Below are positions 1-64,000 of a stretch of 64,000 nucleotides of DNA, one piece after another. How positions within the stretch are numbered: the stretch's first letter is position 1; every line of letters starts with the position of its first letter. This DNA is from Pseudomonadota bacterium (GTDB taxonomy: Bacteria; Myxococcota_A; Polyangia; GCA-2747355). Below the pieces are notes generated by a model. The model searched no databases. It saw nothing but the letters and a program-made list of their open reading frames with translations, and was not told where the DNA came from. The stretch is from NCBI GenBank assembly GCA_016702545.1, contig JADJDT010000015.1:69744-133743 (forward strand), given 5' to 3'. The position numbers and the translations under genes were made by a program.

Positions 1-11
1 CTAGCCACGAC

Positions 12-332
12 CTACTTGCGCGACGCTTGAGCCCGATCGAGCTCGCGCAACAGCGCATGGGTATAAATGCCCGCGTCGTGCCCATCAGCAAAGACCACGC
101 GCAGCGCGTACCGGCCGACGGATTCGATGCCCTTGGCCGTCAGGTCGTCGCTCACGGTCGTCGGGTCGAGCCGCGGCTCGCGCGTCCACTCGTCGACGCA
201 GTGCGCGCAGGGGCAATGCCGCCGCAGCTCCGCCAGTCGCCAACGACCCACGACACCGTCAGTCCAGTCGATACCGAGGGTGTGCGAATCGACCTGATAG
301 ATTCTGCGCACCGCGTAGCTGCCGCCCACCAT
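12..332 (-). CDS. DUF971-like small protein (gamma-butyrobetaine hydroxylase-like N-terminal domain family)
   Basis: Last 106 aa of ORF 12..851, starting at ATG 332 (MVGGSYAV...). It has the Cys/His cluster RRHCPCAHC. The upstream part of the ORF is an Arg/Gly-rich out-of-frame shadow of the apbC 3' region. Confidence 0.6.
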   Translation of the reverse strand: MVGGSYAVRRIYQVDSHTLGIDWTDGVVGRWRLAELRRHCPCAHCVDEWTREPRLDPTTVSDDLTAKGIESVGRYALRVVFADGHDAGIYTHALLRELDRAQASRK

Positions 333-364
333 GCTCGACCTCCCTCGCCTACCGTGCTCGGCGC

Positions 365-1453
365 TCAGGCGTTCCAGCCGAGCGAGAAGCTCTCCAACGC
401 CCCGTCCTGATCGAGGTGCAGGGTCGACAGCCGCGCCGCGATCGCGCCAGCCACCGAGCGATAGGCCTCCGCCGCCGGCGCGTCGGGCCACTCGACCACG
501 ATCGGGCGACCGCGATCCCCGCCGCTGACGACGCGCGGATCGATCGGGATCTGCCCCAGCAGCGGGAGGCCCGCCTCCGCGGCGATCCGCTGTCCGCCGC
601 CCTCGCCGAGCAGGGCGTGCTGCTTGCCACAGCCATCGCAGACGAAGTAGCTCATCGTCTCCACCACGCCCAGCCGCGGCACCTTCGTGGTCTCGAACAT
701 CGCGATCGCCTTGCGCACGTCGATCAACGAGATGTCCTGCGGCGTGGTGCAGATGACGGCCGCCGTGACCGCGGCCTGCTGCGAGAGCGTGAGCTGGATG
801 TCGCCCGTACCCGGCGGGTAGTCGACGATCAAGTAGTCGAGTTCGCCCCATTCGACGTTGCTGAGAAACTGCGTCACGTAGCCCGAGGCCATCGGACCGC
901 GCAGGATGGCCGCACGACCCGGTGGGATGAAGAAGCCGATCGACATCACCTTCAGCCCCAGTGCCAGCGCCGGGCGGATCACCCCGTCGGCGCTCATTTT
1001 GGGCTCCTCTTCGACCTCGAGCATCATCGGCACCGACGGCCCGTAAATGTCGGCGTCGAGGAGGCCGACCCGCGCTCCCGACTGCGCCAGCGCCACGGCC
1101 ACGTTGACCGCGGTCGTGGATTTCGCGACCCCGCCCTTGCCCGAGGCGATGGCGACGATGTTGCGCACCGTCTCGAGCACCTTGCGCCCAGCCAGCGGCG
1201 CACCGCGCGTCTCGGCCTTGAGCGCGACCGCAACCTCTTTCACCCCGGGCAGTGCCGCCACCGCGCGCTCACAGGCTGCCTGGAGCTGCTCGCGGACCGG
1301 ACAGGCCGGCGTCGTCAGCACGAGGTCGAAGGCCACCCGGCCGCCCGCGATGACGATGTTCTGCACGAAGGCGAGGTCGACGATGCTGCGCCGCAGATCG
1401 GGATCCTGAATCGGTCGAAGGGCCTCGATCACTGCCTGCTCGGTGACTTTCAT
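365..1453 (-). CDS. apbC: Mrp/ApbC/NBP35-family Fe-S cluster carrier ATPase
   Basis: 362 aa. N-terminal DUF59-like region, deviant Walker A motif ASGKGGVAKST, and a CDGCG cysteine pair near the C-terminus. Confidence 0.9.
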   Translation of the reverse strand: MKVTEQAVIEALRPIQDPDLRRSIVDLAFVQNIVIAGGRVAFDLVLTTPACPVREQLQAACERAVAALPGVKEVAVALKAETRGAPLAGRKVLETVRNIVAIASGKGGVAKSTTAVNVAVALAQSGARVGLLDADIYGPSVPMMLEVEEEPKMSADGVIRPALALGLKVMSIGFFIPPGRAAILRGPMASGYVTQFLSNVEWGELDYLIVDYPPGTGDIQLTLSQQAAVTAAVICTTPQDISLIDVRKAIAMFETTKVPRLGVVETMSYFVCDGCGKQHALLGEGGGQRIAAEAGLPLLGQIPIDPRVVSGGDRGRPIVVEWPDAPAAEAYRSVAGAIAARLSTLHLDQDGALESFSLGWNA

Positions 1454-1531
1454 CCGCGTGCTCCTCGATCATTCGCTGCCGTCGGCGTATCTACCACAGA
1501 CGCGCCCCGGGACCAGCCGGGCACGGGGTCT

Positions 1532-3907
1532 TCAGCGGTCGAAGTCCAGCGCGTCCGGGCCAAACGCCGCGCCCCGACGGCTGCTCAGCCGCCCGTCGGC
1601 CCGCACGTCGACGACCAGCGCCCCGCGCGGTGGCACGCGGAGCCGATCGAGGGCCAGGGTGCCGCGGCAACCGTCGCGCAGCCGCGAGCCGGGCAGCCGC
1701 GGCGGCCGAGCGCCCGGCGCTGTGGTCTGCAAGACGACCGCACGTGGCGACACACCCGCGGCCTGGGGCAAGACCTGGCCCTCCCGGTACCCTGCCGCGG
1801 GCAGGCAGGCGCCCACCTCCGACACGGCGGCGAGCAGCACCTCGGCGCGCCCATGCCGCAGACGCAGCGCGAGCCGGGGTCGCGCCGACCTCGTCGTGGG
1901 GCGCGACCGACCGCCTTGACCGCGGGGCCCCGGCTCGCAGACCAGCGGATCGAGCCGCCAGTCGCGCCCGCTCAGGGCCCGCGGCCCACCCACCCGCAGC
2001 GCGCGTGGCGCCAGCCAGGCGAGGACCCGGCCGACGGCCGGCGGCACCCTGCCCCCGCCCCTGAGCCACAACTCTCCCACCTCGACCGCGCCCAGGACGG
2101 CCACCAGGCCCCCGATTTCGTCGGGGGTCTCCCCCGTCAACACGACGTGGTCGAGACGACCGATTCCCCGCCGCCGCAACCAACGCACCAACGGTTGCCG
2201 GCTCGCCTCACCCGCGACCGCGCTGCGCCCTGCGCCCCAGAGGACGGTCTCGCCGTCGGGCAGCCGCAGCAGGGTCACCGCGCTCCCCGAGACGTCGAGT
2301 ACGGTGACCACGGCGCAGCGCTCGCGGCTCAGCCGTGAGGCCAACGGGCCCACCACCAGCGCGACGAGAGCCACGAGCGCCGCCCCGCGGCGCCCGGCCC
2401 GCGAGGGCAGCAGCCCGGCCAGGGCGACCGCCGTGAGCACAACCAGCCCGCAGCCGGATACCGCCGCCCGCACGGCTACCCACGGCGGCGCTGCAGCACA
2501 GGCGGCGAACCAATCGAGCCAGCGTGCGCCGTGCACGGCGAGGTGCAGCAGCGGGGTCCCGGCGACGGGCGCGACGGCGCCGAGGAGTGCGCCCACCAGC
2601 GCCACGGGCAGCACGAAGAACGAGACGAAAGGCACCCCGATCAGGTTCGCCAGCGGCGCAATCAGCGACACCGTCTGAAAGTGGTAGGCCGTGACCGCTG
2701 CGGTCGCCAGCGAGGCGCTGGCGCTGGCGAGGGCCAGCGAGCCCACCGCGCGCACCGGCCGCGACCGCCGGCGCAGGGTCGCAGTCAGCGGGTGGCGCGC
2801 CGCGAGCGCCAGCCCGATCACCGCCACGAACGAGAGCTGGAACGCCGCCCGCCAGAGCACCGCGGGATCGATCACGAGCAGCACCAGCGCCGACAGCGCC
2901 AGCGGGCGTGCGAGGTCGGAGCGACGGCCCAAGACCACGCCGGCCAGCACCGCCACGCTCATCACACACGATCGTTCGGTGGCCGGACCGCCACCGGTCA
3001 ACGCCGTATAGAGCAGCGCTGCCGCGATCCCGATCAGGGCCGCGCAACGACGCACGAGGGTACGGGCCGCGAGCGGCGAGCAGCGGCGCAGCAGCGCATC
3101 GATCAACCCCACCAGCGCCATCGCCACCAGCACGAGGTGCAGGCCGCTGACGGCCAAGAGGTGGGCCAGTCCCGACCGTCCGAAGCGCTCGCGCTGCAAC
3201 GTGCTCAGCCGGCCACCGTCCCCAATCACCAGGGCTGCGAGCAGCGCTCGGGCGGGCTCGTCGTGCGCGGCGCCCTCGATCACCCGTCGCAGGTGGTGGC
3301 GAAAGCGGTGCTGCCAGCGCGGCACGACGGTCCCGAGGCGCACGAGGTCCGCCTCGGCCGTGACGAAGTAGCCGGAGAGGCCCGCGGGGTGCTCGACGGC
3401 GCGGCCACCGGCAGCCGATCCCGCTGGGGGCGCGGGCGCCCGGTCCGCCGCCCGCCAGCGGCCCCGCGCGACCAGCGATTGACGGGGCCACAGCGGCCTG
3501 TCCGAGCGCGGCCGCGTCAGCTCGACTCGGCCGCAGGCCGCGGCGGCGGGCCGGCCATCCGCGGCAGCGGCCCAGACCCACGCGCGCTGCCGCTGCAGCT
3601 CGGGGCCCCAGATCGGCTCCTCCTCTACGGTGATCCAGAGGCGCAGCGACCGGCTGTTGGCCCAACTGGCCACGTCGCAGCGGGGATCCGCCGCGGCTGC
3701 CTGCAGTCGCGTGCGCGCGGCGCCAAAGAGCACCATGCTGGTGCCGAGCAGCACCGCCGCGCTCAGCGGGACGCGCTGCCTCAGAGCCAACCCGAACGCG
3801 GCGGCGACGCAACCGAGCCACGACAGCACGACGTGCGTGCCCCACGAACCGCCGATCACGATCCCGATCAGATAGCCGCCCGCGCAGACGGGTAAGACCC
3901 ATGCCAT
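1532..3907 (-). CDS. DNA internalization competence protein ComEC/Rec2 family
   Basis: 791 aa and polytopic. It has the ComEC signature LLAVSGLHLVLV and a C-terminal metallo-beta-lactamase-like region. Confidence 0.8.
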   Translation of the reverse strand: MAWVLPVCAGGYLIGIVIGGSWGTHVVLSWLGCVAAAFGLALRQRVPLSAAVLLGTSMVLFGAARTRLQAAAADPRCDVASWANSRSLRLWITVEEEPIWGPELQRQRAWVWAAAADGRPAAAACGRVELTRPRSDRPLWPRQSLVARGRWRAADRAPAPPAGSAAGGRAVEHPAGLSGYFVTAEADLVRLGTVVPRWQHRFRHHLRRVIEGAAHDEPARALLAALVIGDGGRLSTLQRERFGRSGLAHLLAVSGLHLVLVAMALVGLIDALLRRCSPLAARTLVRRCAALIGIAAALLYTALTGGGPATERSCVMSVAVLAGVVLGRRSDLARPLALSALVLLVIDPAVLWRAAFQLSFVAVIGLALAARHPLTATLRRRSRPVRAVGSLALASASASLATAAVTAYHFQTVSLIAPLANLIGVPFVSFFVLPVALVGALLGAVAPVAGTPLLHLAVHGARWLDWFAACAAAPPWVAVRAAVSGCGLVVLTAVALAGLLPSRAGRRGAALVALVALVVGPLASRLSRERCAVVTVLDVSGSAVTLLRLPDGETVLWGAGRSAVAGEASRQPLVRWLRRRGIGRLDHVVLTGETPDEIGGLVAVLGAVEVGELWLRGGGRVPPAVGRVLAWLAPRALRVGGPRALSGRDWRLDPLVCEPGPRGQGGRSRPTTRSARPRLALRLRHGRAEVLLAAVSEVGACLPAAGYREGQVLPQAAGVSPRAVVLQTTAPGARPPRLPGSRLRDGCRGTLALDRLRVPPRGALVVDVRADGRLSSRRGAAFGPDALDFDR

Positions 3908-3938
3908 GGTCCTGGTTATCGCCCAACCGCCGGCAAGG

Positions 3939-3966
3939 TTGACTTACGCGGCGTGGGCGATAGAAT
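3939..3966 (+). promoter_or_regulatory. sigma70-like promoter (TTGACT - 16 nt - TAGAAT)
   Basis: TTGACT at 3939-3944 and TAGAAT at 3961-3966, in a locally AT-rich patch just upstream of ORF 3989. Confidence 0.45.
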
Positions 3967-3988
3967 CCCGTGAAGCTATCAATATCAA

Positions 3989-4750
3989 ATGAGAACTTGC
4001 CGACAGGCTCCGGCCATCCACGAATCGCCCGCAAGGTCACGCTGGGCTGCACCGCTGCGGCGGCGCTGGCCGGCCGCGTGGCTGGCGGGATGGGCCGCCT
4101 TCGCGACCGCCCTGCCCGCAGGTGCCGCGGCAGGCGGCGCCACGGTACGGGGCGTAGTCCGCGTGCCGGCGGGCTTCGAACCGCACACGCCCTTTACCGA
4201 GCGCACCTACTGGAGCCTGCCGAACGGCCTGCTACCGACCGCGGCCCCCTTGACCGACTGGCGCCGATCGGTGGTGGTTTGGCTCGATGGCCCCTCGGCC
4301 CGGGATCGATCGCGAGCCCCGGCCGACATCACGATGGCCGACGCCCGCTTCGTCCCGCCGGTCGTGGCGATTGAGGCCGGACGCTCGGCGCGCTTCGTCA
4401 ACCGCGACTCGGTGCTGCACCTGCTCGAGCCGGTGAGCGGCAAGTTCATGGCCGCCGAGTCGGTCGGCCCGGGTGACACCACCGAGCGGCAATTCGACCG
4501 ACCGGGGACCTACCGCGTGCGCTGCTCCGAAGTACCGCACATGGAGGCGACCATCCTCGTGCTGCAGCAGGGCCAGGCGGCCGAGGTCTCAGCGGACGGG
4601 TCCTTCCAGTTCAACGGGGTTCCGCCCGGTATCTACACGGTGCAGGTGTGGTACGCCGGCGAGTGGATGTTCAAGCAGTCGGTCGAGGTCGGTGGCAAAC
4701 CCGTGGTCGTCGAGGCCAGGCTGCGAAAAGCGCAGCAGCGCAAGGAGTAA
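3989..4750 (+). CDS. secreted protein with a cupredoxin/plastocyanin-like domain and a carboxypeptidase-regulatory-like domain
   Basis: 253 aa. Signal-like N-terminus, a plastocyanin-like segment (GTYRVRCSEVPHMEATILV), then DGSFQFNGVPPGIYTVQVWY. The start codon is uncertain. Confidence 0.55.
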   Translation: MRTCRQAPAIHESPARSRWAAPLRRRWPAAWLAGWAAFATALPAGAAAGGATVRGVVRVPAGFEPHTPFTERTYWSLPNGLLPTAAPLTDWRRSVVVWLDGPSARDRSRAPADITMADARFVPPVVAIEAGRSARFVNRDSVLHLLEPVSGKFMAAESVGPGDTTERQFDRPGTYRVRCSEVPHMEATILVLQQGQAAEVSADGSFQFNGVPPGIYTVQVWYAGEWMFKQSVEVGGKPVVVEARLRKAQQRKE

Positions 4751-4757
4751 GGCCACC

Positions 4758-6956
4758 GTGTGGTTCTCTCGCGTGTGGGTCGTGCTGCTCGCTGCGGTCG
4801 TGGCGCTGGCCTTCGCGGTGCTGCTGGTGCTGCCGCGCCCGGCCGCACGCCAGCTCTTCAACGCCCACGCCTACAAGCTCGACCTGGTGCAGCATAACGC
4901 ACACCTGCTGCTGAAGGTCGAGGCGCGTGAGGCCATTGACCGCGCCGTAGCGCTGTCGCGTGACCCACGACTGGTCGAAACCCTGGAACTCGCCAGCACC
5001 AAGCAGCGTCCCCCGGACCAACTCCAGGCCAAAGCGCTGGCCACGATCAGCGAGCTGCTGGCACCCCTGCAGCCGGAGAGCCGCCCGGGGCTGATCATCT
5101 TGGTCGACGACCAGGGCAAACAGGTCGCGCGCGTGGGCCCCGGCGCCGAGAAGATCGTTCCGGGACAGCACGGCATTGCCGGCTATCCGCTGGTCGAAGC
5201 GGCGCTGCGCGGCCTGCTCCGTGACGACAGCTGGAGCGTGGAGGGCCACCTCTTCACGATGGCGGCCGCGCCGCTGATCGGGCGCGCGCAGCAGCGCTAT
5301 GTCGGAGCGGTGCTGCTCGGTCAGGAGGTCGACGACGCGTTCGTCCGTCGGCTCCGACAACGCCTGGTCAGCTCGACCGTACCCTTCCTCGCCGCGACCG
5401 AGCTGGCGGTGTTCCTACGCGGCCGCATGATCGCGTCGACCTTCTCCTCGCCCGAGCTATCCCGCCTGCCACTGCAGTTCAGCCAACGCCGTGATCAGAT
5501 GCTGCGCGACGAGCGCTCACCGGCGATCAACATCGGCGAGGGGGCCACCGCGCACGTGGTCGTGATGGCGCCGCTGCAAAGCGAGGCCGCCGCCCACGAC
5601 GCCTTCTACGCGATCGTCGGCCCACCGGCAGCACGCGCGGATCTGGTGCCCGCGTTGGCCGAGCTGCAGCGCTCGGACTTCGAGCTCGCCGAGCTGCTGC
5701 AGGCTGGCGGCGTCTTCGTCGCGCTGCTCGTGCTCGGGCTGCTGCTGCTGCAGCTCGAAGGCGACAGCCCGCTGAACCGCTTGTTGGTCGACGTGCGTCG
5801 CCTCACGCGCACCGATATCCTGCGACTGCCCGATCGCGACCATAACGGCCGACACGGAGAGATCGCGCGGCTGATCAACGAGTACTTCGATCGGCAGACG
5901 AAGCGGCCCGCGGCCGGCGCGGGCGCGTCGGCCAAACGTGCGCCCGCCGGAGCCGCCGCGCTCGAAGGCGCTCACGGCGGCGCGCCGAACGATCGCAGCG
6001 GCGATCTCGCCTTCGATCCAGCCACTGGGGGAGGCCTGTCGCCACTGATGGCTGCGAGCTCGGGGCTGCCGCCGATCCGTGAGCTCGACATCGATCGCGT
6101 GCTCGACGAGGGGCTCGAGGATCCCACCAGTCCGCAGTCGCAGGACAACGGCCTGAGCGCGTTACCGGCGCTCGACGGACCGGGGGTGATGGCCCTCGAC
6201 GGGCCCGGGTTCATGCTGCCGGAGGAGACCGCGGCCGAGAGCGGCACCGCCAGCGTGCTCTCGGAGCAGTTCCTGCTCCTGTCGCACGCCGGTGCACTGT
6301 CGATGCTACAACCGCTAGATCTGCCGCCGCTGCCCGATATGGAGCCCCTCGACGACAAGTTCCCGGCCCCTAGTCTCGGCCCGCTCTCGCCCCAGTTCGC
6401 CGGTCCCGAGCCTGCGCCGGTTACGGGCTCAGCGCCGCCGCCGGGGCATCGGCCGCACTGGGGCCAGCGCGAGCCGACCGGGGCGATGGATCCGATCTCG
6501 ATCGGCCCGATCATCGACCCAGCGGACAAGGCGCACCACGCGGCCCCACCTCGGGCGGCGGCCAGCCCGGCGCTCGCCACCGAGGAGGAAGGCGACACCG
6601 TGATGTCGTCGGTGCCCGAGCAGCTCGCGCGCTCACTCGCCCGCGAGCAACCCGCGGCGACCGAGGCCGGTCACGGTGCCTCCGGCGGGATCGCGCCGCC
6701 CTCGGCTGCCGACGCAGCACCCCGCGCCAGCGAGCCGGAGCTCGAACGGTACTTCCAGCAGGTCTTCAAGGAGTTCATGGCGGTCAAACGCAGCTGCGGC
6801 GAGAACGTCGACAACGTCACCTTCGAGCGCTTCGCACGCAAGCTGCGCGGCAATCGCGACAGCCTGATCCAGCGCTACGGCTGCCACGACGTGCGCTTCA
6901 CGGTCTACGTCAAGGATGGCAAGGCAGCGCTCAAGGCCACGCCGATCCAGCCCTAG
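4758..6956 (+). CDS. membrane protein with a HAMP-like segment, a low-complexity Pro-rich linker and an MXAN_5187-like C-terminal domain
   Basis: In-frame GTG at 4758, 11 nt after AAGGAG, followed by a TM helix (VWVVLLAAVVALAFAVLLVL). The C-terminal ~70 aa (ELERYFQQVFKEFMAVKRSCGENVDNVTFERF...) is recalled as a myxobacterial domain family. The TAG stop lies inside repeat element 6952..7101. Confidence 0.6.
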   Translation: MWFSRVWVVLLAAVVALAFAVLLVLPRPAARQLFNAHAYKLDLVQHNAHLLLKVEAREAIDRAVALSRDPRLVETLELASTKQRPPDQLQAKALATISELLAPLQPESRPGLIILVDDQGKQVARVGPGAEKIVPGQHGIAGYPLVEAALRGLLRDDSWSVEGHLFTMAAAPLIGRAQQRYVGAVLLGQEVDDAFVRRLRQRLVSSTVPFLAATELAVFLRGRMIASTFSSPELSRLPLQFSQRRDQMLRDERSPAINIGEGATAHVVVMAPLQSEAAAHDAFYAIVGPPAARADLVPALAELQRSDFELAELLQAGGVFVALLVLGLLLLQLEGDSPLNRLLVDVRRLTRTDILRLPDRDHNGRHGEIARLINEYFDRQTKRPAAGAGASAKRAPAGAAALEGAHGGAPNDRSGDLAFDPATGGGLSPLMAASSGLPPIRELDIDRVLDEGLEDPTSPQSQDNGLSALPALDGPGVMALDGPGFMLPEETAAESGTASVLSEQFLLLSHAGALSMLQPLDLPPLPDMEPLDDKFPAPSLGPLSPQFAGPEPAPVTGSAPPPGHRPHWGQREPTGAMDPISIGPIIDPADKAHHAAPPRAAASPALATEEEGDTVMSSVPEQLARSLAREQPAATEAGHGASGGIAPPSAADAAPRASEPELERYFQQVFKEFMAVKRSCGENVDNVTFERFARKLRGNRDSLIQRYGCHDVRFTVYVKDGKAALKATPIQP

Positions 6957-7101
6957 GAGCCTGTCGGGAAATTGCTGCGCCACCCGATCGCGGCGTTGCG
7001 GCTGTGCTCCGGTGCTCACGTACCAGCCCGTACGTTCCGCTCCGGTGCTCGCCGCGCCTTGCGCTCGGGCGGCTCGCGACATTTCCCGACAGGCTCCTAG
7101 G
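6952..7101 (-). repeat. palindromic intergenic element, copy 1 (core in reverse orientation)
   Basis: Perfect 21-nt terminal arms, CCTAGGAGCCTGTCGGGAAAT ... ATTTCCCGACAGGCTCCTAGG. The core matches the copies at 25160, 33814 and 45099 when reverse-complemented. Confidence 0.9.
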
Positions 7102-7193
7102 CCGCTCGACGGGCGCCCAGACCTGCGCTCGAGCCGTGCCTTCGACCGCGGACTCGCCTGCAGGGCGGGCCAGCGCCGGACGCGCGACAGGGC

Positions 7194-8528
7194 TCAGCCG
7201 TCACAGATTTCGGGCGTGACCAGCAGCGGCCCCAGGGCCAGCCAACGCTCCGCGCGACCGCCACAGCGCTCGAGCACGATATCGGCCGGCGTCTGCCCCC
7301 GCGCCACCAAAGCGGCCAGCGGGGCCAACGCCTGCGCGGCCTGATCGCCATGAGCGAAGCCCGCGCCCAACTCCTGCCGCGCGCTGCCGAGCAGCGCCAG
7401 CGCGACCGCGCGCGCGGAGCGCCCAGCGATCTCGGCCTGCAGGCCATCGCGGGCGAGCGCGGCACTTGCTGCCTCGCTGGCCACCTCATCGAACGCACCC
7501 AACAACGCCAGCGTGCGGCGTCGCGCCCCCTCCCCGAGCAGCAGCCCGGAAAGCAAGGCGATCACCGCCCGCGCGAGACGCGGCTCCTGCGCATCGACGC
7601 TGCGCAGCTCGATCGTGCGCTTGAGCCGCACGTCGGTGAAGATCGTGCTGTTGTGCAGCTCCAGATCATCGAGCGTCGCCGCCCGCCCGGCAAGGCCCCG
7701 CTCGTTGAGCTCCGCGAAGGTCATGTTCGGCGGGGCGCGCAGCCCCTGCGGCGTCGCGACAAAGAGCAGGGGCACCTCGATCAGGTGGGCCAGGTAGTCG
7801 GAGAAGCCGTAGTCCGGCCGCTGGAAGCCGGGCAGCAGGCCACATCGTGCTGGGTCGGTGTTGCGCCAGATCGGCTGGCGGAACGAGCGGAAGCCTGCGA
7901 GCGCCCCGTCGACGAAGGGCGAATGGGCCAGCATCCCCGCGACCCACGGCGCGACGAAGAGCGCCGCGCGCAGCAGCTCACGGCCCACGGCAGCGTCGCT
8001 GTAGTCGAAGGTGATCTGGAGGCTCGCGCTCTGCCGCATCATCCGTCGCCCCATCGTGCCGAGCTCAGCGAAGTGCCGATCCATCAAGCGATAGCGCTCG
8101 GACGGCAGCACGAGGCCGATCTCATCGACGGTGTGCACGGGGCTGACGCCGCCGAAGAAGGGCTGCACCGCGAAGCGCTCGGCCAGGCTCGCCAGCAGGC
8201 CCTCGAAGCGCCTCAGCTGGTCGAGACAACCGGCGAAGGTCGGCTGCGGCTCGCTGGAGAACTCGAGCTGCCCGCCCGGCTCTAGCGACACCGTGGCGCC
8301 CCCCGGCAGGCTGACCTTCTGCGGCGGGTGGCCCGGCTCGAGCGTGCCGCCCAGCCACTGCGCGGCGTGCGCGAGCACGCTGCCGAGTCCCCGCGCGCCG
8401 TCGTAGCGCAGCGGCGTCAGGGTCTGCCGATCGAAGAGCGGGACCTCGTACTCGAAGCCCACGAGGGCGCGATAGGGTCGCGCTGGATCGGGTCGAAACA
8501 GCGTCAGCATCTCGCTGGCCTCGAGCAT
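7194..8528 (-). CDS. glutamate--cysteine ligase family protein (GCS2 / plant-type GshA-like)
   Basis: 444 aa. The N-terminal block LVGFEYEVPLFD... and the segment GGQLEFSSEP are typical of carboxylate-amine ligases. Confidence 0.7.
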   Translation of the reverse strand: MLEASEMLTLFRPDPARPYRALVGFEYEVPLFDRQTLTPLRYDGARGLGSVLAHAAQWLGGTLEPGHPPQKVSLPGGATVSLEPGGQLEFSSEPQPTFAGCLDQLRRFEGLLASLAERFAVQPFFGGVSPVHTVDEIGLVLPSERYRLMDRHFAELGTMGRRMMRQSASLQITFDYSDAAVGRELLRAALFVAPWVAGMLAHSPFVDGALAGFRSFRQPIWRNTDPARCGLLPGFQRPDYGFSDYLAHLIEVPLLFVATPQGLRAPPNMTFAELNERGLAGRAATLDDLELHNSTIFTDVRLKRTIELRSVDAQEPRLARAVIALLSGLLLGEGARRRTLALLGAFDEVASEAASAALARDGLQAEIAGRSARAVALALLGSARQELGAGFAHGDQAAQALAPLAALVARGQTPADIVLERCGGRAERWLALGPLLVTPEICDG

Positions 8529-8586
8529 CGCTGGCCCCTCCCCTTTTCGATCACCGTCCGCTCGCGACGTGAGCCTGTCGGCTCGT

Positions 8587-8638
8587 CTAGCCCGAAAACA
8601 AGACGCCTTGCGCCAAGGCGCGCTTGTTTTCGGGCTAG
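8587..8638. repeat. 52-nt near-perfect palindrome (short relative of the element family)
   Basis: CTAGCCCGAAAACAAG..CGCCTTGCGCCAAGGCG..CTTGTTTTCGGGCTAG. It contains the family core motif CAAGGCGCG. GAGCCTGTCGG just upstream matches the arm of copy 1. The right arm contains the TAG stop of ORF 8635. Confidence 0.8.
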
Positions 8639-9147
8639 CGCCCCGTGGGCACCCGCTTCCGCTGTGCCGCCGAATCCCCCGCGCGCACCCGCAGGTCGTC
8701 CAGTCGGCGCTCGTCGATCAGCTCCAGCCGCCGGCGTGCCGCGCGCTCTTGACGCTCCCGATGCCGTTCGAAGGCGCGTAGCTCGGACTGCGCAGCAGCC
8801 AGCGCCCGTTGCGCCTGCTCCTCACGCGAGCGCGCGGCGGCGCATTCGCGGCCAGCCACCACCGCACGGTCCGCCCATCCCTGCAGCTCGCGTTCGAGCC
8901 GCTCACGGTAGCACTGCTCCGCCACCAGCGCCGCCGCCGACCGCGGAGGCTCCCGCGCCGCCGTCACACGCGCCGCCAGAGCGGTCTCCGCGTCGTCACG
9001 GCCGCGCTCGACGGTGGCCAGACTCTCGGCGGCTCGCGCGAGCTCCGCGGCGGCTTCGACGAGCCGATGCTGCGCCGCCGCGACCCCGCACTGCTTGAGC
9101 TGGATCAACGCCTGCAGCGCACCTGCCGACCGCTCCACGATGGGCAC
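8635..9147 (-). CDS. coiled-coil hypothetical protein (FliJ/YscO-like composition)
   Basis: C-terminal 170 aa of ORF 8635..9897, counted from GTG 9147. It is Ala/Glu/Arg-rich with a heptad-like pattern. The start is uncertain. Confidence 0.4.
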   Translation of the reverse strand: MPIVERSAGALQALIQLKQCGVAAAQHRLVEAAAELARAAESLATVERGRDDAETALAARVTAAREPPRSAAALVAEQCYRERLERELQGWADRAVVAGRECAAARSREEQAQRALAAAQSELRAFERHRERQERAARRRLELIDERRLDDLRVRAGDSAAQRKRVPTGR

Positions 9148-9242
9148 CGCGTTCCCGCGCCGCAGCCGCCAGCGCCCGGCGCTACGCCCAACTCTCGCAG
9201 TGAACGAAGGGGCCTGGCAAGCGGGCTGTTCCCGGCCTCGGG

Positions 9243-9707
9243 TCAGCGCCCCGCCTGCTGCGCGGTGCGACGCGCGCAGCGGGGCTTGCGATACGCGATC
9301 CACGCCTGTCCTGCCGTGCCCAGCAGGGCCGCGGTCACGGCCGCCACACCCAGCGCTCCCGCGGGTCCCCAGGCCGCGATCAGCGACAACCCCAGCAGGG
9401 CGAGCAAGGTCGCGGCCCGGCCGGCGCGCGGCGCCCGTCCCGCCAGCGTGGACAAGGCGCCGAACAGCGCCGCCAGCGCCGCGGCACCGAGCCCCAGACG
9501 GCAAGCCCGTAGCTGCGCCGCCGACAGCGCGGCGGGGCCATGCAAGGCCGCGGGTGGTGCCGCCGCGCCGGGGCTCAGCCGATCGACCCCGACCGGCTGC
9601 CACTGGGCGGGAAGCGGGCGGTAGGCCGCGGCAACTCGATACAGCAAAGCCAAGGGCGCGCTGATCGCGACCACGAAGAGCAGCAGGGCAGCGACGACCC
9701 AGCGCAA
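9243..9707 (-). CDS. hypothetical membrane protein
   Basis: 154 aa with several hydrophobic helices (VVAALLLFVVAISAPLALL; LLALLGLSLIAAW). Confidence 0.45.
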   Translation of the reverse strand: MRWVVAALLLFVVAISAPLALLYRVAAAYRPLPAQWQPVGVDRLSPGAAAPPAALHGPAALSAAQLRACRLGLGAAALAALFGALSTLAGRAPRAGRAATLLALLGLSLIAAWGPAGALGVAAVTAALLGTAGQAWIAYRKPRCARRTAQQAGR

Positions 9708-9844
9708 GGTGCACCTCCGGGGGAAAGGGCTCGGCGCATGATAGCCGGGAAACGTTCGAGCAGCGCGAGCGGGGAGCCGTGCGCGACAGACCGTGCGCGG
9801 CGGGCTGGACAGCGGCCCCCGCTCTGCGCGAACGTAGCGAGCGC

Positions 9845-10366
9845 ATGTGTCGCCCGCGAAGCATCGTCGGCTGTGTGGCGCTCCTCGTCGCCGGCACCTG
9901 GAGCCTGATCTGGGGCGCCTACGCGCTGACCATGGCGCCCGTCGCGAGCGGTGTGTCGGCGATGAGCCAGGAGGCGCTGGCCCTGACCGCCGAGGTGATC
10001 GCCGAGGCCGAGCAAGCGCCTGCCCAAGCGGATCACGGCCCAGCGCGCGGACCGCTCGCGCCGAGCGAAGCGCCCTCCGGCGGCGCGGGGCTCGACCGAC
10101 GACTCGCCGGCTGCGGTGCGGCCCTGCTCGGCAGCGGGGCCCTCGCGCTGGTCGCCGCGCTGCTGCGCCTGAGGCGCCGCGCCCGCCGCTTGGTCTGGGC
10201 GGCAGCAGCCGCTGGCGTCGCCGCCGAGCTGGTATGGTTGGCGGTCATCGGCACCTGGATCGTCCCTGCGCTTGGCCGCGCTGGGCTCTACCTGGTCGGC
10301 GGCGCCCTCGCCGCGCCGGCCGGCGCGGGCCGCCCCACGACGGACCCGGGCAAGGCGGCGGATTGA
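9845..10366 (+). CDS. hypothetical membrane protein
   Basis: ATG at 9845 (MCRPRSIVGCVALLVAGTW...) and 3-4 predicted TM segments. Confidence 0.45.
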   Translation: MCRPRSIVGCVALLVAGTWSLIWGAYALTMAPVASGVSAMSQEALALTAEVIAEAEQAPAQADHGPARGPLAPSEAPSGGAGLDRRLAGCGAALLGSGALALVAALLRLRRRARRLVWAAAAAGVAAELVWLAVIGTWIVPALGRAGLYLVGGALAAPAGAGRPTTDPGKAAD

Positions 10367-10388
10367 GGGCTCGGCTGCGACCCTCGTG

Positions 10389-10424
10389 GCGCTCAGGTGT
10401 CGATCAGCGCTCAGGTGTCGATCA
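10389..10424. repeat. 18-bp perfect tandem duplication (x2) spanning the Rieske gene stop codon
   Basis: GCGCTCAGGTGTCGATCA occurs twice in tandem. Each copy carries an in-frame TGA on the minus strand. Confidence 0.9.
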
Positions 10425-10896
10425 GAATGCGCTCACCCGTGGCCTCGAGCCGCGCCGGCAACGGTGGCCCGAGGCCCCGGGGCGCCGGACCCTTGAGCAA
10501 ACGACCGTCCCGCGCAAAGCGCGAGCCGTGCTCCGGACAGACCACCTCGCCACGCTGATGGTCGTAAGCCAAGCGCATCCGTCGATGCGGACAGGTCGCG
10601 GGAAAGGCCAGCACTTCGCGCGCGCCGCTGCGTGCCAGCAGCACCTCGCGTCCGTCCAGCCGCACGATCACGAAGGCCCCCACCCGCCGCAGCTGGGGCA
10701 CGAGAGCAAGACGGATCGCGAGCTTGCGCGCCCAGCTGCGCCGCGGCCAGAGCCACAGCATCGCCACCCCGGCGACCCGCTGGAACCAACCCCGCCGGGA
10801 GATCCGAACCTTCCCCGACGGCTCCGCCGGCGCTGCAACCCGACAGGGCGTCCCACCGGCGCAGGGGCATAGTGCTGGCTTGGTGCTGTCGTGCAT
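10411..10896 (-). CDS. Rieske (2Fe-2S) domain protein with a Tat-type signal
   Basis: CPHRRMRL ... CPEHGSRF (CxH...CxxH), plus a twin-arginine motif SRRGWFQRV. Confidence 0.8.
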   Translation of the reverse strand: MHDSTKPALCPCAGGTPCRVAAPAEPSGKVRISRRGWFQRVAGVAMLWLWPRRSWARKLAIRLALVPQLRRVGAFVIVRLDGREVLLARSGAREVLAFPATCPHRRMRLAYDHQRGEVVCPEHGSRFARDGRLLKGPAPRGLGPPLPARLEATGERILIDT

Positions 10897-10946
10897 CGGG
10901 GTCCGCAGCCCGACCCTGGGCGCAGCGCGAGTCTACCCGAGCACCG

Positions 10947-11032
10947 CGCTCGAACCCAACCCGCGCTCAAACCCAACCCCCGCTCAAACCCAACCCCCGC
11001 TCAAACCCAACCCCCGCTCAAACCCAACCCCG
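10947..11032. repeat. ~18-bp tandem repeat array (about 5 units, CGCTCAAACCCAACCCCC)
   Basis: Direct reading. One degenerate unit, three perfect units and one partial unit. The last unit encodes the radC C-terminus and stop codon. Confidence 0.9.
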
Positions 11033-11698
11033 GTCAGCGAAGCTGACGAAGCTGCCATCCCCCACCACCAGGTGATCGAGCAGCGGGATGCCCAGCAGGC
11101 GGCCCCCATGGGCCAACCGGTCGGTGAGCTGGCGATCGGCTTCGCTGGGCTCGGGATCGCCGCTCGGGTGGTTGTGCGCCACGATGCCGGCCGCCGCCTG
11201 TTCGCGCAGCAGCGGCGCGAAGACCTCGCGCGGATGCACCTCGACGCCGGTCACGCTGCCCTGCGCGACCTGCGTCAGCGACAGCAGGCGGTTCTTGGCA
11301 TCGAGCGCCAGCACGACGAAGACCTCGTGGCGCAGACCGAGCAGGCGGCCGCCGACGCAGCGATAGACGGCCTCACTGCGCGTCAGGGGCTCGCCGCGGC
11401 GGGTCCACGAGCCCGCAGGCGCCGGCTCAGCTCGCCCACCGCCAGCAGGGGCACAGGCGCGCGCCTGGCCGATGCCCCGCACCTGTATCAGCTCACCGAC
11501 GCGGCAGCGCTCGAGGGCCTCGATCCCGCCGAGCCGACCGAGCAGCTCACGGCAGGTCTCTACCACCCCTCCCGACGCGCGCGTGGTGGCGCCGACCACC
11601 AGGGCGAGCAGCTCGGCGTCGCTCAGACCGGCAGCCCCACCAGCGAGCAGCCGCTCGCGTGGGCGCTCGGAAGCGGGCCACTGCAGGATCGCCGACAT
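11018..11698 (-). CDS. radC: RadC-family JAB-domain protein
   Basis: ATG at 11698 gives MSAILQWPASERPRERLL.., the typical RadC N-terminus. JAMM motif HNHPSGDPEPSEAD. Confidence 0.85.
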   Translation of the reverse strand: MSAILQWPASERPRERLLAGGAAGLSDAELLALVVGATTRASGGVVETCRELLGRLGGIEALERCRVGELIQVRGIGQARACAPAGGGRAEPAPAGSWTRRGEPLTRSEAVYRCVGGRLLGLRHEVFVVLALDAKNRLLSLTQVAQGSVTGVEVHPREVFAPLLREQAAAGIVAHNHPSGDPEPSEADRQLTDRLAHGGRLLGIPLLDHLVVGDGSFVSFADRGWV

Positions 11699-11838
11699 GC
11701 GTGACCGGATCAGCACGGCCCGTGCCATCCGGCTGTGGCCCTGAATACGCGGCCTTCTCGGACCAGGTGAGGACGGCGCCCGGTATCCGGTCCGAAGACC
11801 GGACGCGAGCGCCGAATGCTCGCTCCCTGGGAAGCTCC

Positions 11839-12324
11839 CTAGGAAGGCGGCGCAGGCGAGACGATCTGGGTGTACTCACCCTCGAACTCATCGGCCGCCG
11901 TCTCGATGACGAGCGGCGCGGCGTCGATGAATTCTTCGCTGCCGGGTCCGCCAAACCGCCGCCGATCACCGATCCGCCGATCGATCTGGAACACGCGCCC
12001 GTCCGCCGCGCCGGCCCGCCGTGGGACGGCCCGCCGTTCGCGCGCCAGCCGCGCCCGCAGCTCGAGCAAGCTCTGCGGTACATCATCCATCCGGTGCAGG
12101 CGCTGGCCGCAGGTATGGCACATCGGCATCCAGCGCCGCCGGTACTCGATCAGCTGCAGGTCATCGCGCCGCCGATTACCGCAGACCACGCAGGCCGCGC
12201 CGGCTCCGACGGGGCGGGACTCGGCCCAGCGCAAATAACAGACGGTGCAGCGGCCCCGCCGAAGGTGCGGAACCTCGGCGCCGCAGGCCTGACAACACTC
12301 GCCCTTGGACTCGGTGGCGCTCAT
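11839..12324 (-). CDS. hypothetical zinc-ribbon protein
   Basis: ATG at 12324 (MSATESKGECCQACG...). Four CxxC pairs are present. Confidence 0.5.
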   Translation of the reverse strand: MSATESKGECCQACGAEVPHLRRGRCTVCYLRWAESRPVGAGAACVVCGNRRRDDLQLIEYRRRWMPMCHTCGQRLHRMDDVPQSLLELRARLARERRAVPRRAGAADGRVFQIDRRIGDRRRFGGPGSEEFIDAAPLVIETAADEFEGEYTQIVSPAPPS

Positions 12325-12764
12325 CCCGGCTACCTCCCGTGCCGCCGGCCTCGCCGCGCAGCGACAAGGCCCCCGCCCAGCTGCGGCGAACGCCGCGCCG
12401 AACGGCGCACCACGACCGCCGAAGGCTACTGAGCCCTCCGCCATCGCTGGCGCCCGTGGCGACAGTGGCCTCATTCTCGGCCGGCCGCGCAGCACCGGGC
12501 AACTTTTCGCGCGGTCGTCCACGGGGCTGCCGCGCAGCTCGCCTGAGCCCGCGGCTTGCCCGGACCTTCGCCAACACGGCCAGGGGTACCCCCCGGGCCT
12601 TGCTCGGCCCGACGGGGGCCTTGCCGGGTTCTGCTGGGGTTCGTCGCGCGCGCTGGGGTTCGCTGGGGCCCTTGCGGGCTGAGGGGATCGCGCCGCAGGG
12701 CCCTACGAGGCCCTGCATGGCGCCAGCGGGCGGCTGGCGCGCATTGACGCCGGACGGGCTAGGG

Positions 12765-12837
12765 TGACCCCGGAAGGAATCGAACCTTCAACAAACGGAT
12801 TAAGAGTCCGCTGCTCTGCCAGTTGAGCTACGGGGCC
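12765..12837 (-). tRNA. tRNA-Lys (anticodon CTT)
   Basis: Hand-folded 73-nt cloverleaf: acceptor GGCCCCG/CGGGGTC, D stem GCTC/GAGC, anticodon loop CTCTTAA, T arm GAAGG-TTCGATT-CCTTC. CCA is not encoded. Confidence 0.9.
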
Positions 12838-12855
12838 GCGCCGAACTGCAGCAGG

Positions 12856-12885
12856 CGTATAGCTTCGGGCCGTGGTGGGTGTCAA
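12856..12885 (-). promoter_or_regulatory. sigma70-like promoter for tRNA-Lys (TTGACA - 18 nt - TATACG)
   Basis: The minus strand reads TTGACA (12885-12880) and TATACG (12861-12856), about 19 nt upstream of the tRNA 5' end. Confidence 0.5.
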
Positions 12886-12888
12886 GAC

Positions 12889-13416
12889 TCAGTCCAAGCG
12901 CTCCAGCAGCTGCTGCGCCAACGACACCAAGCGCTCGTCCTCTGCGGTATCACGAATCAGCCGGAGCTGCCCCACCACGGCCCGCGCACGACGCGGACGC
13001 TGCTGGTCGATCTGCGTCAGCAAGCGCTCGATCGCCTCGATCTGGCGCGCTGCATCGCGATGCTCGATCAACCGCGCCAGCAGCTCGACGTCGTCGGGCC
13101 AACCCCAGTGTGCGAGATAGGCATCGGCCGCCACCGTCACGGCGTCGCGACCCTCCGCCGCGACGAGCTGGCGCAGGGCCGCTTGCCGCTCCACACCGTC
13201 CGCGTCCGGCGGCGCGGCCGCGACCCCCTGCGCCTCGACCAGCTTGCCGATCCGACCGCTATCGAACAGGCGATCGAGCGCCGCGCGATACGACTGCTGG
13301 CTGCGGGCCCCGCGAGCGGCGCCGCCCGCGGGCCGCTCCTCGCGCCGCTGGGCGCTGTGGTCGCGTTGTTGATCGATCTCGCGCCAGCTCTTGCGGCGCC
13401 GCCCCTCGTCGCTCAT
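12889..13416 (-). CDS. hypothetical protein
   Basis: ATG at 13416 (MSDEGRRRKSWREIDQQRDH...). It shares a 4-nt ATGA overlap with the upstream membrane-protein gene. Confidence 0.55.
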   Translation of the reverse strand: MSDEGRRRKSWREIDQQRDHSAQRREERPAGGAARGARSQQSYRAALDRLFDSGRIGKLVEAQGVAAAPPDADGVERQAALRQLVAAEGRDAVTVAADAYLAHWGWPDDVELLARLIEHRDAARQIEAIERLLTQIDQQRPRRARAVVGQLRLIRDTAEDERLVSLAQQLLERLD

Positions 13417-14210
13417 GGTCCCCTCGCTCCCGCGCGCACCGCGCGCGCCTGCTCCGCGACAAAATCGCCGACGAGCCGCGCCTGGATCAGCGCCGCCCAG
13501 CTGGCGAAGAGATGCGTGGCCAGCGGGGCCGCCAAGGGCACCGGCACCGCGTCCTCCAGCAGCCCACCCGCTGCATGCAACAGCAGCATGACCACCGCCA
13601 CGACCTGCAGCGCCGCGACCAGCGCCAGGAAGGCACGTCGAGCACCCCAGGCCTGACGCCAGATCACCGGCGGCCAAAGCAGGAGCCAGCACCGTCGCGT
13701 GCTCGCCGCGGTCGCCAGCGCGGCCGGCAGGACGAAGAGTTCGATCCACAACCAGACGAGGCCCTGCCAGTGCGCGACGCGCAACAGCTCCAGCGCGCGC
13801 AGCTGCAAGCGAGTGGCGAAGTCGCCCAATCCGAGTGTCTGCTGCGCACACCATAACAGCGGCCCCCAGTACCAGAGGGCGAGCACCGTGCCCTGTAGCA
13901 GGGGGAAGCTGAGCGTGTCCCAGGTGTCGCGGTAATCGCGCGCACGCGGCAGGCGCAGCGAACCGCCGCTCGCCTTGCGCAGCACCAGATAGAAATAGCC
14001 CAGGAAGAGCAGCCGCCCGGCCACCGCCAGCGCGACCGTGGCGCCGGCCCACAGCGCCGCCAGGCGATCGGCGAGCGCCAACAACAGCGCGAGCGTTCCC
14101 AGTGCCAGCCAGCTGTCGGCATGGACGGCGTAACCGAACGCGAGCCGCAAACGCTGCCGCACCGTCATCATCAACACCGTCCACGCGCCGGCACCGCTCG
14201 CGCCGGCCAC
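13413..14210 (-). CDS. hypothetical polytopic membrane protein
   Basis: 265 aa with multiple hydrophobic helices. Translationally coupled to the 12889..13416 gene. Confidence 0.55.
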   Translation of the reverse strand: MAGASGAGAWTVLMMTVRQRLRLAFGYAVHADSWLALGTLALLLALADRLAALWAGATVALAVAGRLLFLGYFYLVLRKASGGSLRLPRARDYRDTWDTLSFPLLQGTVLALWYWGPLLWCAQQTLGLGDFATRLQLRALELLRVAHWQGLVWLWIELFVLPAALATAASTRRCWLLLWPPVIWRQAWGARRAFLALVAALQVVAVVMLLLHAAGGLLEDAVPVPLAAPLATHLFASWAALIQARLVGDFVAEQARAVRAGARGP

Positions 14211-14226
14211 CCGCGGCGACCGCCCG

Positions 14227-15030
14227 CTACGGTTGAGCCACCAGTCCGATCACGTTGAGCTGGCGTCCCGTCGCGCTTCCCTCTCGACGATAGGAATAGA
14301 AGAGCGCGGCGTCGCGACGCGTGCAATGCGTGCTCGCCGTGTACTGTCGCACGCCGCGGCGCCGCAGCAGCTCACCCGCGGCCGCCCGCAGGTCCAGGTG
14401 CGGACGACGATCGGGCGACGGCCGCCACCACGCCCCTTCGAGATGACCGAGCGCCGCCACCACCTCCTCACCCACCTCGTAGGCCTCGCGCCCAATCGCC
14501 GGACCCGCCACCACCACGAGCTCCTCGGGCTGACAGCCCCAACCGGCCACCAGCCGGTCGAGCGTGGCCTCCAGGACCCCACCAGCGAGGCCACGCCAGC
14601 CGGCGTGAACCGCAGCCACCACCCCCCGCCGCGCATCCGCGAGCAACACCGGCACACAGTCCGCGGTGCTGACGGCCACCGCGGTGCCGGGGCGATCGGT
14701 GATCAGAGCGTCGGCCTCGATCACCGCCAGGTCGCACGCCTTGCCACCCGCCGGCACGGTCACGACCCGCGCGCCATGGACCTGTCGCACGCGGAAGAGC
14801 GCGTCGGCGGCGACACCGACGGCCGCGGCCACAGCGCCGAGCTGCTGCTGCGGACGCTCGGCCGACGCCGACGCCTCAGCCCCCGCTGACGACGTCACCG
14901 GCGCGGCTCCGAGGCGCGTGCCAAAGCCGTGCCGCACGCCGGGACGCTCCAGTGCCGTACAGCGCAGCAGCGGCGCCGCCCCCCTCGCGCCGTGATCGAG
15001 TTCGAAGCGCGCAGGCACCACTTCAGCCAT
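14227..15030 (-). CDS. pgeF: peptidoglycan editing factor PgeF (YfiH/DUF152 laccase-domain family)
   Basis: Motifs ADALIT, STADCVPVLL and AAVHAGWRG. It sits downstream of rluD, as in the classical rluD-yfiH pair. Confidence 0.85.
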   Translation of the reverse strand: MAEVVPARFELDHGARGAAPLLRCTALERPGVRHGFGTRLGAAPVTSSAGAEASASAERPQQQLGAVAAAVGVAADALFRVRQVHGARVVTVPAGGKACDLAVIEADALITDRPGTAVAVSTADCVPVLLADARRGVVAAVHAGWRGLAGGVLEATLDRLVAGWGCQPEELVVVAGPAIGREAYEVGEEVVAALGHLEGAWWRPSPDRRPHLDLRAAAGELLRRRGVRQYTASTHCTRRDAALFYSYRREGSATGRQLNVIGLVAQP

Positions 15031-16009
15031 CCTGACCTCCCCGTGCGGCTCGCAGCCGCGCCAGCGCTTGCGCCATATCCGCTGGCAGCGGCGACGCGAA
15101 GCTCAGCTGCGCGCCGCTGACGGGGTGCACGAAGGCCAGCAGACAGGCGTGCAGCGCCTGCCGCTGCAGCGCCCGGCCGACCTCGCGCAGCAGCGGATCG
15201 GCGGGAGGGCCACCGTAGAGTGGGTCACCGAGCACCTGATGGCCATGCTCGGCGAGGTGCACGCGCACCTGATGCGTGCGCCCGGTTTCCAACCGCGCCT
15301 CGACCAGCGAACTGGCGGGCAAGGGCTCGACGACACGCCAGTGGGTGATCGCCGTGCGGCCGCGCTCGCAACGCGAAGTAAAGCGCTTGCGATCGTGCGG
15401 GTGGCGCCCATGCAGCGTGCGAAACGACCCCGTCGCGGTCGCGAAGCGCCCGACGACCAGTGCCAGATACGCGCGCTCGATCGTGTGCCGGCGGAATTGC
15501 TCGCCCAGCCCTTCGTGCGCCCGATCGGTCTTGGTCGCCACCATCACCCCGCTCGTGAGCTTGTCCAGCCGATGGACGATGCCCGGACGCAGCACCCCAC
15601 CGACCCCTGAAAGCTGCCGGCAATGCCCCAGCAGCGCCGCGACCAGCGTGCCCTCGAGGTGTCCCGGAGCGGGGTGCACGACCATGCCGGCCGGCTTGTC
15701 GATCACGATCAGCTCGTCGTCCTCATACAGCACCGCGAGCGCGACGTGCTCCGGCCGCAGCTCGCTCGCCGTGGCGGGCGGCGGCGCGTAGTTGACCACG
15801 TCACCCTGCTTGAGCCGCTGCGCCGGGCGTCCGGCCTCGTCGTTGACGAGGCAAGAGCCGGCATCGAGATGGCGCTTGATTTGCGAGCGACTGTGCGGAA
15901 TCTCGCGGACCACGAGATAGCTATCGAGACGCTGCCCGGCCTCGTCGGCCGTGACCGTGAAGCGATAGCCCTCCGGGGCCGGCGGGGCGGGAGCCAGCTC
16001 GCCCTTCAC
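15023..16009 (-). CDS. rluD: RluA/RluD-family 23S rRNA pseudouridine synthase
   Basis: S4-like N-terminus, catalytic motif HRLDKLTSGVMV. GTG start with a GTGA overlap onto the upstream ORF. Confidence 0.85.
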   Translation of the reverse strand: MKGELAPAPPAPEGYRFTVTADEAGQRLDSYLVVREIPHSRSQIKRHLDAGSCLVNDEAGRPAQRLKQGDVVNYAPPPATASELRPEHVALAVLYEDDELIVIDKPAGMVVHPAPGHLEGTLVAALLGHCRQLSGVGGVLRPGIVHRLDKLTSGVMVATKTDRAHEGLGEQFRRHTIERAYLALVVGRFATATGSFRTLHGRHPHDRKRFTSRCERGRTAITHWRVVEPLPASSLVEARLETGRTHQVRVHLAEHGHQVLGDPLYGGPPADPLLREVGRALQRQALHACLLAFVHPVSGAQLSFASPLPADMAQALARLRAARGGQDG

Positions 16010-16284
16010 CAGATCTTGGACTTGACGTGCCCTTTGCTCTTGACCAGCACGTCCACCACGGCTCGATCGTAGATATTGAGCTTGTGCAACGGCTCGGCGA
16101 CGCGTTTCTGGAACAGGTCGCGCCCCTCGGTGATCTCCGCGGCCATCACCTCGAAGAGGTTGTCGCGCTCGATCCCCTCGACGATCTTGGCCTCATGGTA
16201 GAGGCTGAGATCCGAGGCAATCGCGCGCGCCAGTTGCCGCGCACGCTCGGGCTTATCGATTAGCTGTCGAATCGGCTTGGCCAT
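16006..16284 (-). CDS. small conserved hypothetical protein
   Basis: 92 aa with balanced composition. Coupled to rluD by a GTGA overlap. Confidence 0.5.
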   Translation of the reverse strand: MAKPIRQLIDKPERARQLARAIASDLSLYHEAKIVEGIERDNLFEVMAAEITEGRDLFQKRVAEPLHKLNIYDRAVVDVLVKSKGHVKSKIW

Positions 16285-16493
16285 CCGGTCTCTCTCATAC
16301 CTTCAAAGGCGTGCAGCGAAGCTAACAGAGGGCCTCCGTGCTGTCAAAACGGTGGGCCTGAACACGGGGCCCGCGGCCGCGCCCTGGCCCCGCGCTGGAG
16401 CGGCCCCCGCAGGCGCCGGGGCTCCGAGCCTTCACGCGCGACCAGGGGGCGTGCTATGCAGCCACGGCAGGCCGCCGAAACCAACGGCCCGCT

Positions 16494-18242
16494 GTGGCAG
16501 CGATGAACCCAGCCGACGCCGACCCCAGCCTCAGCCCGAGCCAGCCCCTCCCCGCCAGCGGACGGCGCGCGGACGCCGACGGCGTGACCCGCGTGCCCAC
16601 GGGTGAGTTCGAGGGCGAGGGGGCCCAGGAGGGCGGCGGCGCCGGGGACGCGGACGGCCCATCCTCCTCCGGCGCCGGGGAAGCCGATCCCAGCGTCAAC
16701 GGCCTGACGCGACCGCGCATCATCGCGATCGCCGGCGGCAAGGGCGGCGTCGGCTGCAGCGTGATCGCTTCCAGCATCGGCATCTATCTCGCCCAGCTCA
16801 GCAAGCGCGTCGTGCTGATCGACGCCAACCTCGGCGCCCCGAACCTGCATACGCTGGTCGGCGTCCACGAGGCCCAGCGTTCGCTGCACCGCTTTCTGCG
16901 GCACGACGTGCGGCGGCTGGAGGAGATGGTCTGCGATACCCCCTTCAAGGGCCTGGGGCTGGTGCCGGGACAGGCCAACGCGCTCGACGCCGCTAATCCG
17001 CGGCCGGTGCAGAAGAAGCGCTTCCTCGCGCAGCTGACCGGCCTGGCCGCCGACTACGTCGTGATCGACGTCGGCCCGGGCACCGGCTTCAATGCCCTCG
17101 ACACCCTGCTCGCCGCCGATCTGCACGTCATGGTGACGCACGCCGAGCCGACGGCCACCGAGTGCCTGGCGCGGCTGATCAAGGCCGCCTTCCTCCGCCA
17201 GGTCCGCGCGCTGCCCGGCGTCGACACGCTGCTGCGCACCCTCGAGGACCACGCCCACTGCGGGCTCCCGTCGCCCAACCAGCTCCGCGACGCCGCCGCC
17301 GCCCGCGAGGACGGCCTGGCCGAGGCCCTGGCGGCCGCGATGGGCGAGCTGCGCCCGCTGATCGTCGTCAACGACACGCGCACCCGTGACGACCTGGAGC
17401 TGGGACCCGCGCTGGCGACCGTGGCGCGGCGTCACCTCGGGCTGCCCGTCGAATACCTGGGCTACGTCGAGAGCGACGACCTCGTCTGGCTCTGCATCCG
17501 CAAGCGCCGCCCGCTGCTGGTGGAGAACCCCGAGGCCAAGGTCAGCCGCGACATCGAGCGCGTGGCGCGCCGGCTGATCGCACGCGACCCGCGCGAGCGC
17601 GGCGCCAGCCTCGAGCCGCCGCCAGTGGCGCTCGACCGTCAGAACCACTACGAGCTGCTCGGCGTCCACCCGGCCGCCAGCGAAGAGGAGCTACGCCGCG
17701 CCCATCGCCAGGTGCGGCGCATCTACGATCCCACCTCGAGCGCGATCTACGGTCTCGCCTCCGCCGAGGAGATCCGCCGCTTCCTGCAGCGCGCCGAAGA
17801 GGCCTACGCCACGCTGATCGATCCGGAGAAGCAGCAGCGTTACAACCAACAGCTCTTCCCAGAGGGCGAGACCCACCCGGCAGCCGCCGCGCCGGGGGCC
17901 GATCGGACGGACGAGCCGGGCGACGTCCCCAACGCCGCGAGCGGGGCGCCCCGCCGCGCCCGACCGGAGATGCCCGTCTTCGATCACCAGACCGTCTTCA
18001 CCGGCGAGCTGCTGCGGCAGGTCCGCGAGGCGCGGGGCGCCGACCTGCAGGATCTCGCCGATCGGACGAAGATCTCGCGCAGCTACCTGGAGGGCATCGA
18101 GGCCGAAAACTTCGCCGGTGGGCTCGCGCCGGTCTACGTGCGCGGCTTCGTCAAGGCGGTCGCGCGCCAGCTCGGTCTCGACCCCGCGCTGGTCGCCGAC
18201 AGCTACATGGCGCACTACGCCGCCGCCGAACGAAAGCGCTAG
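16494..18242 (+). CDS. MinD/ParA-type ATPase fused to a J domain and a RodZ-like HTH domain
   Basis: Deviant Walker A motif AGGKGGVGCS. J-domain-like NHYELLGV...EELRRAHRQVRRIYDP. C-terminal HTH LLRQVREARGADLQDLADRTKISRSYLEGIE. The start may be ATG 16503. Confidence 0.7.
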   Translation: MAAMNPADADPSLSPSQPLPASGRRADADGVTRVPTGEFEGEGAQEGGGAGDADGPSSSGAGEADPSVNGLTRPRIIAIAGGKGGVGCSVIASSIGIYLAQLSKRVVLIDANLGAPNLHTLVGVHEAQRSLHRFLRHDVRRLEEMVCDTPFKGLGLVPGQANALDAANPRPVQKKRFLAQLTGLAADYVVIDVGPGTGFNALDTLLAADLHVMVTHAEPTATECLARLIKAAFLRQVRALPGVDTLLRTLEDHAHCGLPSPNQLRDAAAAREDGLAEALAAAMGELRPLIVVNDTRTRDDLELGPALATVARRHLGLPVEYLGYVESDDLVWLCIRKRRPLLVENPEAKVSRDIERVARRLIARDPRERGASLEPPPVALDRQNHYELLGVHPAASEEELRRAHRQVRRIYDPTSSAIYGLASAEEIRRFLQRAEEAYATLIDPEKQQRYNQQLFPEGETHPAAAAPGADRTDEPGDVPNAASGAPRRARPEMPVFDHQTVFTGELLRQVREARGADLQDLADRTKISRSYLEGIEAENFAGGLAPVYVRGFVKAVARQLGLDPALVADSYMAHYAAAERKR

Positions 18243-18248
18243 CCGCCC

Positions 18249-19874
18249 TCAGGCCCGGGCGCGAAAGCGGCGCCAGTCGACGCCGAACCTGCGCACGCGC
18301 AGGCCCATCACCCGCTCGGTGATGTCGAGCTCGCGGGCGGCCTGCGCCATGTTGCCGCGACAGCGCTTGAGCGCCTCCACCAACAGCTCCCGCTCCAGCG
18401 CCTCCAGCGACGACTGCAGCGTGCCCTTCGGTGCCGTACCGGTGGCGTCCTGCGTCTGCAGCGTCGGCGGGAGATGATGGCCGTGGATCACGCTGTCGTC
18501 GCTCAGCAGCACCGCGCGCTCGATGCAGTTCTCGAGCTCGCGCACGTTGCCGGGCCAGTGGTAGCTGGTCAGCATGTCGATCGCGGGCGTCGAGATGCGG
18601 CGGATCGGCTTCTTCATCGACTTGCTGTAGCGCTCGATGAAGAAGTCGGCGAGCAAGGGGATGTCTGTCTTGCGCTCCCGCAGCGGCGGCACATGGATCG
18701 GCACCACGTTGAGCCGGTAGTAGAGGTCCTCGCGGAACTTCCCGGCGGTGAGGAACTGCTCGAGGTTGCGATTGGTCGCCGTGATGATGCGCACGTCGAC
18801 GCGAATCGTGCTCGAGCCACCGACGCGCTCGAACTCACGTTCCTGCAGCACGCGCAGCAGCAACACCTGCGTCGTCGGCGGCAGGTCACCGATCTCGTCG
18901 AGGAAGATCGTCCCGCTGTGCGCGAGCTCGAAGCGCCCGCGCCGCTGGCGCAGCGCGCCGGTGAAGGCGCCGGCCTCGTGACCGAAGAGCTCGCTCTCGA
19001 GCACCGACTCCGGTAGCGCCGCGCAGTTGACCTTGACCAGCGGCCGCGCCGCGCGCGCGCTGTTGTAGTGGATGGCGTTGGCGATCAGCTCCTTGCCGAC
19101 CCCGCTCTCACCGCGAATCATCACCGTGGTGTCGCTGGGCGAGACCCGAGCGATCATGTCGTACACGGGCTGCATCGCGCGGGCGTTGCCGATGATGTTG
19201 GCCGGGCGAAAGCGGCTCTGCAGCTCCTGCTGCAGCCGCAGGTTCTCCTCGAGCAGCCGCTGGCGCTCCTGCTGCGCCGCCTGCCGGACGCGCGCGGCCT
19301 GCGCGATCATCGCGGCCACGGTCGAGAGCAAGCGCTCGTTGTGCTGGTCGAGCGCTCCCTCCGAGGCCGCGCAATCCGCGCTCAACGTGCCGATCACCTC
19401 CTTGCCGATCTTGATCGGCACGCAGATGAACGAGACCTCCTCCTTGCGCAGCCGCCGTCGCGCGCCGGTGCGGTCGAGGAAACCCGAGGCCTCCGAGAGC
19501 GAGGGCACGACCACCGCGCGCCCGGTCTGCACCACCTGGCCGGTGATGCCTTCGCCGAGCTTGTAGCGCCCGCGCTCGCGCTGACTGGCCGACAGGCCGT
19601 AGGCCGCCTCGATCGCGATCTCCCCGGTGCTGGGATCGATCAGCGTGATCGTGCCGCGCATCAGCCCGCGGTGCAGCGCCAGCGCCTCGAGCACCGGCTC
19701 GATCACGTCGCGCAGATCGGGGCTGCGGTCGAGGATCTCGCCGACCTCGAAGAGCAGCCGCAGCTCGCGCAGCTCGCGCGGCTCACCGTCGCTGTCGTGA
19801 ACATTTTCTTCTGGCGGGGTCATGGCCAAGTCCGACACAAAGCCTTGGCCGACATAAATGTAGGATCGGCTCAT
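18249..19874 (-). CDS. sigma54-dependent transcriptional activator (GAF - AAA+ - Fis HTH)
   Basis: GAF-like N-terminus, GESGVGKE Walker A, GAFTGA loop (EAGAFTGA), C-terminal Fis-type HTH. The alternative start at MTPPEEN is equally possible. Confidence 0.85.
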   Translation of the reverse strand: MSRSYIYVGQGFVSDLAMTPPEENVHDSDGEPRELRELRLLFEVGEILDRSPDLRDVIEPVLEALALHRGLMRGTITLIDPSTGEIAIEAAYGLSASQRERGRYKLGEGITGQVVQTGRAVVVPSLSEASGFLDRTGARRRLRKEEVSFICVPIKIGKEVIGTLSADCAASEGALDQHNERLLSTVAAMIAQAARVRQAAQQERQRLLEENLRLQQELQSRFRPANIIGNARAMQPVYDMIARVSPSDTTVMIRGESGVGKELIANAIHYNSARAARPLVKVNCAALPESVLESELFGHEAGAFTGALRQRRGRFELAHSGTIFLDEIGDLPPTTQVLLLRVLQEREFERVGGSSTIRVDVRIITATNRNLEQFLTAGKFREDLYYRLNVVPIHVPPLRERKTDIPLLADFFIERYSKSMKKPIRRISTPAIDMLTSYHWPGNVRELENCIERAVLLSDDSVIHGHHLPPTLQTQDATGTAPKGTLQSSLEALERELLVEALKRCRGNMAQAARELDITERVMGLRVRRFGVDWRRFRARA

Positions 19875-19929
19875 TTTGTCAAGGGCCTTGGACGTTCCGA
19901 ACCGTCGTCGCCTGGCGCAGAGCGCCGTC

Positions 19930-19959
19930 GGCTCCTGGCAGCAGGCACCGCCAGGAGCC
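19930..19959 (-). terminator. GC-rich hairpin downstream of the porin gene (10-bp perfect stem, no U-tract)
   Basis: GGCTCCTGGC - 10 nt - GCCAGGAGCC, 10 nt beyond the porin stop codon. Lying between the porin and activator genes, it could be a terminator or an attenuator. Confidence 0.3.
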
Positions 19960-19968
19960 CTTCAGCCT

Positions 19969-21195
19969 TCAGCTCGACTTGACGATCACCCCCAGCGTCG
20001 TCGTGAACTGCGAGTCCTTCCCGGCGGCCGTACCACTGGCGAAGATGCCCTTGTCGGCCCAGTCGAGGCGGTTGTCGAGGCGGAACACCAGATAGGGCGA
20101 CGGCAAGTAGTCGAGGGTCAAGGTCCCCGTGAGGATCGTCTGGTCTGCCACGCCGAGGCGGATACCATCGGGGTCGCCGAAGTATTCGCCACGCAGGGCG
20201 GCGGCCACCGTCGACGCGGGTCGATACTGCACGCCGAGACTCCCTCCGTACCAGAGCGAGGTGTCGTCGCCGCTAGCGGTCGAGAAGGTCTCGGCACCCA
20301 GATCACCGTTGAGCAGCACCGTCAGCTTGTCGCTCGGCCGCGCGGTCACGATCGCATCGACGAAGTGTCGCAGACGCCCATTGGCGTCGCTGTCCTTGGC
20401 CACCGTCACCTCACCCGTGTCGGTATCGGTCACCTCGACGACGTCGGCTTGCTCCGGGCCCACCAGATAGCCGAGCACCAGACTCACGGGCTGCGTCGCA
20501 TACGCGAGCTGCACCCCAAAGGTCTTCATCGTGTTGTTATCGATCGTCCGATCCCACCCATTGACGGCGATCAGGGTCGCCGTGAGCTGGTCACTCAGGG
20601 TCAGCCCCGCTCGCAGCCCGGTGTGGAAGAAGGGCTGACCGGCCCAGTTGAGCACGCCGCGCGTGTAGTTGAAGTTGTCCTGCGCCTCGGATACCTCGGC
20701 GCCGTAGGGCGTGGCGAACTTGTCGAAGTCGAGCGTCAGGCGCGCCAGCGGCCTCCAGCTGACGAAGGCCTGCTTGATGAACTCGAGCCCGAAGTCGAGG
20801 CCCGCGTCCGCGAGCGCGAAGCGGTTGGCCGTCGGCCCGAAGCGCAGGCTGACCGTGCCACCCACGGGCGCCGTCGGCGCGCTGAGGTCGAGACCGGCCC
20901 AGGACAGCGCGAAGCCGTTGTCCTGGTCGAAGGCGCGCACGCCGCCGACTGCGTTGTTGTCGGGCTTCGGGAAACGGTAGTTGACCGAGTAGTAGCCGTC
21001 GACGAAGGCGCGGTAGGAGACGACGTCGTACCAGGACTTCGCCGGCGCCGGCGCCTCGGCGGATGCCGCCCGCGGCATCGACGTCGCCACCACCAGCGCC
21101 GCCACCATCGCAGCGCCGGCGCGCTGCCCCAAGACCCGCAGCGAGCGACCGCGCGGTGTGGCGGAGTTGCTGCTCGAAGACCGTTCCGTGCTCAT
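19969..21195 (-). CDS. outer-membrane beta-barrel porin-like protein
   Basis: ATG at 21195 (MSTERSS..). Signal peptide ending in ASAEAP, alternating beta-strand pattern, C-terminal ...LGVIVKSS. Confidence 0.65.
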   Translation of the reverse strand: MSTERSSSSNSATPRGRSLRVLGQRAGAAMVAALVVATSMPRAASAEAPAPAKSWYDVVSYRAFVDGYYSVNYRFPKPDNNAVGGVRAFDQDNGFALSWAGLDLSAPTAPVGGTVSLRFGPTANRFALADAGLDFGLEFIKQAFVSWRPLARLTLDFDKFATPYGAEVSEAQDNFNYTRGVLNWAGQPFFHTGLRAGLTLSDQLTATLIAVNGWDRTIDNNTMKTFGVQLAYATQPVSLVLGYLVGPEQADVVEVTDTDTGEVTVAKDSDANGRLRHFVDAIVTARPSDKLTVLLNGDLGAETFSTASGDDTSLWYGGSLGVQYRPASTVAAALRGEYFGDPDGIRLGVADQTILTGTLTLDYLPSPYLVFRLDNRLDWADKGIFASGTAAGKDSQFTTTLGVIVKSS

Positions 21196-21324
21196 GCTGT
21201 CCCCCTTGCTTCGATGTATTGCTTCGATGGATCCGACCGGGCTCGCCGCCCAATACCGTTGCAGGTCGTGGTTGCACTGCGCCGGCCCGTCGCTGCGACC
21301 GCTGACGCACCCGGCGGCTGTCGC

Positions 21325-21342
21325 TAGCACGCAACGTGCCAG
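21325..21342 (-). promoter_or_regulatory. candidate sigma54 (-24/-12) promoter
   Basis: The minus strand reads CTGGCACGTTGCGTGCTA, with GG-N10-GC spacing and an exact TGGCACG -24 box. It lies ~130 nt upstream of the porin ATG. A sigma54 activator gene is immediately downstream of the porin. Confidence 0.5.
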
Positions 21343-21623
21343 CCTGCCTCGCACCGCGAAAGTGGTCGCACGCGGCGCCCTTGCGGCTGCGCGGCGCCTG
21401 GAGACGGGCCCCGCCGCCCGCGACTACCGACATCCGCGTTGGAAAGGCTGGGGCGACCCCACGCGCGCGTAGGGCGCCCGGCGCGGGCGACAGCCGCCGG
21501 CGATCGGAACGACCAGCAGCCGGCTCGCCACCCGCCTCGACCCACCCGCAGGTCGCCGCGCCACGACACCGCGCCGCCACCGCGTTTGACAGTGCGGCGC
21601 GCGCGCGCCTACCATTCTCGGCG

Positions 21624-22046
21624 ATGCTCAACGATCAACAAACGGCGCAGCTGAAACAGGTCCTCGTCGACGCTGAACGGCGCGTGCTGCAGAGCGCTCA
21701 AAGCGCGCTCGAGCTGACGCGCGAAGGTCCCACCGACGGCGGCCGCGACTCGATTGACCAATCCAACAGCGAGGAGCTCGTGTCGACCGCCCTACGGCTG
21801 CGCGACCGCGAGCAGAAGCTGCTGACGAAGATTCGCGAGGCGCTCGGCCGGCTGGCCGAGGGCGTCATCGACGAATGCGAGATGTGCGGCGGACCGATCG
21901 TCTTTCGCCGGCTGCTGGTGCGCCCGGTGACCACGCTGTGCATCGACTGCAAGGAGCGCAGCGAGGAGGACGAGCGCCGCGCGCCGCCCACCGAGAACCT
22001 ACCTACCGGTGGAGCCGACGCAGCCGAGGACTGGCCCGAGTCCTGA
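21624..22046 (+). CDS. DksA/TraR-family C4 zinc-finger protein
   Basis: ATG at 21624 (MLNDQQTAQLK..), a coiled-coil region, then CEMCGGPI...CIDC. Confidence 0.75.
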   Translation: MLNDQQTAQLKQVLVDAERRVLQSAQSALELTREGPTDGGRDSIDQSNSEELVSTALRLRDREQKLLTKIREALGRLAEGVIDECEMCGGPIVFRRLLVRPVTTLCIDCKERSEEDERRAPPTENLPTGGADAAEDWPES

Positions 22047-22454
22047 GCGCCGGCCGGGCGCACCGAACGCCTTCGACTCCCGACGCGCGCCCTTTCCCGA
22101 CCCGCTCCCACGGCGGGGCGACGCGGCCACGCCCGCGCGGCCCACGGACGCGCCGGTACGGACGCGCCTCCACGGACGCGCCCCCCACGGAAGAGCTGGG
22201 GCGCGATCCTTGGTGCCCTGCCTGAAGTGGTCTATCATCGCGCTCTGCCCTCTTGGCGGGTCGTGCGACCGTGCCAGCTGGGAGCCCGGTGTCGAGTTCG
22301 TCGCGGGCGATGAGGTCGCGGGCGATGAGTCGGGCCGAGCGTGGCAAGCTGCGGAGTGGCGCGGACGGGCGTGGGGGGGCGGAGCGTGAGCGCGGGAGCC
22401 TGAGCGCGATCCGGCGCTCGGGCTGCACGGCAGGTTTCGCCACCAGTTCTGAGC

Positions 22455-23822
22455 ATGGCTGCCCTGGAACAGAAATACCGCATCATCGACAAGCTCGACA
22501 GCGGCGGCATGGCCGAGATTTACCGTGCCGAAGCCGAGCTGATTCAGGGCATGAAGAAGAAGGTTGCGATCAAACGCATCCTTCCGCACCTCACCAAGAA
22601 CGCAAAATTCGTCGCGATGTTCCTCGACGAGGCGCGGCTCAGCCTGCACCTCGATCACGCCAACATCGTCCACGTCTTCGACATCGGCCGCGCCGGCAGC
22701 ACCTACTTCCTCGTGATGGAGTACGTCGACGGCGTGAACCTGCGCGTCTTCGGCCGCACCCTGCGCGAGCGCAATCGTCCAATCCGCATCGCCGAGGCGA
22801 TCTTCATCACGATGGAGATCTGCAAGGGGCTGGCCTACGCCCACGAGATGGTGAGCCCCGATGACGGTCGCCCGCTGCACATCGTCCATCGCGATGTCAG
22901 CCCGCCGAACGTGCTGTTGTCGCGCAACGGCGAGGTCAAGCTCGTCGACTTCGGACTGGCCAAGGCCGCGAGCCAGGTCGAGCAGACCGATCCCGGGGTG
23001 GTCAAGGGCAAGTTCTCCTACCTCTCGCCGGAGGCGGCGAGCGGCATCGAGGTCGATCATCGCGCCGACATCTTCGCCGCCGGGATCATCCTCTTCGAGC
23101 TGCTGACCGGACGTCGGCTGTTCTTCGGTGAATCCGACTACCAGACCGTCGAGCTGGTCCGACAGGCCTATGTGCCGTCGCTGTTGCAGCTCGACCCGCG
23201 CATTCCAGCGGAGCTCGACGTCGTCGCCCAGCGCGCGCTCGCACGCGACCGCGAGGCGCGCTACCAAACCGCCAACGAGATGCACGATGCGCTGGCTCAG
23301 CTGCTGTTCCAGCACGGGCTCAAGGTCACCAGCCAGGACATCGGCAAGCTGGTGCGCCGCTGCCGGGGCGACCAACCGGGAGGCACGGCCAACCAAGACA
23401 CGCGCACGCGCGGGGTGATCAACAACCTGATCCGCGACGAGATCGGGAAGTTCACCTCGCTGGAGAGCGTGGGCGCCGATGCGATGGGTGCGCGACCCTT
23501 GTCGCCCGACGACCTGGCCAACGAGAGCGCCTCCTTGATGCAGCGCGACTTCGTCGACCCGCGCAGCTGGACCAACGAGTTCGTCGCCCTCAGCAGCGTC
23601 CCACCCAGCTCGACGCCGCTACCCGAGACGGACGAGCCGCCCGAGGTCTTCTCGCTCGAGCAAGCCCTCGAGGGCACGGCCGACGCCTCGTCTCAGCCAC
23701 CGCCACGTCAGCCGCTGCCCTGGCGACGTGTCGCCGCCGCAGTGCTGATTTTTGCCGCGCTCGGCGCCCTCTCGACCTACCTGCTGCGTTGGCTCGGGGT
23801 CCTGGGCGACCGAGGGGGCTAG
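22455..23822 (+). CDS. serine/threonine protein kinase with a C-terminal TM anchor
   Basis: GGMAEIYRA...VAIKRI, HRDVSPPNVLL, DFGLAK and SYLSPE motifs, plus a terminal hydrophobic helix. Confidence 0.9.
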   Translation: MAALEQKYRIIDKLDSGGMAEIYRAEAELIQGMKKKVAIKRILPHLTKNAKFVAMFLDEARLSLHLDHANIVHVFDIGRAGSTYFLVMEYVDGVNLRVFGRTLRERNRPIRIAEAIFITMEICKGLAYAHEMVSPDDGRPLHIVHRDVSPPNVLLSRNGEVKLVDFGLAKAASQVEQTDPGVVKGKFSYLSPEAASGIEVDHRADIFAAGIILFELLTGRRLFFGESDYQTVELVRQAYVPSLLQLDPRIPAELDVVAQRALARDREARYQTANEMHDALAQLLFQHGLKVTSQDIGKLVRRCRGDQPGGTANQDTRTRGVINNLIRDEIGKFTSLESVGADAMGARPLSPDDLANESASLMQRDFVDPRSWTNEFVALSSVPPSSTPLPETDEPPEVFSLEQALEGTADASSQPPPRQPLPWRRVAAAVLIFAALGALSTYLLRWLGVLGDRGG

Positions 23823-23848
23823 CCACCTTCGCGAAGGAGCCGCGCAAG

Positions 23849-25117
23849 ATGTCCGACGCGCATTTCGGTTACGACATGGGGCCACAGCCCAACGTGCTGG
23901 CGGTGGTGCTCGCCGGCGGCGAGGGCACGCGGCTGCTGCCGCTGACCGCCCACCGCGCCAAGCCCGCCGTGCCCTTCGGCGGCAGCTTTCGCATCATCGA
24001 CTTCGTGCTGAGCAACTTCGTCAACTCGGGCATCCACCGCATCAAGGTGCTGACGCAGTACAAGAGCGACTCGCTGCTCAGTCACATCTCGCGCGGCTGG
24101 CGTCTGTCGGCGATGCTCGACCACTACGTCGAGCCCGTGCCGGCGCAGCAGCGGCTGGGCAAGGATTGGTTCAAGGGTTCGGCCGACGCGCTGCACCAGA
24201 GCTTCAACGTCGTCGCCGACGAGGCGCCCGACTTCGTCTGCGTCTTCGGCGGTGACCACATCTACCGCATGGACGTGCGGCAGATGCTGGGTTTTCACCT
24301 CGCCAAGCAGGCCGACCTGACGATTGCCGCCGTGCCGATGCCGATCAGTGAGGCCCACGCCTTCGGCGTGATCGAGATCGACGAGGACTGGCGCATGTGT
24401 GGCTTCGAGGAGAAGCCGGCCGACCTTAAGCCGATTCCCGGCCGGCCGGGCTGGGCGCTGGTCTCGATGGGCAACTACAGCTTCAGCCCCGAGGTGCTCC
24501 GCGCCGCGCTGGAGGACGACGCGGCGCGCGAGGACTCGGTCCACGACTTCGGCCGCGACATCGTGCCGATGCTCTTTCCGCGCTCCCGAACCTACGTCTA
24601 CAACTTTCTCGATAACGACATTCCGGGGGTCGAGGACGACGAGCGCGGCTACTGGAAGGACGTCGGCACGCTGGAGTCGTATTGCCAGGCCAACTTCGAT
24701 CTGGTCTCGATCAAGCCCGTGCTCAACCTCTACAACCGGCGCTGGCCGATTCACTCGACCGCGCGCCCGGGGCCACCGGCGAAGTTCGTCTTCGCCGACG
24801 AGGCCGGCGAACGGATGGGTATCGCCACCGACTCCCTCGTCTCACCAGGCTGCATCATCAGCGGCGGTCGCATCGACCGCACGATCCTCTTCCCCGGCGT
24901 GCGCATCAACAGCTTCGCCCACGTCGAGCAGTCGGTGATCATGGACGACGTCACGGTCGGCCGCCACAGCCGCCTGCGGCGTACGATCGTCGACAAGCAC
25001 GTCGAGATCCCCCCACGCACCATGATTGGCTACGACCTCGAGCACGATCGGCGCCGCGGGCTCTATGTCGGCGAGGAGGGGATCGTGGTCGTCCCCAAGG
25101 CGTTCCGCTTCGGCTGA
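23849..25117 (+). CDS. glgC: glucose-1-phosphate adenylyltransferase
   Basis: ATG at 23849, preceded by [20 protein letters not shown] and [10 protein letters not shown] motifs. The length is typical for this enzyme. Confidence 0.9.
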
Positions 25118-25159
25118 AGCGCCGCGGCCGCGACGTGCCGACCCTGGCCCGCGCGTCTC

Positions 25160-25292
25160 AAGAGGTGTCCAGGAATCGTCGCGAGCAGGCCCAGCGCAAG
25201 CGCGGGCCAGCGGAACGACGGGCTGGTACGTAGCATCGGGCGCAGCGGTAACGCAGCGGTCGGGCCGCGCAGCAGATTCATGGACACCTCTT
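25160..25292 (+). repeat. palindromic intergenic element, copy 2
   Basis: Arms AAGAGGTGTCCAGGAATC ... GATTCATGGACACCTCTT. The core is shared with copies 1, 3 and 4. It abuts the stop codon of the TPR gene (25292-25294). Confidence 0.85.
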
Positions 25293-28200
25293 CAGCGCTG
25301 CAGCTCAGCCATCGCCCGACGCACATCGTCGGCGAGCTCTTCGGGTGGATTGAGCTCGAGGTATTGCCGATACATGCGCAGCGCCTCGGTGCGACGTTCG
25401 AGGCTCTGGTAGAGCTTCCCCAGCGCGTAATAGACCTGCGGCATCCGCGGGCTGAGCCGCACGGCTCGCACCAGCGCGCCCACCGCCTCGGGCTGCCGGC
25501 GCAGCTCCTGCAGCGCCAGGCCGCGCCGAAACGGCGGCTCGGGACAAAGCGGGCAGGCCGTCTCGGCGCGCGTCAGGGCCTCCAGCGCCTGACGCAGATC
25601 ACCCCCATCCTGCAGGGCCACCCCGAGCAGCACCTCGGTGGCCGCCTGTTCGGCCGGATAGCGCACCTGGTCGGCCGCCAGTGCGATCGCTTGCCGCAAC
25701 GCCAGCACCGCCGCATGCGGCCGCGCGGCGCTGAGCTCGAGGCGCCCTTGCGTCTCGTAGGTCTGCCAGGCGCGCGGGAAGCGCCGCAGCATGCTCTGCC
25801 AGGCCTGCCGGGCGCGATCGGGGCGATCGACCGCGAGGTAGGCCTGCACCAGCAAGGACCAGGCGCTGCGATCGTGCGGCAGCGCCCGCACCGCCGCGAG
25901 CAAATGCCCGACGGCCCGACGCCCGTCGTCGGCCGCCAGCGCCAGGCGCCCCGTGGCTAGATCGCGCTGCCCCGCCACGCCTCGGTCGATCTTGAGCAGC
26001 TGCTGCTCGGCCGCCTCGAGCTCGTAGCCGGCCACGCGCACGCGCACGAGCAGGAGCTGGGCTTCGTCGTCGTGCGGCACCCGCTGCAGCAGGGCCTCGG
26101 TCGCCTTCCGTGCGGCGAGCAGATCGTGGCGACCCAGATCGAGCTCGGCCAACCGCTTGGTGGCGATCGTCGACCATGGATACGCGCCCACCAACCGCAC
26201 CAGCTCATCGCGCGCAGCGGTCAAGGCGTGCTCGCCGAGCATCACCTGGACCAAGGCCAGCCGCGGCTCCAGCGCGTCGGCGTCGTGGCGCAGGGCCTGC
26301 TCGAGCGCGCGCCGCGCCTCGCCCAGTCGGCCCTCGGCCAACAGCAGCCCGCCGACGACGGTCAACGCCTCGACCTGATCGGGCTGGCTCGCCGCCAGCT
26401 CGCGCGCCGCCGCCAGCGCATCCTCGCTCTCGCCGCGCGCCGCGGCCACGCGGGCGGCCAAGAGCTGCCCTGCCGGCGAGCTGGCGACCACCGGCCAGGA
26501 CTGCAGCTCACGCGCCGCCTGCTCGACCCGACCCAGGCGGAACTCGACCTCGGCGCGCACGAGCGCCGCCTCGGCCAGCGTGCTCGCCCGCTGCGCCTGC
26601 TCCCAGGCCTCTTGCAGTCGCCCTTCGCGCAGCAGCACCGTGGCGCTCAGCAGCGCCGCGCGCGGGCGCCCGGGCATCAGCGCGGCGGCGGCGGCCGCGG
26701 CGGTCTCGGCCTCACCCACGCGGTCGACCGCCATCAGCGCCCACGCCAACTCCTCGAGGAACACCGGATCGGTCGCGGGAGCCAGGCTGCGCGCCTGCTG
26801 AAGATCGCGCCGCGCCTCGTCCGGGTCGCGCGCCACCCGGTGCAGGTTCCCGAGCAGCAAGAAGGCCCAGGCCTGCTGACCGCGCGCGGCCTCGGCCCGC
26901 AGTTCCCCGTGCAGCACCTGCTGCAGCTGCCGCCCCGCGTCCGCCAGGCGCTCGAGCTCCAACAGACAGCGAGCGCGACCGAGCGCGCTGGCGACGTGCA
27001 CGCGGTTGAGCTGCAGCGCGCGCTGGTACTGCTGGAGCGCCAGGCTCGGCTCGGCGCGCCCACGCAGCGCCTCACCCAGCGCCGCCGCGAAGAGCACGGC
27101 TCGCGGTGCGCGCTGGGTCGCTTGCATCAGCCACTGCTGCGCGCGCTCGGGCTCGCCCCGCAGCAGTGCCAACCGACCCCGCAGGTAGAGCAGCAGGGCG
27201 CTCTCGGGGAACGAGCGCAGCGCGCGAGCAGCGAGCGCCTCGGCCTGATCGAGCTGGCCACCGACCAACCTGAGATACACGGCGGCAGCCGCCTCTTCGT
27301 CGTCCTCCCAGGCACCGTCCGCGATCGGCGCCGGCGCCGCGCCCCATCGATCACCGAACTCGATCGGAATCGCCGCCACCAAGCGCGCGTGCAGGTGCTG
27401 CACGGCGGCCCCACCGCTCCCGGCCCCGCCCGTGGCGCCCAGGAGCTGGGCCGATGCGGTGTAGTCCGCGAGGTTGCCGCGCTCGACGCGCAGGCGCGCG
27501 GCCTCCAAGCGGAGGGCGCTGAGCTGCCGCAGCCGGTAGCCGCGCACGAGGAAGCCGACCAGCAGCGCGAGGGTGACCACGGCGATGCAGCCGATCAGCA
27601 CCAGCGCCCAGCGCTGCGCCGAACGGTCGCCCGCGATCAGCGTCCACCAGCCGGTCCGCGGCCGGCGCCCGAAGGCCGCCGACGGCGCCCGGAAGCGCCG
27701 ACGGGGCACGCTCCGCCCCAGCGACGAGGGCGCCTGGGATCCCCCGGCCGAGGCCTCCGCCGAGCGACTGCCCCAGGAGCGTGCGCTGGGGCGTGAGTCG
27801 TCCTGCGAGCGAGGCCCCGCCGATTCGTCGCGCGCAGCCACGCTAGCCGCGCTGGAGCTTCCAGCGCGCTGCGCGCTGCGCGCGCCGGAGGGGCCCTCCG
27901 CGCGCGCCAGGAGCTGGCTGCGCTCGAGGGCCTCGGTAGGCTGTGGAGCCGCGTTCGCGAGCGGGTCCCAGGTCGCCACCGCGCCTCGGGCACCCACCGC
28001 ACCCCCCGCCGAGAGGGCACTGGTGTGCGACTGCGGCCCGGCTTGGTCGGCTTCCTCCAGCGGTGCCGTCCAGGCGGCCGGCGCCGGCAGCACGAGCGAG
28101 ATCTCCGCCTCCTGGAGCGCGACGGGGGCGCTCGTCGTCAACCCGGTCGCCCTCCTTTCCGGCGGCGCCCGCTGCTCGACGGGCACCCCCACCGGCTCCG

Positions 28201-29464
28201 CTGGCCGCGCCACGGCCGGCTCGGGCGTGTCCGGCAGCAGCGGATCAGCGAGCGCGATCTCGACCGCCGAATCCGTCAGCTCGATCGGCTCCAGGTCGCG
28301 CGGCCACTCCGACACGCCCTTCCGCGGCGCCGGCGAGACGACCGCTCGAGGCGCCAGCAGGTGCGAAACGGTCTCGATCTCTTGGGCCGTGAGCTCGGCC
28401 GGTGCACCGGTGGCCGACGCGAACGCGCGCAGCACCGGCTCCACCGCCACCGACTCGACCGCCGCCGACTCGACCGCCACCGACTCCACCGCCGCCGACT
28501 CCACCGCCACCGACTCCACCGCCACCGACTCCACCGCCGCCGACTCCACCGCCGCCGACTCCACCGCGCGCCGATCGTCGGCGCGCCCACCCGCACGGTG
28601 CGCCAGAGGGGGTCGCAGCGGGCCGCGCATCGTCTGCTGGAACGCCAGGTCGTGCGCCGCCGCCCGCCGCGCCGCATCGGGAACGACGGCGGTGGGCACC
28701 GCGTCGAGCGCACCACGCAGGGCGACGGCGTCAGCGCCGTCCACGGGCGCCCCACCGGCGGTCGGCGCCACCAACTCGCGCGTCGGCACCTCGTGCAGGC
28801 CGCTGACCGGGCGGTAGGCGCCGCGCCGATACAGGCCCGTCAGTTGCTCGTTGGAGGTGACCTCTTGCGTCGCGATCTCGAGCGTAGCGACGGGCAGCGC
28901 CGCCACCGCCTGTAGGCGCAGCGCCCTGAGCAACTGATCGAGTTCCTCGCAGGGCGCGGACACCGGCTGGCGCCACCCCACCTCGGCTGTCGGCGCGGCC
29001 CCCGACGCGACCGGGGCCGCGGCGTCGTCGAAGCTCGCGTCAGCGCCGTCCGGCTCGTTCGTCACCCGCGCCCCAGCGCCGCGCCGCGCGCCGCGCGCCG
29101 CTGCGCGCTGGACGGCCAACTGCTGGAGCAGGTGCTCCAGCGGCTGCACCGCCGCGCCGAGAGCGCGGGCGCGCAGCAGGGCCTGCTCGGCCCGCGCCAC
29201 CGACCCCAAGAGCAGCAGAGCCTCGGCGCGCAGCAGCTCGGCGAGCGGATGGTCGGCCTCGAAGGCCTGCACCGCATCGACCTGCGCTAGCGCCTCGTCG
29301 TACTGCCCCGCGGCCAGCAGCGCCAGCGCCAGCAGCAGGCGCCCCTCGACGCACTGAGGATCACCGAGCAGACCGTGGCGACAGCAGCGGATCGCCTGGG
29401 CCGCGCGCCGCAGCCCCAGCAGACGCCCGGCCTCCACGATGAAGCCCGGCGCGCTCCCACTCAT
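25292..29464 (-). CDS. very large TPR-repeat protein with a central TM helix and low-complexity region
   Basis: ATG at 29464, with an ATGA overlap onto the upstream lipoprotein gene. About 1390 aa. Many TPR-like units occupy the C-terminal two thirds. TM helix WALVLIGCIAVVTLALLVGFLV. Confidence 0.7.
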   Translation of the reverse strand: MSGSAPGFIVEAGRLLGLRRAAQAIRCCRHGLLGDPQCVEGRLLLALALLAAGQYDEALAQVDAVQAFEADHPLAELLRAEALLLLGSVARAEQALLRARALGAAVQPLEHLLQQLAVQRAAARGARRGAGARVTNEPDGADASFDDAAAPVASGAAPTAEVGWRQPVSAPCEELDQLLRALRLQAVAALPVATLEIATQEVTSNEQLTGLYRRGAYRPVSGLHEVPTRELVAPTAGGAPVDGADAVALRGALDAVPTAVVPDAARRAAAHDLAFQQTMRGPLRPPLAHRAGGRADDRRAVESAAVESAAVESVAVESVAVESAAVESVAVESAAVESVAVEPVLRAFASATGAPAELTAQEIETVSHLLAPRAVVSPAPRKGVSEWPRDLEPIELTDSAVEIALADPLLPDTPEPAVARPAEPVGVPVEQRAPPERRATGLTTSAPVALQEAEISLVLPAPAAWTAPLEEADQAGPQSHTSALSAGGAVGARGAVATWDPLANAAPQPTEALERSQLLARAEGPSGARSAQRAGSSSAASVAARDESAGPRSQDDSRPSARSWGSRSAEASAGGSQAPSSLGRSVPRRRFRAPSAAFGRRPRTGWWTLIAGDRSAQRWALVLIGCIAVVTLALLVGFLVRGYRLRQLSALRLEAARLRVERGNLADYTASAQLLGATGGAGSGGAAVQHLHARLVAAIPIEFGDRWGAAPAPIADGAWEDDEEAAAAVYLRLVGGQLDQAEALAARALRSFPESALLLYLRGRLALLRGEPERAQQWLMQATQRAPRAVLFAAALGEALRGRAEPSLALQQYQRALQLNRVHVASALGRARCLLELERLADAGRQLQQVLHGELRAEAARGQQAWAFLLLGNLHRVARDPDEARRDLQQARSLAPATDPVFLEELAWALMAVDRVGEAETAAAAAAALMPGRPRAALLSATVLLREGRLQEAWEQAQRASTLAEAALVRAEVEFRLGRVEQAARELQSWPVVASSPAGQLLAARVAAARGESEDALAAARELAASQPDQVEALTVVGGLLLAEGRLGEARRALEQALRHDADALEPRLALVQVMLGEHALTAARDELVRLVGAYPWSTIATKRLAELDLGRHDLLAARKATEALLQRVPHDDEAQLLLVRVRVAGYELEAAEQQLLKIDRGVAGQRDLATGRLALAADDGRRAVGHLLAAVRALPHDRSAWSLLVQAYLAVDRPDRARQAWQSMLRRFPRAWQTYETQGRLELSAARPHAAVLALRQAIALAADQVRYPAEQAATEVLLGVALQDGGDLRQALEALTRAETACPLCPEPPFRRGLALQELRRQPEAVGALVRAVRLSPRMPQVYYALGKLYQSLERRTEALRMYRQYLELNPPEELADDVRRAMAELQR
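28441..28567 (-). repeat. in-frame 15-bp tandem repeat (8.5 units) encoding an AVES(A/V) pentapeptide array
   Basis: Direct reading of CCACCGCC(A/G)CCGACT units. The translation gives AVESAAVESAAVESVAVESV.... Confidence 0.9.
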
Positions 29465-29910
29465 GGCAGGGCCAGCACCGGCAACGGAACCCCACCGATC
29501 ACGCGCTGCTCGACCAGCTGCCAGCCGTCGGCGCCATCGACCCAGCGCTGGGCGACCAGCGTCGCGCCCAGCGAGCCGCTGCGCAGTGCGTACCACTCGA
29601 CCTGCACCAGGGCGCGCGCCGTCCCCGCGCCGAGCACCTCCACGCGGGTCAGAGTCACCTCGACGATGCGCAGCTCGCGCCAGGCCGCACCCCGCGCCAA
29701 CAAGCGCTGGCGCGGCCTTTCACCGAGATAGGAGGCCAGCCCGCCGAGGTCGCCCCAGCGCAGCGCGTGCTGATAGGCCTCGACGGCGTCCTCGAGCAAG
29801 GCGCGCCGATCGCCCGCACAGGCGGCCAGCAGCGCGGCCAGCAACGCGCCGCAGCGGACGACCCCCAAGGGCCCCCTGCGCGACCCGACACGCCGCTCAG
29901 CGCCCCCCAT
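29461..29910 (-). CDS. hypothetical lipoprotein
   Basis: 149 aa with lipobox-like LLAAC. Translationally coupled to the TPR gene. Confidence 0.55.
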   Translation of the reverse strand: MGGAERRVGSRRGPLGVVRCGALLAALLAACAGDRRALLEDAVEAYQHALRWGDLGGLASYLGERPRQRLLARGAAWRELRIVEVTLTRVEVLGAGTARALVQVEWYALRSGSLGATLVAQRWVDGADGWQLVEQRVIGGVPLPVLALP

Positions 29911-31453
29911 CGCCCTTCCTCGCGTTCCCCGCCGTCATGGGCGGTGGCCCTTGCGGCCTCCCTCCACGCAGCAGCTGAACGTCTTGCCGACCGAGCTCCC
30001 CGAGCACGACGAGCGCCACACCGTAGGTCAACAGCACCAACCCGCATTCGATCAGGGTCAAGAACCGCGACCGCTCGGGCAACCACGCGCCGACGACGGC
30101 CGCCAGTCCCCAGGCCACGACCACGCGCCACACGGTGCCCCAGGGCAGCGCGGCACCAAGCGTGCGCCGGAGCAGCAGCGTCGCGATCCCGAGGCCCGCC
30201 AACATCGCCAGCGCCGTGGCCGCCGCCGCCACCTCCAAGGCCGTGCTCGGCGAGGCCGACCGCGGCACTGCGAACGCGTTCGCGGCCACCAGCAGCAGCA
30301 GGGTGGCCAGCGTCGTGACGATTACGGCACGCGTGTGCCCCGCGCCGTTCAGAATCGTGTTGCTGACCGTCAAGAGCGAAAAGCACACCATCCCCGCCGC
30401 CAACCACCGCAGCGCCGGCCCGCCGGCGCGATAGATCGCAGGGTAGAGCACCGTGATCACCGCCTCCGGGTTGGCCATCAAGACCGCCGCCAGGCCGGCG
30501 ACGAAGATCAGCGACAAGCGCAGCGTGCGGTGGATATAGAGGCGAGTGGCGGCATGGTCGGCGGCGAAGGTCGAGCGCGAGACCAAGGGGAAGACGACGA
30601 AGGTCACCGCGAGGATCAGCTGGTAGGGGATGAAGGCCAACGACTGCGCCGTGCCGTAGTACCCCGCGGCCGCCGAGGCGGCGGCCATCGCGGCCGCGGT
30701 GTCGAGCGTGCGCGCGGCGAGAGCGGTGGCGAAGCGCTTCAGCAGCAGCAGGTCGGCGCGCATCACCAGGTTCAGCGCCAAAGTCGACGCGAAGAGCTCG
30801 AGCATCAGCCGCCACAGCCGACCGCTCGCTAGCGCCTCGCCGTCTCGCACCGGCCAGCCAACACGCCACAGCGCCGCGACCAGGATCAGGGCTGCCGCTC
30901 CCACGAACCCGCCCACCGCCCCCGCTACGCCCCACCCTACCCCGGCTCCGCCGATGATCAACAGCGCCCGCAGGGTGGCGAAGCTCGCGTCGAAGGCGGC
31001 CTGCTCGCGGAAGCGGCGCAGGCCGTTGAGGGAGCCGATGAAGACCGCGTAGAAGGCGTAGCAGACGATGATCCCCGCCGCGAGCGCGTACCAGCGCGCG
31101 AGGCGAGGATCCCGTTCCCAGGCGGCAATCCACGGCGCCGCCGCCGCGAAGAGCGCCGCTGCTCCGCCGCCCAGCACCACCTGCACGCGTAGCGCCGCGC
31201 GCTGGACCGCAGCGGCGCTCACGTCGCCCTGCGCCGTGAACTTGCTGACGCCCTGGATCGTCGCGGTGACGATCACGTTGTTGACCACGGAGACCAGTCC
31301 GATCACCAGCAGATACTCGCCCCAGGCCACCGGCGAGCCCAGCAGCCGCGGCAGCGCGAAGTAGATCGCGTAGCCCGCGATGATGAAGTAGATTTTGGCC
31401 AGGCCGATGTAGACCACACCGCGACCGGCGCTGACGGCTGAAGCATCGCTCAT
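29897..31453 (-). CDS. polysaccharide biosynthesis / oligosaccharide flippase family protein (MOP superfamily)
   Basis: 518 aa with about 14 hydrophobic segments. The N-terminus is typical of Wzx/MurJ-like flippases. Confidence 0.65.
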   Translation of the reverse strand: MSDASAVSAGRGVVYIGLAKIYFIIAGYAIYFALPRLLGSPVAWGEYLLVIGLVSVVNNVIVTATIQGVSKFTAQGDVSAAAVQRAALRVQVVLGGGAAALFAAAAPWIAAWERDPRLARWYALAAGIIVCYAFYAVFIGSLNGLRRFREQAAFDASFATLRALLIIGGAGVGWGVAGAVGGFVGAAALILVAALWRVGWPVRDGEALASGRLWRLMLELFASTLALNLVMRADLLLLKRFATALAARTLDTAAAMAAASAAAGYYGTAQSLAFIPYQLILAVTFVVFPLVSRSTFAADHAATRLYIHRTLRLSLIFVAGLAAVLMANPEAVITVLYPAIYRAGGPALRWLAAGMVCFSLLTVSNTILNGAGHTRAVIVTTLATLLLLVAANAFAVPRSASPSTALEVAAAATALAMLAGLGIATLLLRRTLGAALPWGTVWRVVVAWGLAAVVGAWLPERSRFLTLIECGLVLLTYGVALVVLGELGRQDVQLLRGGRPQGPPPMTAGNARKGDGGR

Positions 31454-31479
31454 GGCTTGGTTCCTGTGGGCGAATGCAT

Positions 31480-31646
31480 CTAAGTACAGCGTACCGGAAG
31501 GAAGTGACCACCTCGCTCGTTCTGGACGCCGATGGGCAGCGTTGCGCCTCCTGGAAATACCACGAGTATTTCGGCGTCGGCGCGCCTTGCCATCGGCGCC
31601 CAGCCCTTCGCGGGCTGATCACTTTCTTTCGGTACGCTGTACTAAG
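31480..31646 (-). repeat. palindromic intergenic element, divergent copy (in a divergent promoter region)
   Basis: ~30-nt arms CTAAGTACAGCGTACCGGAAGGAAGTGACC ... GATCACTTTCTTTCGGTACGCTGTACTAAG with 4 mismatches. The interior retains GCGTTGCG and CGCGCCTTGC blocks and a central hairpin, GAAATAC-CACGA-GTATTTC. Confidence 0.7.
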
Positions 31647-31725
31647 CTGCCGGCGCTGGCCGCGTCAATCGCGCCGCGCGGGCGCCCCAGCGCGCGCCCC
31701 GGGCGGCTCCACGGGAGCCTCGTTC

Positions 31726-32256
31726 ATGGACCTCCACCTCGAGCACACCTTCGCGGCTGCACCCCAGCGCTTCTGGTCGGTCGTCCTGCTCGACCCGGAG
31801 TACCAGGACGCGCTCTACCGGCAGCTGCGGTTGCACATCGAGCATTGCGTGATTGAGCACGAGGGCAGCGGCGACGAGCTGCGCGTGCGCCGCGAGCTCC
31901 ACCTCACGCCGGACCGAGAGCTGCCCGCGGCCCTGCGCAAGCTGGTGCGAGGCACCGCCCTGGTCAAGGAGCGCGCGCTCTTCGATGCCCGTGCCGGAAA
32001 GATGACGATCGAGATCGAGCTGCCTGTGATTGGCGCCTGGGTCGATTTCCACGGCGTCTACACCTGGCGCGAGCAGGGTCCGGCGCAGCTGCAGCGCAAC
32101 TGGGAGGCGCACTGCCACGCCCGCCTGCCCCTGATCGGCCGCCAGATCGAGACCTACCTGCTCGCCGAGATGGCCAGCAGCTTCGAGCAGGCCTATCGCT
32201 TCACCTGCGACTGGCTCGCGCGGCCGCCCAGCGCTGCCAGCGCCGTGCCCGCGTGA
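31726..32256 (+). CDS. SRPBCC/DUF2505-like hypothetical protein
   Basis: ATG at 31726 (MDLHLEHTFAAAPQRFWSVVLDPEY-like N-terminus), 176 aa. The family call rests on general resemblance only. Confidence 0.45.
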   Translation: MDLHLEHTFAAAPQRFWSVVLLDPEYQDALYRQLRLHIEHCVIEHEGSGDELRVRRELHLTPDRELPAALRKLVRGTALVKERALFDARAGKMTIEIELPVIGAWVDFHGVYTWREQGPAQLQRNWEAHCHARLPLIGRQIETYLLAEMASSFEQAYRFTCDWLARPPSAASAVPA

Positions 32257-33800
32257 GGCCGCCAGCCGCGCTGCGCCCCGCGCTCGCCCCCGCTACGCTG
32301 GTCGCGATCTTCTTCGGCCTCTACTGGCTGACGCTCTGCCCGACGGTCTTCTGGTACGACAGCGCGGAGTACGCCGCGACGGCGCGCACGCTCGGCATCG
32401 CCCACCCGCCAGGCTACCCGCTCTACACGCTGATCGGTCGGCTCTTCACCCTGCTGCCGCTGACCCCCGCCTATGCGGTCAATTTGATGAGCGCAGTCTT
32501 CGGCGCGCTGGCCGTGGGCCTGGCGTACGCCGTGACCCGCGCCCTCGGCGCGCGCCCGCTGGCCGCGGCCATCGGCGGGGCGACGCTGGGCGCTGGCTCG
32601 CTCTTCTGGTTCCAGGCGGTGATCGCCGAGGTCTACACGCCGGGGATCAGCGCGCTCTTGCTCGTGCTCTGGTTGCTCTTGCGCGGAGATGTGCGCGATC
32701 GCGACCGCTGGCTGGTCGCAGCCGCGCTCCTCGCCGGGCTGGCGCTCGGCCTGCACCTCTTCATCGCCACCTGTGGGCTCGGCTTCGCCCTGCTCGTCTG
32801 GGGCGCCGGTCTGCCGATCGCCCAGCCACGCGATCTCCGCCTACTATGGCTGCGCCGCGGCAGCGCGCGGCGGCTGGCCCGGGCCCTGCTCTGCCTGCTC
32901 GCCACCGCCCTCGGCAGCACGATCTTCCTCTACCTGCGCTGGCGCGCGGCGATGCAGCCGTTGATCAACTTCGAAGATCCGTCGTCGTCGTGGGAGCGCT
33001 TCTGGTGGTTCGTCACGGGCGGCAACTACAAGCACTGGTTCCTCGAGCACTACGCCCTCGGCCAGCGGGCGCTGCGCGTGCTCGCGGTGTTCTACGATCA
33101 GCTCCTCGTCGTGGGCACGCTGCTGGCGCTGGTCGGGCTGATCGCCCTCTGGCGCGGGCGCGCCCTGATCGGCCTGGCGCTGACGCTGATGATCGCCGGC
33201 AACGTCTATTTCTTCTTCGACTACCGGGTGCACGACGTCGAGGTGTTCTTCCTGCCCGCGATCGCCGTGCTCTGCTGTCTGGTCGGCGTCGGGGTCGAGA
33301 GCGCGCTGGCAGCGCTCGAGCGCCTGACGGAGGGCTCGCCCCGGGCTCGCGTGGTGCGCCGTGGGGCGGCGCTGGTGCTCGCGCTCTTCCCCGCGTCGGT
33401 GGCGGCCGCCAGCTACGGCAAGGTCGATTTGCACGACTACACGGCGGCGCGCGACTACGGGGAGCGCATGGCGCGCGAGCTGCCGCCCGGCGCGGTGATC
33501 GTCAACTACACCACGCCTCCCGAGTGGAAGAACGACGCCGTGTTCGCGCTCTACTACCAGCGCGTCCTCGGCCGCCGCCCGGACATCGCCGTGCGCACGC
33601 GGATGGAGCGCCGCGACGTAATCGAGCTGCTGGCGCGCGGCACCCCGGTCTTTCTCTACTATCCGGTACCGCGCCTCGTGCGCGAGTTCGAGGTCGAGCG
33701 CGCCGGGCCCGCCTATCGCGTCGTCCGCCTGCGCGATCGACCCCTCGTGCCACCGCCCGGCATGGCCCCACCGGTCGACCCCCAGGCAGACGACGACTGA
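32253..33800 (+). CDS. DUF2723 / glycosyltransferase-C-fold membrane protein (TMEM260/PMT-like)
   Basis: VFWYDSAEYAATARTLGIAHPPGYPLY motif and a polytopic N-terminal half. 4-nt overlap with the upstream gene. Confidence 0.7.
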   Translation: MRPPAALRPALAPATLVAIFFGLYWLTLCPTVFWYDSAEYAATARTLGIAHPPGYPLYTLIGRLFTLLPLTPAYAVNLMSAVFGALAVGLAYAVTRALGARPLAAAIGGATLGAGSLFWFQAVIAEVYTPGISALLLVLWLLLRGDVRDRDRWLVAAALLAGLALGLHLFIATCGLGFALLVWGAGLPIAQPRDLRLLWLRRGSARRLARALLCLLATALGSTIFLYLRWRAAMQPLINFEDPSSSWERFWWFVTGGNYKHWFLEHYALGQRALRVLAVFYDQLLVVGTLLALVGLIALWRGRALIGLALTLMIAGNVYFFFDYRVHDVEVFFLPAIAVLCCLVGVGVESALAALERLTEGSPRARVVRRGAALVLALFPASVAAASYGKVDLHDYTAARDYGERMARELPPGAVIVNYTTPPEWKNDAVFALYYQRVLGRRPDIAVRTRMERRDVIELLARGTPVFLYYPVPRLVREFEVERAGPAYRVVRLRDRPLVPPPGMAPPVDPQADDD

Positions 33801-33813
33801 GCCCTTCGGTGCG

Positions 33814-33960
33814 CTAGATGTGCTCGGCCGAAGTTGTGAGCCGTTCGAGCGCAAGGCGCGGCGAGCACCGGAGCGGAGCGTACGGGCTGGTACGTGAGCA
33901 CCGGAGCGCAGCCGTAACGCAGCGATCGGGCGGATCACGACTTCCGCCGAGCACATCTAG
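33814..33960 (+). repeat. palindromic intergenic element, copy 3
   Basis: Arms CTAGATGTGCTCGGCCGAAGT ... ACTTCCGCCGAGCACATCTAG with 1 mismatch. The core is conserved. The right arm contains the dusA TAG stop (33957-33959). Confidence 0.9.
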
Positions 33961-34955
33961 GTCTCGTCCAGCACCGCTGCCGGCAGCGCCAGCAGCAGCG
34001 CGCGCAGCCGCTCCGTCGCCGTGGCGCCATCGCTGGCGCTGAGCGCGGTACGCCAGCGGCGCGCGCCCGGCCGACCCGTCAGCAGTCCCAGCAGGTGCCG
34101 CGTGACCCGCGTGCCCGGCTGACCGGACTGCTCCAGCGCGGCCACATAGGGCAGCAGGGCCTCGATCACCGCGCGGCGCGTCGGCACGGGGTCGGTGCCG
34201 GCGAAGAACAGCCGATCGGCGCGCGCCAGCAGGTAGGGATCGTCGTAGGCGGCGCGGCCGATCATCGCGCCGTCGACGTGCGCCAGCTGCGACTGCGCCT
34301 CGGCGAGGGTGCGGAGGCCGCCGTTGAGTACGATGCAAAGCCGCGGGAAGTCGCGTTTGAGCTGATAGACCACGTCGTAGCGCAGCGGTGGCACGGTGCG
34401 ATTGGCCTTCGGGCTGAGCCCGTCGAGCAGTGCCAGCCGCGCGTGGACGTCGAAGCGCGCGCAGCCGGCCTCGGCCACAGTCGCCACGAAGCGCGTCAGC
34501 GCGTCGTAGCCCTCGTGCCCACTGATGCCGATGCGGTGCTTGACGGTCACCGGCACGCCGACGGCGCCCCGCAGCGCCGCCACGCACTCGGCGACGAGCG
34601 CGGGCTCGGCCATCAAGCAGGCGCCGAAACGGCCCTGCTGCACCCGCTCGCTCGGGCAGCCGACGTTGAGGTTGATCTCGTCGTAGCCTAGCGCCGCTCC
34701 CAGGCGCGCCGCCGCGGCGAGCTCGGCGGGCCGGTCGCCGCCGAGCTGGAGCACCAGTGGACCTTCGATCGCGCTGAAGCCCAGCAGCCGCTCGACGTCG
34801 CCGTGAAGCACGGCTCGGGCCGTCACCATTTCACTGTAGAGCAGCGTGCGGCGCGTGATCTGCCGCAGCACGTAGCGAAAGTGCCGATCGGTGCGATCCA
34901 TCATCGGCGCCACGCTCAGCCGGTACGGCGGCGGCGCGGCGCTCGACAACGACAC
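33957..34955 (-). CDS. dusA: tRNA dihydrouridine synthase DusA
   Basis: LSVAPMMDRTDRHFRY, NLNVGCPS and VTVKHRIG motifs. The GTG at 34955, directly after the upstream stop codon, is taken as the start (uncertain). Confidence 0.85.
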   Translation of the reverse strand: MSLSSAAPPPYRLSVAPMMDRTDRHFRYVLRQITRRTLLYSEMVTARAVLHGDVERLLGFSAIEGPLVLQLGGDRPAELAAAARLGAALGYDEINLNVGCPSERVQQGRFGACLMAEPALVAECVAALRGAVGVPVTVKHRIGISGHEGYDALTRFVATVAEAGCARFDVHARLALLDGLSPKANRTVPPLRYDVVYQLKRDFPRLCIVLNGGLRTLAEAQSQLAHVDGAMIGRAAYDDPYLLARADRLFFAGTDPVPTRRAVIEALLPYVAALEQSGQPGTRVTRHLLGLLTGRPGARRWRTALSASDGATATERLRALLLALPAAVLDET

Positions 34956-34957
34956 GC

Positions 34958-36334
34958 TCAACGGCGCGCCTCCCGCTCGAAGGGCTGCCGTTGGCCCAGC
35001 TCGTGAGCCAGCGCGATGCGCGCCAGGTCGCGCGCATCGCGGCTGCGCGTGAGGTCGATGCGCGCCTCGAGCCGTCGCTGCGTCGCGTCGAGCAGATCGA
35101 GCTGCGTCGCGGTGCCGGCCTCGTAGCGCGACGCCATCTCGTCGACGATCACGGCCGCCAGCGCGGCCGCCTTGTCGGCGCTGATCAGTCCCGCCTCGGC
35201 CGAGAGCAGGTCGGCGCGCAACTGCACCACCGTCTCGGCGATGCCGCGCGCCAGCTCGGCGCGAGCCGCCTGACCCTCGGCGATGCGCGCCTCGGCGCTG
35301 CGCCGATTGGCGTAGCGCAGACCGCCCTCGTAGAGCGGCAGCCCGAGCGTAGCGACGATGGCCAGCGTATCGCGGCGATCGGCAAAGCCGGCCACGTTCT
35401 GCCAGCGGTAGAGCAGGCTGAGATCGAGGGTCGGGAAGAACGACCACGTTACCGCCTTGCGCGCCTGCTCCGCCGCCGCGATGTCCAGGCGCAGGGCCGC
35501 GACGTCGGCGCGCCGATTGAGCGCCGTCCGCAGCATCGCGGACTCGTCGGCGGGCACGGCCGCCGGCTCGGGCGGGCGACGCAGCGCGATCGGCTCGTTC
35601 AGACCGATCAAGATCGCCAGGCGACGCTGCGCTGCCAGCAATGCGTTGCGCTGTCGGCGCAGCGCCTGCTCATCCTGCACCAGCACCAGCTCCGCGCGTA
35701 CCACGTCCGAACGCAGCACCCGTCCGACCTCGAGCCTGGCGCGCACGACCGCGAGGTTCTGCTGATCGACGCCCACCTTCTCCTCCAGCGCCGTGGCCAC
35801 CTCGCTCGCGCCGAGCCCGGCGTAGTAGGCCTCGGCCACGCGCAACAGGTAGTCCTGGCGCCGGCGCACGACGCGCAGCTCCGCCGCGGCGACGCCCTTG
35901 CGCGCGACCCCGAGCTGCTGGTAGGCGGGACCGCGAAAGAGCGGCACGCCGGCCTGCAACGCGAGGCCGAGCTGATGGCGGCGCTGAATCACGATCGGAT
36001 CGCTGGCGGGCGACCCCGCCGGGGCGAAGGCGCCGAGGTCGAAGGACACCACCGGATCATTCAGCGTGTAGCTGCCGCTCAGGTTCACGGTGGGCTTGAG
36101 CTGCGACCAGGCGCGGCCCACCTCGGCGGTGGCGCCGCGCACCCGCGCCTGCATCTGCTCCAGCGTCGGATTGTCGCGCTGCGCCAGCCCGTAGGCCTCC
36201 TCCAGCGTGACGAGACGCGCACCCACGGGCGTCCCGAGCGCCGCGTCGGCACCGGCCCTCGCCGACGCCGCCAGCGCCAGCAGCGCCACCAGCAGCGGCA
36301 CCCTCACGGCGCCCTCGATCGATCGTCTGCGCAT
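34958..36334 (-). CDS. TolC-family outer membrane efflux protein
   Basis: ATG at 36334, preceded by GGAGGA. Signal peptide, and a duplicated coiled-coil/beta-barrel repeat pattern typical of outer membrane factor (OMF) proteins. Confidence 0.8.
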   Translation of the reverse strand: MRRRSIEGAVRVPLLVALLALAASARAGADAALGTPVGARLVTLEEAYGLAQRDNPTLEQMQARVRGATAEVGRAWSQLKPTVNLSGSYTLNDPVVSFDLGAFAPAGSPASDPIVIQRRHQLGLALQAGVPLFRGPAYQQLGVARKGVAAAELRVVRRRQDYLLRVAEAYYAGLGASEVATALEEKVGVDQQNLAVVRARLEVGRVLRSDVVRAELVLVQDEQALRRQRNALLAAQRRLAILIGLNEPIALRRPPEPAAVPADESAMLRTALNRRADVAALRLDIAAAEQARKAVTWSFFPTLDLSLLYRWQNVAGFADRRDTLAIVATLGLPLYEGGLRYANRRSAEARIAEGQAARAELARGIAETVVQLRADLLSAEAGLISADKAAALAAVIVDEMASRYEAGTATQLDLLDATQRRLEARIDLTRSRDARDLARIALAHELGQRQPFEREARR

Positions 36335-36510
36335 CGCTTCCTCCTCGGTACGCGGCCAAGAAAGCACGCCCGCTGCCGCTGGACAAGCGCTGCCCACGTG
36401 GTATGCAGCGCCGGGGTCACGGATGGCGGCCCCGTCAGGGTCGCGAGCCTCGAGCGGCTCAGGGCCTAGCACCCCTCCGCGGGGTGCGACGCCGAATGAG
36501 AGTAGTTTCC

Positions 36511-37698
36511 ATGCCCATGCGCAAGCGCAGCGTCGTTGCCCTCAGCGTCCTGACCGTGGTGCTCGTGCTGATCTTGCTCGGGGGCACCAAGGCGCTGCAG
36601 ATCCGCCGCATGATCGCCGGCGCCGCCCAGTTCGCGCCGCCGCCCGAGCCGGTCACGGTCGTCGGCTTGCAGCGCCAGTCCTGGGAGTCGGTGTTGAGCT
36701 CGGTCGGCTCGCTGGCGGCCGTACAGGGCGTCACGGTCTCCGCCGAGCTCACGGGCAAGGTCGTGCGGGTGGCCTTCGAGGCGGGGACGCTCGTGCGCGC
36801 GGGCGCGCTGCTGGTGCAGCAGGACGTCGCTTCGGAGACGGCTCAGCTTCGCGCGATCGAGGCACGCCTGGCGCTCGCCGCCAGCAATCTCGACCGCGCC
36901 CGGCGCCTACTGGCCAAACACGCGCTGCCGCCTTCCGAGTACGACCTCGCCGCTGCGCAGGCTAGCCAGGCCCAGGCCGACGCCGACGCCCTGCGGGCGA
37001 CGATCACCAAGAAGACGATTCGCGCGCCCTTCGCGGGGCGCCTCGGCCTGCGCCAGGTCAATCTGGGCCAGGTGATCAACGCCGGTGAGCCGATCGTACT
37101 GCTGCAGTCGATCGACCCCGTCTTCGTCAACTTCCTGGTGCCGCAGCAGCACCTCGCGCAGGTCACCGTCGGCCTCCCGATCCGCATCAGCAGCAACACC
37201 CTGCCCGGCCCGGCGATCGCGGGCACCATCACCGCGATCACCCCGCAGGTCGACGCCAGCACGCGCAGCATCGAGTTGCAGGGGACCGTCGCCAACCCGG
37301 ACGAGCGGCTGCGGCCGGGCATGTTCGTCAATGTCACCGTCGTCCTGCCGCGACAGCTGCCGGTGCTGGCCCTACCTGCCACCGCCGTGCTCTACGCGCC
37401 CTACAGCGACTCGGTCTTCGTCGTCGAGACGGCGCCCCCCGCCAGCGCGGCAGCAGCACCCGGCGCTCCACCGGCCGCGGGATCGGCGCTCGAGACCAAG
37501 GCCGGACTGGTCGTGCGGCAACAGTTCGTGCGCTTGGGCGAGCGGCGCGGGGACTACGTGGCCGTGCTCGACGGCCTGAAGCCCGGCGAGACCGTCGTCA
37601 CCACGGGGGTCTTCAAGCTGCGGAACGGCCAGGCGGTCGTCGTCGACAACACCCTCAGCCCGACCTTCAGCTTGGCGCCCAAGCCCAGCGACAACTAG
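36511..37698 (+). CDS. efflux RND periplasmic adaptor (MFP/HlyD family)
   Basis: ATG at 36511, N-terminal TM helix, hairpin coiled-coil, and the IRAPFAGRLG motif. Confidence 0.85.
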   Translation: MPMRKRSVVALSVLTVVLVLILLGGTKALQIRRMIAGAAQFAPPPEPVTVVGLQRQSWESVLSSVGSLAAVQGVTVSAELTGKVVRVAFEAGTLVRAGALLVQQDVASETAQLRAIEARLALAASNLDRARRLLAKHALPPSEYDLAAAQASQAQADADALRATITKKTIRAPFAGRLGLRQVNLGQVINAGEPIVLLQSIDPVFVNFLVPQQHLAQVTVGLPIRISSNTLPGPAIAGTITAITPQVDASTRSIELQGTVANPDERLRPGMFVNVTVVLPRQLPVLALPATAVLYAPYSDSVFVVETAPPASAAAAPGAPPAAGSALETKAGLVVRQQFVRLGERRGDYVAVLDGLKPGETVVTTGVFKLRNGQAVVVDNTLSPTFSLAPKPSDN

Positions 37699-37734
37699 CG
37701 TTTGCGCCCGCCTCCCGTCATTCAAGCAGCCTCG

Positions 37735-40700
37735 ATGAAATTCACCGATCTCTTCATCCGCCGGCCGGTGCTGGCGATCGTCGTCAACCTGGTGATCATC
37801 ATCGCCGGGGTGCAGGCACTGCGCGCGCTCAACGTGCGCCAATACCCCCGCAGCGAGAACTCGGTCGTCAGCGTCTCCACGGTCTACGTCGGCGCGAGCG
37901 CCGAGCTGGTGCGCGGCTTCATCACCACGCAGCTCGAGCGTGCGGTCGCGGCCGCCGACGGCATCGACTACATCGAGTCGCAGAGCGCCCAGGGCCTCTC
38001 GACGATCAATGCCCGCCTCAAGCTCAACTACGACCCGATCAAGGCGCTGGCCGAGATCGGCTCCAAGGTCGATCAGGTGCGCGGCGATCTGCCCCCTGAG
38101 GCCGAGGTGCCGACGATCAACGTCCAATCGGCCGACAGTCAGTTTGCCTCGGCCTACCTCAGCTTCAGCTCCACGCTGCTCAAGCAGAACCAGATCACGG
38201 ACTACCTGGTACGGATCGTCCAGCCGCGGCTCTCGGCGATCGAGGGCGTGCAGCGCGCCGAGATCCTCGGCGCCCGCACCTTCGCCATGCGGGTTTGGCT
38301 CAAGCCCGACCGCATGGCGGCGCTCAATATCAGTCCGGTGCAGGTCCGCCAGGCGCTCGCCGCCAACAACTTCTTGGCGCCGATCGGCCGCACCAAGGGC
38401 GCGTTGGTCCAGGTCAACCTCACCGCCAATACCGATCTCCGCTCGGTCGAGGAGTTCAAGAACCTGGTGCTGCGCGAGCAGCGCGGCGCGGTCGTCCGGC
38501 TGCAAGACGTGGCCGACGTCGTGCTCGGCGCCGAGGACTACGAGGCCGAGGTCCGCTTCTCCGGGCAGACGGCGGTGTTCATGGGCATCTTCGCGCTGCC
38601 CAACGCCAACGCGCTCGAGGTCGTGCGCCGCGTGCGCGCGGAGATCGCCGCGATCCAGCGCGAGCTGCCGAGCGGGCTGAGCGCCCGCGTGGCCTATGAC
38701 GCCACGGCCTACATCAACGACGCGCTGCACGAGGTCACCCGCACCCTGCTCGACACGCTGCTGATCGTGGCGATCATCATCTTCCTCTTCCTCGGCTCGC
38801 TGCGCTCGGTGCTGGTGCCGGTGGTGGCGATTCCGGTCTCGTTGATCGGCGGCGTGTTCCTGATGCAGGTCTTCGGCTTCACGATCAACCTGCTGACGCT
38901 GCTGGCGATCGTGCTCTCGGTCGGCCTCGTCGTCGACGACGCGATCGTCGTGGTCGAGAACGTCGAGCGCCACCTGCGGGAGGGCAAGTCACCCCGCGAC
39001 GCGGCGCTGCTCGGGGCGCGCGAGCTGATCGGCCCGATCATCGCGATGACCATCACGCTGGCCGCGGTCTACGCGCCGATCGGTCTGCAAGGCGGACTGA
39101 CCGGCTCGCTCTTCCGCGAGTTCGCCTTCACCCTCGCCGGCGCCGTGACGATCTCGGGCGTGGTCGCGCTGACCTTGTCGCCCGTGATGTCGGCACGGCT
39201 GCTCAAGCCCGGTCTCGGCGAGCGCGGGCTCGCCGGCAAGATCGCGCGCGACTTCGTCCGCCTGCGCGCACTCTACGGGCGGCTGTTGGACGCCACGCTC
39301 AACCACCGCCCGGCGGTCTACGTGCTGTGGGCCGGCATCAGCCTGCTGGCGATCCCGATGTTCAAGATGTCGGCGACCGAGCTGGCCCCGACCGAGGATC
39401 AGGGGATCATCTTCGGCATCCTCGAGGCCTCGGCCAACGCGACGCTCGACCAGACCAGTCGCTTCGCCGCAGCAGCCAATCGCGCCTTCCTCAGCGCGCC
39501 CGAGACCAAGTTCACGTTCCAGGTCACCTTCCCCACGTCGGGCTTCGCGGGCATGGCCCTCAAGCCCTGGGGCGAGCGCCGCCGCAGCGTCGCTCAGCTG
39601 CTGCCCGAGGTGCAGGGCAAGCTGCAGGCCATCCCCGGCATTCGGATCTTTCCGGTCGCGCCGCCGGCCCTTCCGGGCGGCGGTCAGTTCCCGGTCGAGG
39701 TCGTGATCGCCTCGACCGCCGAGCCCGACGCGATCCTGCGACTCGTCGAGCAGCTGCAGGCCAAGGCGGTCGCCAGCCGGATGTTCGCCTTCCCGCCGAT
39801 CCTCGACACCAAGATCGACCAACCGCAGTCGGAGCTGGTGATCAACCGCGACAAGGTCGCCGACCTCGGGCTCAGCCTGCAGCAGGTCGGCGCCGACGTG
39901 GCCTCGATGCTCGGCGGCAACTTCGTCAACCGCTTCAACATCGCCGGTCGCAGCTACAAGGTCATCCCGCAGATCACGCGGGTCGAGCGCCTCAACCCCG
40001 AGCAGCTCAACGAGCTCCGCGTCACGGGGCCCAATGGACAATTGGTGGCGCTCAGCACCCTCGCGACCTTGCGCGACACGACGGTGGCGCGGTCGCTCAA
40101 CCGCTTCCAGCAGCTCAATGCGGTCAAGCTCAGCGGCGTCGCAATTCGCCCGCTCGACGAGGCCTTGCGCTTCCTCGAGGACGAGGCCGCCAAGCTCCTG
40201 CCCCAGGGCTACGTCATCGACTACACCGGCGAGTCGCGCCAGCTCCGCACCGAGAGCAACAAGTTCCTGCCGGCCTTCGCCCTGGCGATGGTGCTGATCT
40301 TCCTGGTGCTGGCCGCCCAGTTCAACAGCTTCCGCGATCCCTTCGTGATCCTCGCCGGGTCGGTGCCACTGGCGATGTTCGGCGCGCTGATCTTCACCTT
40401 CCTCAAGATGCCCAATCCCAACGTCCCGTTCTGGACCCAGGGCTGGACGACCACGCTCAACATCTACTCCCAGGTGGGGCTCGTGACGTTGATCGGGCTG
40501 GTGGCCAAGAACGGCATCCTGATCGTCGAGTTCGCCAACAAGCTCCAGGAACAGGGCCGCTCGAAGCGCGAGGCGGTCCACGAGGCCGCGCTCACGCGCC
40601 TGCGGCCGATCTTGATGACCACCGGCGCGACCATCGCCGGCCACTTTCCGCTCACGCTCGTCACCGGCGCCGGCGCCGCCGCGCGCAACTCGATCGGCCT

Positions 40701-40827
40701 CGTGCTCGTCGGTGGCATGGCCGTCGGCACGGCGTTCACGCTCTTCGCCATCCCGTCGATCTACATGCTCGTCGGCCGCACCCGCCAGCATCCTGGCGGC
40801 GTCACCGCTCAGGGGCCGCAGGGCTGA
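37735..40827 (+). CDS. RND efflux transporter permease (AcrB/MexB-like)
   Basis: Starts MKFTDLFIRRPVLAIVV. About 1030 aa with a 12-TM architecture and conserved GLVVDDAIVVVENVERH. Confidence 0.9.
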   Translation: MKFTDLFIRRPVLAIVVNLVIIIAGVQALRALNVRQYPRSENSVVSVSTVYVGASAELVRGFITTQLERAVAAADGIDYIESQSAQGLSTINARLKLNYDPIKALAEIGSKVDQVRGDLPPEAEVPTINVQSADSQFASAYLSFSSTLLKQNQITDYLVRIVQPRLSAIEGVQRAEILGARTFAMRVWLKPDRMAALNISPVQVRQALAANNFLAPIGRTKGALVQVNLTANTDLRSVEEFKNLVLREQRGAVVRLQDVADVVLGAEDYEAEVRFSGQTAVFMGIFALPNANALEVVRRVRAEIAAIQRELPSGLSARVAYDATAYINDALHEVTRTLLDTLLIVAIIIFLFLGSLRSVLVPVVAIPVSLIGGVFLMQVFGFTINLLTLLAIVLSVGLVVDDAIVVVENVERHLREGKSPRDAALLGARELIGPIIAMTITLAAVYAPIGLQGGLTGSLFREFAFTLAGAVTISGVVALTLSPVMSARLLKPGLGERGLAGKIARDFVRLRALYGRLLDATLNHRPAVYVLWAGISLLAIPMFKMSATELAPTEDQGIIFGILEASANATLDQTSRFAAAANRAFLSAPETKFTFQVTFPTSGFAGMALKPWGERRRSVAQLLPEVQGKLQAIPGIRIFPVAPPALPGGGQFPVEVVIASTAEPDAILRLVEQLQAKAVASRMFAFPPILDTKIDQPQSELVINRDKVADLGLSLQQVGADVASMLGGNFVNRFNIAGRSYKVIPQITRVERLNPEQLNELRVTGPNGQLVALSTLATLRDTTVARSLNRFQQLNAVKLSGVAIRPLDEALRFLEDEAAKLLPQGYVIDYTGESRQLRTESNKFLPAFALAMVLIFLVLAAQFNSFRDPFVILAGSVPLAMFGALIFTFLKMPNPNVPFWTQGWTTTLNIYSQVGLVTLIGLVAKNGILIVEFANKLQEQGRSKREAVHEAALTRLRPILMTTGATIAGHFPLTLVTGAGAAARNSIGLVLVGGMAVGTAFTLFAIPSIYMLVGRTRQHPGGVTAQGPQG

Positions 40828-42035
40828 AGCGAAGCCACGCGCACCCGGCCATCGAAGGCAGAGGCCACGACCCCGCAGCGCGTGGCCGCGAGCTCGTAGA
40901 TCGCCGCGCCCGTGCTCAGCTCGTCGAGCAGCCGCGGGGCGCTCGGTTGGCTGAGGTCGTAGACCTGGATACTGCCGGCCCCGCGCACGCCGGTGCCGAC
41001 GTAGAGCCGCGAGCCCGAACCGTCCAGGCCGCGGTAGTCGAGCGAGCCCGCCGGACTGCTCCAGACCACGACCGGCGCGTTGGGGTGGACCACGTCGATC
41101 ACCAGCAGCCGCCGGCCCGTCTTGGAGACCACGTACGCATAGTGCCCCTCGCTCCAGACCTCGTAGACCGTACCGGTCGGATCGTGGATCGTCATGTCCA
41201 GGGTGCCGACCACCGTCGGTGGGCCGACCGGAGGGAGGTCGAGCACATGGAAGTGGGTCCTGGCGGCGACGTAGAGCGTGGTGCCCACGATCTGAACATC
41301 CTGCGTCACCCCGCTGAGCGGCAGCTGGTAGAGCAGCGACGGGTTGGTGGGCACCGCGATGTCGACCACCGCCAGGCCCTCGGTGTGGTTCGCGACGTAG
41401 GCGCGACCGCGCGCCACCTGCACCGCCCAGGCCTCGCCGGGCAGGTCGAGGCCACCGAGGTGGACGGGCACGCCCGCGGACACCTCGGCCACCACCAGCC
41501 CGCCCCAGTAGGTCGCCAGATACGCCCTGCCGTTGGCGAGGTGCAGGCCGAGAACATCGTTGTCGGTCGCCGAGATCTGCGCTGGAGCAAGGTCCGTGCG
41601 CAGCAGCCCGGTGGACCTGGGGCTCGCCGGCTCCGCGAGGTCGAGCAGCTCGATGCCATCCTCACCCTCGGAGACCCCGACGGCGACGGTATTGCCGTCG
41701 CGGGCCAAAGACTGCCCGATGCCGGCCAACCGAGACGCTACGCTGGTCACGAGGGTCAGCGTGCCCGCCGCCCCGGCGGCATCCGCGCCCCGATCACCCG
41801 CGCCGGCGTCGGCGCCGCCGCTCCGATCGGCCCGGGCACCCGAATCGCGCACCGGAGCGTCCGGCGTGGCGTCCGCGAGCACCGACCCACCGGCGTCGCA
41901 GGCGCCCCGATCCACGGCGCAAGCGGAGCCCCTGTCGCGCGGCTCGAAGCCGGCGCGCACGCAACCCACGACCGGCAGCAGGCCCAGCCAGCCGGCCGAG
42001 GCCAGCCTGGCCCAGCGGAGCGACGCAGCCCTCAT
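40809..42035 (-). CDS. LVIVD-repeat beta-propeller lipoprotein
   Basis: ATG at 42035 with lipobox LLPVVGC. Repeated ...AYVA..GLAVVDI..P..P-type units. Confidence 0.65.
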   Translation of the reverse strand: MRAASLRWARLASAGWLGLLPVVGCVRAGFEPRDRGSACAVDRGACDAGGSVLADATPDAPVRDSGARADRSGGADAGAGDRGADAAGAAGTLTLVTSVASRLAGIGQSLARDGNTVAVGVSEGEDGIELLDLAEPASPRSTGLLRTDLAPAQISATDNDVLGLHLANGRAYLATYWGGLVVAEVSAGVPVHLGGLDLPGEAWAVQVARGRAYVANHTEGLAVVDIAVPTNPSLLYQLPLSGVTQDVQIVGTTLYVAARTHFHVLDLPPVGPPTVVGTLDMTIHDPTGTVYEVWSEGHYAYVVSKTGRRLLVIDVVHPNAPVVVWSSPAGSLDYRGLDGSGSRLYVGTGVRGAGSIQVYDLSQPSAPRLLDELSTGAAIYELAATRCGVVASAFDGRVRVASLQPCGP

Positions 42036-42114
42036 CGGGTCGATAGTACCACCCGCGACGCCATCACCCGGCCCGGCTTGCTCGCGCCGGCACCTGCCGC
42101 TATCGTCCTCGGCG

Positions 42115-42771
42115 ATGAGCGAGCTGCCGACGCCCACCTGTGCGGATTGCGTGGCCTTCGCCGCCGAGGGGCGTGACGAACAGGGGCGGCGACGCGGGCG
42201 TTGCCGCTTTCGGCCTGAGCTGGGCTCGATTCCCGAGACCCTGCCCTACTGCCACACCTTCCAGGTGCGGGCCGAGCGCGCCTCGGCGGTGGCCCTCCCC
42301 GCTCGCGCGGCCTCGCGGGCGCGGGCGGCGGCGGCGAGCGCGAGCCGCAGCGCGGGCGTCGCTCCAGCGCGCCGCGCGCCCGCGACGCTGCGCCAGCCGA
42401 CCTGCGGCGACACCGAAGGAGAGATCACGATGGATCGCGATGGTCTCAAACAGGTGCTGCGTGAGCTGCTGACCGAGGAGACGCTCTTCGGCTACCCGGA
42501 GCTGGCTCGCCGCTGGGACGGCGGCACCTTGGTGCTGAAACCCGCGGACACGACGGTGCAGAGTAAGGAAGTCCCGCTGGAGCAGCTCTTCCACAAGATC
42601 GTGATGATTCGCGATCGGCTGCGCGTGCTCGAGGCGAAGCTCAACGGCCACGAGAAGCTCTCCGAGACCGACAAGGTCGAGCTGCAGGGTTACATCTCGC
42701 GCTGCTACGGCACGCTGACCACCTTCAACGTGCTCTTCGCCGACAAGGACGACCACTTCAGCTCGAAGTGA
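42115..42771 (+). CDS. hypothetical protein (N-terminal Cys cluster, conserved C-terminal helical domain)
   Basis: ATG at 42115 (MSELPTPTCADCVAF...). The upstream part of ORF 41533 is antisense shadow of the LVIVD gene. Confidence 0.5.
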   Translation: MSELPTPTCADCVAFAAEGRDEQGRRRGRCRFRPELGSIPETLPYCHTFQVRAERASAVALPARAASRARAAAASASRSAGVAPARRAPATLRQPTCGDTEGEITMDRDGLKQVLRELLTEETLFGYPELARRWDGGTLVLKPADTTVQSKEVPLEQLFHKIVMIRDRLRVLEAKLNGHEKLSETDKVELQGYISRCYGTLTTFNVLFADKDDHFSSK

Positions 42772-42778
42772 GTGGCCA

Positions 42779-44485
42779 ATGTCGGCGGCCCCCACCAGCG
42801 CCACGCGCCGCGCCATCAGCCGGGCCACGAGCGCCTTGCCGCTGCTGGCCCTGCTCGCCGTGACGGCAATGCTCTACGCCCGCGTGGGCGACTATCCCTT
42901 CCTGCACTGGGACGACGGCGTGTACGTCAGCGAGCATCCAGCGCTGCGACGGATCGCGGCCGGGGAAGGCGGGGCCTTCACCGAGCTGCTCTCGCCACGC
43001 GAGGCGCTCGCCGGCCGCCGCTGGGAGTACCTCCCGTTGCGCGACCTGAGCTACGGGCTCGATGCCTGGCGCGCCGGCCTCGCCCCCCGTGCCTTCCACC
43101 TGACGAACCTCGGGCTGCACCTGCTCGCCGTGCTGCTGGTCTGGAGCCTCGCGCGCGCGCTCGGGCTCGGCGCGGCCCCCGCGCTGGCGGCAGCGGCCCT
43201 CTTCGCACTCCACCCCCTGGCGGTCGAGCCCACGGCCTGGATCAGCGCGCGCAAGGACCTGCTCTACACGGCGCTCGCCCTGGCCGCGCTGCTCGCGCTG
43301 CTCCAGGCGCGCCACCGCCGGGGGCGATCGCGCGCGTTCGCCTTCGGCGCCTTCATCGCTGCCACCCTCGCCGCGCTCGCCAGCAAGGGCCCGGCCGTGA
43401 TCGTGCCGCTGCTGGCCGCGGTGCTGGTCTGGCGCTGTTTTCCCGCGGAGCAGCGCTCCAGCGCGCGCTGGCCGCTCTGGGGCCTCGGCGCGGTCGCCGC
43501 GGGCTGGGCGCTGCTCAGCCTGGTGATCGGCCGGCGCAGCGGGATTCTGAGCAGCGGCGCGACCAGCCTCGGCGAGCGGCTCGGCAGCGTGCTCGGCGCA
43601 CCAGCTCACGCGCTGGCGCAGCTCGCGTGGCCCGTGGCGCTGTCGCCGAGCTACCGCCATCCGGCGGGATCGGTCTGGGCCCAACCGGAACCGTGGGTCG
43701 GGCTCGCGCTGGCGGTCGTGGTCGCGGCCCTGGTCGTGGTGGCGCACCGACGCCCCGCGCCTTCGCCTGCCCCACCGGCCGCGGGGGCGCTGGCGCTCTG
43801 TGCCTGGCTGGCCCTGCTCCCGACGGCGGGCCTAATAAACGTGGCGCAGCCGCGGGCCGATCGCTTCCTCTACTTGCCCTTGGCTTGCGCCGCCCTGGCG
43901 ATCGGCGCGCTGCTGCAAGCGGCCGCGCCCCGATTGCGCCGCGGCCTGGCGCTCGCCACCGCCGCGGCCCTTCTGCTCTGCGCGGCGCAAACCCAGCGCT
44001 ACCTCGCGGTCTGGCGCCACGACCTCAAGCTCTGGACCCATGTGGTGGCGGCCGACCCCGATCATCCGCTCGCCAACGGCCAGCTCGCGGCGCTGGCGAT
44101 CGAACAGGGCCAGCTGGTGCTGGCCAAGCGGCTGCTCGACCGCGCGCTGGCCCACGGCCCGCGCCTCGCGCCGAGCTGGTCCAATCTCGGCCGCTGGTGG
44201 CAGCTACAGGCTGGACCGGGCGCGCTGCGGCCCGGCGACGGGCGCCGCGCCGACCAGCTCGCCCAGGCCGAACGAGCGTTCGGGCGCGCGCTCGCCCTCG
44301 ACCCGCGCTACGCGCCGCCCTACCTGGAGCTGGCGCGGCTGGCGCAACAACGCGGCGATGCCCGCCGAGCCGAGGCGCTGCTCCGCCGCGCGCTCACGCT
44401 GCCGCGCTGTCCTGCCACGGCTCGGCTGCAGCTCCAGGCCTTGCGCAACGCCACGCCGGCGCTCAGCCCCCGGCCAGCGCGCTGA
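42779..44485 (+). CDS. polytopic membrane protein with C-terminal TPR repeats (TMTC/PMT_2-like architecture)
   Basis: YPFLHWDDGVYV N-terminal motif and about 10 TM segments, followed by TPR units. Confidence 0.6.
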   Translation: MSAAPTSATRRAISRATSALPLLALLAVTAMLYARVGDYPFLHWDDGVYVSEHPALRRIAAGEGGAFTELLSPREALAGRRWEYLPLRDLSYGLDAWRAGLAPRAFHLTNLGLHLLAVLLVWSLARALGLGAAPALAAAALFALHPLAVEPTAWISARKDLLYTALALAALLALLQARHRRGRSRAFAFGAFIAATLAALASKGPAVIVPLLAAVLVWRCFPAEQRSSARWPLWGLGAVAAGWALLSLVIGRRSGILSSGATSLGERLGSVLGAPAHALAQLAWPVALSPSYRHPAGSVWAQPEPWVGLALAVVVAALVVVAHRRPAPSPAPPAAGALALCAWLALLPTAGLINVAQPRADRFLYLPLACAALAIGALLQAAAPRLRRGLALATAAALLLCAAQTQRYLAVWRHDLKLWTHVVAADPDHPLANGQLAALAIEQGQLVLAKRLLDRALAHGPRLAPSWSNLGRWWQLQAGPGALRPGDGRRADQLAQAERAFGRALALDPRYAPPYLELARLAQQRGDARRAEALLRRALTLPRCPATARLQLQALRNATPALSPRPAR

Positions 44486-44924
44486 AGGCGGCCCGCAGCA
44501 TCGCGGGCTTGGTGACCACACCGACCAGACGCTCGTCGGCGACCACCGGCACGATGCTGATGTGACGCTCGACCATCAGCGTGGCCACCTCCTCGAGGGG
44601 CGTCTCCGGGCGGACGGAGACCGGATCGGTGGTCATGATGTCGGCGACCTGGGCCCCGCTGATCTTGTCGAGCTCGCGCTCCGCGCGCCAGGGGCTGTCG
44701 AGCGGCAGCACGCCGTCGAGCAGCACGAAGAAGGTCGGCAGGTGCAGCGCCTTCTCCTGGTAGATGAGGTCCATCGAGGTCACGACCCCCGCCAGGGCGC
44801 CATCCTCGGCGACGACACACACGCCATCGAGGCGCTCCTCGAGCAGCAGGCGCGCCAGCTCCTGCACGGACAGGGTCGGGCTGACGCTGCGCGCCTCCTG
44901 CATCACCTCGCCGGCTGTCTGCAT
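44463..44924 (-). CDS. CBS domain pair protein
   Basis: 153 aa containing two CBS-like units (...VCVVAEDGALAGVVTSMDL..., ...SIVPVVADERLVGVVTKPAML). Confidence 0.8.
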   Translation of the reverse strand: MQTAGEVMQEARSVSPTLSVQELARLLLEERLDGVCVVAEDGALAGVVTSMDLIYQEKALHLPTFFVLLDGVLPLDSPWRAERELDKISGAQVADIMTTDPVSVRPETPLEEVATLMVERHISIVPVVADERLVGVVTKPAMLRAAFSALAGG

Positions 44925-45098
44925 CGCTCACCTCCCTCGGGTCAGCATACGCCCCTGCGCCCGCACGACCAAGGCCGAGGGCCGCCGCTTGCGCGCCCTC
45001 GGCGCTGTGCGACAGTGCGCGCGGGAGCAGCGCCACGGATGATCCGTCTCGAGCCCCGCGCATGAAGGCCTCCCCGGCAGCGCCTGGCCACCCGCTCA

Positions 45099-45242
45099 AG
45101 AGGTGTCCAGAAATCGTCGCGAGCAGGCCCGAGCGCAAGGCGCCGCGAGCACCGAAGCGGAAGGTACGGGCTGGTACGTGAGCATCGGAGCGCAGCGGCA
45201 ACGCAGCGGTCGGGCCGCGCAGCAGATTTTTGGACACCTCTT
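45099..45242 (+). repeat. palindromic intergenic element, copy 4
   Basis: Arms AAGAGGTGTCCAGAAATC ... GATTTTTGGACACCTCTT with one G.T pair. The core is conserved. It overlaps the 5' end of the HDAC ORF. Confidence 0.9.
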
Positions 45243-47145
45243 CGGCGGCCGCGCCGAGCCGCTGCCCGAAGCGCTGGTCGGGGCGCGAGCGATCGGTCGC
45301 CGTGGCCTCGCCCGGGCGGCGAGCTGGGCGCGCGACCTCGGCCTGCCGCTGCCTCCGCCCGCGCGCCTGGTCTTCGATGAGGACTACGTCGGGCCGACGG
45401 CCGAGAGCGACAGCCGCCACGCCTTCGACGGCCGCCGGCCGCTGCGGATCGTCGAGCGCCTGCGTCGCTCCGGCGTGCTCAGCCGCACCCAGCTCCTGCG
45501 GCCCAGCGTGCCCAGCGCGGCCGATCTGGCGCGGGTCCACCCAGCGGCCTTTCTGGCCGAGCTCCGCCAACCCGAGCGCCTGGCGGCCCTGCTGGCGCTG
45601 CCGGTCCACACCATCCAGCTCCAGGACGACCCGCTGCTGCCCTTCCTGCTGCAGAGCGGCGGCACGATGCTCGCGCTCGAGCACGCGCTGCGCCACGCGC
45701 TGCCGGTCTTCAACCTCGGGGGCGGCTTTCATCACGCGCAGCGCGACCGCGCCGAGGGCTTCTGCCCGCTCAACGATCTCGCGCTGGCGATCGAGCGCGT
45801 GCGCGCGCTCCGCTTGGCGCGGCGCATCCTGGTCGTCGACCTGGACTACCACCACGGCAACGGCACGGCGTTGATCTACGCCGAGGACGAGGAGGTCTTC
45901 ACCCTCTCGCTGCATGGCCAAGCGTGGGCGCAGCTCGCGGGCAAGCGCCACAACCTCGACCTCCAGCTCCCGGCGGGCACCGGCGACGGCGACTATCTGG
46001 CGGCGCTGCGCGAAACGCTGCCGCCGGTCCTGCGCCGGTTTCGCCCGCAGGCCGCGATCTACCTCGCCGGCGCCGACGTCAGCGCGGCAGATCAGCTCGG
46101 CGACTTCCGGCTCTCGGAGGACGGCGTGCTCGAGCGAGACCTCTACGTGGCCCGCTGCCTGCGGGCGGCCCACGTGCCCTTCGCCGTGGTGCTGGGCGGA
46201 GGCTACGGGCCCTTCGCCTGGACCCTGCCCTACAACTTCATCTACAGCGTGCTGACGGGCACGCGCATTCCCTTGGCGTTGCGCCCGAGCAACGTCGCCG
46301 CTCAATACGCTCGCGTCCGCACGGCGCTCGGCCCGATCGAGCTGCGACAGGGCACCCCGGCGCTGGCGGCCAGCGATGGCGACGCCCTGCTGGGCCTCGA
46401 GCGCGGCGAGTCGTCGCTCTTCATGGGCACCTACTCGCGCGAGGGCCTGGTCACCGTGCTCGAGCGCTATGGCTTCCTCGAGCTGCTGCGTGAGCGCGGC
46501 TTCGCCGCACCACTGATCTCGATCGACACCGAGGACCCCGACCGGCAGGTCTTGCGAATCCATGATGGCCAGCCCGACCCGGCCCACCTGCTGATCGAGC
46601 TCGTGACCCGCTACCGCGCGCTGCGCCGGCCCACCAGCGCCGCCTTCGCCCCCGACGGGCTGCGCCTGCTGGCGATCGAGTGGCTCTGCATGCAGAACCC
46701 CTGCGCCGACTTCACCCTCGATCGCCCGCAACTCCCCGATCAGCGCTTCCCCGGGCTGGGCCTCGGCCCCTGGATGCTCGAGCTGCTGCGGCAGATGGCG
46801 CTGCGGCTGCGCTGTGCCGGGCTGATGAACTGCCCGCGCCACTACCACAACGCGCGCGTCTACGCGCGGGCGATGCGCTTCTTCGACCCCGTGACCGAGG
46901 GCCGCTTTCGCGCCCTGCAGGCGCTGCTCGAGCCGCTCCCGCTGCTCGAGGCGATCGACGCCGTCGCCCGCGGGGCGGTCGTCGACGAAGAGGGTCTCCC
47001 CTGGCACTGGACCTGCTTCGAGGGTGCGCCTCAGGTGCTCGCGACCGACCAGGCGCTCAGCAGCTACCTTGCGAGCGCGGCCTATCAGCGCGCGGTGAGC
47101 GAGGCCCGCGCGGGCCAGCGGCTCCGACTGCAACTCGGCGGGTGA
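45103..47145 (+). CDS. histone deacetylase-family (arginase/deacetylase fold) protein with an uncharacterised ~280-aa C-terminal extension
   Basis: GGGFHHA, CPLNDLA and DLDYHHGNGT motifs. The start is unresolved: the only in-frame ATG/GTG codons upstream of the conserved domain (GTG 45103 and a GTG near 45178) lie inside the repeat element. Confidence 0.75.
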   Translation: MSRNRREQARAQGAASTEAEGTGWYVSIGAQRQRSGRAAQQIFGHLFGGRAEPLPEALVGARAIGRRGLARAASWARDLGLPLPPPARLVFDEDYVGPTAESDSRHAFDGRRPLRIVERLRRSGVLSRTQLLRPSVPSAADLARVHPAAFLAELRQPERLAALLALPVHTIQLQDDPLLPFLLQSGGTMLALEHALRHALPVFNLGGGFHHAQRDRAEGFCPLNDLALAIERVRALRLARRILVVDLDYHHGNGTALIYAEDEEVFTLSLHGQAWAQLAGKRHNLDLQLPAGTGDGDYLAALRETLPPVLRRFRPQAAIYLAGADVSAADQLGDFRLSEDGVLERDLYVARCLRAAHVPFAVVLGGGYGPFAWTLPYNFIYSVLTGTRIPLALRPSNVAAQYARVRTALGPIELRQGTPALAASDGDALLGLERGESSLFMGTYSREGLVTVLERYGFLELLRERGFAAPLISIDTEDPDRQVLRIHDGQPDPAHLLIELVTRYRALRRPTSAAFAPDGLRLLAIEWLCMQNPCADFTLDRPQLPDQRFPGLGLGPWMLELLRQMALRLRCAGLMNCPRHYHNARVYARAMRFFDPVTEGRFRALQALLEPLPLLEAIDAVARGAVVDEEGLPWHWTCFEGAPQVLATDQALSSYLASAAYQRAVSEARAGQRLRLQLGG

Positions 47146-47175
47146 AGGCCGACGCAGGCGTGGGCGGGCGGTGCG

Positions 47176-47335
47176 TTAGGAGGTTGGCGGAAATAGCTGG
47201 CCAGGTTGGCGGTCGAGGCGCCCGTGCGGCAAGGCGCGAGGAGGGCGCGTACCGCCTGTACGCAACCGACGAGCAACGCAGACGCGCGGAGGACGGCCGC
47301 CCAGCTGGTAAGATAATTTCGGCCAGCCTCCTCAG
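47176..47335 (+). repeat. palindromic intergenic element, divergent copy
   Basis: Arms TTAGGAGGTTGGCGGAAAT ... ATTTCGGCCAGCCTCCTCA with 2 mismatches and 1 wobble pair. The interior keeps CAAGGCGCG, a GTAC..GTACG centre and AACGCAG. The right arm contains the TGA stop of ORF 47332. Confidence 0.65.
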
Positions 47336-48168
47336 TGCCAGGGCGCGTCGAAGGACCAAGACACGTCCACCAGCGGGAGCGGGACCGAGAGCCGACTGCC
47401 GTAGGGGAACTCGCACCACGACAGCATCGCGCCGAGCCGTAGCTGCAGCGTCGCGCGCGGCTGCCAGGTGGCGAGCAGGGTCGCCTCGGCCGCCTTGTCG
47501 CCGCGCAGCCCCGGCATCAGGTAGCCGTCCAGCTCGACCCGATAACCGAGCCCGCGCCAGAGGGGCCCCTCGAGTGCCAGCCCCGCGTCGACGCTGAAGC
47601 CCGTGAACCAGGCCGCCGTGCGCGGGCGCACGACGTGCCACTCGACCTCGCTCCAGAAGCGCGGCCCGTCGAAGCGCGTCAGGTGCCGGGCCAGCCGACC
47701 GCCGGCGCGCAGCGTGAGGAGCTGCGCCCCCAGCGCCCGTGACAGGCGCAGGTGGTGGCTGGTCGCCAAGATATGCGGATAGGTCACGTCGTGCGGCACG
47801 ATGCCGCCCGTGCCCTCGCGCGAGAGCAGGCGCATCAGCGGCGTCGGGTAGAGCAGACCGTGGTGGCTGGCGACCTCGACGCTGCCGATCGCGCCCCAGG
47901 CGAAGGTGGCGTCGAGCTGCGGCGCGACCAGGGCCAGCAGGGGGTGCAGCGCGAGCTCGAGGCGATCGGTCACGCCCCAGCGCAGCGGCCCGAAGACGCC
48001 CACCTCGAGGCGGCCTACCGGCAGCGTGCGGGCGGTGTCCGGCTGGAAGAGCGCATGCGCCGCCGCGGCCGGCCTGGGGCGCCCGAGGCCCAGCAGCAGC
48101 GCCAGCAGCGCGGCCGTGGTGGCGGTGGCCGGGGCGAGCCGGCGCAGGGGCGAAGCGCCACCGGTCAT
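47332..48168 (-). CDS. hypothetical secreted / outer-membrane beta-barrel-like protein
   Basis: ATG at 48168 with an ATGA overlap onto the EEP gene. Signal peptide ...PAAAAHA, alternating strand pattern, aromatic C-terminus. Confidence 0.5.
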   Translation of the reverse strand: MTGGASPLRRLAPATATTAALLALLLGLGRPRPAAAAHALFQPDTARTLPVGRLEVGVFGPLRWGVTDRLELALHPLLALVAPQLDATFAWGAIGSVEVASHHGLLYPTPLMRLLSREGTGGIVPHDVTYPHILATSHHLRLSRALGAQLLTLRAGGRLARHLTRFDGPRFWSEVEWHVVRPRTAAWFTGFSVDAGLALEGPLWRGLGYRVELDGYLMPGLRGDKAAEATLLATWQPRATLQLRLGAMLSWCEFPYGSRLSVPLPLVDVSWSFDAPWH

Positions 48169-49373
48169 GGCGTCACCTCGTACTCGGCCACCACGGGCAC
48201 GTGGTCCGAGAGCAGCCACGCGGGACTCTGCCCCTCGGGCAGAGTGCCCTGGTCTTGCAGCGCCTGCGCCGTACCGGGCACCCACTGGCCGTTGGTGAAG
48301 AGATGGTCGAGCTTGCGATTGAGCGGGAAGTGCTCGTCGCCGACGAAGGTGAACCACGGCCCGGGGTCGGCCGCGAAGGCGGCCGGCGTGACCTCCGGTT
48401 GGTAGGCGGCGTAGAGCGCGTCGAGCCAGCTCTCCTCGCCCAGGTACTGGTCCGGCTCGAAGCGGCCGTCCGTGCAGCCCTCGTCCTCGGGGAAACGCTC
48501 ACGCAGTGGCGAGCCCGGTGGAATGGCGTTGAGGTCACCGCCGGCGATCACGCGCAGCCCGGCGGCGGAGAGGCCGTCGAGGATGGCCTTGAAGCGCTCG
48601 AGATGCTTGCGCTTGGTGCCGTCGTTGGAGAAGGCCTCGGCATGGACGTTCACCAGCGCCAGCTCACCGAGCTCGGGCACGGCAACGCGCACCTCCAGCG
48701 CGTTGCGGTGCAGATAGAAGTAGCGCTCGAGCGCCGAGGACTCGGTCTTGAGCGCCAGCGCGTGCCGCGTCGCCGCGCTGATCGGCCAACGGGAGAGCAC
48801 GGCGTTGCCCGAGTCCACCGGTCCGATGCCATCCGAGGGCACGTAGTCCGCCTTCCACTGCGAGGCATAGGCAGCCCAGCCCAGCCCCGTGCGACGCAGC
48901 AGGCCCTCCACCTGATCGACATAGGCAGCCCGCTTCGAGCGCCCGGTATCGACCTCCTGCAGCAGCACCAGATCCGGGTCGTAGCGCCGGATCCGCTCCG
49001 CCAGCGCGTCTAGGTTGGCGTTGACCTCCGCGGCGCTCATCAGCGTACGCGTCCCATTGCACTCCCAGAAGAAACGCAGGCGCGCGCCGGCGTACTTGAC
49101 GTTCCACGTCATCACCTTGATCCGCCCCGCGGGCGCCGGACCGGCCGCCACCGCCGCGTTGCGGTAGAGCGCCGCCCGCTCCACGGCGTCGAAGCCGGTG
49201 TTGAAGGGATCGCAGGCCGGCAGCGCAATTAGCGCCAGCAGCGCCAACGGCGCCTGCAGCGCCTGCGGGTCGCGGCGACGCCAAGCCCCAGCGCAAGGGC
49301 CCGGTGCTCGCGGCGGCTGGGTGAGCCCCGACTCGTCCTCGCGCGCGGGCGCCGCCCCCGCCGCGGGCGTCAT
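48165..49373 (-). CDS. endonuclease/exonuclease/phosphatase (EEP) family lipoprotein
   Basis: ATG at 49373. Lipobox LIALPAC. MTWNVKY, LLQEVD and a terminal SDHVPV motif. Confidence 0.8.
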   Translation of the reverse strand: MTPAAGAAPAREDESGLTQPPRAPGPCAGAWRRRDPQALQAPLALLALIALPACDPFNTGFDAVERAALYRNAAVAAGPAPAGRIKVMTWNVKYAGARLRFFWECNGTRTLMSAAEVNANLDALAERIRRYDPDLVLLQEVDTGRSKRAAYVDQVEGLLRRTGLGWAAYASQWKADYVPSDGIGPVDSGNAVLSRWPISAATRHALALKTESSALERYFYLHRNALEVRVAVPELGELALVNVHAEAFSNDGTKRKHLERFKAILDGLSAAGLRVIAGGDLNAIPPGSPLRERFPEDEGCTDGRFEPDQYLGEESWLDALYAAYQPEVTPAAFAADPGPWFTFVGDEHFPLNRKLDHLFTNGQWVPGTAQALQDQGTLPEGQSPAWLLSDHVPVVAEYEVTP

Positions 49374-51013
49374 CGGCTCCTCTTGCGCGCCGTGCGGGCC
49401 GCCTGGCGCGGGCGCTTCGTCGTACGCGCGGTGGCCTTGGAACCCGTCCGCGACGGTGCGGCCGAGGACGGCAGGCGCACCGACGCCGGCAGCGGCTTCG
49501 ACTGCATCACCCTCATCCACGCCTCGATGCCCTCCTGCGTGCCCATGTCGAAGCCCGCGTCACGGCCGGCCATCATGATCGACTTCGCCATCCCGAACAT
49601 GCTCGGGTTCGCGAGCGCGGCCTGGAGCCGCTCCACGGCGTCGCCAGCGAGCACGCGCACACACGCCTCGGCCTGCTCGAGCCCGCACTCGCGCTCGAGG
49701 AAGGCGTAGAACGCGTGCTGACTGGCCACGAGCCCGCCTGCAGCCGACGCGTCGATGGTCACCTGGCGCGGAGTGATCTCGAAGACAAGCTCGCGCAGCT
49801 CGGGCGCACCGAGCGTCGCGATCGTCGCGCCGAAGTAGTCGGCCGCCAAGTCCATCACGAGGTGGCACCACCGGACGTCCGTCGGCGCCTTCCCCTCCGG
49901 CGCGGCCAAGAAGCGCCGCAGCAGCTCCTGCTCGAGCGGCCGCCGCGCCTCGGGGTCGATATCCTGCCCGTCCCGCGCCAACGCGAAGAGCGCGGCCAGC
50001 AGAGCATCGCGCGGCCTTTGCTCGCCATGCACCTGCTCATACGGAATGCGCAGCGAGACCTCGACCGCACCGGCATGCGTGCGCACGGAGACGCTGCGCA
50101 CGAGCGGCTCGGCGCCCTTCCACACCGCGAGCAGCGCCTCCGTCTCGCTCAGCAGCTGAGGCAACGCGAGCGCAATCGCCTCGGCGAGCGTCACCTCCGC
50201 GGCCGTCGCCGGGCGCACCCCGACTTCCTCGTCCACCACCGCGAGCCACGGATAGGCGGCGGCGCCGGCGACCTCCCATTGATGTTCGGCGATCTCCTGC
50301 AGCAGCTCGGCCGACACCTCGGAGCGATGATCGAAGCTCAGCGCCAAGTGCGGCGGGACGGCGGGCTCCTCTCCGCGCTGGATCGCTTCGGCCCCGTCGA
50401 GGTAGGCCTCGAAGTGGTCCAACTTGGCGAAGAAGACGAACCCGAGGTTCTCGCCCTGCTGTCCCATGATCAACAGCGCGGCCTCCTTGACGCCGAGCTG
50501 CTCGATGTTGACGGCCAGGAGGCTCTGGTCGATCGGCACCGTCTTCCACGGCGCGGCGCGAAAGAACCCAGCCGCCGCGCGGAAAAACGCCGCGATCGCT
50601 TCCGGCCCGACCTCGGCTGAGAGGTAGGACTGGTCGTTCTCGGCGTCCGCGTCCATCGTCTCGAGCAGCGACGCCCGCACCACGTCGATCTCGGGCGTCG
50701 GGCCGCACACCACGTCGAGCCCCGGGTGCCCCTCGCGCAGCGCCGCGGCGAGCTCCGGCGACGCCACCCGTACGCGCCCCGGCGCGTGCGGCCGACCCCA
50801 GCTCGGACGCACGATCGTGCCCCGCAGGCTCTCACTCGCCTGGCCGAGCAGCTCGCCGGGCTTGCCCACCGTCGAGCCGAGAATGGCGCCCTTGGCACTC
50901 ACCCAGAAGAGCGCCTCGGGCCGATAGGGCTCGCCCTCACCCGTAACCGTCGCGGGCAGCACAACCAGCCCGCCGACCCACTCGATTCCTACTCGTCTGA
51001 TCTTCGCTGCCAT
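49370..51013 (-). CDS. hypothetical cytoplasmic protein (no family recognised with confidence)
   Basis: ATG at 51013 (MAAKIRRVG...), 547 aa. ATGA overlap onto the EEP gene. Confidence 0.55.
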   Translation of the reverse strand: MAAKIRRVGIEWVGGLVVLPATVTGEGEPYRPEALFWVSAKGAILGSTVGKPGELLGQASESLRGTIVRPSWGRPHAPGRVRVASPELAAALREGHPGLDVVCGPTPEIDVVRASLLETMDADAENDQSYLSAEVGPEAIAAFFRAAAGFFRAAPWKTVPIDQSLLAVNIEQLGVKEAALLIMGQQGENLGFVFFAKLDHFEAYLDGAEAIQRGEEPAVPPHLALSFDHRSEVSAELLQEIAEHQWEVAGAAAYPWLAVVDEEVGVRPATAAEVTLAEAIALALPQLLSETEALLAVWKGAEPLVRSVSVRTHAGAVEVSLRIPYEQVHGEQRPRDALLAALFALARDGQDIDPEARRPLEQELLRRFLAAPEGKAPTDVRWCHLVMDLAADYFGATIATLGAPELRELVFEITPRQVTIDASAAGGLVASQHAFYAFLERECGLEQAEACVRVLAGDAVERLQAALANPSMFGMAKSIMMAGRDAGFDMGTQEGIEAWMRVMQSKPLPASVRLPSSAAPSRTGSKATARTTKRPRQAARTARKRSR

Positions 51014-51228
51014 AGTTGTCACCAATACCACTTCTGGCAACCACGCAAACGTGGCGGGTCATCGATCGTCGAAGCTCTTCTGTCCGCGGACGTCGCGACC
51101 TCGGTCCCGGACGTCAGGCTTCCCGACTACTCACCAGCAGCTCATGACCTCGCGGGCCATGTCTCGGCCGAAAGTGGGGGCGAGCCCCGCTGACCTCGCT
51201 CTTTGATGGCGCTCTGGGGCATCCCCGG

Positions 51229-51987
51229 TCACCTACTGGCCTCGACCTTCGCGCGGCGGAAGACGAGCACGGCGAGGTCGTGTCGATAGTCCTCGCCGCC
51301 GCAGCGGACCTCCGTGAGCACCAGCGGGCCAAGCTCCCGGCCGCCGATGACGACCTCGACCGGGTCGCCACCGACGGGGGGCAAGCGGCCCTCCGCGAAG
51401 AGCTGCAGGGCCGAGGGCATCATCGTGTACACCGTCGCGGTACCGTCGTCACCGACCACGCCGCGGTGACGCTCCACCGGGAACCCCAGTGCCGTGTTCC
51501 CGCCCTTTGAGATCTGCACCTCATCGAGGAACCTACCGGCGATGGCGACGCGCTGCTCGATCGGCGGTGGGATCTCGGCCTCCACCCCGTCCGGGAGGGC
51601 CATCGTGCACACGAGGCGCCGCACCCCGTTGTCATCCGCGTCGTAGGTCCAGCTCCCGACCAGCCGCGGATCGAGCCAATGTTCGCGCCGGCGCTCGGTG
51701 AGCAGATCAAAGGTCGCGGCATCGTCGCGGGAGGCCTGGCGCCCGCGCAGGCGCTTGCGAAGGTCCTTCAGCTCCTTGACGCGCGGGTACGTCCAGCGCT
51801 TCGATGCGAGCACGCTGGCGTTCCAGAAGGTCACCGCCAGGGCAACGGCCGCGCGCGCGTCGTCGCTGGCGGGCGCCGAGCCGAGCCTGTCGAGCAGCGG
51901 GGCGGCTAGCTCGAGCACGAGCTCCGCGAGGTCGCGCTCGGGCAGGCGCACGACGGTCCACGAATACGGGTCTCGCCGCCGCGTCAT
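51229..51987 (-). CDS. hypothetical protein
   Basis: ATG at 51987 (MTRRRDPYSWTVVRLPERD...). ATGA overlap with the upstream gene. Confidence 0.55.
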   Translation of the reverse strand: MTRRRDPYSWTVVRLPERDLAELVLELAAPLLDRLGSAPASDDARAAVALAVTFWNASVLASKRWTYPRVKELKDLRKRLRGRQASRDDAATFDLLTERRREHWLDPRLVGSWTYDADDNGVRRLVCTMALPDGVEAEIPPPIEQRVAIAGRFLDEVQISKGGNTALGFPVERHRGVVGDDGTATVYTMMPSALQLFAEGRLPPVGGDPVEVVIGGRELGPLVLTEVRCGGEDYRHDLAVLVFRRAKVEASR

Positions 51988-53258
51988 CGTTCCCCCTCCT
52001 GCAGCTCCTCCCAAGTCCTGCCGGCCTCGACGGCGGCGAGGTTGAAGCGGGCGCCCTGGTTGTCGCCGGGGTTGAGCCACAGCAGCTTGCGGAACACCGC
52101 GGCGGCCTCGCGGGTCTTGCCGAGGCGCCAAAGGCACAGGCCCATGCTGAGCATGCAACGCAGGAACGGGCGGTTGTCGATCAGGCCCCAGGCGAGTACA
52201 CCATCGAACCTCTTGCCGAGCGAGAGCGTGCCGATGCTCAGGCCGACGTCGTAGTGGCGCAGCGCCTGGGCCGGCCGGTGGTCGAAGTCGAAGTTGCCGA
52301 GGTGCGCGTGAGCGTCGAGGCAGCGCAGGTCCTGCGCAAGCATGTTCATCAGGATCTCGCGCGCGCCGACACGATCGCCCGCGGCGTTTAGCTCGCTAGC
52401 CTCAACGATGGGGTCCGAGTCGAAGTCCCCGGGCTCGACGCCCGGGAGCACCTGCTCCATCTCGAACATCGGCCGCTTGCCTCGAGCGATGATGGCCTTG
52501 GCCCACGCTTCAAGGGGCTCGCCCTCTTCGCCCCAGTACCTGGTCTCAGGATCCCACTCGCCGCGAGGGCGAAGGGCGAGCGGTACGAGGCCGAGCGCCT
52601 CCACGTCCGCGCGCATCGAGAGCACACGCCCCGCCAGGTAGGCGTGGCGCGCGTAGGTCCACTGCTTCGTCGGCATGACCGTGATGATCCCGCCGGGCAC
52701 CTCGTCGCGCACCGGCTTGCGCAGCGTGAGTTCGCGGGCCGTGCCCAGCAGGCGGCAGCGGAGCGCGTTCCATTTGCACGCGAGCACGATCAGCTCGACG
52801 GGCCTGCCGACGACGAGGTCGGCGCTCGTGGCCCTGTGGGCGCTCGCCGGCGTGGCGCTGGCAAGCTCCCACCCCCCTTGCGTCAGGCCCGCTCGCGGGT
52901 GCCCGCTGGAGGTGATGGCGCCGGCCGTGACGGGCTCGCCGACGACGAACGCCTCCGCGGGCAGAGCGACCTCCTTCTGCGCGGCGCCCTCGAGCGCACG
53001 GAGCTGCTGGTCCTCGGTCTTTGCGCCCGCGCCGATGCGCGCGAAGGGCGCGCCCGGCGTGTTTGCCGCGGTCGGTTTGGCGAAGGTGCGCCGTCTGTTC
53101 CTCGGGTCGAAGACGCCCCGCTCCTTCGCGTCGGCGATCAGGTCGATGAGCTGGCCGAGGTCCTCGCGTCCGGTGGCGCTGTTGCCGGACTTCGTCTTGG
53201 CGGCGCGGGACTTCGCGCGTGGGGCGGGCTTCTTGGTAGGGGGATTCGGGCGCGTCAC
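51984..53258 (-). CDS. hypothetical protein with a basic N-terminus and a TPR-like C-terminal region
   Basis: GTG at 53258, 424 aa, balanced composition in the C-terminal 300 aa. Confidence 0.55.
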   Translation of the reverse strand: MTRPNPPTKKPAPRAKSRAAKTKSGNSATGREDLGQLIDLIADAKERGVFDPRNRRRTFAKPTAANTPGAPFARIGAGAKTEDQQLRALEGAAQKEVALPAEAFVVGEPVTAGAITSSGHPRAGLTQGGWELASATPASAHRATSADLVVGRPVELIVLACKWNALRCRLLGTARELTLRKPVRDEVPGGIITVMPTKQWTYARHAYLAGRVLSMRADVEALGLVPLALRPRGEWDPETRYWGEEGEPLEAWAKAIIARGKRPMFEMEQVLPGVEPGDFDSDPIVEASELNAAGDRVGAREILMNMLAQDLRCLDAHAHLGNFDFDHRPAQALRHYDVGLSIGTLSLGKRFDGVLAWGLIDNRPFLRCMLSMGLCLWRLGKTREAAAVFRKLLWLNPGDNQGARFNLAAVEAGRTWEELQEGER

Positions 53259-53443
53259 AACGGCTTCCCCTTCTTCCCCGTCGGCGCAGTGGGCGTCGCC
53301 TCGGCCCTAGGGATCCGGAGTTCCCGGATGGTTGCCTCGCGACGGAGCTCGGACGTGGTCCTCGGGGCGCGGTCGGTCATCGGCCCCTCGCCTTGGTGAG
53401 CGCCGCTCGTCCGGCCGGTCTCAGGGTGGCAGATCTCGGTCAT
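53255..53443 (-). CDS. possible small ORF (62 aa) bridging the defence island and the downstream genes
   Basis: Its ATG overlaps the HEPN stop codon (ATGA, 53440-53443) and its TGA overlaps the next GTG (GTGA, 53255-53258). The sequence is low-complexity and may not be coding. Confidence 0.25.
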   Translation of the reverse strand: MTEICHPETGRTSGAHQGEGPMTDRAPRTTSELRREATIRELRIPRAEATPTAPTGKKGKPL

Positions 53444-54161
53444 GGCGCATGCCCTTCCGCGGGCGCGACCGGCGGGACGCTTGCCTGTGCAGGCGGTTGA
53501 CCCGACGACGCTGTCGCGGCGTCGAGGCGCTCCAGTTCGGCCCGCCCACGCTGGATCAGCTCGTCGAGCTTCAACAAGCCCGCGGCCAATTGCCTCGCGC
53601 TCTTGTACTCACTCTCGGGGTCGATGTACCGCGTGACCTTCGAAACGGAGGTGTGCGCGACCTCGCCTCGAGCGGAGCCGAAGGATGAGAGATCCGACAG
53701 CAGCGTGGCGTCAATTTCAGGCGCGCCGATGCCGAGCGGCAGGAGCAACCTGAGGACGTTCTCCTCCTTCAGCCCGTGGTTCTGGCGCTGGGCCGACCTC
53801 CACACGGCCTGCGCCTTCTGGATGGCGTCACGAACATCCAGCTCAGCCCCTTGGTCCTTGAGCGACGAAGGCGGGGGAGTGCGTGGTTGCGACCAGAGAA
53901 CGCGAGCAAGCCAAGCAGAACTCGTGACGGGGTGCCGCGCTCAGACCACGCAGCCCAGGCGGCCTGGAAGAGATCGCTCGCAATCTCCTCGACGTAGGCC
54001 TCCATCTCCGCGTGCACGAGCACCCGAAACGATGCCGCCCGAAGATGCACTTCGTCGGGCTTGTCGTACGTGCCCGTCGGGTCAAACGGATCGGGCAAGA
54101 GCACCTTCCGCAGACGCTCGATGGCGTTTCCAAGCCTTTCGTGAAGCTCCGATCCGGCCAC
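53440..54161 (-). pseudogene. HEPN-domain (Rx4H) nuclease-like gene, frameshifted
   Basis: The N-terminal part is ORF 53769..54161 and the C-terminal part is ORF 53440..53805. The C-terminal part contains RGEVAH (Rx4H). The frames meet at a G5 run (53873-53877). It resembles the MAE_28990/MAE_18760-type HEPN genes that accompany DUF262 genes. Confidence 0.6.
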
Positions 54162-54164
54162 GTC

Positions 54165-55342
54165 TCACCCCAGAAGCTGGAGAAGGTGATCCGCTTGTCC
54201 GCGATCTTGGGAACGGCGAAGTCGAGGCCTGTGGCCTTGCGCAGCGCGCTCCCCCACGCGTCGAGTCGGAGCGCGGTGTTCTCCACACCTGCGGTGTCAC
54301 GCTCGACGGCAGCAGCGAACGCTCTGTCGGCGAAGAGGTTCGCATAGGCCGCGCGAACATCGTCGCCGTGGAGCGCGGTCGCCTCTCGAATGCGCGGATC
54401 CACGGCGAAGAACAGCAGCGCGTCTAGAATCGCTCGATTGAGCTGCCTGGAGCCGGGCTTTCGCGCGACGCCATCCGGAAACACCTGAAGGAGCGACAGG
54501 ATGGCGGCGTCGAACGAGTCGGCAGCCGCCACGATCGCGTCCTTCTTCGCCGGCCAGGTCTTGTTCATGTCCTCGAAGGCTGCATCGAGAAACGACTTGA
54601 AGCGTCCCCCGTAGGTCCCGAGGAAGAAGTGAAAGGCCAGGTAGCGCGCCAGCAACTCAACGTCGCGCATTCGGTAGTCGGGACCCTCGAGGCCGAGGAG
54701 GTCCCTGAGCCCCGTACTCTCGACCGAGCGCTCGTCCACGAAGTCAGTGAACTCGCCGGGGAAAAGGGCCTGCCGGAGTTCCTGCGGAGAGAGCTTCACG
54801 CTGCCTGTGTTCAGGCGAAGGAAGACCAGATGCAGGAACTCGATGTTGGGCCAGTTCTTGATTACGACCGTCCGAATCGGCTGATTCAGCAAGGACGTGA
54901 AGTCGTCGAGAAGCGCCGGGTCCCCTTCGAGGTCGGCGTACGTCTTGCCGGACAGCCCCTTGCGCACGTCCAGACCCGACAGTCGGTAGGAGTTGTTCGG
55001 GCCCTCGCCGAATCCCCAGAACTGAAGGAGAGAGCAACCTTTGCTTCCCGTCCAGCACCACGAAGCTCCTCTGCGCTCGCGTGATTCCGCCAGGACGATC
55101 TGGGGAATCGGCAGGCCGAGGATCAAGGACTCAATGAACTGGCTCTTCCGCTGTTTGTCCCAAGCATCGCGCCGCTGAAATCGAGGCTTCAGCACGATAT
55201 TGCCCCGCTTCAACTGGGACACGACGGTCTCCGTCGTCCAATCGGTCGCATGAAGGACCACATCGGAGTAGCGGACCTGAGCACTCGGCTCCGATGCTTC
55301 CTCGCTCGAGGCTTCCGAGAATTCGACGGGATCACGGGTCAT
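54165..55342 (-). pseudogene. DUF262 (ParB/GmrSD N-terminal-like) protein gene with a scrambled DGQQR motif and no native stop
   Basis: ATG at 55342. LKPRFQRRDAWDKQRKSQFIESLILGLPIPQIVL is a DUF262 hallmark. The expected VVLDGKQRLLS motif is readable only in another frame (55028-55069). The ORF then runs on to 53843 across the HEPN gene. Confidence 0.65.
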
Positions 55343-55427
55343 CGTTGCTCTCTCCGTTTTCGGTGTCTTTCGAGGCGTCCGTGGGCCCGCAGATCCACCT
55401 CGCGTAGCGCTGCGACCTCCGCGCCCC

Positions 55428-56249
55428 TCATGGCGCAAGCCCCCTCGTCAGCCGTCGCACGTAGCCCCGGTCGATGAGGCTCTCGAACTGCGTCCGCAGC
55501 GCCCGCGCGAAGACCGCGTCCTCGAGCAGGACGCCTGCCTCGATGTTTCGGCCTTGGGCGGCCTCGGTCAGGTTGGCGGAGGTGACGAACGCGCGCGCGT
55601 CGTCCACGACCACGCACTTGGCGTGCAGGCACGCGCTCTCCTCACCCACCGCCTGGAGCGAGCGCGGGTCGTAGTAGACCTCGGGCACGGGTTCCCAGGG
55701 CCAGATCTCCTTCCGGAACCAGCCGACGAAGGCGTCCTCGACGTCGCGCTCGGACGCGTGCGCCATGTAGTCAAGGCGACGGAGGTTCACGAAGATGCGC
55801 ACCGTCAGGCTGCTGACCTCGGCCATGCGCTTCGCGAGCGGGAGCAGCACCGGGTTGCCCTTGGCCTCGCCTTCCTTCGCCTTGTGGCCGAGGTTGAAGG
55901 TCGAGACGACGACCGACTCACGCGCTCCGCGAAAGAGCTCGTTGCAGACGACGGCCGTGTCCCGCGAGCCCGCGATGTCGAGATCGGACCAGACCAGCGA
56001 TGGCTGCGGCTTCACCTCGCCCACCCTTCGCGCCGCCTCCGCCAGACGCAGCGCAGCGACGAGCGCGCCAGCCTCGAGGCCGGCAGCGTGCAGCGCCTCG
56101 ATCAACCGCAGCGCGTCGGTCTGCTCGCCCTTTGCGACCTGACGCCCGACCTGCATCGCGCCGAACGGAGCGACGAGGGCGCCGCGCTCCACGGCACCAG
56201 CGAGCGCCCCGAGCGCCGTCGCGGACAGGATCGGAAGCGCCTCGCTCAC
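55428..56249 (-). CDS. drmC: phospholipase D-family protein, DISARM DrmC-like
   Basis: 273 aa. HKD motif LHAKCVVVDD...SANLT. GTGA overlap with the drmB stop codon. Confidence 0.75.
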   Translation of the reverse strand: MSEALPILSATALGALAGAVERGALVAPFGAMQVGRQVAKGEQTDALRLIEALHAAGLEAGALVAALRLAEAARRVGEVKPQPSLVWSDLDIAGSRDTAVVCNELFRGARESVVVSTFNLGHKAKEGEAKGNPVLLPLAKRMAEVSSLTVRIFVNLRRLDYMAHASERDVEDAFVGWFRKEIWPWEPVPEVYYDPRSLQAVGEESACLHAKCVVVDDARAFVTSANLTEAAQGRNIEAGVLLEDAVFARALRTQFESLIDRGYVRRLTRGLAP

Positions 56250-58081
56250 GAGCCCTCCGCGAAGAACGCGGCGTCAGCAAGGTCGACCGTCGGAACAACC
56301 AGCGAGCGGTCGAGCAGCTCGTTGCGCCGCTCGCACGAGGGCTCCGCGATCAGCAGGCATCCGTGGCACGCCGCCCCGTGCATGATGCGCCCTTCGTGGA
56401 GTTGGTTCGGCTTGTGCTGCGCGCAGACCGGGTCGTTGCTGCAGAGACGTCCGAGCTCGAGCGCGGCGTCGAGGTGGCGCGCGATTCTCCGGCCAACCTG
56501 CACGAGGCCGCCGAGCGTGCCCTCGGCGTCCGGCGTGCCGGTGTAGAGCAGCAAGCCATAGGCGCCGTCGCGCACGTAGATGCGCTCGCGGATGCTCGCT
56601 GCCGCGTAGCCGCACTCGAGCGAGATCGCTGTGAGCAGGAGGTGCGAGAGCGAGTGCAGCATGATGTACGGCATGTAGATCTGCTCGACGCGCTCGAGCG
56701 GGATCGGGTTCTTCGAGGTACTCTGCACCCCGCCCTGGAACTCGAGCGCGCGCTGCTTCACCGCGGGGCGAGTCGTCCACGCCTTCACCTTCGCGGCATC
56801 GAGCGCGAGGAAGACGCCCTCGCCGCGATTCTCAATGGCCGGCAGCCAGCGGGTCTCGAGGGCGAGCGCGGCGAGGCGAACACCGAGGTCGACCTCCGAG
56901 TCGACGGGCAGCGCCGGAGATTCGAACCGGGTGAAGCCGATCTCGCTGACAACCTCGCGAAGTCGGTGGGCGAGCACCACGCGCTCGACCGACGCGATCG
57001 CCCCCTTGCGCTTGGCATCGAGCGGCAGGCGTCGCGCGTAGAAGTCGCCCTCGGGCTTGTCGTCGCCGAGCTCGTCGGGAACGGAGAGGAACGTGTCGAG
57101 CTCGACGTCCTTCAGGCCCTTCTGCGTCTCCGCGCCTCCTCCTTGACGACGCTCGCACTCGGCCCAGACCTCGGCATCGGTCAGTCCTTCGAGTGCGAGC
57201 TGCACGCGTTGCTTCTTTCGCTCGCGCTTGATGTCCGCCGCGCTCTCCGCGACCGAGAGGAAGTCGTCCCAGACCGAGTCGACGGCCTTGCGGAGGCGCT
57301 CGTCGTGATCCGGGATCGAGATCGCGCGCTCGACCACAGGGAAGTACGCGTTGCTAGCGTGGCGGATCAGGAGCTTGTTGCGGTGGGGCTTGTCGTGAGG
57401 GCCAACGCAGGTCTCCCTCGCCATCGGCCCGAGCCACGGGCGATCGCCGCGGCACTCGCCGAGCACCGACCGCTCCTCGGACGTAGCCTGCAGGCGAACG
57501 AGCGACATCGGCTGGCTCGTGCACCCATCACATCGGACAAACAGCTCGGCGAGATCGCCAGTCGTGCCGCGCTCGTCGAACCAGAGTTGGCCGCCGCAGG
57601 CGACTCCGTCACCATGGACGAGTCGCGGCCAGTCGATGTCGCTCACGTGACCGTTGGGGCAGGCCTGCACGAAGCGAACGGGCACGACAGGCCAGTCCTT
57701 GCGCTTGCGCTTGCCGGTTGGATCGTCTCCGACGTAGCGCCCCTTCACCAGCGCCTTGCGGTGCACGAGCGGTCGAGACCGACCGTACTGCTTGGTGCTC
57801 ACCTCGAACTGCGCGACGAACCACTCAGGGAACTGCCAGGCGACGATGCCGATGCCGAGCTCGTCCTCGCGCTCCGGGACTGGCGGCGAGCGCAGCTCGA
57901 GGAACGGCAGGCCAAGCCGGCGACGCAGGTTCGCGAGCAGTCTCGGCTCGGGGACGAGCTACGCATCGCCGGCCCAGTGCTCGAGGCCCGCGACGAGCAC
58001 CGCGTAGTCCGGGAGATCGACGAGCGCGCCCGGCCCGTACGTGGAGACGATCTGGCTCTGACGAATCTTGACGATGCTCAC
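56246..58081 (-). pseudogene. drmB: DUF1998 protein, DISARM DrmB-like, interrupted by an in-frame TAG
   Basis: GTG at 58081 (GTGA overlap with drmA) gives VSIVKIRQSQIVSTYGPGALVDL... A TAG at 57959-57961 is in the same frame as ORF 56246..57802. Translation across it is continuous and protein-like. C-terminal Cys cluster CHGCLLIAEPSCERRN. Confidence 0.75.
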
Positions 58082-61000
58082 GTCGCCTCCGGGGTGCCGC
58101 CGTCGAGGCGTCGCACGATGACGGGCACCTCGGCCTCCACGTCGCGCAGCGACCACTGCGCCTTGAATTTGCGGAGCTTGGAGTGCGGCGGCTCCTTCTT
58201 CAGATCCGCGTCGAGCGGGTCGTGCAGCAGCGGTGGCCGAGGCTTGGCCTCGAAGGGCCCGTACTGGAGCCCGGCCTGCACCGCGGCCTTCTCCGCGGCG
58301 ATCTGCTCCCAGGTGTCGAGCAGATCATCGACACGCGCGTCCATCTTCCCGCCCAGCTCCTGTCGCTCTGCGGGCTCGAGATCCTTCGTGTGGTTCTCGG
58401 CGCGCGCCCGCACTGTGGTCTTGAGCCAGCCGAGCCGAGACCGATGCAGCGCGAGATCCGCCGCGCGTGCGGCAGGGGTGAGCGCCGCCTCGCCGTGGCG
58501 GGCCAGCGAGACCACCACGGCGGCGAGCCCGCGGTCGACAGCGCGTGGGGCGAACGGCGTCACGCTGGTCGCCTCGACCGCCCGATAGAAGGTCTCGTGG
58601 TAGGCCTCGAACCGCTCGTAGTGCGAGCGGTCGCGGGGCTTGTGGACGTTGAGCAGCGTGATGACCAATCCCGGGCGCTCTTCGTCGCGGCCGACGCGGC
58701 TCGTGGCCTGGATGTACTCGGCCGAGGTCTTCGGCTGACCGAGCACCACCATCAAGCCAAGGCGGGTGATGTCGAGACCGACGGAGATCATGTTCGTCGC
58801 GAGCGCGACGTCGACCCGGCCATCTTCTGCAAAAGGGAGCGCGAGGCGACGCTTCGCCTGCGCGACGCGGTTGGTCGGCTCGCGCGAGGTGAGCTCGATC
58901 GCGTCGAACTGGATCGTGCGGTCCACGAACGGGCATTCAGCCTCGGCCACCCTTCGATGCCGGAAGTAGCCCTGGAGGCGGCTGCGCACCTCGTCCTCGA
59001 CAATGCGGCGGCTCCCACCAAGCTCGCGCAGGGCGTTGAAGTACCCAAGGAGCGTCATGTAAGGGTCGGCGGGATTCGTCGCGTTGGCGGCGCCACCGGC
59101 CGCGTCGTAGTGCTTCTTCCCGGCCGAGAGCAGCGCCAGGTAGGTGCGCAGCAGGACGACCTTCAAGCTGCGCCCCTGGGCTGCCACGCCGACGTAGAGC
59201 CGAGGGTGCTTCACGGAAACGCTCACGGTGTGCGCGAAGAACGAGTCGCGCCGATCGGGACCAGGCGGCGGGAACACGTCCACCTGCGAGCGATTGAAGA
59301 GCGCGCGAACCTGGGCCTCGGCGCGCCGCACCGTCGCCGTGGACGCCACGATCTTCGGCAGCACGGTCTTGCCAGCGACCTCGCGGCGACAGAGGGCCTC
59401 GACGGCGGTCTCGTACAAGCCGACCATCGTGCCGAGCGGCCCGCTGATGAGGTGCAGCTCGTCCTGGATGATGAGGTCGGGCGGCAAGAACGGCCGCGGC
59501 AGCTTGCTGCCGCCCGCACCGTCGCCCGGCCCGTAGAAGCCGCCGCCGTCGAACCGCTCGACCTTTCCGAAGAGCTTGCCCGGGGTCGAGAGCCAGGGCA
59601 GCGACGCGAGCTTGTCGACCGTGGCGATGATGAAGCACGGCAGGCGTCGGTAGAGCGGCTCGTCCACCGCGACGATTGGGAGCGGGTTGTCGCGCGTGAA
59701 CGCGCAGTCCTCGTTCGCGCAGGTGATGCGCAGATCGGTCGGCTGATCCGTCGTGGGAATGAGGCGGAACGAGGTGGCCTCGAATTTGGTGCCGCACCAA
59801 GGGCAGTTCTCGATAGGGATGGGCGCAGGCTTGTACTTGCTGTCGCCTTGAAAAGCGATGGTCCGCGCGCGCGCCGAGCTGCGGTCGTTGTCGCCCTTCT
59901 TGCCCATCCGGTTCGGGGTCGCTTTGCGGCCGACCCAGAGGCCGATCTCGAAGGGCCACTTGCCGAGCTTCTCGACGTCCTTCTCGCGCTCGAGCTCGAG
60001 GGCGCAGATGAGCGTCGCCGCGCGGCCGAGCTGGTCCAGCGTGAGGAGGCGCAGCGTGTAGCGCATCAGGACGCTGACGCCCGACGAACTCACGCTCGGA
60101 TCGCGCAGCCTGCGGAGCGCGAGCGTGAACGCTGCGAGCCCCAGGTAGGCCTCGGTCTTGCCGCCGCCGGTGGGGAAGAAGAGCAGGTCGAGGACCTCGC
60201 GCTCGGGGTCGGTGGGCTTCGCGATACCGCGAAGGTTCATCAGCACGAAGGCGAGCTGGAACGGGCGCCACGTCGGCGCGCTCACCTGGTCGGGTCTCCA
60301 TCCCTTGAGCTGCGCCGTTCGCTGACGCGCCGCCGCCGCCGCCATCGTGCGGTTCGCGATCTGGAAGGCCTCGAGCACGAGCGGGTCCTCGAGCTCGACG
60401 AGCCCCTGGGCGATGCGCTGCCGCGCGAGCTCGCAGCGATCGAGGAGATCCTTCGCGACCTCAGCGCGCCGCTGCTGAGTCGGCGCAGCCGCGCGCTGCC
60501 TGGCGATCCAGGCGCCGTACTCCGTGCCGAACGCGCCGAGTGCGGCCTTCGCCTCGGCTGCCGTCTTCACGGCCGCGAGCTTCTCCATCGAGAGCTCGAC
60601 GCCTGCGATGCTGGTGGGGTCGACCTTCTCCACGGCCGCGACGGGGATCCACGTGCTGCGAACCTCGTGGCACACGCCGCCTTCGATGATCGCGTCGGTC
60701 GAGACGCCATGACCCACGGAGAACTCGAAGGCGTCGCGGTACTGGAGATCGGCGATGCGCTCGTCGGCGTCGTCATCGACCAGGCCGCGGAGATTCGGTC
60801 GCGCGACGAAGCCCTCCTTAAGCTTCAGGATCAGCTGGGCCTGAAAGAGGTGCCCCTCGTCGACTCGCTCTTCGCCCTCGGGGTCACGCTCGTTCACGAC
60901 GAACACGGAGACAGCGCGCGTGCCCGCGGGTAGCTCGTTTCCCTTGGGGCCGAGGTTGCTCACGTCGCGAGCCGACACGTAGAGGCACACGCCCCTGCTG

Positions 61001-61482
61001 TCGGGCAGCTCGGTGCGACCGAGCCCTTTCGGGGGAAGCGAGACGTCGACGGTGTGCCTGCGCTGCGTGCGCTGCCACGCCTTGCGGTCGGGGTGCTCGG
61101 GATCCTCCGTCGACACCTTGGTGTAGTCGCCCCACAGCACCTCGGCCGAGAGCGTCTTCACGCCCTTGGGCACGAGCACGCTGATGCCGAGCGACGATGG
61201 CAGGAAGACCTTGCGCGCAGGGGCCTTGTCGGGCTCCACGTCGTCGTCACCCGTGCCCTCGTCGGAGCCCACGACCGCGTCGAGGACCTCCTCGGATTCG
61301 GGGTCGTGCCGCTGCGACTCGGGGGCCTCGGTGGGGACGAGGAAGCCCGTGAGGTACCAGCGAGACGGAGGCTCACTCTCCCACAGGCGCTCCGCCTCGA
61401 GCGCGTGGCCAGGGCCGGGCCCGACCAAGTCGAGCTGCAGGGTGTCGATGAGCTTCTGCCGGATCTCTGCGGAGGTCGTCAT
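58078..61482 (-). CDS. drmA: large SF2 helicase, DISARM DrmA-like
   Basis: ATG at 61482, 1134 aa. Motif I PTGGGKTEAYL, motif II IIQDELHLISGPLG, motif VI-like YIQATSRVGR. Confidence 0.8.
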   Translation of the reverse strand: MTTSAEIRQKLIDTLQLDLVGPGPGHALEAERLWESEPPSRWYLTGFLVPTEAPESQRHDPESEEVLDAVVGSDEGTGDDDVEPDKAPARKVFLPSSLGISVLVPKGVKTLSAEVLWGDYTKVSTEDPEHPDRKAWQRTQRRHTVDVSLPPKGLGRTELPDSRGVCLYVSARDVSNLGPKGNELPAGTRAVSVFVVNERDPEGEERVDEGHLFQAQLILKLKEGFVARPNLRGLVDDDADERIADLQYRDAFEFSVGHGVSTDAIIEGGVCHEVRSTWIPVAAVEKVDPTSIAGVELSMEKLAAVKTAAEAKAALGAFGTEYGAWIARQRAAAPTQQRRAEVAKDLLDRCELARQRIAQGLVELEDPLVLEAFQIANRTMAAAAARQRTAQLKGWRPDQVSAPTWRPFQLAFVLMNLRGIAKPTDPEREVLDLLFFPTGGGKTEAYLGLAAFTLALRRLRDPSVSSSGVSVLMRYTLRLLTLDQLGRAATLICALELEREKDVEKLGKWPFEIGLWVGRKATPNRMGKKGDNDRSSARARTIAFQGDSKYKPAPIPIENCPWCGTKFEATSFRLIPTTDQPTDLRITCANEDCAFTRDNPLPIVAVDEPLYRRLPCFIIATVDKLASLPWLSTPGKLFGKVERFDGGGFYGPGDGAGGSKLPRPFLPPDLIIQDELHLISGPLGTMVGLYETAVEALCRREVAGKTVLPKIVASTATVRRAEAQVRALFNRSQVDVFPPPGPDRRDSFFAHTVSVSVKHPRLYVGVAAQGRSLKVVLLRTYLALLSAGKKHYDAAGGAANATNPADPYMTLLGYFNALRELGGSRRIVEDEVRSRLQGYFRHRRVAEAECPFVDRTIQFDAIELTSREPTNRVAQAKRRLALPFAEDGRVDVALATNMISVGLDITRLGLMVVLGQPKTSAEYIQATSRVGRDEERPGLVITLLNVHKPRDRSHYERFEAYHETFYRAVEATSVTPFAPRAVDRGLAAVVVSLARHGEAALTPAARAADLALHRSRLGWLKTTVRARAENHTKDLEPAERQELGGKMDARVDDLLDTWEQIAAEKAAVQAGLQYGPFEAKPRPPLLHDPLDADLKKEPPHSKLRKFKAQWSLRDVEAEVPVIVRRLDGGTPEAT

Positions 61483-61531
61483 CGCAAAGTGCCCTCGGTA
61501 TGCGGAGCGGATTCGATGGTCGAACAGGGCC

Positions 61532-62426
61532 TCAGCATGACCACCCCGCATCCGTCACGGCCGCCTGCTTGGCGGATGGCACATGGTGCAGGTGGCCTGG
61601 GTTCCCCTCCGTCGAAGGCGCAGCGAATTCGACAACGTTGATCTGGGCGACACCGATCGCCTGTTGCGCCGCCGCGTTGTGGATGAAGACGTCCCAGTGG
61701 TACCCGGCACCGCCATTGATGTTCGGGCGAGCCCACCCGTTGTCGTGGGCATCGACCCAGGCGTGGCCTAGATGCAACGGTGCGGAATGCAGTGATCGAT
61801 CCCTTCCACCACTGGTTGGGGACGCAAAAGGGATAGCGGGCTCCGTCCGCCACCGTCGGCAAGCGCCAGTCGAAGCGCGCCGTCCAGGGCTCGCGGAGGT
61901 TGCGCGGGTGGTACACGCACAACACCTGGCGAGGGCCAACGCCGCTCGGCTGCACATGCAGCACCCAGCGCGTGTTCTCGTGGAGTGTGGAGTTCCCCGC
62001 GGTGTGGATGACGAGGTTCCGCCCGTTCATTCGACGGCAGAACATGACGACCTGTTGGCCACTCGAAACAGCCCGAATCACCGCGAGGGCCATCCTGTCG
62101 GTCCACGGTAGCTGGAGGTGGGGGCCACCGAATAGCACGGTGAATCCTCGACGCCATGCGACGCCCGCGTTCGCCGACAGCGCGGCGATGTGCGCGTCCG
62201 ACGACGGGGCAGCGCGTCGGACCGCTTGGAGCGTTCGTTTCGCCTCGGCCGAAAGCTGACTCTCGAGGGCGCTTCCAATCTCGCTCCACAGCGCGGGCCA
62301 ATACTCGCGGAGCGGCGTTAGCTCGATGTTGTGCTCGCGACACGCGCGCAGAACGACCTCGAGATCGCTCACCACCTCGGCTTCGGCGCGAGCGAGGAAC
62401 AGCGTGGGGTCGAGGAGGCCGATCAT
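61532..62426 (-). pseudogene. unknown partner gene of the AAA ATPase, apparently frameshifted
   Basis: ATG at 62426 (ATGA overlap with the ATPase stop). Beyond roughly 61800 the GC3-rich, protein-like frame switches to that of ORF 61532..61957 (..HLGHAWVDAHDNGWARPNINGGAGYHWDVFIHN..GHLHHVPS). No family was recognised. Confidence 0.5.
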
Positions 62427-63994
62427 GGCGCTTCGTCCCTCTCGGGTTCGTCGTTGTCGTTCCAGTCCACGTTCCCGGTGGAGGCGTCGTTTTTCGTCTT
62501 GTCGAGCTTCGCGTAGTAGATGGCGCTCTCTTCGTCGGTCGCTTCATCCATGAAGTCGGCGGGCCACACCTCGCCGACGCCACCCTCCGCGGTCAGGTGG
62601 CTCGACGTCACGGTGGAGAGCCCGGCCGCATCCTGCTCTACGCTGAGCACCACGACGTTGCCGAGAAGCCACTGCTCTAGCTCGGATCCCTTGCCAGCGC
62701 GCGCAACCAAGCCGCGCAGCCGCCGCACGAGATGGTCGCTGTGCGTCTCGACAATGAGCCTGCGATTCGTCATCGCGAGGCTCACCAGCCAATGCGCAAG
62801 CTGGCTCGCGACCTTGGGGTGAAGATGCGCCTCAGGCTCCTCGAGAGCGATATGCGTGTAGCCGGGACAGCGCGCCGCGTAGGTCGCGACCGGCGTGCTG
62901 CCGGCCTGCCCGTCGAAGTGCAGCGGGTCTGCGATGAGGCCGAGCTCGATGAGCGGCAGGAGGTAGCCAAGCCCACGACCCACATGCGACAGGCTGGCGC
63001 TCCCAAAGAGTACACGGAACCCGACTTCGTGAATTTCCTCGACCCTGAGCGGCGCACTGATCCCAAGTGCGGCAAGCGTCTCGTTCACGGCCTCGACCAG
63101 GGGCACAGCCTGCACCTCGGAGGGGAGGCTCGGCGCTGCGACCTGCAGCGGCCGCGCGAAGTGGACGAGGTCCTTCTGCCGCCGGTGCAGGAGTTGGGCT
63201 GCAAGCTCCCCGGATACGCCGATCTCGTTCGGAGCCGTGGTGGCTATCTTGAATAGGCTCGGCGGCGGCTGGCGCGTCGAGCCCAGGTATTGGAGGCCGC
63301 TGAGGATCGACTTCAATGCCTGCAGGGGCTGTGCGAACAGAAATAGGAAGCCGTTGCGATAGGCGCGCTGCTTGTCGCGCGGACCGGGGCTGCCGGTGAT
63401 GTTCACGTACGGGATGAAGTGCTCGACCTCGGCGACCAACTTCGGCGCGCTCTGATCCGCCCACGTCACGCTGGGCTCCTCGTGGGGACGGATCACCACG
63501 GAGACCGGCTCGGGCGTGATTGCGTCGAGAGTGAGCTGTGAGATACGTGCGCTCCCTGCGACCTCCTCAGTATCGATGCGCAGCCGTGTTCGAACGGCAC
63601 GCTGCCCCGTTGCAGAACCGAGCCAGTTCAAGGTGTGTTTCGCAAGGTTGGCTCGATCAGGGTTGCGCGCCTCCGCCACGGCCTCGTCGATGTCGACCTC
63701 TGACTCCCACTCGACCTCGATCGACGGGCCGACGATCCTTCCGTTCGCAGGCGGCCAGCCGGAGGTCAGCTCGCGCAACGACAGCGCGTCGACGAGTCCG
63801 TCGAGGCGAAGGGGAACCTCGGGGCGCACCTCGGCGAGGGTCTGCTTCAATAGCAGCAGCGCCTGAATTAGGGTGCTCTTGCCGGAGTTGTTACGTCCCA
63901 GAACGATCGTGAGCGGCGCGAGCTCCACGCGCGTCGGGGCCGAGTACGACTTGAAACGCTCCACGGAGATCGCGACGAGTTTGCCCTTCTTCAT
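62423..63994 (-). CDS. AAA15/AAA21-type ABC-like ATPase (DUF3696-like C-terminus)
   Basis: Walker A GRNNSGKST, Walker B/D-loop IALEEPEAHLHP, H-loop VETHSDHLVRRL. 523 aa. The start lies 6 nt from the window edge. Confidence 0.75.
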   Translation of the reverse strand: MKKGKLVAISVERFKSYSAPTRVELAPLTIVLGRNNSGKSTLIQALLLLKQTLAEVRPEVPLRLDGLVDALSLRELTSGWPPANGRIVGPSIEVEWESEVDIDEAVAEARNPDRANLAKHTLNWLGSATGQRAVRTRLRIDTEEVAGSARISQLTLDAITPEPVSVVIRPHEEPSVTWADQSAPKLVAEVEHFIPYVNITGSPGPRDKQRAYRNGFLFLFAQPLQALKSILSGLQYLGSTRQPPPSLFKIATTAPNEIGVSGELAAQLLHRRQKDLVHFARPLQVAAPSLPSEVQAVPLVEAVNETLAALGISAPLRVEEIHEVGFRVLFGSASLSHVGRGLGYLLPLIELGLIADPLHFDGQAGSTPVATYAARCPGYTHIALEEPEAHLHPKVASQLAHWLVSLAMTNRRLIVETHSDHLVRRLRGLVARAGKGSELEQWLLGNVVVLSVEQDAAGLSTVTSSHLTAEGGVGEVWPADFMDEATDEESAIYYAKLDKTKNDASTGNVDWNDNDEPERDEAP

Positions 63995-64000
63995 TTGGTC

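Follow-up and report, generated by a model that had tools for sequence, protein, structure and literature searches.

Bacterial MITEs are defined by terminal inverted repeats (TIRs), terminal TA, target duplication and long RNA stem-loops, and two of them, ERIC and Correia, affect mRNA stability (PMC2229807; PMC3184786). For elements of the ERIC/Correia type, orientation- and structure-dependent effects on neighbouring mRNAs via RNase III and RNase E have been documented, while for RUP, an IS630-Spn1-dependent MITE of Streptococcus pneumoniae, it has been inferred that an IS sharing its TIRs mobilises it in trans (PMC2229807). Correia/NEMIS in Neisseria and ERIC/IRU in enterobacteria resemble the elements described here in size (~100-170 bp), TIRs, terminal TA and target duplication, in the long imperfect hairpin formed by the whole element, in their intergenic sites near gene ends and in the occurrence of long and short forms. 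The present elements, however, have no sequence similarity to either, are GC-rich rather than AT-rich, combine a conserved centre with at least six unrelated TIR types, duplicate 3 bp (TNA) in some types and display hypervariable loops on a near-invariant scaffold. They also differ in inserting exactly on stop codons, which are rebuilt, with a 22:3 orientation bias, and one conserved strand-asymmetric scaffold on many TIR types is not typical of MITEs. REP/BIME and REPINs (RAYT) are likewise numerous GC-rich palindromes outside genes that frequently follow convergent genes, and REPINs are long hairpins. Yet REPs have no TIR-plus-duplication architecture, their termini are conserved and a Y1 transposase gene is linked to them, whereas the present elements have TIRs and TA/TNA duplications, their conserved part is the centre, and neither a RAYT nor any other Y1 transposase was seen among the open reading frames of the window (the whole 64-kb stretch of DNA that was analysed). 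Membership of REP/REPIN-RAYT was rejected on these grounds. A preliminary description of this DNA had spoken of a 'REP/Correia-like MITE'; the comparison with MITEs of the Correia/ERIC type is sound, but that with REP fails because TIRs and target duplications are present.

We conclude, with a probability of roughly 0.72, that these palindromic intergenic elements represent a superfamily of non-autonomous TIR transposons (MITEs) that has expanded within one uncultured Myxococcota lineage related to Haliangium/Polyangia. They are 131-295 nt long, non-coding and multi-copy, and a reading-frame check together with sequence inspection revealed no start codon or reading frame consistent between subfamilies. 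All seven palindromes of the preliminary description are present in the window, at spacings of 2-17 kb and in both orientations; six are detected by a covariance model trained on 17 short copies, with clear copies reaching 91-173 bits on one strand against about 43-50 bits on the opposite one. At ≤3 mismatches, the central motif CGTACGGGCTGGTACG is present five times (shuffle expectation 0.85; 0/100 shuffles reach 5), four of these being in c1, c3, c5 and c6, the copies for which a common core had been proposed. This core is real, including its GAGCACCGGAGCG direct repeat, with deletions in c3.

The short A-type copy c1 (6954-7099, minus strand; 171 bits on minus vs 49 on plus) measures 142 nt from TIR to TIR (6956-7097; TIR GGAGCCTGTCGGGAAAT) between TA flanks at 6954-6955 and 7098-7099, and its 3' junction (in the forward frame) gives the TAG stop (6954-6956) of the gene at 4473-6956 (+). 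Two copies are of the short B type: c3 (25158-25294, plus strand; TIR-to-TIR 25161-25291; flanks TCA/TCA; 91 bits), which has internal deletions and sits between the convergent glgC and TPR genes, its 3' junction being the TGA stop of the TPR gene (25292-29596, minus), and c6 (45096-45244, plus strand; TIR-to-TIR 45099-45241; flanks TCA/TCG; 160 bits), which lies between a CBS-domain gene (44463-44924, minus) and a divergent histone-deacetylase-family gene (plus), with no stop codon at the junction. The short C-type copy c5 (33815-33959, plus strand; TIR GATGTGCTCGGCCGAAGT; TIR-to-TIR 33817-33957; flanks TA/TA; 150 bits) provides, at its 3' junction, the TAG stop of the Dus gene (ORF 33957-35447, minus), and an orthologous filled copy exists in a relative (L035). 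Two copies are more divergent. For c4 (31481-31645; TIR GTACAGCGTACCGG; TIR-to-TIR 31484-31642; flanks TAA/TAA), a superfamily member whose central hairpin differs from that of the core family, the direction assumed in the preliminary description was wrong, as the covariance model finds it on the minus strand (39 bits, E about 1e-7). Its setting is a divergent promoter region, where it precedes the ATG of the gene at 29897-31453 (minus) by 27 nt. The relative c7 (47176-47334, plus strand; TIR GGAGGTTGGCGGAAAT; TIR-to-TIR 47179-47331; flanks TTA/TCA) has a weak score (16.9 bits, E 0.12), retains the GCAAGGCGCG and AACGCAG boxes, and its 3' junction is the TGA stop of ORF 47332-48357 (minus). 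Copies c1, c3, c5 and c7 are positioned between convergent genes, right after stop codons, and c4 and c6 in promoter regions. The remaining palindrome, c2 (8588-8637), which had been taken for a short copy of the family, was missed by the covariance model and is a separate mini-element of related design outside the core family: a 46-bp mini-palindrome (8590-8635; TIR GCCCGAAAACAAG) with TA flanks inside CTAG. At its centre stands the family's GCAAGGCGC box in palindromic form, and its right CTAG coincides with the stop of ORF 8635-9897 (minus), an uncertain gene.

The elements are built in layers, namely a TIR pair of 17-20 bp, a common scaffold and up to two hairpin modules in the interior, Lmod (+51 nt) and Rmod (+72 nt), whose presence or absence varies independently in several subfamilies. 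The scaffold pairs as one long hairpin, with GCAAGGCGC and GCAACGC boxes and a central hairpin between the GAGCACCGGAGCG repeats. On this one core are found at least six TIR types (A-F), every one of which is itself multi-copy; the TIRs (17-21 bp, 88-100% complementary) extend to the very ends of the elements. That arms differ between copies and co-vary within each copy, as previously proposed, is right as regards pairing within a copy (97.3% of cells pair vs 83.4% in shuffles) but not as regards copy-specific arms, which are subfamily-wide (c3 and c6 are already alike) and do not match each other in two chimeras among the metagenome copies (L010, C/A; L041, A/B). Because of these arm chimeras and the independent assortment of modules, we infer that copies recombine and that the many arms on one core may have arisen by exchange of TIR pairs, the core probably being constrained in its own right as well. 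In two loci (L026, L038) elements inserted in tandem share a TA with c2-like mini-palindromes.

Classification as MITEs with TA/TNA target duplication rests on filled and empty sites in comparisons with a ~95%-identical relative. The c4 site is empty in L035, where ATC-TAA-GCT corresponds to ATC-TAA-[element]-TAA-GCT in the window, that is, a clean 3-bp TAA duplication in CTAAG. Conversely, the window has two empty sites. One, at 365-367 (minus), is the TGA stop of an Mrp/ApbC-like gene (365-1453, minus) and carries in L012 an A-type element exactly on the stop codon; from the lengths, the duplication there is 2 bp, and TA+G restores the stop. The other, at 34947-34954, between the stop of an OEP gene (34958-36472, minus) and the start of Dus, is occupied in L035 by a 160-nt c4-like 'type G' element (model match at 3848-3978, 31 bits) that is absent from the window. 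At c3, the gap between glgC and the TPR gene is 174 nt with the element vs 52 nt (L044) and 92 nt (L045) in two relatives without it, the synteny being the same and the TPR C-termini flush in the alignment of all three. As a point against, two of the three close empty sites differ from a simple pre-insertion sequence. Termini are uniform across 38 non-redundant copies, reading either C-TA-[TIR...TIR]-TA-G or C-TCA-[...]-TCA-G, and flank comparison gives TCA on both sides of B-type copies (TCA/TCG in c6). Insertion duplicates TA in CTAG/YTAR (types A, C and D) or TNA in CTNAG (type B, c4 and c7). The earlier view of a MITE-like family rather than decayed transposon debris is supported.

A gene on the strand opposite to the element takes its stop codon from the 3' junction in 22 copies vs 3. 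Since TIRs start with a purine, the stop is rebuilt exactly (TA+G, TA+A or a duplicated TGA); the protein is unchanged and the insertion would be tolerated. In this 72% GC genome, many tolerable target sites would be stop codons. The C type, whose target is palindromic, has the same orientation in 8 cases vs 0. Such a bias (22:3 overall) is not predicted by a symmetric DDE mechanism and counts against the best explanation. Orientation shows no association with local GC skew (19/38). Precise insertion at stop codons, orientation bias and insertion polymorphism had all been overlooked in the preliminary description.

The likeliest source of transposase is the IS5 family because the target pattern is typical of it: TA/CTAG in YTAR and TNA in CTNAG are seen in the flanks of the 38 copies, and c4 lies in CTAAG. 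A DDE transposase acting in trans would make the staggered cut. Tourist MITEs, which belong with PIF/Harbinger, are flanked by TAA/TTA. The resemblance of the present elements to the IS5 family and PIF/Harbinger is one of target pattern; neither a transposase gene nor a complete IS bearing these TIRs turned up, Pfam searches of the main ORFs of the window revealed no transposase with matching TIRs, and in 198 kb of metagenome loci there is no stand-alone A, B or C TIR, every exact match belonging to a known core copy. As for the IS5 family itself, CTAG has been reported as a target duplication (PMC10379815) and the IS1031 group inserts at a 3-nt recognition site (PMC2516522). RUP is also a TIR MITE with TA targets and subfamilies, but it duplicates TA only and has a candidate IS, whereas c4 and the B type have 3-bp duplications, a misfit for IS630/mariner. 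An IS630/Tc1-mariner-dependent MITE of the RUP type was rejected since the TA duplication is not strict (c4 duplicates TAA and the B type has TCA flanks). Types A, C and D on their own would fit IS630/Tc1-mariner.

Each copy folds into a single long imperfect hairpin (-72 to -105 kcal/mol for short forms). Across the copies, 20 of 43 pairs change on both sides, and the covariation score of 0.398 compares with 0.138 in shuffles, 0/500 of which reach it, and with ≤0.065 for slid partners, confirming the co-variation noted earlier. Most of this signal reflects TIR type, not stepwise compensatory evolution of one RNA helix, and a large score alone is no proof of selection on a transcript because any TIR transposon has matched ends. 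Finer evidence exists at the level of single copies: four compensatory doubles within subfamilies (L043, L015+, L016 and L031), six cases in which a consensus mismatch was restored to Watson-Crick, and 13 G·U vs 2 A·C among copy-specific changes (p = 0.007), G·T and A·C being treated alike in the wobble scoring. In the arms, G·T pairs outnumber A·C by 57 to 11 cells on the core-forward strand, in line with the G·T pairs first reported for that orientation. Two core pairs covary between subfamily B and the rest, and unpaired positions on the forward strand are 74% purines. Selection on a folded transcript or single-stranded DNA, which had been suggested from arm co-variation and wobble pairs, is upheld as a pairing constraint on one strand (from doubles, repairs, 13:2 wobble, core pairs and purines), although the arm co-variation mostly consists of discrete TIR types. 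Folding of the forward strand is also favoured by 3-12 kcal/mol in most subfamilies, c4, type G and c7 among them. Hairpin loops are ~20 times more diverse than the remaining scaffold (pi 0.44-0.54 vs 0.023), where variants are almost all singletons; in these GNNA-type and NNA loops variation is free at the central bases, with stems and flanks almost unchanged, and module stems show sequence conservation with little covariation. The 'core-forward' strand is under selection for folding, whether as RNA or single-stranded DNA. It may be that strand-specific folding helps transposition in cis, or that it stems from a host-level effect on transcripts nearby, as for ERIC and Correia. Judging from the sequences, the whole scaffold looks constrained, whereas ordinary MITEs need TIRs only, and this counts against a plain-MITE reading.

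These strand asymmetries are what would be expected if the scaffold were a gene for a mobile structured non-coding RNA, merely dispersed by the TIRs, whose forward transcript has its own role, for example in regulating the abutting gene (in antisense or at the 3' end) or in scaffolding a protein that acts in trans. The wobble bias (13 vs 2 private changes, 57 vs 11 arm cells), the purine-rich unpaired positions, the variable loop centres among near-invariant stems, the core covariation between subfamilies and the greater stability of the forward strand all speak for it, but folding of single-stranded DNA explains the same asymmetries, module stems are conserved in sequence more than they covary, Rfam holds no match, the contexts of the copies are unrelated, and no sigma-70-like promoter or intrinsic terminator was found in or beside c1, c5 and c6. 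Moreover, the forward strand is antisense to the abutting gene and therefore outside its mRNA, and we consider this explanation unlikely. It is with similar reserve that we suggest, as a speculative extension, that the scaffold is a mobile module, folded on one specific strand (as RNA or single-stranded DNA) and preserved by selection in every copy, homing to stop codons in fixed orientation relative to the gene and acting as a portable 3'-end/antisense regulatory device or as a cis-acting/guide-like scaffold for a trans-acting enzyme, the TIR sets being alternative 'vehicles' for one cargo.

A single-strand mobile hairpin of the HUH/Y1 kind (IS200/IS605- or RAYT-like, as in PATEs and REPINs), in which one strand folds, is cut and inserts 3' of a short target in fixed orientation, would account for both strand-specific folding and oriented insertion beside TGA/TAG/TAA on the gene strand, and T-pyrimidine-A is present on the forward strand in all TNA-type copies, among them c4 and c6, which lie away from stop codons. 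IS200/IS605 elements are not known to have TIRs or duplications, whereas here perfect 17-20 bp inverted repeats reach the element ends, c4 has a clean direct TAA duplication and the A type a 2-bp gain; with no Y1 transposase among the window ORFs and orientation independent of GC skew, this mechanism is improbable. An IS200/IS605-derived PATE, which would have subterminal hairpins in place of TIRs and would insert 3' of a fixed 4-5 nt target with no duplication, is ruled out by terminal TIRs and the direct TAA duplication, fixed orientation being the only shared trait. The possibility that non-mobile regulatory hairpins (bidirectional terminators or REP-like mRNA stabilisers) arose in place, suggested by the position of c1, c3, c5 and c7 after stop codons between convergent genes and by the extreme stability of the short forms, is very improbable, as it is contradicted by presence/absence with target duplication between ~95%-identical genomes, near-identical copies at dozens of unrelated loci, syntenic relatives without elements and the location of c4 and c6 in promoter regions. 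The U-tract is absent, and intrinsic (Rho-independent) terminators were rejected, no terminator-like site (hairpin plus U-tract) being found at c1, c5 and c6. Finally, integron attC sites are hairpins of conserved structure and variable sequence that recombine in single-stranded form after gene cassettes. The present elements recall them in having arms that vary with pairing kept, an orientation fixed with respect to the gene upstream, and frequent stop-codon overlap. The chance that these are attC-like sites is nevertheless close to nil: a conserved centre with variable ends is the reverse of attC, the termini have no RYYYAAC/GTTRRRY boxes, neighbours are syntenic housekeeping genes (glgC, dus, mrp) rather than cassettes, the window contains no integrase, and elements 2-17 kb apart occur in both orientations.

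The MITE superfamily appears restricted to one lineage. A metagenome scan identified 37 exact core matches on 36 contigs, beyond the copies in the window (six detected by the model plus c2 in 64 kb), with near-identical element sequence at dozens of unrelated loci and a decayed copy in L008 (4012-4148). About 95 kb of sequence from relatives at 74-90% protein identity contained no copy, and none of 185,579 species-representative genomes has the core, the 7 matches there being chance coding matches. That the element is undescribed, as initially suspected, is consistent with Rfam 15 (tRNA only in the window at gathering thresholds; no match for five long-form loci at E ≤1), with PLSDB plasmids, which gave chance-level matches only (including blastn of arms), and with the literature searched, in which nothing similar is described.

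If these elements are a MITE family only, they document a recent lineage-restricted burst in poorly known uncultured Polyangia/Haliangium-like Myxococcota, in which TA/TNA targeting combined with a purine-first TIR makes stop codons safe landing sites in a high-GC genome. Such repeats also have practical consequences: they break metagenome assemblies (at least six recovered contigs end inside a copy, L013, L017, L022, L028, L039 and L041), they mediate recombination, as evidenced by the arm chimeras, and they can mislead gene callers at gene ends. Features atypical for MITEs – a strand-asymmetric scaffold on many TIR types, loops ~20 times more variable than stems and the 22:3 bias – could show whether bacterial MITEs carry selected structured cargo.

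All seven palindromes (c1–c7) that the preliminary description had listed in the window are present, each folding into one long imperfect hairpin, and the core quoted for them is common to c1, c3, c5 and c6. A 22-mer pattern scan found 37 core copies on 36 JGI metagenome contigs, most of them from sample Ga0268298, which holds a relative ~95-96% identical to the window. As had been claimed, several arm types sit on the same core, but flank alignment reveals that these types are discrete and each multi-copy, i.e. that arms differ because there are several terminal inverted repeat (TIR) subfamilies sharing one scaffold. These include types A (GGAGCCTGTCGGGAAAT), B (AGAGGTGTCCAGAAATC), C (GATGTGCTCGGCCGAAGT) and D (AACAGGGTCGCGTGGAG), together with two additional types on the same core, E and F, the E-type copies coming from a separate sample series (Ga0194111, Ga0194113, Ga0194125); other TIR sequences of the elements are GTACAGCGTACCGG and GGAGGTTGGCGGAAAT. 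Similarity between types falls sharply at the inner edge of the 17-20 bp TIR, and the inner arm (GTCGCGAGCC.. / ..GGCGCAGCA) is related across types. Element ends were set by TIR-motif matching; a search for the outermost stem overran into GC-rich flanks.

The scaffold may contain two optional internal modules, Lmod (+51 nt net, one GNNA-capped hairpin) and Rmod (72 nt, three hairpins), whose presence or absence is independent of each other in several subfamilies. Copies also recombine with one another, as indicated by two chimeras with non-complementary ends, one with a type C 5' arm and a type A 3' arm (contig L010, 1490-1755) and the other A/B (L041, 1-266), and this recombination may have been accompanied by genome rearrangements. 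Five D-type copies (L009, L011, L019, L025 and L042) have a second, subterminal TIR copy at their 5' end, lying ~28 nt further out than the inner copy (..TAAACAGAGTCGCCTTGAG..TCAAACAGGGTCGCGTGGAG..), which makes the 5' arm of these copies the longer one. Both module lengths are multiples of three, and some frames are open through long forms (e.g. on L016 and L024). Protein coding by these long forms is nevertheless unlikely because no start codon or frame is common to the subfamilies, and variation ignores codon positions.

Three pairs of filled and empty sites were obtained by blastn of metagenome contigs against the window. The clearest concerns the divergent element c4, which is absent in L035, where the empty site reads ...GCATC-TAA-GCTGCC..., while the filled site in the window reads ...GCATC-TAA-GTACAGCG...CGCTGTAC-TAA-GCTGCC..., a clean 3-bp duplication within CTAAG. 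This element is located 27 nt upstream of the start codon (ATG) of a polysaccharide-biosynthesis gene (29897-31453, minus strand) and closely precedes a DUF2505 gene (plus strand); the divergent promoter region that contains it (31453-31660) differs between the window strain and the ~95%-identical relative represented by L035, which is without c4. In L012, an A-type element sits exactly on the mrp stop codon, whereas the corresponding site of the window (365-367) is empty. Read along the gene strand, the sequence is AAC GCC TGA GCGCC in the window and AAC GCT TA[GGAGCC...GGCTCC]TG GGCGCC in L012, i.e. there are two additional flank bases, the stop is remade as TA+G and both versions encode ...N-A-stop. 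The third pair involves a c4-like element ('type G') found in L035 at a site unoccupied in the window (~34947-34954). Pre-insertion sequences at the mrp and type G sites are imperfect (3/11 nt differ, and 7 nt vs 11 nt, respectively), which may represent excision footprints or local divergence.

More distant relatives (~75% protein identity) tell a similar story for c3, since the glgC -> <- TPR gene order is kept in L044 and L045, where the intergenic gap is 52 nt and 92 nt, respectively, both without element, vs 174 nt with c3. The C-termini of the TPR proteins are flush in alignment (..AELQR-stop, ..AELR-stop, ..RDLRR-stop), and the site reads GCGC-TGA-GG in L044 vs GCGC-TGA-[B element]-TGA-GACG in the window. 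The junctions of all copies conform to a simple pattern, which is C-TA-[TIR..TIR]-TA-G for types A, C and D and C-TCA-[..]-TCA-G for type B, while c7 is flanked by TTA and TCA. Mini-palindromes of the c2 type, which have a similar design outside the core family, read CTAG-NCCGAAAACAA...TTGTTTTCGGN-CTAG over ~46-52 bp (window 8587-8638, a 46-bp palindrome; L026 ~3700-3770; L038 ~1985-2010); in L026 and L038, they adjoin C- and A-type elements, with a flanking TA common to both. Each insertion remakes a target site at its own ends, so that tandem arrays can form.

For 22 non-redundant copies, the 3' end (in the core-forward frame, which is that of the strand on which arm G·U wobbles read as pairs) is entered by a high-GC3 ORF that is encoded on the opposite strand and terminates precisely at the junction, with TA+G, TA+A or the TGA flank as its stop. 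Only three copies have an ORF stop at the 5' end (22 vs 3: p = 1.6e-4); both ends have one in two copies, and neither end does in 11. In the window, c1, c3, c5 and c7 end at a stop codon, and c4 and c6 are in divergent promoter regions. The choice of stop codons can readily be accounted for, since TA/TNA sites are rare in 72% GC DNA, insertions within genes are lost and a TIR starting with a purine restores the stop, leaving the protein untouched. Of the 32 CTAG and 108 CTNAG sites in the window, 92 fall within coding sequence, and 10 without an element coincide with stop codons. TGA followed by AG, equivalent to the B-type junction TGA-AGAGG, ends 8 of the 34 predicted window genes (e.g. glgC, comEC and acrB), which may be due to chance, to a favoured context for termination or to traces left by old insertions.

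The preliminary description had interpreted covarying arms and strand-specific wobbles as folding constraint in a MITE-like family. Covariation is borne out in a covariance-model alignment, where 97.3% of cells pair and 20 of 43 pairs have changed on both sides (103 cells), although these counts come from an alignment fitted to the model; the covariation score is 0.398 vs 0.138 when shuffled (reached in 0/500) and <=0.065 with slid partners. However, most of this signal is TIR-type difference, as any TIR transposon would show. The MITE-like family and the folding constraint hold, the arm covariation being mostly of another origin. Finer evidence for the constraint comes from changes private to single copies at arm pairs that are Watson-Crick in the consensus, which on the forward strand give 13 G·U vs 2 A·C (13/15, p = 0.007), in agreement with the wobbles originally noticed. 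Other copy-specific arm changes consist of five other mismatches, six consensus mismatches repaired to Watson-Crick and four compensatory doubles (L043 GC->AT, L015+ GC->TA, L016 AT->CG and L031 AT->GC). With symmetric scoring, arms have 57 G·T vs 11 A·C cells. Fold stability is higher for the forward strand in types A–D and F, as well as in c4, type G and c7, and 74% of the unpaired columns on this strand are purines. Covariation between type B and the other types is seen at two core pairs (G-C<->C-G and G-C<->A-U), and diversity is concentrated at hairpin-loop centres (pi = 0.54 in Lmod and 0.44 in Rmod, vs 0.024 and 0.023 in the module remainder, where variants are nearly all singletons). 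Therefore, nearly the whole scaffold is conserved, beyond the TIRs, and one strand is the folding strand, which would fold as either RNA or single-stranded DNA. A whole-hairpin count without apparent bias (39 G·U vs 52 A·C) was discarded as noisy, the non-helical inner region having been aligned by force. Transcription-associated deamination was rejected as the cause of the wobble bias by reasoning only, since deamination of the abutting gene's non-template strand would produce A·C on the forward strand, the opposite of what is seen.

What sets the orientation of the elements? In TNA types, T-pyrimidine-A is always on the forward strand, even away from genes, and an asymmetric target could account for the bias of type B. 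Type C, however, has a palindromic CTAG target and yet an orientation of 8:0. Replication strand shows no link, flank GC skew (forward frame) being negative in 19/38 copies. Since the best-folding strand is antisense to the abutting gene, the mRNA of that gene bears the weaker, pyrimidine-loop version. The bias may reflect selection that keeps the more stable hairpin, or some specific motif, out of the gene's 3' UTR, and ERIC elements do have orientation-dependent effects on mRNA (PMC2229807). It may also come from a strand-specific step in transposition or from a forward-strand antisense transcript with a function. Scans of c1, c5 and c6 for a sigma-70-like promoter and a U-tract terminator found none. 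An Rfam search, suggested in the preliminary description, matched no family to the elements, the sole match in the window being a tRNA gene (12765-12837, minus strand).

The host is an uncultured myxobacterium, based on the nearest named homologues, which are from Haliangium and MAGs labelled 'Deltaproteobacteria/Myxococcales/Polyangia' (~70-78% protein identity). The window (67-73% GC) has ordinary chromosomal genes, such as mrp/apbC, comEC, a GCS2-family gene, glgC, a large TPR protein, dus and an RND efflux operon. Coding signal (GC3) is weak at 8.6-13.4 kb, which includes a radC-like gene (11018-11728, minus strand). A lower-GC island (52000-64000; 0.67-0.69 vs ~0.72), without any of the elements, bears defence-like genes on its minus strand: GmrSD_N (53843-55438), PLD nuclease (55428-56249), MZB/DUF1998 (56246-57802), a large helicase (58078-61551) and an AAA_15/AAA_21 ATPase (62423-63994), the order of the PLD, DUF1998 and helicase genes being DISARM-like.

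Scanning 185,579 species-representative genomes for a core 19-mer gave seven matches, all by chance inside coding sequence, and neither the family nor its host genome is therefore among them. Three window proteins looked up by exact sequence had no entry on record. Blastn of PLSDB plasmids with element and arms gave chance-level matches only, and concatenated six-frame translations of one long and one short element matched none of 5.8 billion proteins. A covariance model trained on 17 short copies recovered every known copy in the 305 kb searched, scoring c4 (39 bits) and type G (31 bits) on the minus strand and c7 weakly (16.9 bits). It also scored a decayed, 5'-truncated A-like copy with Lmod (L008, 4012-4148; 53 bits), which shares its contig with an intact C-type copy, so the family includes older, eroding insertions. 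In L044-L049, which amount to ~95 kb of relatives' sequence (74-90% protein identity) and include syntenic regions, neither the model nor inverted-repeat scans detected a copy, and the family is therefore a lineage-restricted expansion.

No transposase was found among the main window ORFs (Pfam), and all exact A, B and C TIR matches in 198 kb of metagenome loci fall within core copies already known. In ISfinder groupings, a TA-in-CTAG/TNA target pattern fits the IS5 family. The pattern seen here points to that family (PMC10379815, PMC2516522), and such mobility, TIRs and target duplication are what define bacterial MITEs (PMC2229807). Unlike textbook MITEs, these elements have a single well-conserved, strand-asymmetric structured core riding many unrelated TIR pairs, land precisely on stop codons and remake them, and show a marked orientation bias. 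That the scaffold is selected functional cargo rather than filler seems to us improbable. In conclusion, these elements form an undescribed superfamily of MITEs that is of the Correia/ERIC kind, duplicates its target in an IS5-like way and has expanded in one myxobacterial lineage.

Follow-up and report, generated by a model that had tools for sequence, protein, structure and literature searches.

What kind of defence locus is formed by the seven co-directional minus-strand genes at the end of the 64,000-nt stretch of bacterial DNA analysed here (the window)? The original prediction left two options, a DISARM derivative that has no methylase and was recruited into a new multi-module system, or three stacked systems.

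Gene content and integrity of the island

The row of seven genes is real and spans 53440-63994. Each of the four 4-nt overlaps reported between neighbours was found as placed (ATGA at 62423-62426 and 53440-53443, GTGA at 58078-58081 and 56246-56249), and there are two more (ATGA at 63991-63994, GTGA at 53255-53258). At its centre lie the three DISARM core genes, whose assignments held in HMM searches with PADLOC, NCBIfam and Pfam models. The first, drmA (58078-61482, 1134 aa, intact), encodes an SF2 helicase with motif I GGGKT and motif II DELH that matches Pfam Helicase_C, scores 5e-290 in PADLOC and reaches 1173 bits on the NCBIfam DISARM_DrmAS equivalog (cut-off 950); alignments to two orthologous loci, L008 and L004, move its start from the predicted 61551 to the ATG at 61482. 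Directly after it, with a GTGA overlapping the drmA stop, comes drmB (56246-58081, 611 codons; DUF1998/MZB), with scores of 1.4e-65 in PADLOC and 1.3e-9 on Pfam MZB/DUF1998; its intact orthologue in L004 reaches 536 bits on DrmB_fam (cut-off 240). The third, drmC (55428-56249, 273 aa, intact), encodes a PLD-family protein with the HKD motif LHAKCVVVDD, matched by Pfam PLDc_2 and PLDc, by PADLOC (1.1e-70) and by NCBIfam DISARM_DrmC_I (155.7 bits, cut-off 133).

In the assembly, lesions interrupt four of the seven genes. Upstream of drmA, an intact ABC-type ATPase gene (62423-63994, 523 aa; Walker A GRNNSGKST, Walker B IALEEPE) is followed by a partner gene (61532-62426) whose start overlaps the ATPase stop (the ATGA at 62423-62426) and whose reading frame is shifted by +1 through one additional C near 61763-61766. 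The assembled frame runs on to 61479; the true partner, 297 aa when repaired and intact at that length in L004, L020 and L027, ends at 61532, and the boundary first given for it was wrong. Apart from an in-frame amber codon at codon 41 (TAG, 57959-57961), drmB is intact. Downstream of drmC, a gene for a ParB-like DUF262 protein (54165-55342, ~393 aa when repaired) differs from its counterpart in L024 by three indels, -1 at 55068 and -2 at 55031, which scramble the DGxQR motif, and -1 in the G-run at 54168-54171, with which the stop codon is lost. The HEPN-like gene after it (53440-54161; R-x4-H as RGEVAH) has a +2 frameshift at 53876-53877, and its 3′ end has been replaced, since homology to relatives ends at 53514.

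Because of these lesions in the partner, drmB, DUF262 and HEPN genes, the island is probably partly or wholly inactive in this copy. It could be argued that they arose in sequencing or assembly and that the organism itself has a fully working island: of the six indel events, five alter the length of a short run or simple tract (CC/C, CTCTCCCTCC, G5/G4, C3/C5), dN/dS is low (0.03-0.13) when the disrupted genes are compared with intact relatives, and locus L019 carries different frameshifts, in the partner, drmD and drmMI. The tracts and the low dN/dS mean that some of the lesions could indeed be assembly errors rather than decay. We nevertheless regard a wholly artefactual origin as rather unlikely, since other long ORFs in the window are unbroken, among them a 1042-aa AcrB matched end to end by Pfam and an ORF of 4.4 kb, and no indel occurs in drmA, drmB, drmC or the ATPase gene, 7.6 kb together. 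Moreover, the lesion in drmB is a substitution; the site reads CAG in L004, L027, L033 and others, and TAG both in the window and in L072, an independent metagenome contig.

The upstream genes and the slot between drmMI and drmA

The statement that no methyltransferase is in view is literally correct but reflects the window edge: only 6 nt precede the ATPase start codon, so that no gene further upstream could be in sight. What probably lies beyond is indicated by orthologous loci. L019, which is 96.2% identical in nucleotide sequence to positions 64000-58972 with an alignment that reaches the window edge, has the order drmD, drmMI (PADLOC 6e-234), ATPase367, DUF3226, ATPase523, partner, drmA, where ATPase367 and DUF3226 form an AbiL-like module. 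The same order is found in L027, whose DrmA is 97% identical to that of the window; L020 has drmD, drmMI, ATPase523, partner, ATPase362, DUF3226, drmA, and L008 has drmD, drmMI, ATPase, partner, PLD, drmABC. In a metagenome scan, 19 distinct DrmA-relative loci lay on contigs that extend far enough upstream, and every one of them has drmD-drmMI. The methylase in these loci is of the MmeI/Eco57I N6-adenine type (drmMI), and drmD is an SNF2 gene.

We conclude that the region is very probably the downstream portion of a class 1 DISARM operon with the complete order drmD, drmMI, cargo, drmA, drmB, drmC, in which drmD and drmMI lie just past 64000, as judged from orthologous sequences. Class 1 systems comprise drmD, drmMI, drmA, drmB and drmC, as in Serratia sp. 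SCBI (bioRxiv 10.1101/2021.12.28.474362), and a structure of DrmAB is available (PMC9142583). The window shares with them the canonical order drmA, drmB, drmC, NCBIfam scores above cut-off for DrmA and DrmC and, for DrmB, in the intact L004 orthologue, and the drmD and drmMI genes upstream in orthologous loci; it differs in the one or two ATPase-based cassettes that separate drmMI from drmA, in the amber codon of this copy's drmB, and in that drmD and drmMI lie outside it. Neither the C5 methylase gene drmMII nor drmE, which mark class 2, was found among the genes that flank drmABC in the window, namely the ATPase pair on one side and the DUF262 and HEPN genes on the other, and DrmC fits the class I equivalog. 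A methyltransferase together with drmD upstream of 64000, which the original prediction had said would turn this into a standard DISARM with bystander neighbours, is thus what orthology leads us to expect.

The ATPase and its partner would, however, be more than bystanders, as they lie within the operon, with drmMI before and drmA after them, and this position is a recurrent and variable cargo slot, which in other loci is empty or is occupied by Gabija or by Lamassu-like, PARIS-like or AbiL-like modules. Among scanned loci resolved at the 3′ end of drmMI as well as at the start of drmA, drmMI abuts drmA in 12 distinct loci and 16 have cargo; two further loci (L034, L058) have cargo with drmMI not in view. 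The cargo includes GajA (1e-142) with UvrD, and LmuB-like, AriA-like, PD-Lambda-4_A-like and PDC-M38/AbiL-like modules.

The ATPase-partner cassette

The two genes of the cassette are adjacent without exception, both in the 18 loci from the genome scan and in L019-L023, and 14 of those 18 have no DISARM match. In several of these the pair adjoins genes for ValRS, aconitase or HrpB; in L022 it stands beside an integrase and in L023 beside a type I restriction-modification system. From this distribution we regard it as a probably autonomous cassette, rare and self-contained in its two genes, which has been inserted into the variable slot between drmMI and drmA.

The ATPase matches Pfam AAA_15 (1.4e-20) and AAA_21 (7.6e-17), with weaker matches to P-loop/SMC-type models of the AAA clan. 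Its top PADLOC match is NsnB, over the full length (5.5e-44); the match to AriA is partial (1.9e-22) and, like that to GajA, local and confined to the ATPase motifs. No NCBIfam model scored above its cut-off, and no DUF3696 was detected with Pfam at E <= 0.01. For the partner, no match was obtained in Pfam, PADLOC (NsnC included), NCBIfam or PHROG, and no TOPRIM, DUF4435 or RloB domain was found. An AlphaFold2 model of an 86%-identical homologue (P0001; pLDDT 94.6) has two or more domains and gave no Foldseek match below E 0.1; the N-terminal part resembles 1v8o weakly, in a PIN-like manner (TM 0.41, probability 0.16). The family is small and uniform, with one fixed architecture and no domain shuffling, and conserves a cluster of histidine, aspartate and asparagine residues (H243, D245, N263, H280, H281).

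In combining an AAA_15/AAA_21 ABC ATPase with a small putative effector, the cassette is reminiscent of PARIS (AriA/AriB), AbiL (AbiLi/AbiLii) and the Rlo genes found within type I restriction-modification loci; modules of this kind are often nested in restriction-modification-type loci. It differs from them in that its partner has no TOPRIM, DUF4435 or RloB and no detectable relative in sequence or structure; likewise, neither a TOPRIM domain, as in AriB or the GajA C-terminus, nor a UvrD helicase GajB accompanies the window's ATPase. If the cassette works like PARIS, AbiL and the NsnB/NsnC part of Menshen, the ATPase may sense a phage cue and in response set free or switch on the partner as a putative effector, a role assigned by analogy since structure search revealed no recognisable catalytic fold in the partner model. 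Tentatively, and well short of even confidence, we propose that the ATPase and the 297-aa partner constitute an undescribed two-gene anti-phage system with a new-fold effector, and that the drmMI-drmA junction of class 1 DISARM is a dedicated slot for the exchange of alternative systems of the abortive-infection type. If so, the systems found in the slot (this pair, AbiL-like, Gabija, Lamassu-like and PARIS-like) may provide backup protection that is triggered once a phage has blocked DISARM.

A related idea is that the pair is a non-autonomous DISARM accessory, such as a guard by which abortive infection is set off once DrmAB or the methylase is blocked by a phage, much as Ocr, an anti-restriction protein, provokes PARIS. 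The pair is embedded in the operon and recurs at this junction in six or more distinct loci from myxobacteria (window, L004, L008, L009, L019, L020/L021, L027), and other slot cargoes are likewise ATPase-based and of the abortive-infection type. In L020, a short-read contig in which each called gene is a full-length, uninterrupted ORF, the array is tightly packed and the pair is joined by 4-nt overlaps to drmMI and to the genes downstream; since neighbours overlap or sit within 4 nt, the genes are likely translationally coupled, and this may reflect functional integration with DISARM. In most loci, however, the pair occurs by itself, remote from DISARM and methylase genes, the slot is empty in many class 1 DISARM loci, and L019 and L020 have the two cassettes in opposite order, which looks like shuffling rather than a fixed architecture. 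We therefore judge such a non-autonomous accessory role improbable.

The DUF262-HEPN pair and the probable modular composition of the island

Both calls in the downstream pair hold, the DUF262 protein by its match to Pfam GmrSD_N (1.8e-12) and the HEPN-like protein by its R-x4-H motif. When repaired, the DUF262 protein is 98% identical to an intact 398-aa homologue (P0121) and scores 6e-53 on PADLOC NsnA and 3.9e-36 on PD-T4-2_A, the latter over profile positions 17-354 of 363. The HEPN-like protein matches PD-T4-2_B weakly (8e-4 to 3e-3), and an intact orthologue scores 3.8e-4 on HEPN_RiboL-PSP, under the Pfam cut-off; the L024 orthologue is intact at 232 aa, and versions of 236 aa directly follow DUF262 in L025 and L026. 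There the two genes form a conserved adjacent pair, and none of the genes called around them belongs to DISARM; the position after drmC was seen in the window and L024 only.

On sequence criteria, the pair is a separate, third system that resembles PD-T4-2 (DUF262 plus a HEPN-like protein in PADLOC-DB), in which a ParB-like NTPase would act as sensor and an RNase-type HEPN protein as effector. The likeness lies in the gene order, DUF262 and then directly downstream a ~235-aa protein with R-x4-H, in the full-length match of the A component, and in the conservation of the pair across unrelated contexts. It is limited by the weak match of the window's B component (2.6e-3), by the higher score of its A component on the NsnA model, and by the frameshifts in both genes.

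The island is therefore an assembly of stacked and nested known systems with one candidate new cassette, and the second option of the original prediction, three stacked systems, was essentially correct. A methylase-less system, in which drmABC had been recruited to work with the ATPase pair and the DUF262-HEPN pair, would fit the co-directional genes, the 4-nt overlaps that join several of them and a window with no methylase, but it is not supported and we consider it highly improbable: the window stops short of the operon's upstream part, drmD and drmMI are upstream in all close relatives (L019, L027, L020 and L008), the three modules are found independently of one another, and L004 matches from the ATPase through drmC and diverges directly after drmC.

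Equally hard to credit is a split Menshen, in which an NsnB-like ATPase, the partner as NsnC and an NsnA-like DUF262 protein cooperate around an inserted drmABC: the two top PADLOC matches, the order of an ATPase and a translationally coupled multi-domain hypothetical protein, as in NsnB then NsnC, and the faint similarity to 1v8o, the PDB structure to which PMC12065111 refers for the inPIN domain of NsnC, speak for it, but no DUF262 ORF adjoins the ATPase in any of 24 ATPase-partner loci (in the window the two are 7 kb apart, with drmABC between them), the conserved partner of DUF262 is a HEPN gene of its own, and the ATPase has no detected DUF3696 tail. Menshen consists of NsnA, NsnB and NsnC and is often linked to restriction-modification-like systems (PMC12065111); its NsnC is polymorphic, unlike the uniform partner family, whose C-terminal domain matches no Pfam-annotated NsnC effector family.

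A 62-aa ORF at 53255-53443 on the minus strand, included in the range first assigned to the island, has no family match in PADLOC or Pfam, falls beyond the stretch shared with relatives, where similarity to L024 ends at 53514, and is probably not part of the island. The suggestion of a mosaic base composition was right in direction, but the contrast quoted from single lines (53-58% against 70-78% GC) was far too large: whole-gene values are 65.3% for the ATPase and 66.1% for the partner, 69.2%, 68.3% and 70.4% for drmA, drmB and drmC, and 62.6% and 65.8% for DUF262 and HEPN, against 71.6% for the remaining window.

Gene content and DISARM class of the island

Seven co-directional minus-strand genes occupy positions 53440-63994 of the window, and the labels given to them in the original prediction are backed by HMM searches (PADLOC, Pfam, NCBIfam). 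The first gene (62423-63994) encodes an AAA_15/AAA_21 ABC ATPase whose top PADLOC match is NsnB (5.5e-44). It is followed by the partner gene and then, from 61482 onwards, by drmA (PADLOC 5e-290; NCBIfam DISARM_DrmAS, 1173 bits against a cut-off of 950), drmB (PADLOC 1.4e-65; Pfam MZB/DUF1998) and drmC (PADLOC 1.1e-70; NCBIfam DrmC_I, 155.7 bits against a cut-off of 133). The last two genes encode a DUF262 protein, which matches GmrSD_N and, once repaired, NsnA (6e-53) and PD-T4-2_A (4e-36), and a HEPN-like protein with an RGEVAH motif. All four of the 4-nt gene overlaps previously read from the sequence were found. The GC contrast is real in direction and small in size: the ATPase-partner and DUF262-HEPN modules have 62.6-66.1%, drmABC 68-70% and the remaining window 71.6%, not 53-58% against 70-78% as first estimated. 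Overall, the window has ~70% GC, and the sequences closest to it come from Polyangiaceae/Myxococcota metagenome bins. The neighbourhood of the island showed no integrase, and the sole tRNA of the window, a minus-strand tRNA-Lys (CTT) at 12763-12837, lies 40 kb away from the island.

Only 6 nt separate the ATPase ATG from the upstream edge of the window, and this ATG lies in an ATGA, the same stop/start overlap used by the upstream gene in relatives. At the related locus L019, identity with the window runs up to the window edge, and the genes upstream and onwards are, in order, drmD, drmMI (PADLOC 6e-234), an AbiL/PDC-M38-like ATPase, a DUF3226 protein, the island-type ATPase, its partner and drmA. 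Gene order is the same at L027, where DrmA is 97% identical. A third locus, L020, reads HTH, drmD, drmMI, ATPase, partner, a second ATPase (ATPase362), DUF3226 and drmA; on this short-read contig all called genes are unbroken full-length ORFs, and adjacent genes overlap or lie a few nucleotides apart. At L008 the order is drmD, drmMI, ATPase, partner, PLD and drmABC. A metagenome scan with DrmA found 58 loci, and drmD-drmMI is present in 19 of the 19 distinct ones that extend far enough upstream. The consistent presence of drmD-drmMI in these relatives argues that the locus is a class 1 DISARM in the sense of bioRxiv 10.1101/2021.12.28.474362. Exact-match look-ups with the ATPase and DrmC proteins gave no recorded entry, and orthologous loci were therefore the basis for predicting the genes past position 64000: DUF3226, an AbiL-like ATPase, drmMI and finally drmD.

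The original prediction had offered two readings, a methylase-less DISARM derivative or three stacked systems. The first falls to the upstream methylase gene found by orthology rather than direct sight; its seeming lack is purely an effect of the window boundary, and the locus should not be followed up as a methylase-less DISARM. The second was right. What the island holds is a known class 1 DISARM, a pair of a known, PD-T4-2-like kind and one uncharacterised ATPase-partner cassette in a recurrent intra-operon slot, and this copy of it has several broken genes.

The drmMI-drmA junction and its ATPase-partner cargo

Class 1 DISARM operons (L027-L084) have a variable internal cargo slot between drmMI and drmA. 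Among the distinct scan loci that resolve the 3′ end of drmMI as well as the start of drmA, drmMI abuts drmA in 12, and 1-6 kb of cargo lies at the junction in 16; two further loci (L034 and L058) carry cargo with drmMI not in view, and the slot is also occupied at L008, L019 and L020, which came from earlier searches. The cargo comprises an AbiL-like ATPase-DUF3226 pair, this pair together with the ATPase-partner cassette in either order, Gabija (GajA, 1e-142, with a UvrD helicase), LmuB-like SMC ATPases (Lamassu-like), an AriA-like 622-aa protein (PARIS-like), a PD-Lambda-4_A-like protein, an additional SNF2 helicase, and genes without assignment. At L019 and L027 the 367-aa AbiL-like ATPase and DUF3226 precede the 523-aa island-type ATPase and partner, and at L020 the two cassettes are reversed, which suggests cassette shuffling within the slot. 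The slot resembles the genes embedded in type I R-M and BREX loci, and searching it could yield further systems and help to show whether nested systems cooperate with the host system.

Within the cassette, the ATPase gene is always directly upstream of the partner gene, often with an ATGA overlap. Partner homologues form 176 clusters at 90% identity, all of ~297 aa, all labelled hypothetical and none with a Pfam domain. A partner profile run against 1.84 billion representative proteins returned only 129 matches (representative clusters) with a single fixed architecture of ~297 aa, which rules out domain shuffling of the NsnC-like kind; those odd-length matches with a Pfam match that were checked are deletion chimeras or unrelated proteins, fusions to pieces of a methylase or an ATPase among them. 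In P0349 (590 aa), P0358 and P0367, the C-terminal ~45-58 residues of the partner are joined to MmeI-type methylase or ATPase fragments; these proteins probably arose by deletion as drmMI-cassette loci decayed. The partner has no match in Pfam, PADLOC, NCBIfam or PHROGs, and only chance matches among PDB sequences. An AlphaFold2 model of P0001, a homologue 86% identical to the partner, is confident (pLDDT 94.6, pTM 0.90); a Foldseek search of PDB and BFVD with this model gave no structural relatives below E 0.1, the sole suggestive match being a PIN domain (1v8o, TM 0.41) in its N-terminal part. Among the residues that never vary are D6, right behind the first strand, and a cluster near the C terminus made up of H243, D245, N263 and H281.

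The pair is also found without DISARM: at L022 it adjoins an integrase and a ubiquitin-like system, at L023 it lies beside a type I R-M system, and elsewhere it adjoins ValRS, aconitase or HrpB. Because of these occurrences, the pair appears from its genomic distribution to be an autonomous, mobile cassette. At L022 (184-7053) the cassette is on its own, its neighbours being a tyrosine integrase and a set of BubE/ThiF-E1/E2/multi-ubiquitin genes. The company that the cassette keeps points to a role in defence, and its slot neighbourhood is the main indirect evidence for regarding the pair as a defence module. A mechanism proposed purely by analogy (PARIS, AbiL, Menshen) is that the ATPase senses a phage cue and the partner is then released as an effector. 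Menshen itself (PMC12065111), including a split form, is ruled out, an NsnA-like gene adjoining the cassette in 0 of 24 loci; in contrast to Menshen, no DUF3696 tail was detected on the island ATPase, and the partner, unlike NsnC, is not polymorphic. As a rare, compact family whose partner is confidently modelled and has no known relatives, the cassette lends itself well to cloning, for which L020 or L027 offers an intact copy.

Several features of individual copies bear mention. A decayed version at L009 (9759-13106) retains a C-terminal remnant of drmMI, an intact ATPase and partner and, after these, no more of drmA than its first ~200 codons, with an opposite-strand 500-aa ORF just upstream of the drmMI remnant. 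DNA alignment with L027 7111-8080 fails over the 5′ ~950 nt of the window's ATPase gene (63040-63994), where the protein is 61% identical, and window 63039-55470 is 91% identical to L027; this pattern points to recombination with a breakpoint in that gene. Upstream of the ATPase, the last ~8 codons are alike in drmMI of L020 (ALFGDKEDA before the stop; 7670-7690) and the DUF3226 gene of L019 (RLFGDKETK before the stop; 8030-8054), and the final 6 nt of the window (63995-64000) match the L019 version. It may be that the cassette brings along a leader and ribosome-binding site of its own.

Lesions and the drmB amber codon

Lesions were mapped by comparing the window with three close relatives, L004 (89.6% nucleotide identity over window 63569-55422), L019 (96.2%, 64000-58972) and L024 (93.7%, 56100-53514). 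As assembled, four genes are disrupted. The partner gene has one surplus base near 61763-61766, and the true protein has 297 aa, ending at 61532. In drmB, codon 41 (57959-57961) is changed from CAG to TAG. The DUF262 gene has three indels, of which a -1 at 55068 plus a -2 at 55031 scramble a stretch of 12 codons that contains the DGxQR nucleotide-binding motif, and a -1 within a G-run abolishes the stop codon. HEPN carries a +2 within a C-run, and its likeness to relatives ends at 53514. The lesions are concentrated rather than evenly spread, since other long ORFs of the window are unbroken (the AcrB gene, for example, matches its Pfam model end to end) and 7.6 kb of the island (ATPase, drmA, drmB and drmC) is indel-free. 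Most of the indels are run-length changes, and dN/dS is low in the affected genes; the indels are either very recent or in part assembly errors.

The drmB TAG recurs at L072 (3103-3105), an independent metagenome contig that shares 94.9% identity with the window, and the nearest intact allele, at L085, has CAA at codon 41. It is most simply read as a segregating null allele, which would explain the data without read-through. Long-term upkeep of the codon by read-through is conceivable, and is raised by a comparison of the two copies with TAG: their drmB genes differ by 75 synonymous and 12 nonsynonymous changes, and this dN/dS of 0.048 is as low as among intact alleles. However, four-taxon informative sites are conflicting and interleaved (13, 13 and 7) and therefore indicate pervasive short-tract recombination, which makes the null allele the simpler reading and sets read-through behind it. 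Global TAG reassignment is ruled out, as TAG terminates 5 of 30 long ORFs; besides drmB, no further credible in-frame TAG was found.

The DUF262-HEPN pair and the downstream flank

Intact relatives of the DUF262 protein have 392-398 aa, and 3-4 nt downstream begins a protein of 232-236 aa that matches HEPN_RiboL-PSP weakly. This adjacency is kept in unrelated contexts, and the pair lies behind drmC only in the window and L024; L004 diverges from the window directly after drmC, and at L085 a radical-SAM gene takes that position. To judge from these neighbourhoods, DUF262 and HEPN form a separate, PD-T4-2-like pair. Just downstream of the island lies a 424-aa ORF of no family (51984-53258), whose homologue at L072 (72-1913) is directly upstream of a 5′-truncated drmA, with homology to the window starting at drmA codon ~912. 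The two genomes have therefore been rearranged differently around the same DISARM remnant.

Follow-up and report, generated by a model that had tools for sequence, protein, structure and literature searches.

On the reverse strand of the window, by which we mean the whole stretch of 64,000 nucleotides that was analysed, a gene for a 523-aa NsnB-like ATPase of the ABC/OLD type (62423..63994; recognized from open reading frames, Pfam, PADLOC, and Foldseek) is followed by a partner gene (61532..62426) that is frameshifted and for which alignment with homologues gives an intact product of 297 aa. All features of this locus described below lie on the same strand. The stop codon of the ATPase gene overlaps the start codon of the partner gene as ATGA at 62423..62426, an arrangement of translational coupling; the overlap had already been pointed out in a sequence-only reading of this DNA, and the same zero-gap junction is also present in many relatives.

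The partner frameshift and the surrounding DISARM island

The partner is encoded in one frame from 62426 to 61767, covering residues 1-220, and in a second frame from 61765 to 61532 that covers the final 77 residues including GHAWVDAHDNGW, GYHWDVFIHN, and GHLHHVPS. The frame is lost after residue 220 through a one-base insertion at 61765..61766, visible on the plus strand as GG versus a single G in relatives; on the coding strand, the gene has gained a C that relatives L001, L004, and L033 lack. Removal of this base is the frame repair that the partner of about 300 aa had been thought to need, and the resulting 297-aa protein can be aligned over its whole length with over 100 intact homologues, which likewise measure about 297 aa; the codon-position GC profile of the gene switches frame at the same site. 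A programmed frameshift was rejected because the insertion occurs only in the window and without a slippery heptamer, while all other members are single-frame. Apparent "C-terminal-only" members such as the one of Stigmatella (186 aa) are gene-calling artefacts with an intact full open reading frame, and the apparent fusions P0353, P0361, and P0370 were rejected as domain shuffling since they are deletion or frameshift artefacts; no shuffling was seen across the family with its single fixed architecture.

The pair is embedded in a DISARM island. Downstream of the partner lies an intact drmA helicase gene (58078..61482; PADLOC DrmA, 5e-290; start set by comparison with L001), followed by the DUF1998/MZB gene drmB (56246..58156; PADLOC DrmB, 1.4e-65), which is interrupted at 57959-57961 by an in-frame TAG codon (CAG, for Gln, in relative L004), and by the PLD nuclease gene drmC (55428..56249; PADLOC DrmC, 1.1e-70; Pfam PLDc_2). 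The DNA upstream of the ATPase gene lies beyond the window and was reconstructed from the 96%-identical relative L001, which encodes drmD (SNF2) and drmMI (N6 methyltransferase) there, so that the gene set of a class 1 DISARM system is made up of drmA, drmB, and drmC in the window and of drmD and drmMI via L001. The gene order drmMI-ATPase-partner-drmA is shared by the window with L001, L004, L033, and L021, and locus L010 has a drmA-like N-terminal piece after the pair. Behind drmABC, and 6 kb downstream of the pair, a decayed DUF262 gene with its DGKQR motif out of frame is followed by a HEPN-like remnant (HEPN_RiboL-PSP, E=0.0012; PD-T4-2_B, E=0.0019); these two genes (53515..55438) form a window-specific, PD-T4-2-like pair outside the ATPase-partner module.

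With the partner frameshift, the drmB nonsense codon, and the broken DUF262/HEPN pair, the window island is decaying, and because of the +1 insertion and the nonsense codon we consider the local copy most likely non-functional. The frameshift could alternatively be an assembly or sequencing error in a gene that is intact in the organism, an explanation that deserves some weight even if it seems rather unlikely. Judging from dN/dS values of 0.10-0.12, the partner is under purifying selection, and the repaired window gene compared with intact relatives shows the same value as intact copies do among themselves (0.12), which is no sign of long-term decay and would speak for an error, as would the fact that the insertion extends a short run of G from a single base to two and the several split genes (partner, drmD, drmMI) on the related MAG contig L001 that resemble error-prone assemblies. 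However, a codon-GC Viterbi analysis of the whole window with its 45 coding segments detected frame breaks far from a stop codon only in the partner and the DUF262 region, while long genes such as those for AcrB (3.1 kb) and drmA (3.4 kb) as well as a 4.1-kb coding segment at 25350-29465 are intact. Furthermore, the nearby drmB lesion is a CAG to TAG substitution that involves no indel, and the DUF262 gene contains a compensated pair of shifts that random error would be unlikely to produce.

An ABC-type ATPase with a two-domain partner

The larger protein is an ABC ATPase of the SMC/Rad50/OLD type. The three motifs by which it had originally been picked out were located as the Walker A sequence GRNNSGKST (residues 33-41; 63872-63898), EEPEAHLHP (residues 385-393; 62816-62842), and ETHSDHL (residues 416-422; 62729-62749), and its Pfam matches to AAA_15 (1.4e-20) and AAA_21 (7.6e-17) are far above chance. 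Among PADLOC models, the best match is NsnB at 5.5e-44 over profile positions 4-337 of 345, and this model is the top and sole full-length PADLOC match for the ATPases of the window, Pseudomonas, Stigmatella, and L034. All of the best profile matches in PADLOC (NsnB, PDC-M55A, HEC-03, AriA, and GajA) are defense ATPases, of which the HEC-03 ATPase model aligns with the C-terminal half (1.6e-24) and AriA (1.9e-22) with two stretches around the N- and C-terminal ATPase motifs, short of full length. Matches to mad3 are weak (PADLOC, 5.5e-10; NCBIfam, 3.6e-6), those to GajA are confined to the ATPase motifs, and neither Pfam nor PADLOC detects a Toprim domain. While a PDB search with the sequence gave no match, an AlphaFold2 model (pTM 0.80) retrieved SMC/Rad50 heads including SMC head 5h68_A, GajA, OLD, and PtuA by Foldseek at E-values of 1e-10 to 1e-8, with the PtuA structures 8eea/8sux at about 5e-9 to 1e-8.

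The label "AAA15/DUF3696-like" that the ATPase had been given holds for its AAA_15 part, whereas the similarity of its C-terminal tail to DUF3696 (PF12476) is weak, with an E-value of 0.05 and 14.3 bits that do not reach the cut-off of 22. This tail, WPADFMDEATDEESAIYYAKLDK (62498..62566), stands out by its conservation: residues W477, P478, F481, M482, D483, E484, Y493, and K499 are unchanged across 65 homologues, and the region has low pLDDT in the monomer model. By analogy to the NsnB-NsnC models of the Menshen study (PMC12065111), it may serve as the docking site of the partner.

The partner has a single rigid architecture of 297 aa that is always found downstream of this ATPase family. 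In agreement with the sequence-only reading, which had noted neither a Toprim nor a clear HNH motif and no known effector family, the repaired protein finds no match in Pfam, PADLOC, or NCBIfam, including PtuB/HNH and AriB/DUF4435, and neither do 108 family members in Pfam at E<=5 or a family profile in the PDB. The AlphaFold2 model of an intact homologue with 84% identity to the window partner is very confident (pLDDT 95.1, pTM 0.91) and shows two domains, and a Foldseek search with it against PDB and BFVD gave nothing below E=0.1 and no His-Me finger match. What the family adds is a presumed effector that, despite this model, matches no sequence family and has no detectable structural neighbor.

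The N-terminal alpha/beta domain of the partner (about residues 1-129; 62040..62426) appears weakly PIN-like in topology (b-a-a-b-a-a-b-a-a-b) and conservation. The only recognizable Foldseek matches are PIN proteins, including VapC (4xgq_A, TMt 0.41) and PAE2754 (1v8o, TMt 0.37), both non-significant at E-values of about 1-2. D6 never varies and E41 hardly does, but no third or fourth acidic residue is conserved, suggesting a PIN-like domain with an incomplete catalytic set. Structure 1v8o is also the one cited for the N-terminal domain of NsnC in the Menshen paper (PMC12065111).

The C-terminal beta-rich domain (about residues 130-297; 61532..62039) is the presumed toxic effector and contains the conserved motifs RRxxGRN, ENTRW, CxxHxRN, WxD, GNGWxRP, GYHWDV, QxN, HHxP, and GWxC; H243, D245, H280, and H281 are among the conserved residues of the partner. 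We suspect that C170, H173, C201, and C297 form a Cys/His metal site; a role of the partner as a metal-dependent nuclease is speculation. A lead comes from two divergent family members with matches of their C-terminal halves to Ntox17 (PF15524), P0348 with 25.7 bits (cut-off 25; E=1.4e-5) and P0360 close to the cut-off with E=0.0036. Ntox17 is matched neither by the window partner nor by any of the 108 close relatives (E<=5), and the suggested relationship of the partner's C-terminal half is thus transitive through P0348, which a partner-family profile (A2) finds at E=1.3e-16.

Distribution and genomic company of the pair

The proposed co-occurrence of partner homologues with the ATPase held throughout: in all 36 loci for which upstream DNA is available, the same ATPase family is encoded directly upstream of the partner on the same strand. 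These loci come from about ten bacterial lineages, with pairs in Myxococcota, cyanobacteria, gamma- and betaproteobacteria, Magnetococcales, Leptospiraceae, Vulcanimicrobiota, Cupriavidus, and Pseudomonas. Intact examples are found in Stigmatella ashevillena, Pseudomonas sp. L-22-4S-12, and Cupriavidus oxalaticus JPY540, among others. The partner family is patchily distributed, comprising only 130 clusters at 50% identity among 1.84 billion representatives. Across 118 neighbors of 21 further loci, Pfam and PADLOC revealed no recurrent family that could represent a third conserved gene, and an upstream pair of AAA and DUF3226 genes (PDC-M38-like) occurs only in L001 and L031.

The pair is found alone or inside or adjoining methylation-based immune systems (DISARM, MADS, and type I/II restriction-modification (R-M)). 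This company could mean that it is a non-autonomous accessory or guard subunit of these systems that fires, e.g., when the host system is inhibited. Such a role would fit with the drmMI/drmA embedding in several lineages whose DrmA sequences diverge by as much as about 45% and with the methyltransferases that adjoin the pair in L002 (type I R-M), L003 (Eco57I/XhoI), L034 (N6_N4 methyltransferase), and L036, a MADS-like locus in which a distant relative of the pair fills the mad3/mad4 slot; both mad3 and mad4 are required for MADS defense (10.1101/2023.03.30.534895). It would also be in line with the triggering of PrrC, PARIS, and Gabija by anti-restriction proteins (10.1101/2024.01.29.577857, discussion). 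We nevertheless regard strict dependence on a host system as distinctly unlikely given that L030, L031, L032, and L035 carry intact pairs whose surroundings are free of methyltransferase and DISARM genes over 8-10 kb and that the top 25 Pfam families among the 118 neighbors mentioned above include no methyltransferase or restriction family. PADLOC did find further defense genes among the same neighbors, including mad2 in two of them, and at least one neighbor matches type II methyltransferase models.

Many pairs are located amid housekeeping genes without defense neighbors, and this setting would suit a function outside of immunity, either as an addiction module akin to toxin-antitoxin systems or as a DNA repair ATPase with a cofactor. 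AAA_21 is indeed also the AbiEii/type IV toxin-antitoxin family, and folds related to SMC, Rad50, and RecF are the top structural matches of the ATPase. Nevertheless, the exclusively defense-related profile matches of the ATPase, the repeated embedding in DISARM, MADS, and R-M loci, the Ntox17 toxin-domain lead in divergent members, and a patchy spread that fits a mobile accessory module better than a core function make any non-defense role improbable in our view.

Relationship to Menshen and other ATPase-effector systems

Pairs of an ABC ATPase and an effector are among the most common designs in bacterial immunity. The sequence-only reading had proposed the window genes as a plausible variant of this class, and while the pair design stands, the nearest described system by PADLOC is not Septu, PARIS, or Gabija, which were named there as systems of this architecture, but NsnB/NsnC of Menshen. 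Menshen consists of NsnA, NsnB, and NsnC encoded in the operon order nsnA-nsnB-nsnC (Millman 2022; Li et al. 2025, PMC12065111). Besides the full-length NsnB match, the likeness extends to the weak DUF3696 similarity in the conserved tail, to SMC head 5h68 among the top fold matches as reported for NsnB (PMC12065111), to the R-M-like systems that often adjoin, and probably to the partner, which would like NsnC combine a PIN-like N-terminal domain lacking the full catalytic tetrad with a C-terminal putative toxin domain.

Several differences set the pair apart from Menshen. The ATPase exceeds the 345 positions of the NsnB profile by about 180 aa and has EEPE in its Walker B region versus the EN noted for NsnB of S. 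silvestris. The partner shows one architecture, whereas NsnC comprises 35 inPIN and 15 effector families (PMC12065111); it does not match the PADLOC NsnC model, and no named C-terminal family of NsnC that Pfam contains (DUF4160, DUF4276, RloB, Gp49, and others) is recognized in its effector domain. The pair also comes without an NsnA gene (ParB-DUF262 plus ParBDB). It could be objected that the window holds a split three-gene Menshen system in which the DUF262 gene past drmC is nsnA and drmABC has been inserted between nsnC and nsnA. The DUF262 protein (55438..~54200; Pfam GmrSD_N, 1.8e-12) indeed has NsnA as its top PADLOC match (4.6e-43 over nearly the full length) ahead of PD-T4-2_A (3.5e-29), just as the ATPase has NsnB, and ATPase, partner, drmABC, and DUF262 genes form one row on one strand. 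Yet the homology of L004, the closest relative, to the window ends at 55422, right after the drmC stop codon, and this relative lacks the DUF262 gene; a PDC-M38-like pair and no DUF262 gene lies upstream of the ATPase gene in L001; and in other lineages DUF262 occurs within 10 kb of the pair only in L002/L014, where it is BrxU/HEC-05-like and on the opposite strand. With the described nsnA-nsnB-nsnC order also at odds with it, we rejected a split Menshen system as extremely unlikely, based on L004 and on the pairing of the window DUF262 gene with a HEPN/PD-T4-2_B-like remnant, which marks it as part of a separate PD-T4-2-like pair.

Other systems share the general design of the pair and differ in the effector. 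HEC-03 (Hma-embedded candidate 3) is an experimentally validated system of an ABC ATPase and a PIN protein, both required for defense (Payne et al. 2024; 10.1101/2024.01.29.577857), and like the pair described here it is a two-gene module embedded in another defense system. The HEC-03 partner is, however, a VapC-like and presumably active PIN nuclease, whereas our partner is not matched by the PADLOC model of that protein, and its PIN-like domain is short of two catalytic acids and joined to an extra C-terminal domain of 170 aa. PARIS (AriA/AriB) and Septu (PtuA/PtuB) similarly combine an ABC ATPase scaffold with a separate small effector, though the partner here is neither Toprim/DUF4435 nor HNH, and unlike in Gabija there is no Toprim fused to the ATPase and no UvrD-like (GajB helicase) neighbor. 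Mad3/Mad4 of MADS, RloA/RloB, and AbiLi/AbiLii are likewise cassettes of an ATPase and a small protein nested in methyltransferase-containing systems, but Mad4, RloB, and AbiLii are Toprim-like proteins (DUF4276/RloB), which the partner does not match and whose Toprim motif it does not have.

On balance, we think that the pair is probably a self-contained, translationally coupled defense cassette of an ABC ATPase and an effector that is nearest to the NsnB-NsnC half of Menshen and independent of NsnA. By analogy to models of NsnB4-NsnC2, Septu PtuAB, and PARIS AriAB, an oligomer of the ATPase would use its invariant C-terminal tail to hold the partner by the degenerate, PIN-like domain at the N-terminus of the latter. 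A cue from the phage, perhaps an anti-restriction factor, might then shift the state of the ATPase, upon which the Ntox17-like, His/Arg/Trp-rich C-terminal domain of the partner would be freed or activated, damage nucleic acid, and abort the infection. The pair provides evidence that the NsnB-NsnC half of Menshen can exist on its own as a unit of two genes, one that NsnA-based censuses of Menshen would overlook. It also adds to the small cassettes of the abortive-infection type that are nested in DISARM and MADS, and is thus relevant to the question of how layered defenses are put together. The window copy has little local biological importance, as it is probably a pseudogene and its island is decaying; the intact copies in cultured strains of Stigmatella, Pseudomonas, and Cupriavidus make the pair directly testable.

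A more far-reaching proposal, unlikely as it stands and put forward as a conjecture, is that the pair is an NsnA-independent Menshen offshoot turned into a portable guard cassette for DISARM, MADS, and R-M. Its ATPase would sense a phage anti-restriction protein or that a phage is interfering with the host system, and free a toxin of a new fold distantly related to Ntox17. Ntox17, a mostly beta C-terminal domain of polymorphic toxins, has conserved residues of the acidic kind and His (Zhang et al. 2012, PMC3482391). The matches of P0348 and P0360 cover the region homologous to WxD...GNGW...HWD. The pair itself lacks an Imm31-like gene and any context of RHS, MafB, or secretion. If this reading were true, the pair would offer the first biochemical handle on the Ntox17 toxin family.

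A conserved two-gene module

From the sequence alone, an ATPase and an unrecognised partner of ca. 300 residues had been proposed as a candidate two-gene module, and both the ATPase motifs and the ATGA overlap on which we followed up were located in the window. The 523-aa ATPase ORF (62423..63994, minus strand) carries GRNNSGKST, EEPEAHLHP and ETHSDHL at residues 33-41, 385-393 and 416-422, matches the Pfam families AAA_15 (1.4e-20) and AAA_21 (7.6e-17), and shares the ATGA at its stop codon with the start of the partner gene. The latter occupies two minus-strand reading frames, one for residues 1-220 (62426..61767) and one for the His-rich C-terminus (61765..61532), with the frame change placed at about 61770 by the codon-position GC profile. 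The frame repair that the sequence-only reading had called for comes down to one extra coding-strand C at 61765/61766, found only in the window and absent from three related loci, L001, L004 and L033 (96%, 90% and 81% nucleotide identity to the window); its removal yields a 297-aa partner that aligns end to end with its family.

The repaired partner has 156 homologues in a collection of 5.8 billion proteins, nearly all of them 290-305 aa long, all named hypothetical and none with a Pfam domain. We retrieved 37 loci encoding a family member, and in all 36 that include DNA upstream of the partner, this gene is preceded on its own strand by a homologue of the window ATPase whose end lies 0-120 nt from the partner start, in many cases with the identical overlap, so that the proposed co-occurrence of the two families is borne out. 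The hosts include Polyangiaceae and other Myxococcota, cyanobacteria, gamma- and beta-proteobacteria and Magnetococcales as well as a Leptospiraceae MAG, Vulcanimicrobiota, Cupriavidus oxalaticus, Pseudomonas spp. and Stigmatella ashevillena. ATPase and partner thus form a real, conserved module. Searched exhaustively with the partner profile, 1.84 billion representative proteins yielded only 130 partner clusters, essentially all full length or fragments, so that the family is small and fixed in one architecture; the few apparent domain fusions are deletion or frameshift artefacts. Likewise, the 186-aa partner annotated in the complete genome of cultured S. ashevillena (WP_272141743.1) is a gene-calling error, since the full 297-aa ORF is intact there and overlaps the ATPase stop (locus L035, 7638-8558, JAQNDM010000002.1).

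The ATPase and its partner protein

The best PADLOC match of the ATPase is NsnB, the ABC ATPase of the Menshen defense system (5.5e-44, in one stretch over profile positions 4-337 of 345), followed by PDC-M55A, the HEC-03 ATPase, AriA and GajA, and the Pseudomonas, Stigmatella and L034 copies give the identical ranking. Its AF2 model (pTM 0.80) matches SMC/Rad50 heads including 5h68_A, the retron-Eco8 OLD protein, GajA, OLD and PtuA in Foldseek (E 1e-10 to 1e-8), and 5H68 was also reported as the best structural neighbor of NsnB (PMC12065111). The initial description as an "AAA15/DUF3696-like" ATPase therefore stands for its first part, given the AAA_15 match, with only a weak match of the C-terminal tail to DUF3696 (E=0.05). 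This tail (WPADFMDE...YYAKLDK) is invariant across 65 homologues and modeled with low confidence in the monomer. At locus L034 (6910-11074), an N6_N4 methyltransferase gene lies upstream of, and in translational coupling with, the gene for an ATPase variant of 690-713 aa, whose 185-aa N-terminal extension matches a type II restriction-enzyme model of PADLOC (5.5e-20).

The partner could not be assigned to any effector family at the outset, and this held throughout: it has no match in Pfam, NCBIfam or PADLOC or among PDB sequences, and 108 relatives gave no family match at E<=5. An AF2 model of an intact homologue 84% identical to the partner, built from a 108-sequence alignment, is very confident (pLDDT 95.1, pTM 0.91), yet it gave no match below E=0.1 in Foldseek searches of PDB and BFVD. 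The suggested reading as a plausible undescribed ATPase-effector variant is thereby supported, with an effector for which neither a structural nor a sequence-family relative could be detected. In the model, residues 1 to ~129 fold into a Rossmann-like unit of the order b-a-a-b-a-a-b-a-a-b, with an invariant D6 and a nearly invariant E41, at positions that presumably correspond to the first two PIN catalytic acids; the alignment of this domain shows no third or fourth conserved acidic residue. The only interpretable, weak Foldseek matches of this domain are PIN proteins, namely VapC 4xgq_A (TMt 0.41) and PAE2754 1v8o (TMt 0.37), the latter cited as nearest neighbor of the "inactive PIN" domain of the Menshen effector NsnC (PMC12065111).

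In the beta-rich C-terminal domain (residues ~130-297), Arg, Trp, His, Asp and Cys residues are invariant within the motifs RRxxGRN, ENTRW, CxxHxRN, WxD, GNGWxRP, GYHWDV, QxN, HHxP and a terminal GWxC. For two divergent members, the stretch homologous to WxD...HWD matches Pfam Ntox17, P0348 with 25.7 bits (cut-off 25; E=1.4e-5) and P0360 with E=0.0036; P0348 matches the partner profile at E=1.3e-16. Ntox17 is a mostly-beta, putatively toxic domain at the C-terminus of polymorphic toxins, characterized by an "ExD, H" signature and accompanied by Imm31 immunity proteins (PMC3482391), and these matches point the partner toward a toxin function as a lead rather than a demonstration.

Genomic neighborhoods and relation to Menshen

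Downstream of the pair, the window encodes drmA (5e-290), drmB (1.4e-65) and drmC (1.1e-70; all PADLOC), and drmD, drmMI and a PDC-M38-like AAA+DUF3226 pair lie upstream of it in L001, indicating that the pair lies within a class 1 DISARM operon. L033 and L021 share the order drmMI-ATPase-partner-drmA (the latter with 55% DrmA and 41% partner identity), and in L010 the pair is followed by a drmA-like N-terminal piece. The metagenomic protein P0353 (590 aa), in which a drmMI-type methyltransferase runs on in frame into the final 58 partner residues, is apparently the deletion product of a DISARM-embedded copy that lost the ATPase and the bulk of the partner. We note that the second ATPase pair, an AAA_15/21 protein of 367-394 aa with a DUF3226 protein that matches PADLOC candidate PDC-M38, sits immediately upstream of the module in L001 (6088-8054) and L031 (6155-8121); an ATGA in the last bases of the window, at the ATPase start, suggests that such a gene precedes the ATPase there too.

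Elsewhere, the pair adjoins a type I R-M system and a BrxU-like enzyme (L002), an Eco57I-type methylase with XhoI (L003), an N6_N4 methyltransferase (L034), ubiquitin-like/ThiF genes with a PDDEXK nuclease (L030) or plain housekeeping genes (L032, L035). In L036 (4396-6846), a divergent ATPase and P0348 are flanked by an N6 methyltransferase on one side and NERD-kinase/MAD7 genes on the other and fill the mad3/mad4 position of a MADS-like locus; mad3 and mad4 are required for MADS defense yet variably present (10.1101/2023.03.30.534895). Among 118 neighbors at 21 further loci, no family was represented by more than three proteins (the number for both Uma2 and PDC-S03), and scattered defense genes included PDC-S03, mad2, mad6, DarTG, type II methyltransferases and PD-T4-6.

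By definition, Menshen comprises nsnA-nsnB-nsnC, and its published census started from the DUF262 protein NsnA (PMC12065111). Apart from L002/L014, whose DUF262 gene encodes a HEC-05/BrxU-type protein on the opposite strand, no other lineage has DUF262 within 10 kb of the pair. A DUF262 gene directly after drmC in the window scores 4.6e-43 with the NsnA profile and could be taken for the missing NsnA; however, homology to L004 stops exactly at the drmC stop, with unrelated genes following in L004, and the next feature in the window is a remnant matching HEPN_RiboL-PSP (E=0.0012) and PD-T4-2_B (E=0.0019). The window DUF262 gene and this remnant therefore look like a separate, decayed PD-T4-2-like pair, absent from L004. 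Unlike Menshen, with its extremely polymorphic NsnC, the module has a partner without domain shuffling and no NsnA companion, and it is best filed as an NsnA-independent, Menshen-like ATPase-effector cassette embedded in DISARM.

By analogy to AF3 models of NsnB4-NsnC2, in which the inPIN domain is clamped by two DUF3696 tails (PMC12065111), to Septu and PARIS structures and to the validated two-gene system HEC-03, an ABC ATPase and a PIN protein that are both required (10.1101/2024.01.29.577857), an ATPase oligomer might keep the partner sequestered via its PIN-like domain until a phage-derived cue alters the nucleotide state of the ATPase, whereupon the C-terminal toxin domain would be set free or activated to attack nucleic acids. 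The frequent nesting in methylation-based systems suggests that the pair may be a guard triggered by anti-restriction factors, the role described for PrrC, PARIS and Gabija (10.1101/2024.01.29.577857).

Probable decay of the window copy

The last 10 kb of the window hold four lesions, in the partner, drmB, DUF262 and the HEPN remnant. An in-frame TAG in drmB (57959-57961, minus strand), where L004 has CAG (Gln), leaves the gene as a 65-aa N-terminal piece (58156..57959) and a 518-aa ORF, and DISARM is thus probably inactive in this genome. Two compensating frameshifts ~45 nt apart put the DUF262 motif VVLDGKQRLLS out of frame with the flanking protein (~54950-55060, minus strand), swapping only the NTP-binding DGKQR motif of an otherwise open ORF (53843..55438), and the HEPN-like remnant downstream (53515-54128, minus strand) spans two frames and has an R-x4-H motif (ARGEVAH).

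In a codon-GC Viterbi scan of the whole window (45 coding segments), frame breaks far from a stop were confined to the partner and DUF262 region, and long genes elsewhere such as AcrB are intact, which favors real mutations. Against this, the repaired partner has a dN/dS (0.12) on a par with the values between intact copies (0.10-0.11), so the lesion is either recent or an error. We conclude that the window copy is probably dead. Numerous embedded candidates of similar ATPase-effector design are on record (145 PDC candidates; 10.1101/2024.01.29.577857); the partner family is nonetheless unannotated, structurally well predicted and open to experiment in cultured strains. In L001, the partner has an independent 1-nt insertion, and drmD (661 aa + 316 aa) and drmMI (851 aa + 151 aa) are split (1-5632), which may reflect parallel decay of the island or indel errors in a MAG assembly; the L014 and L023 partners are truncated or internally deleted.
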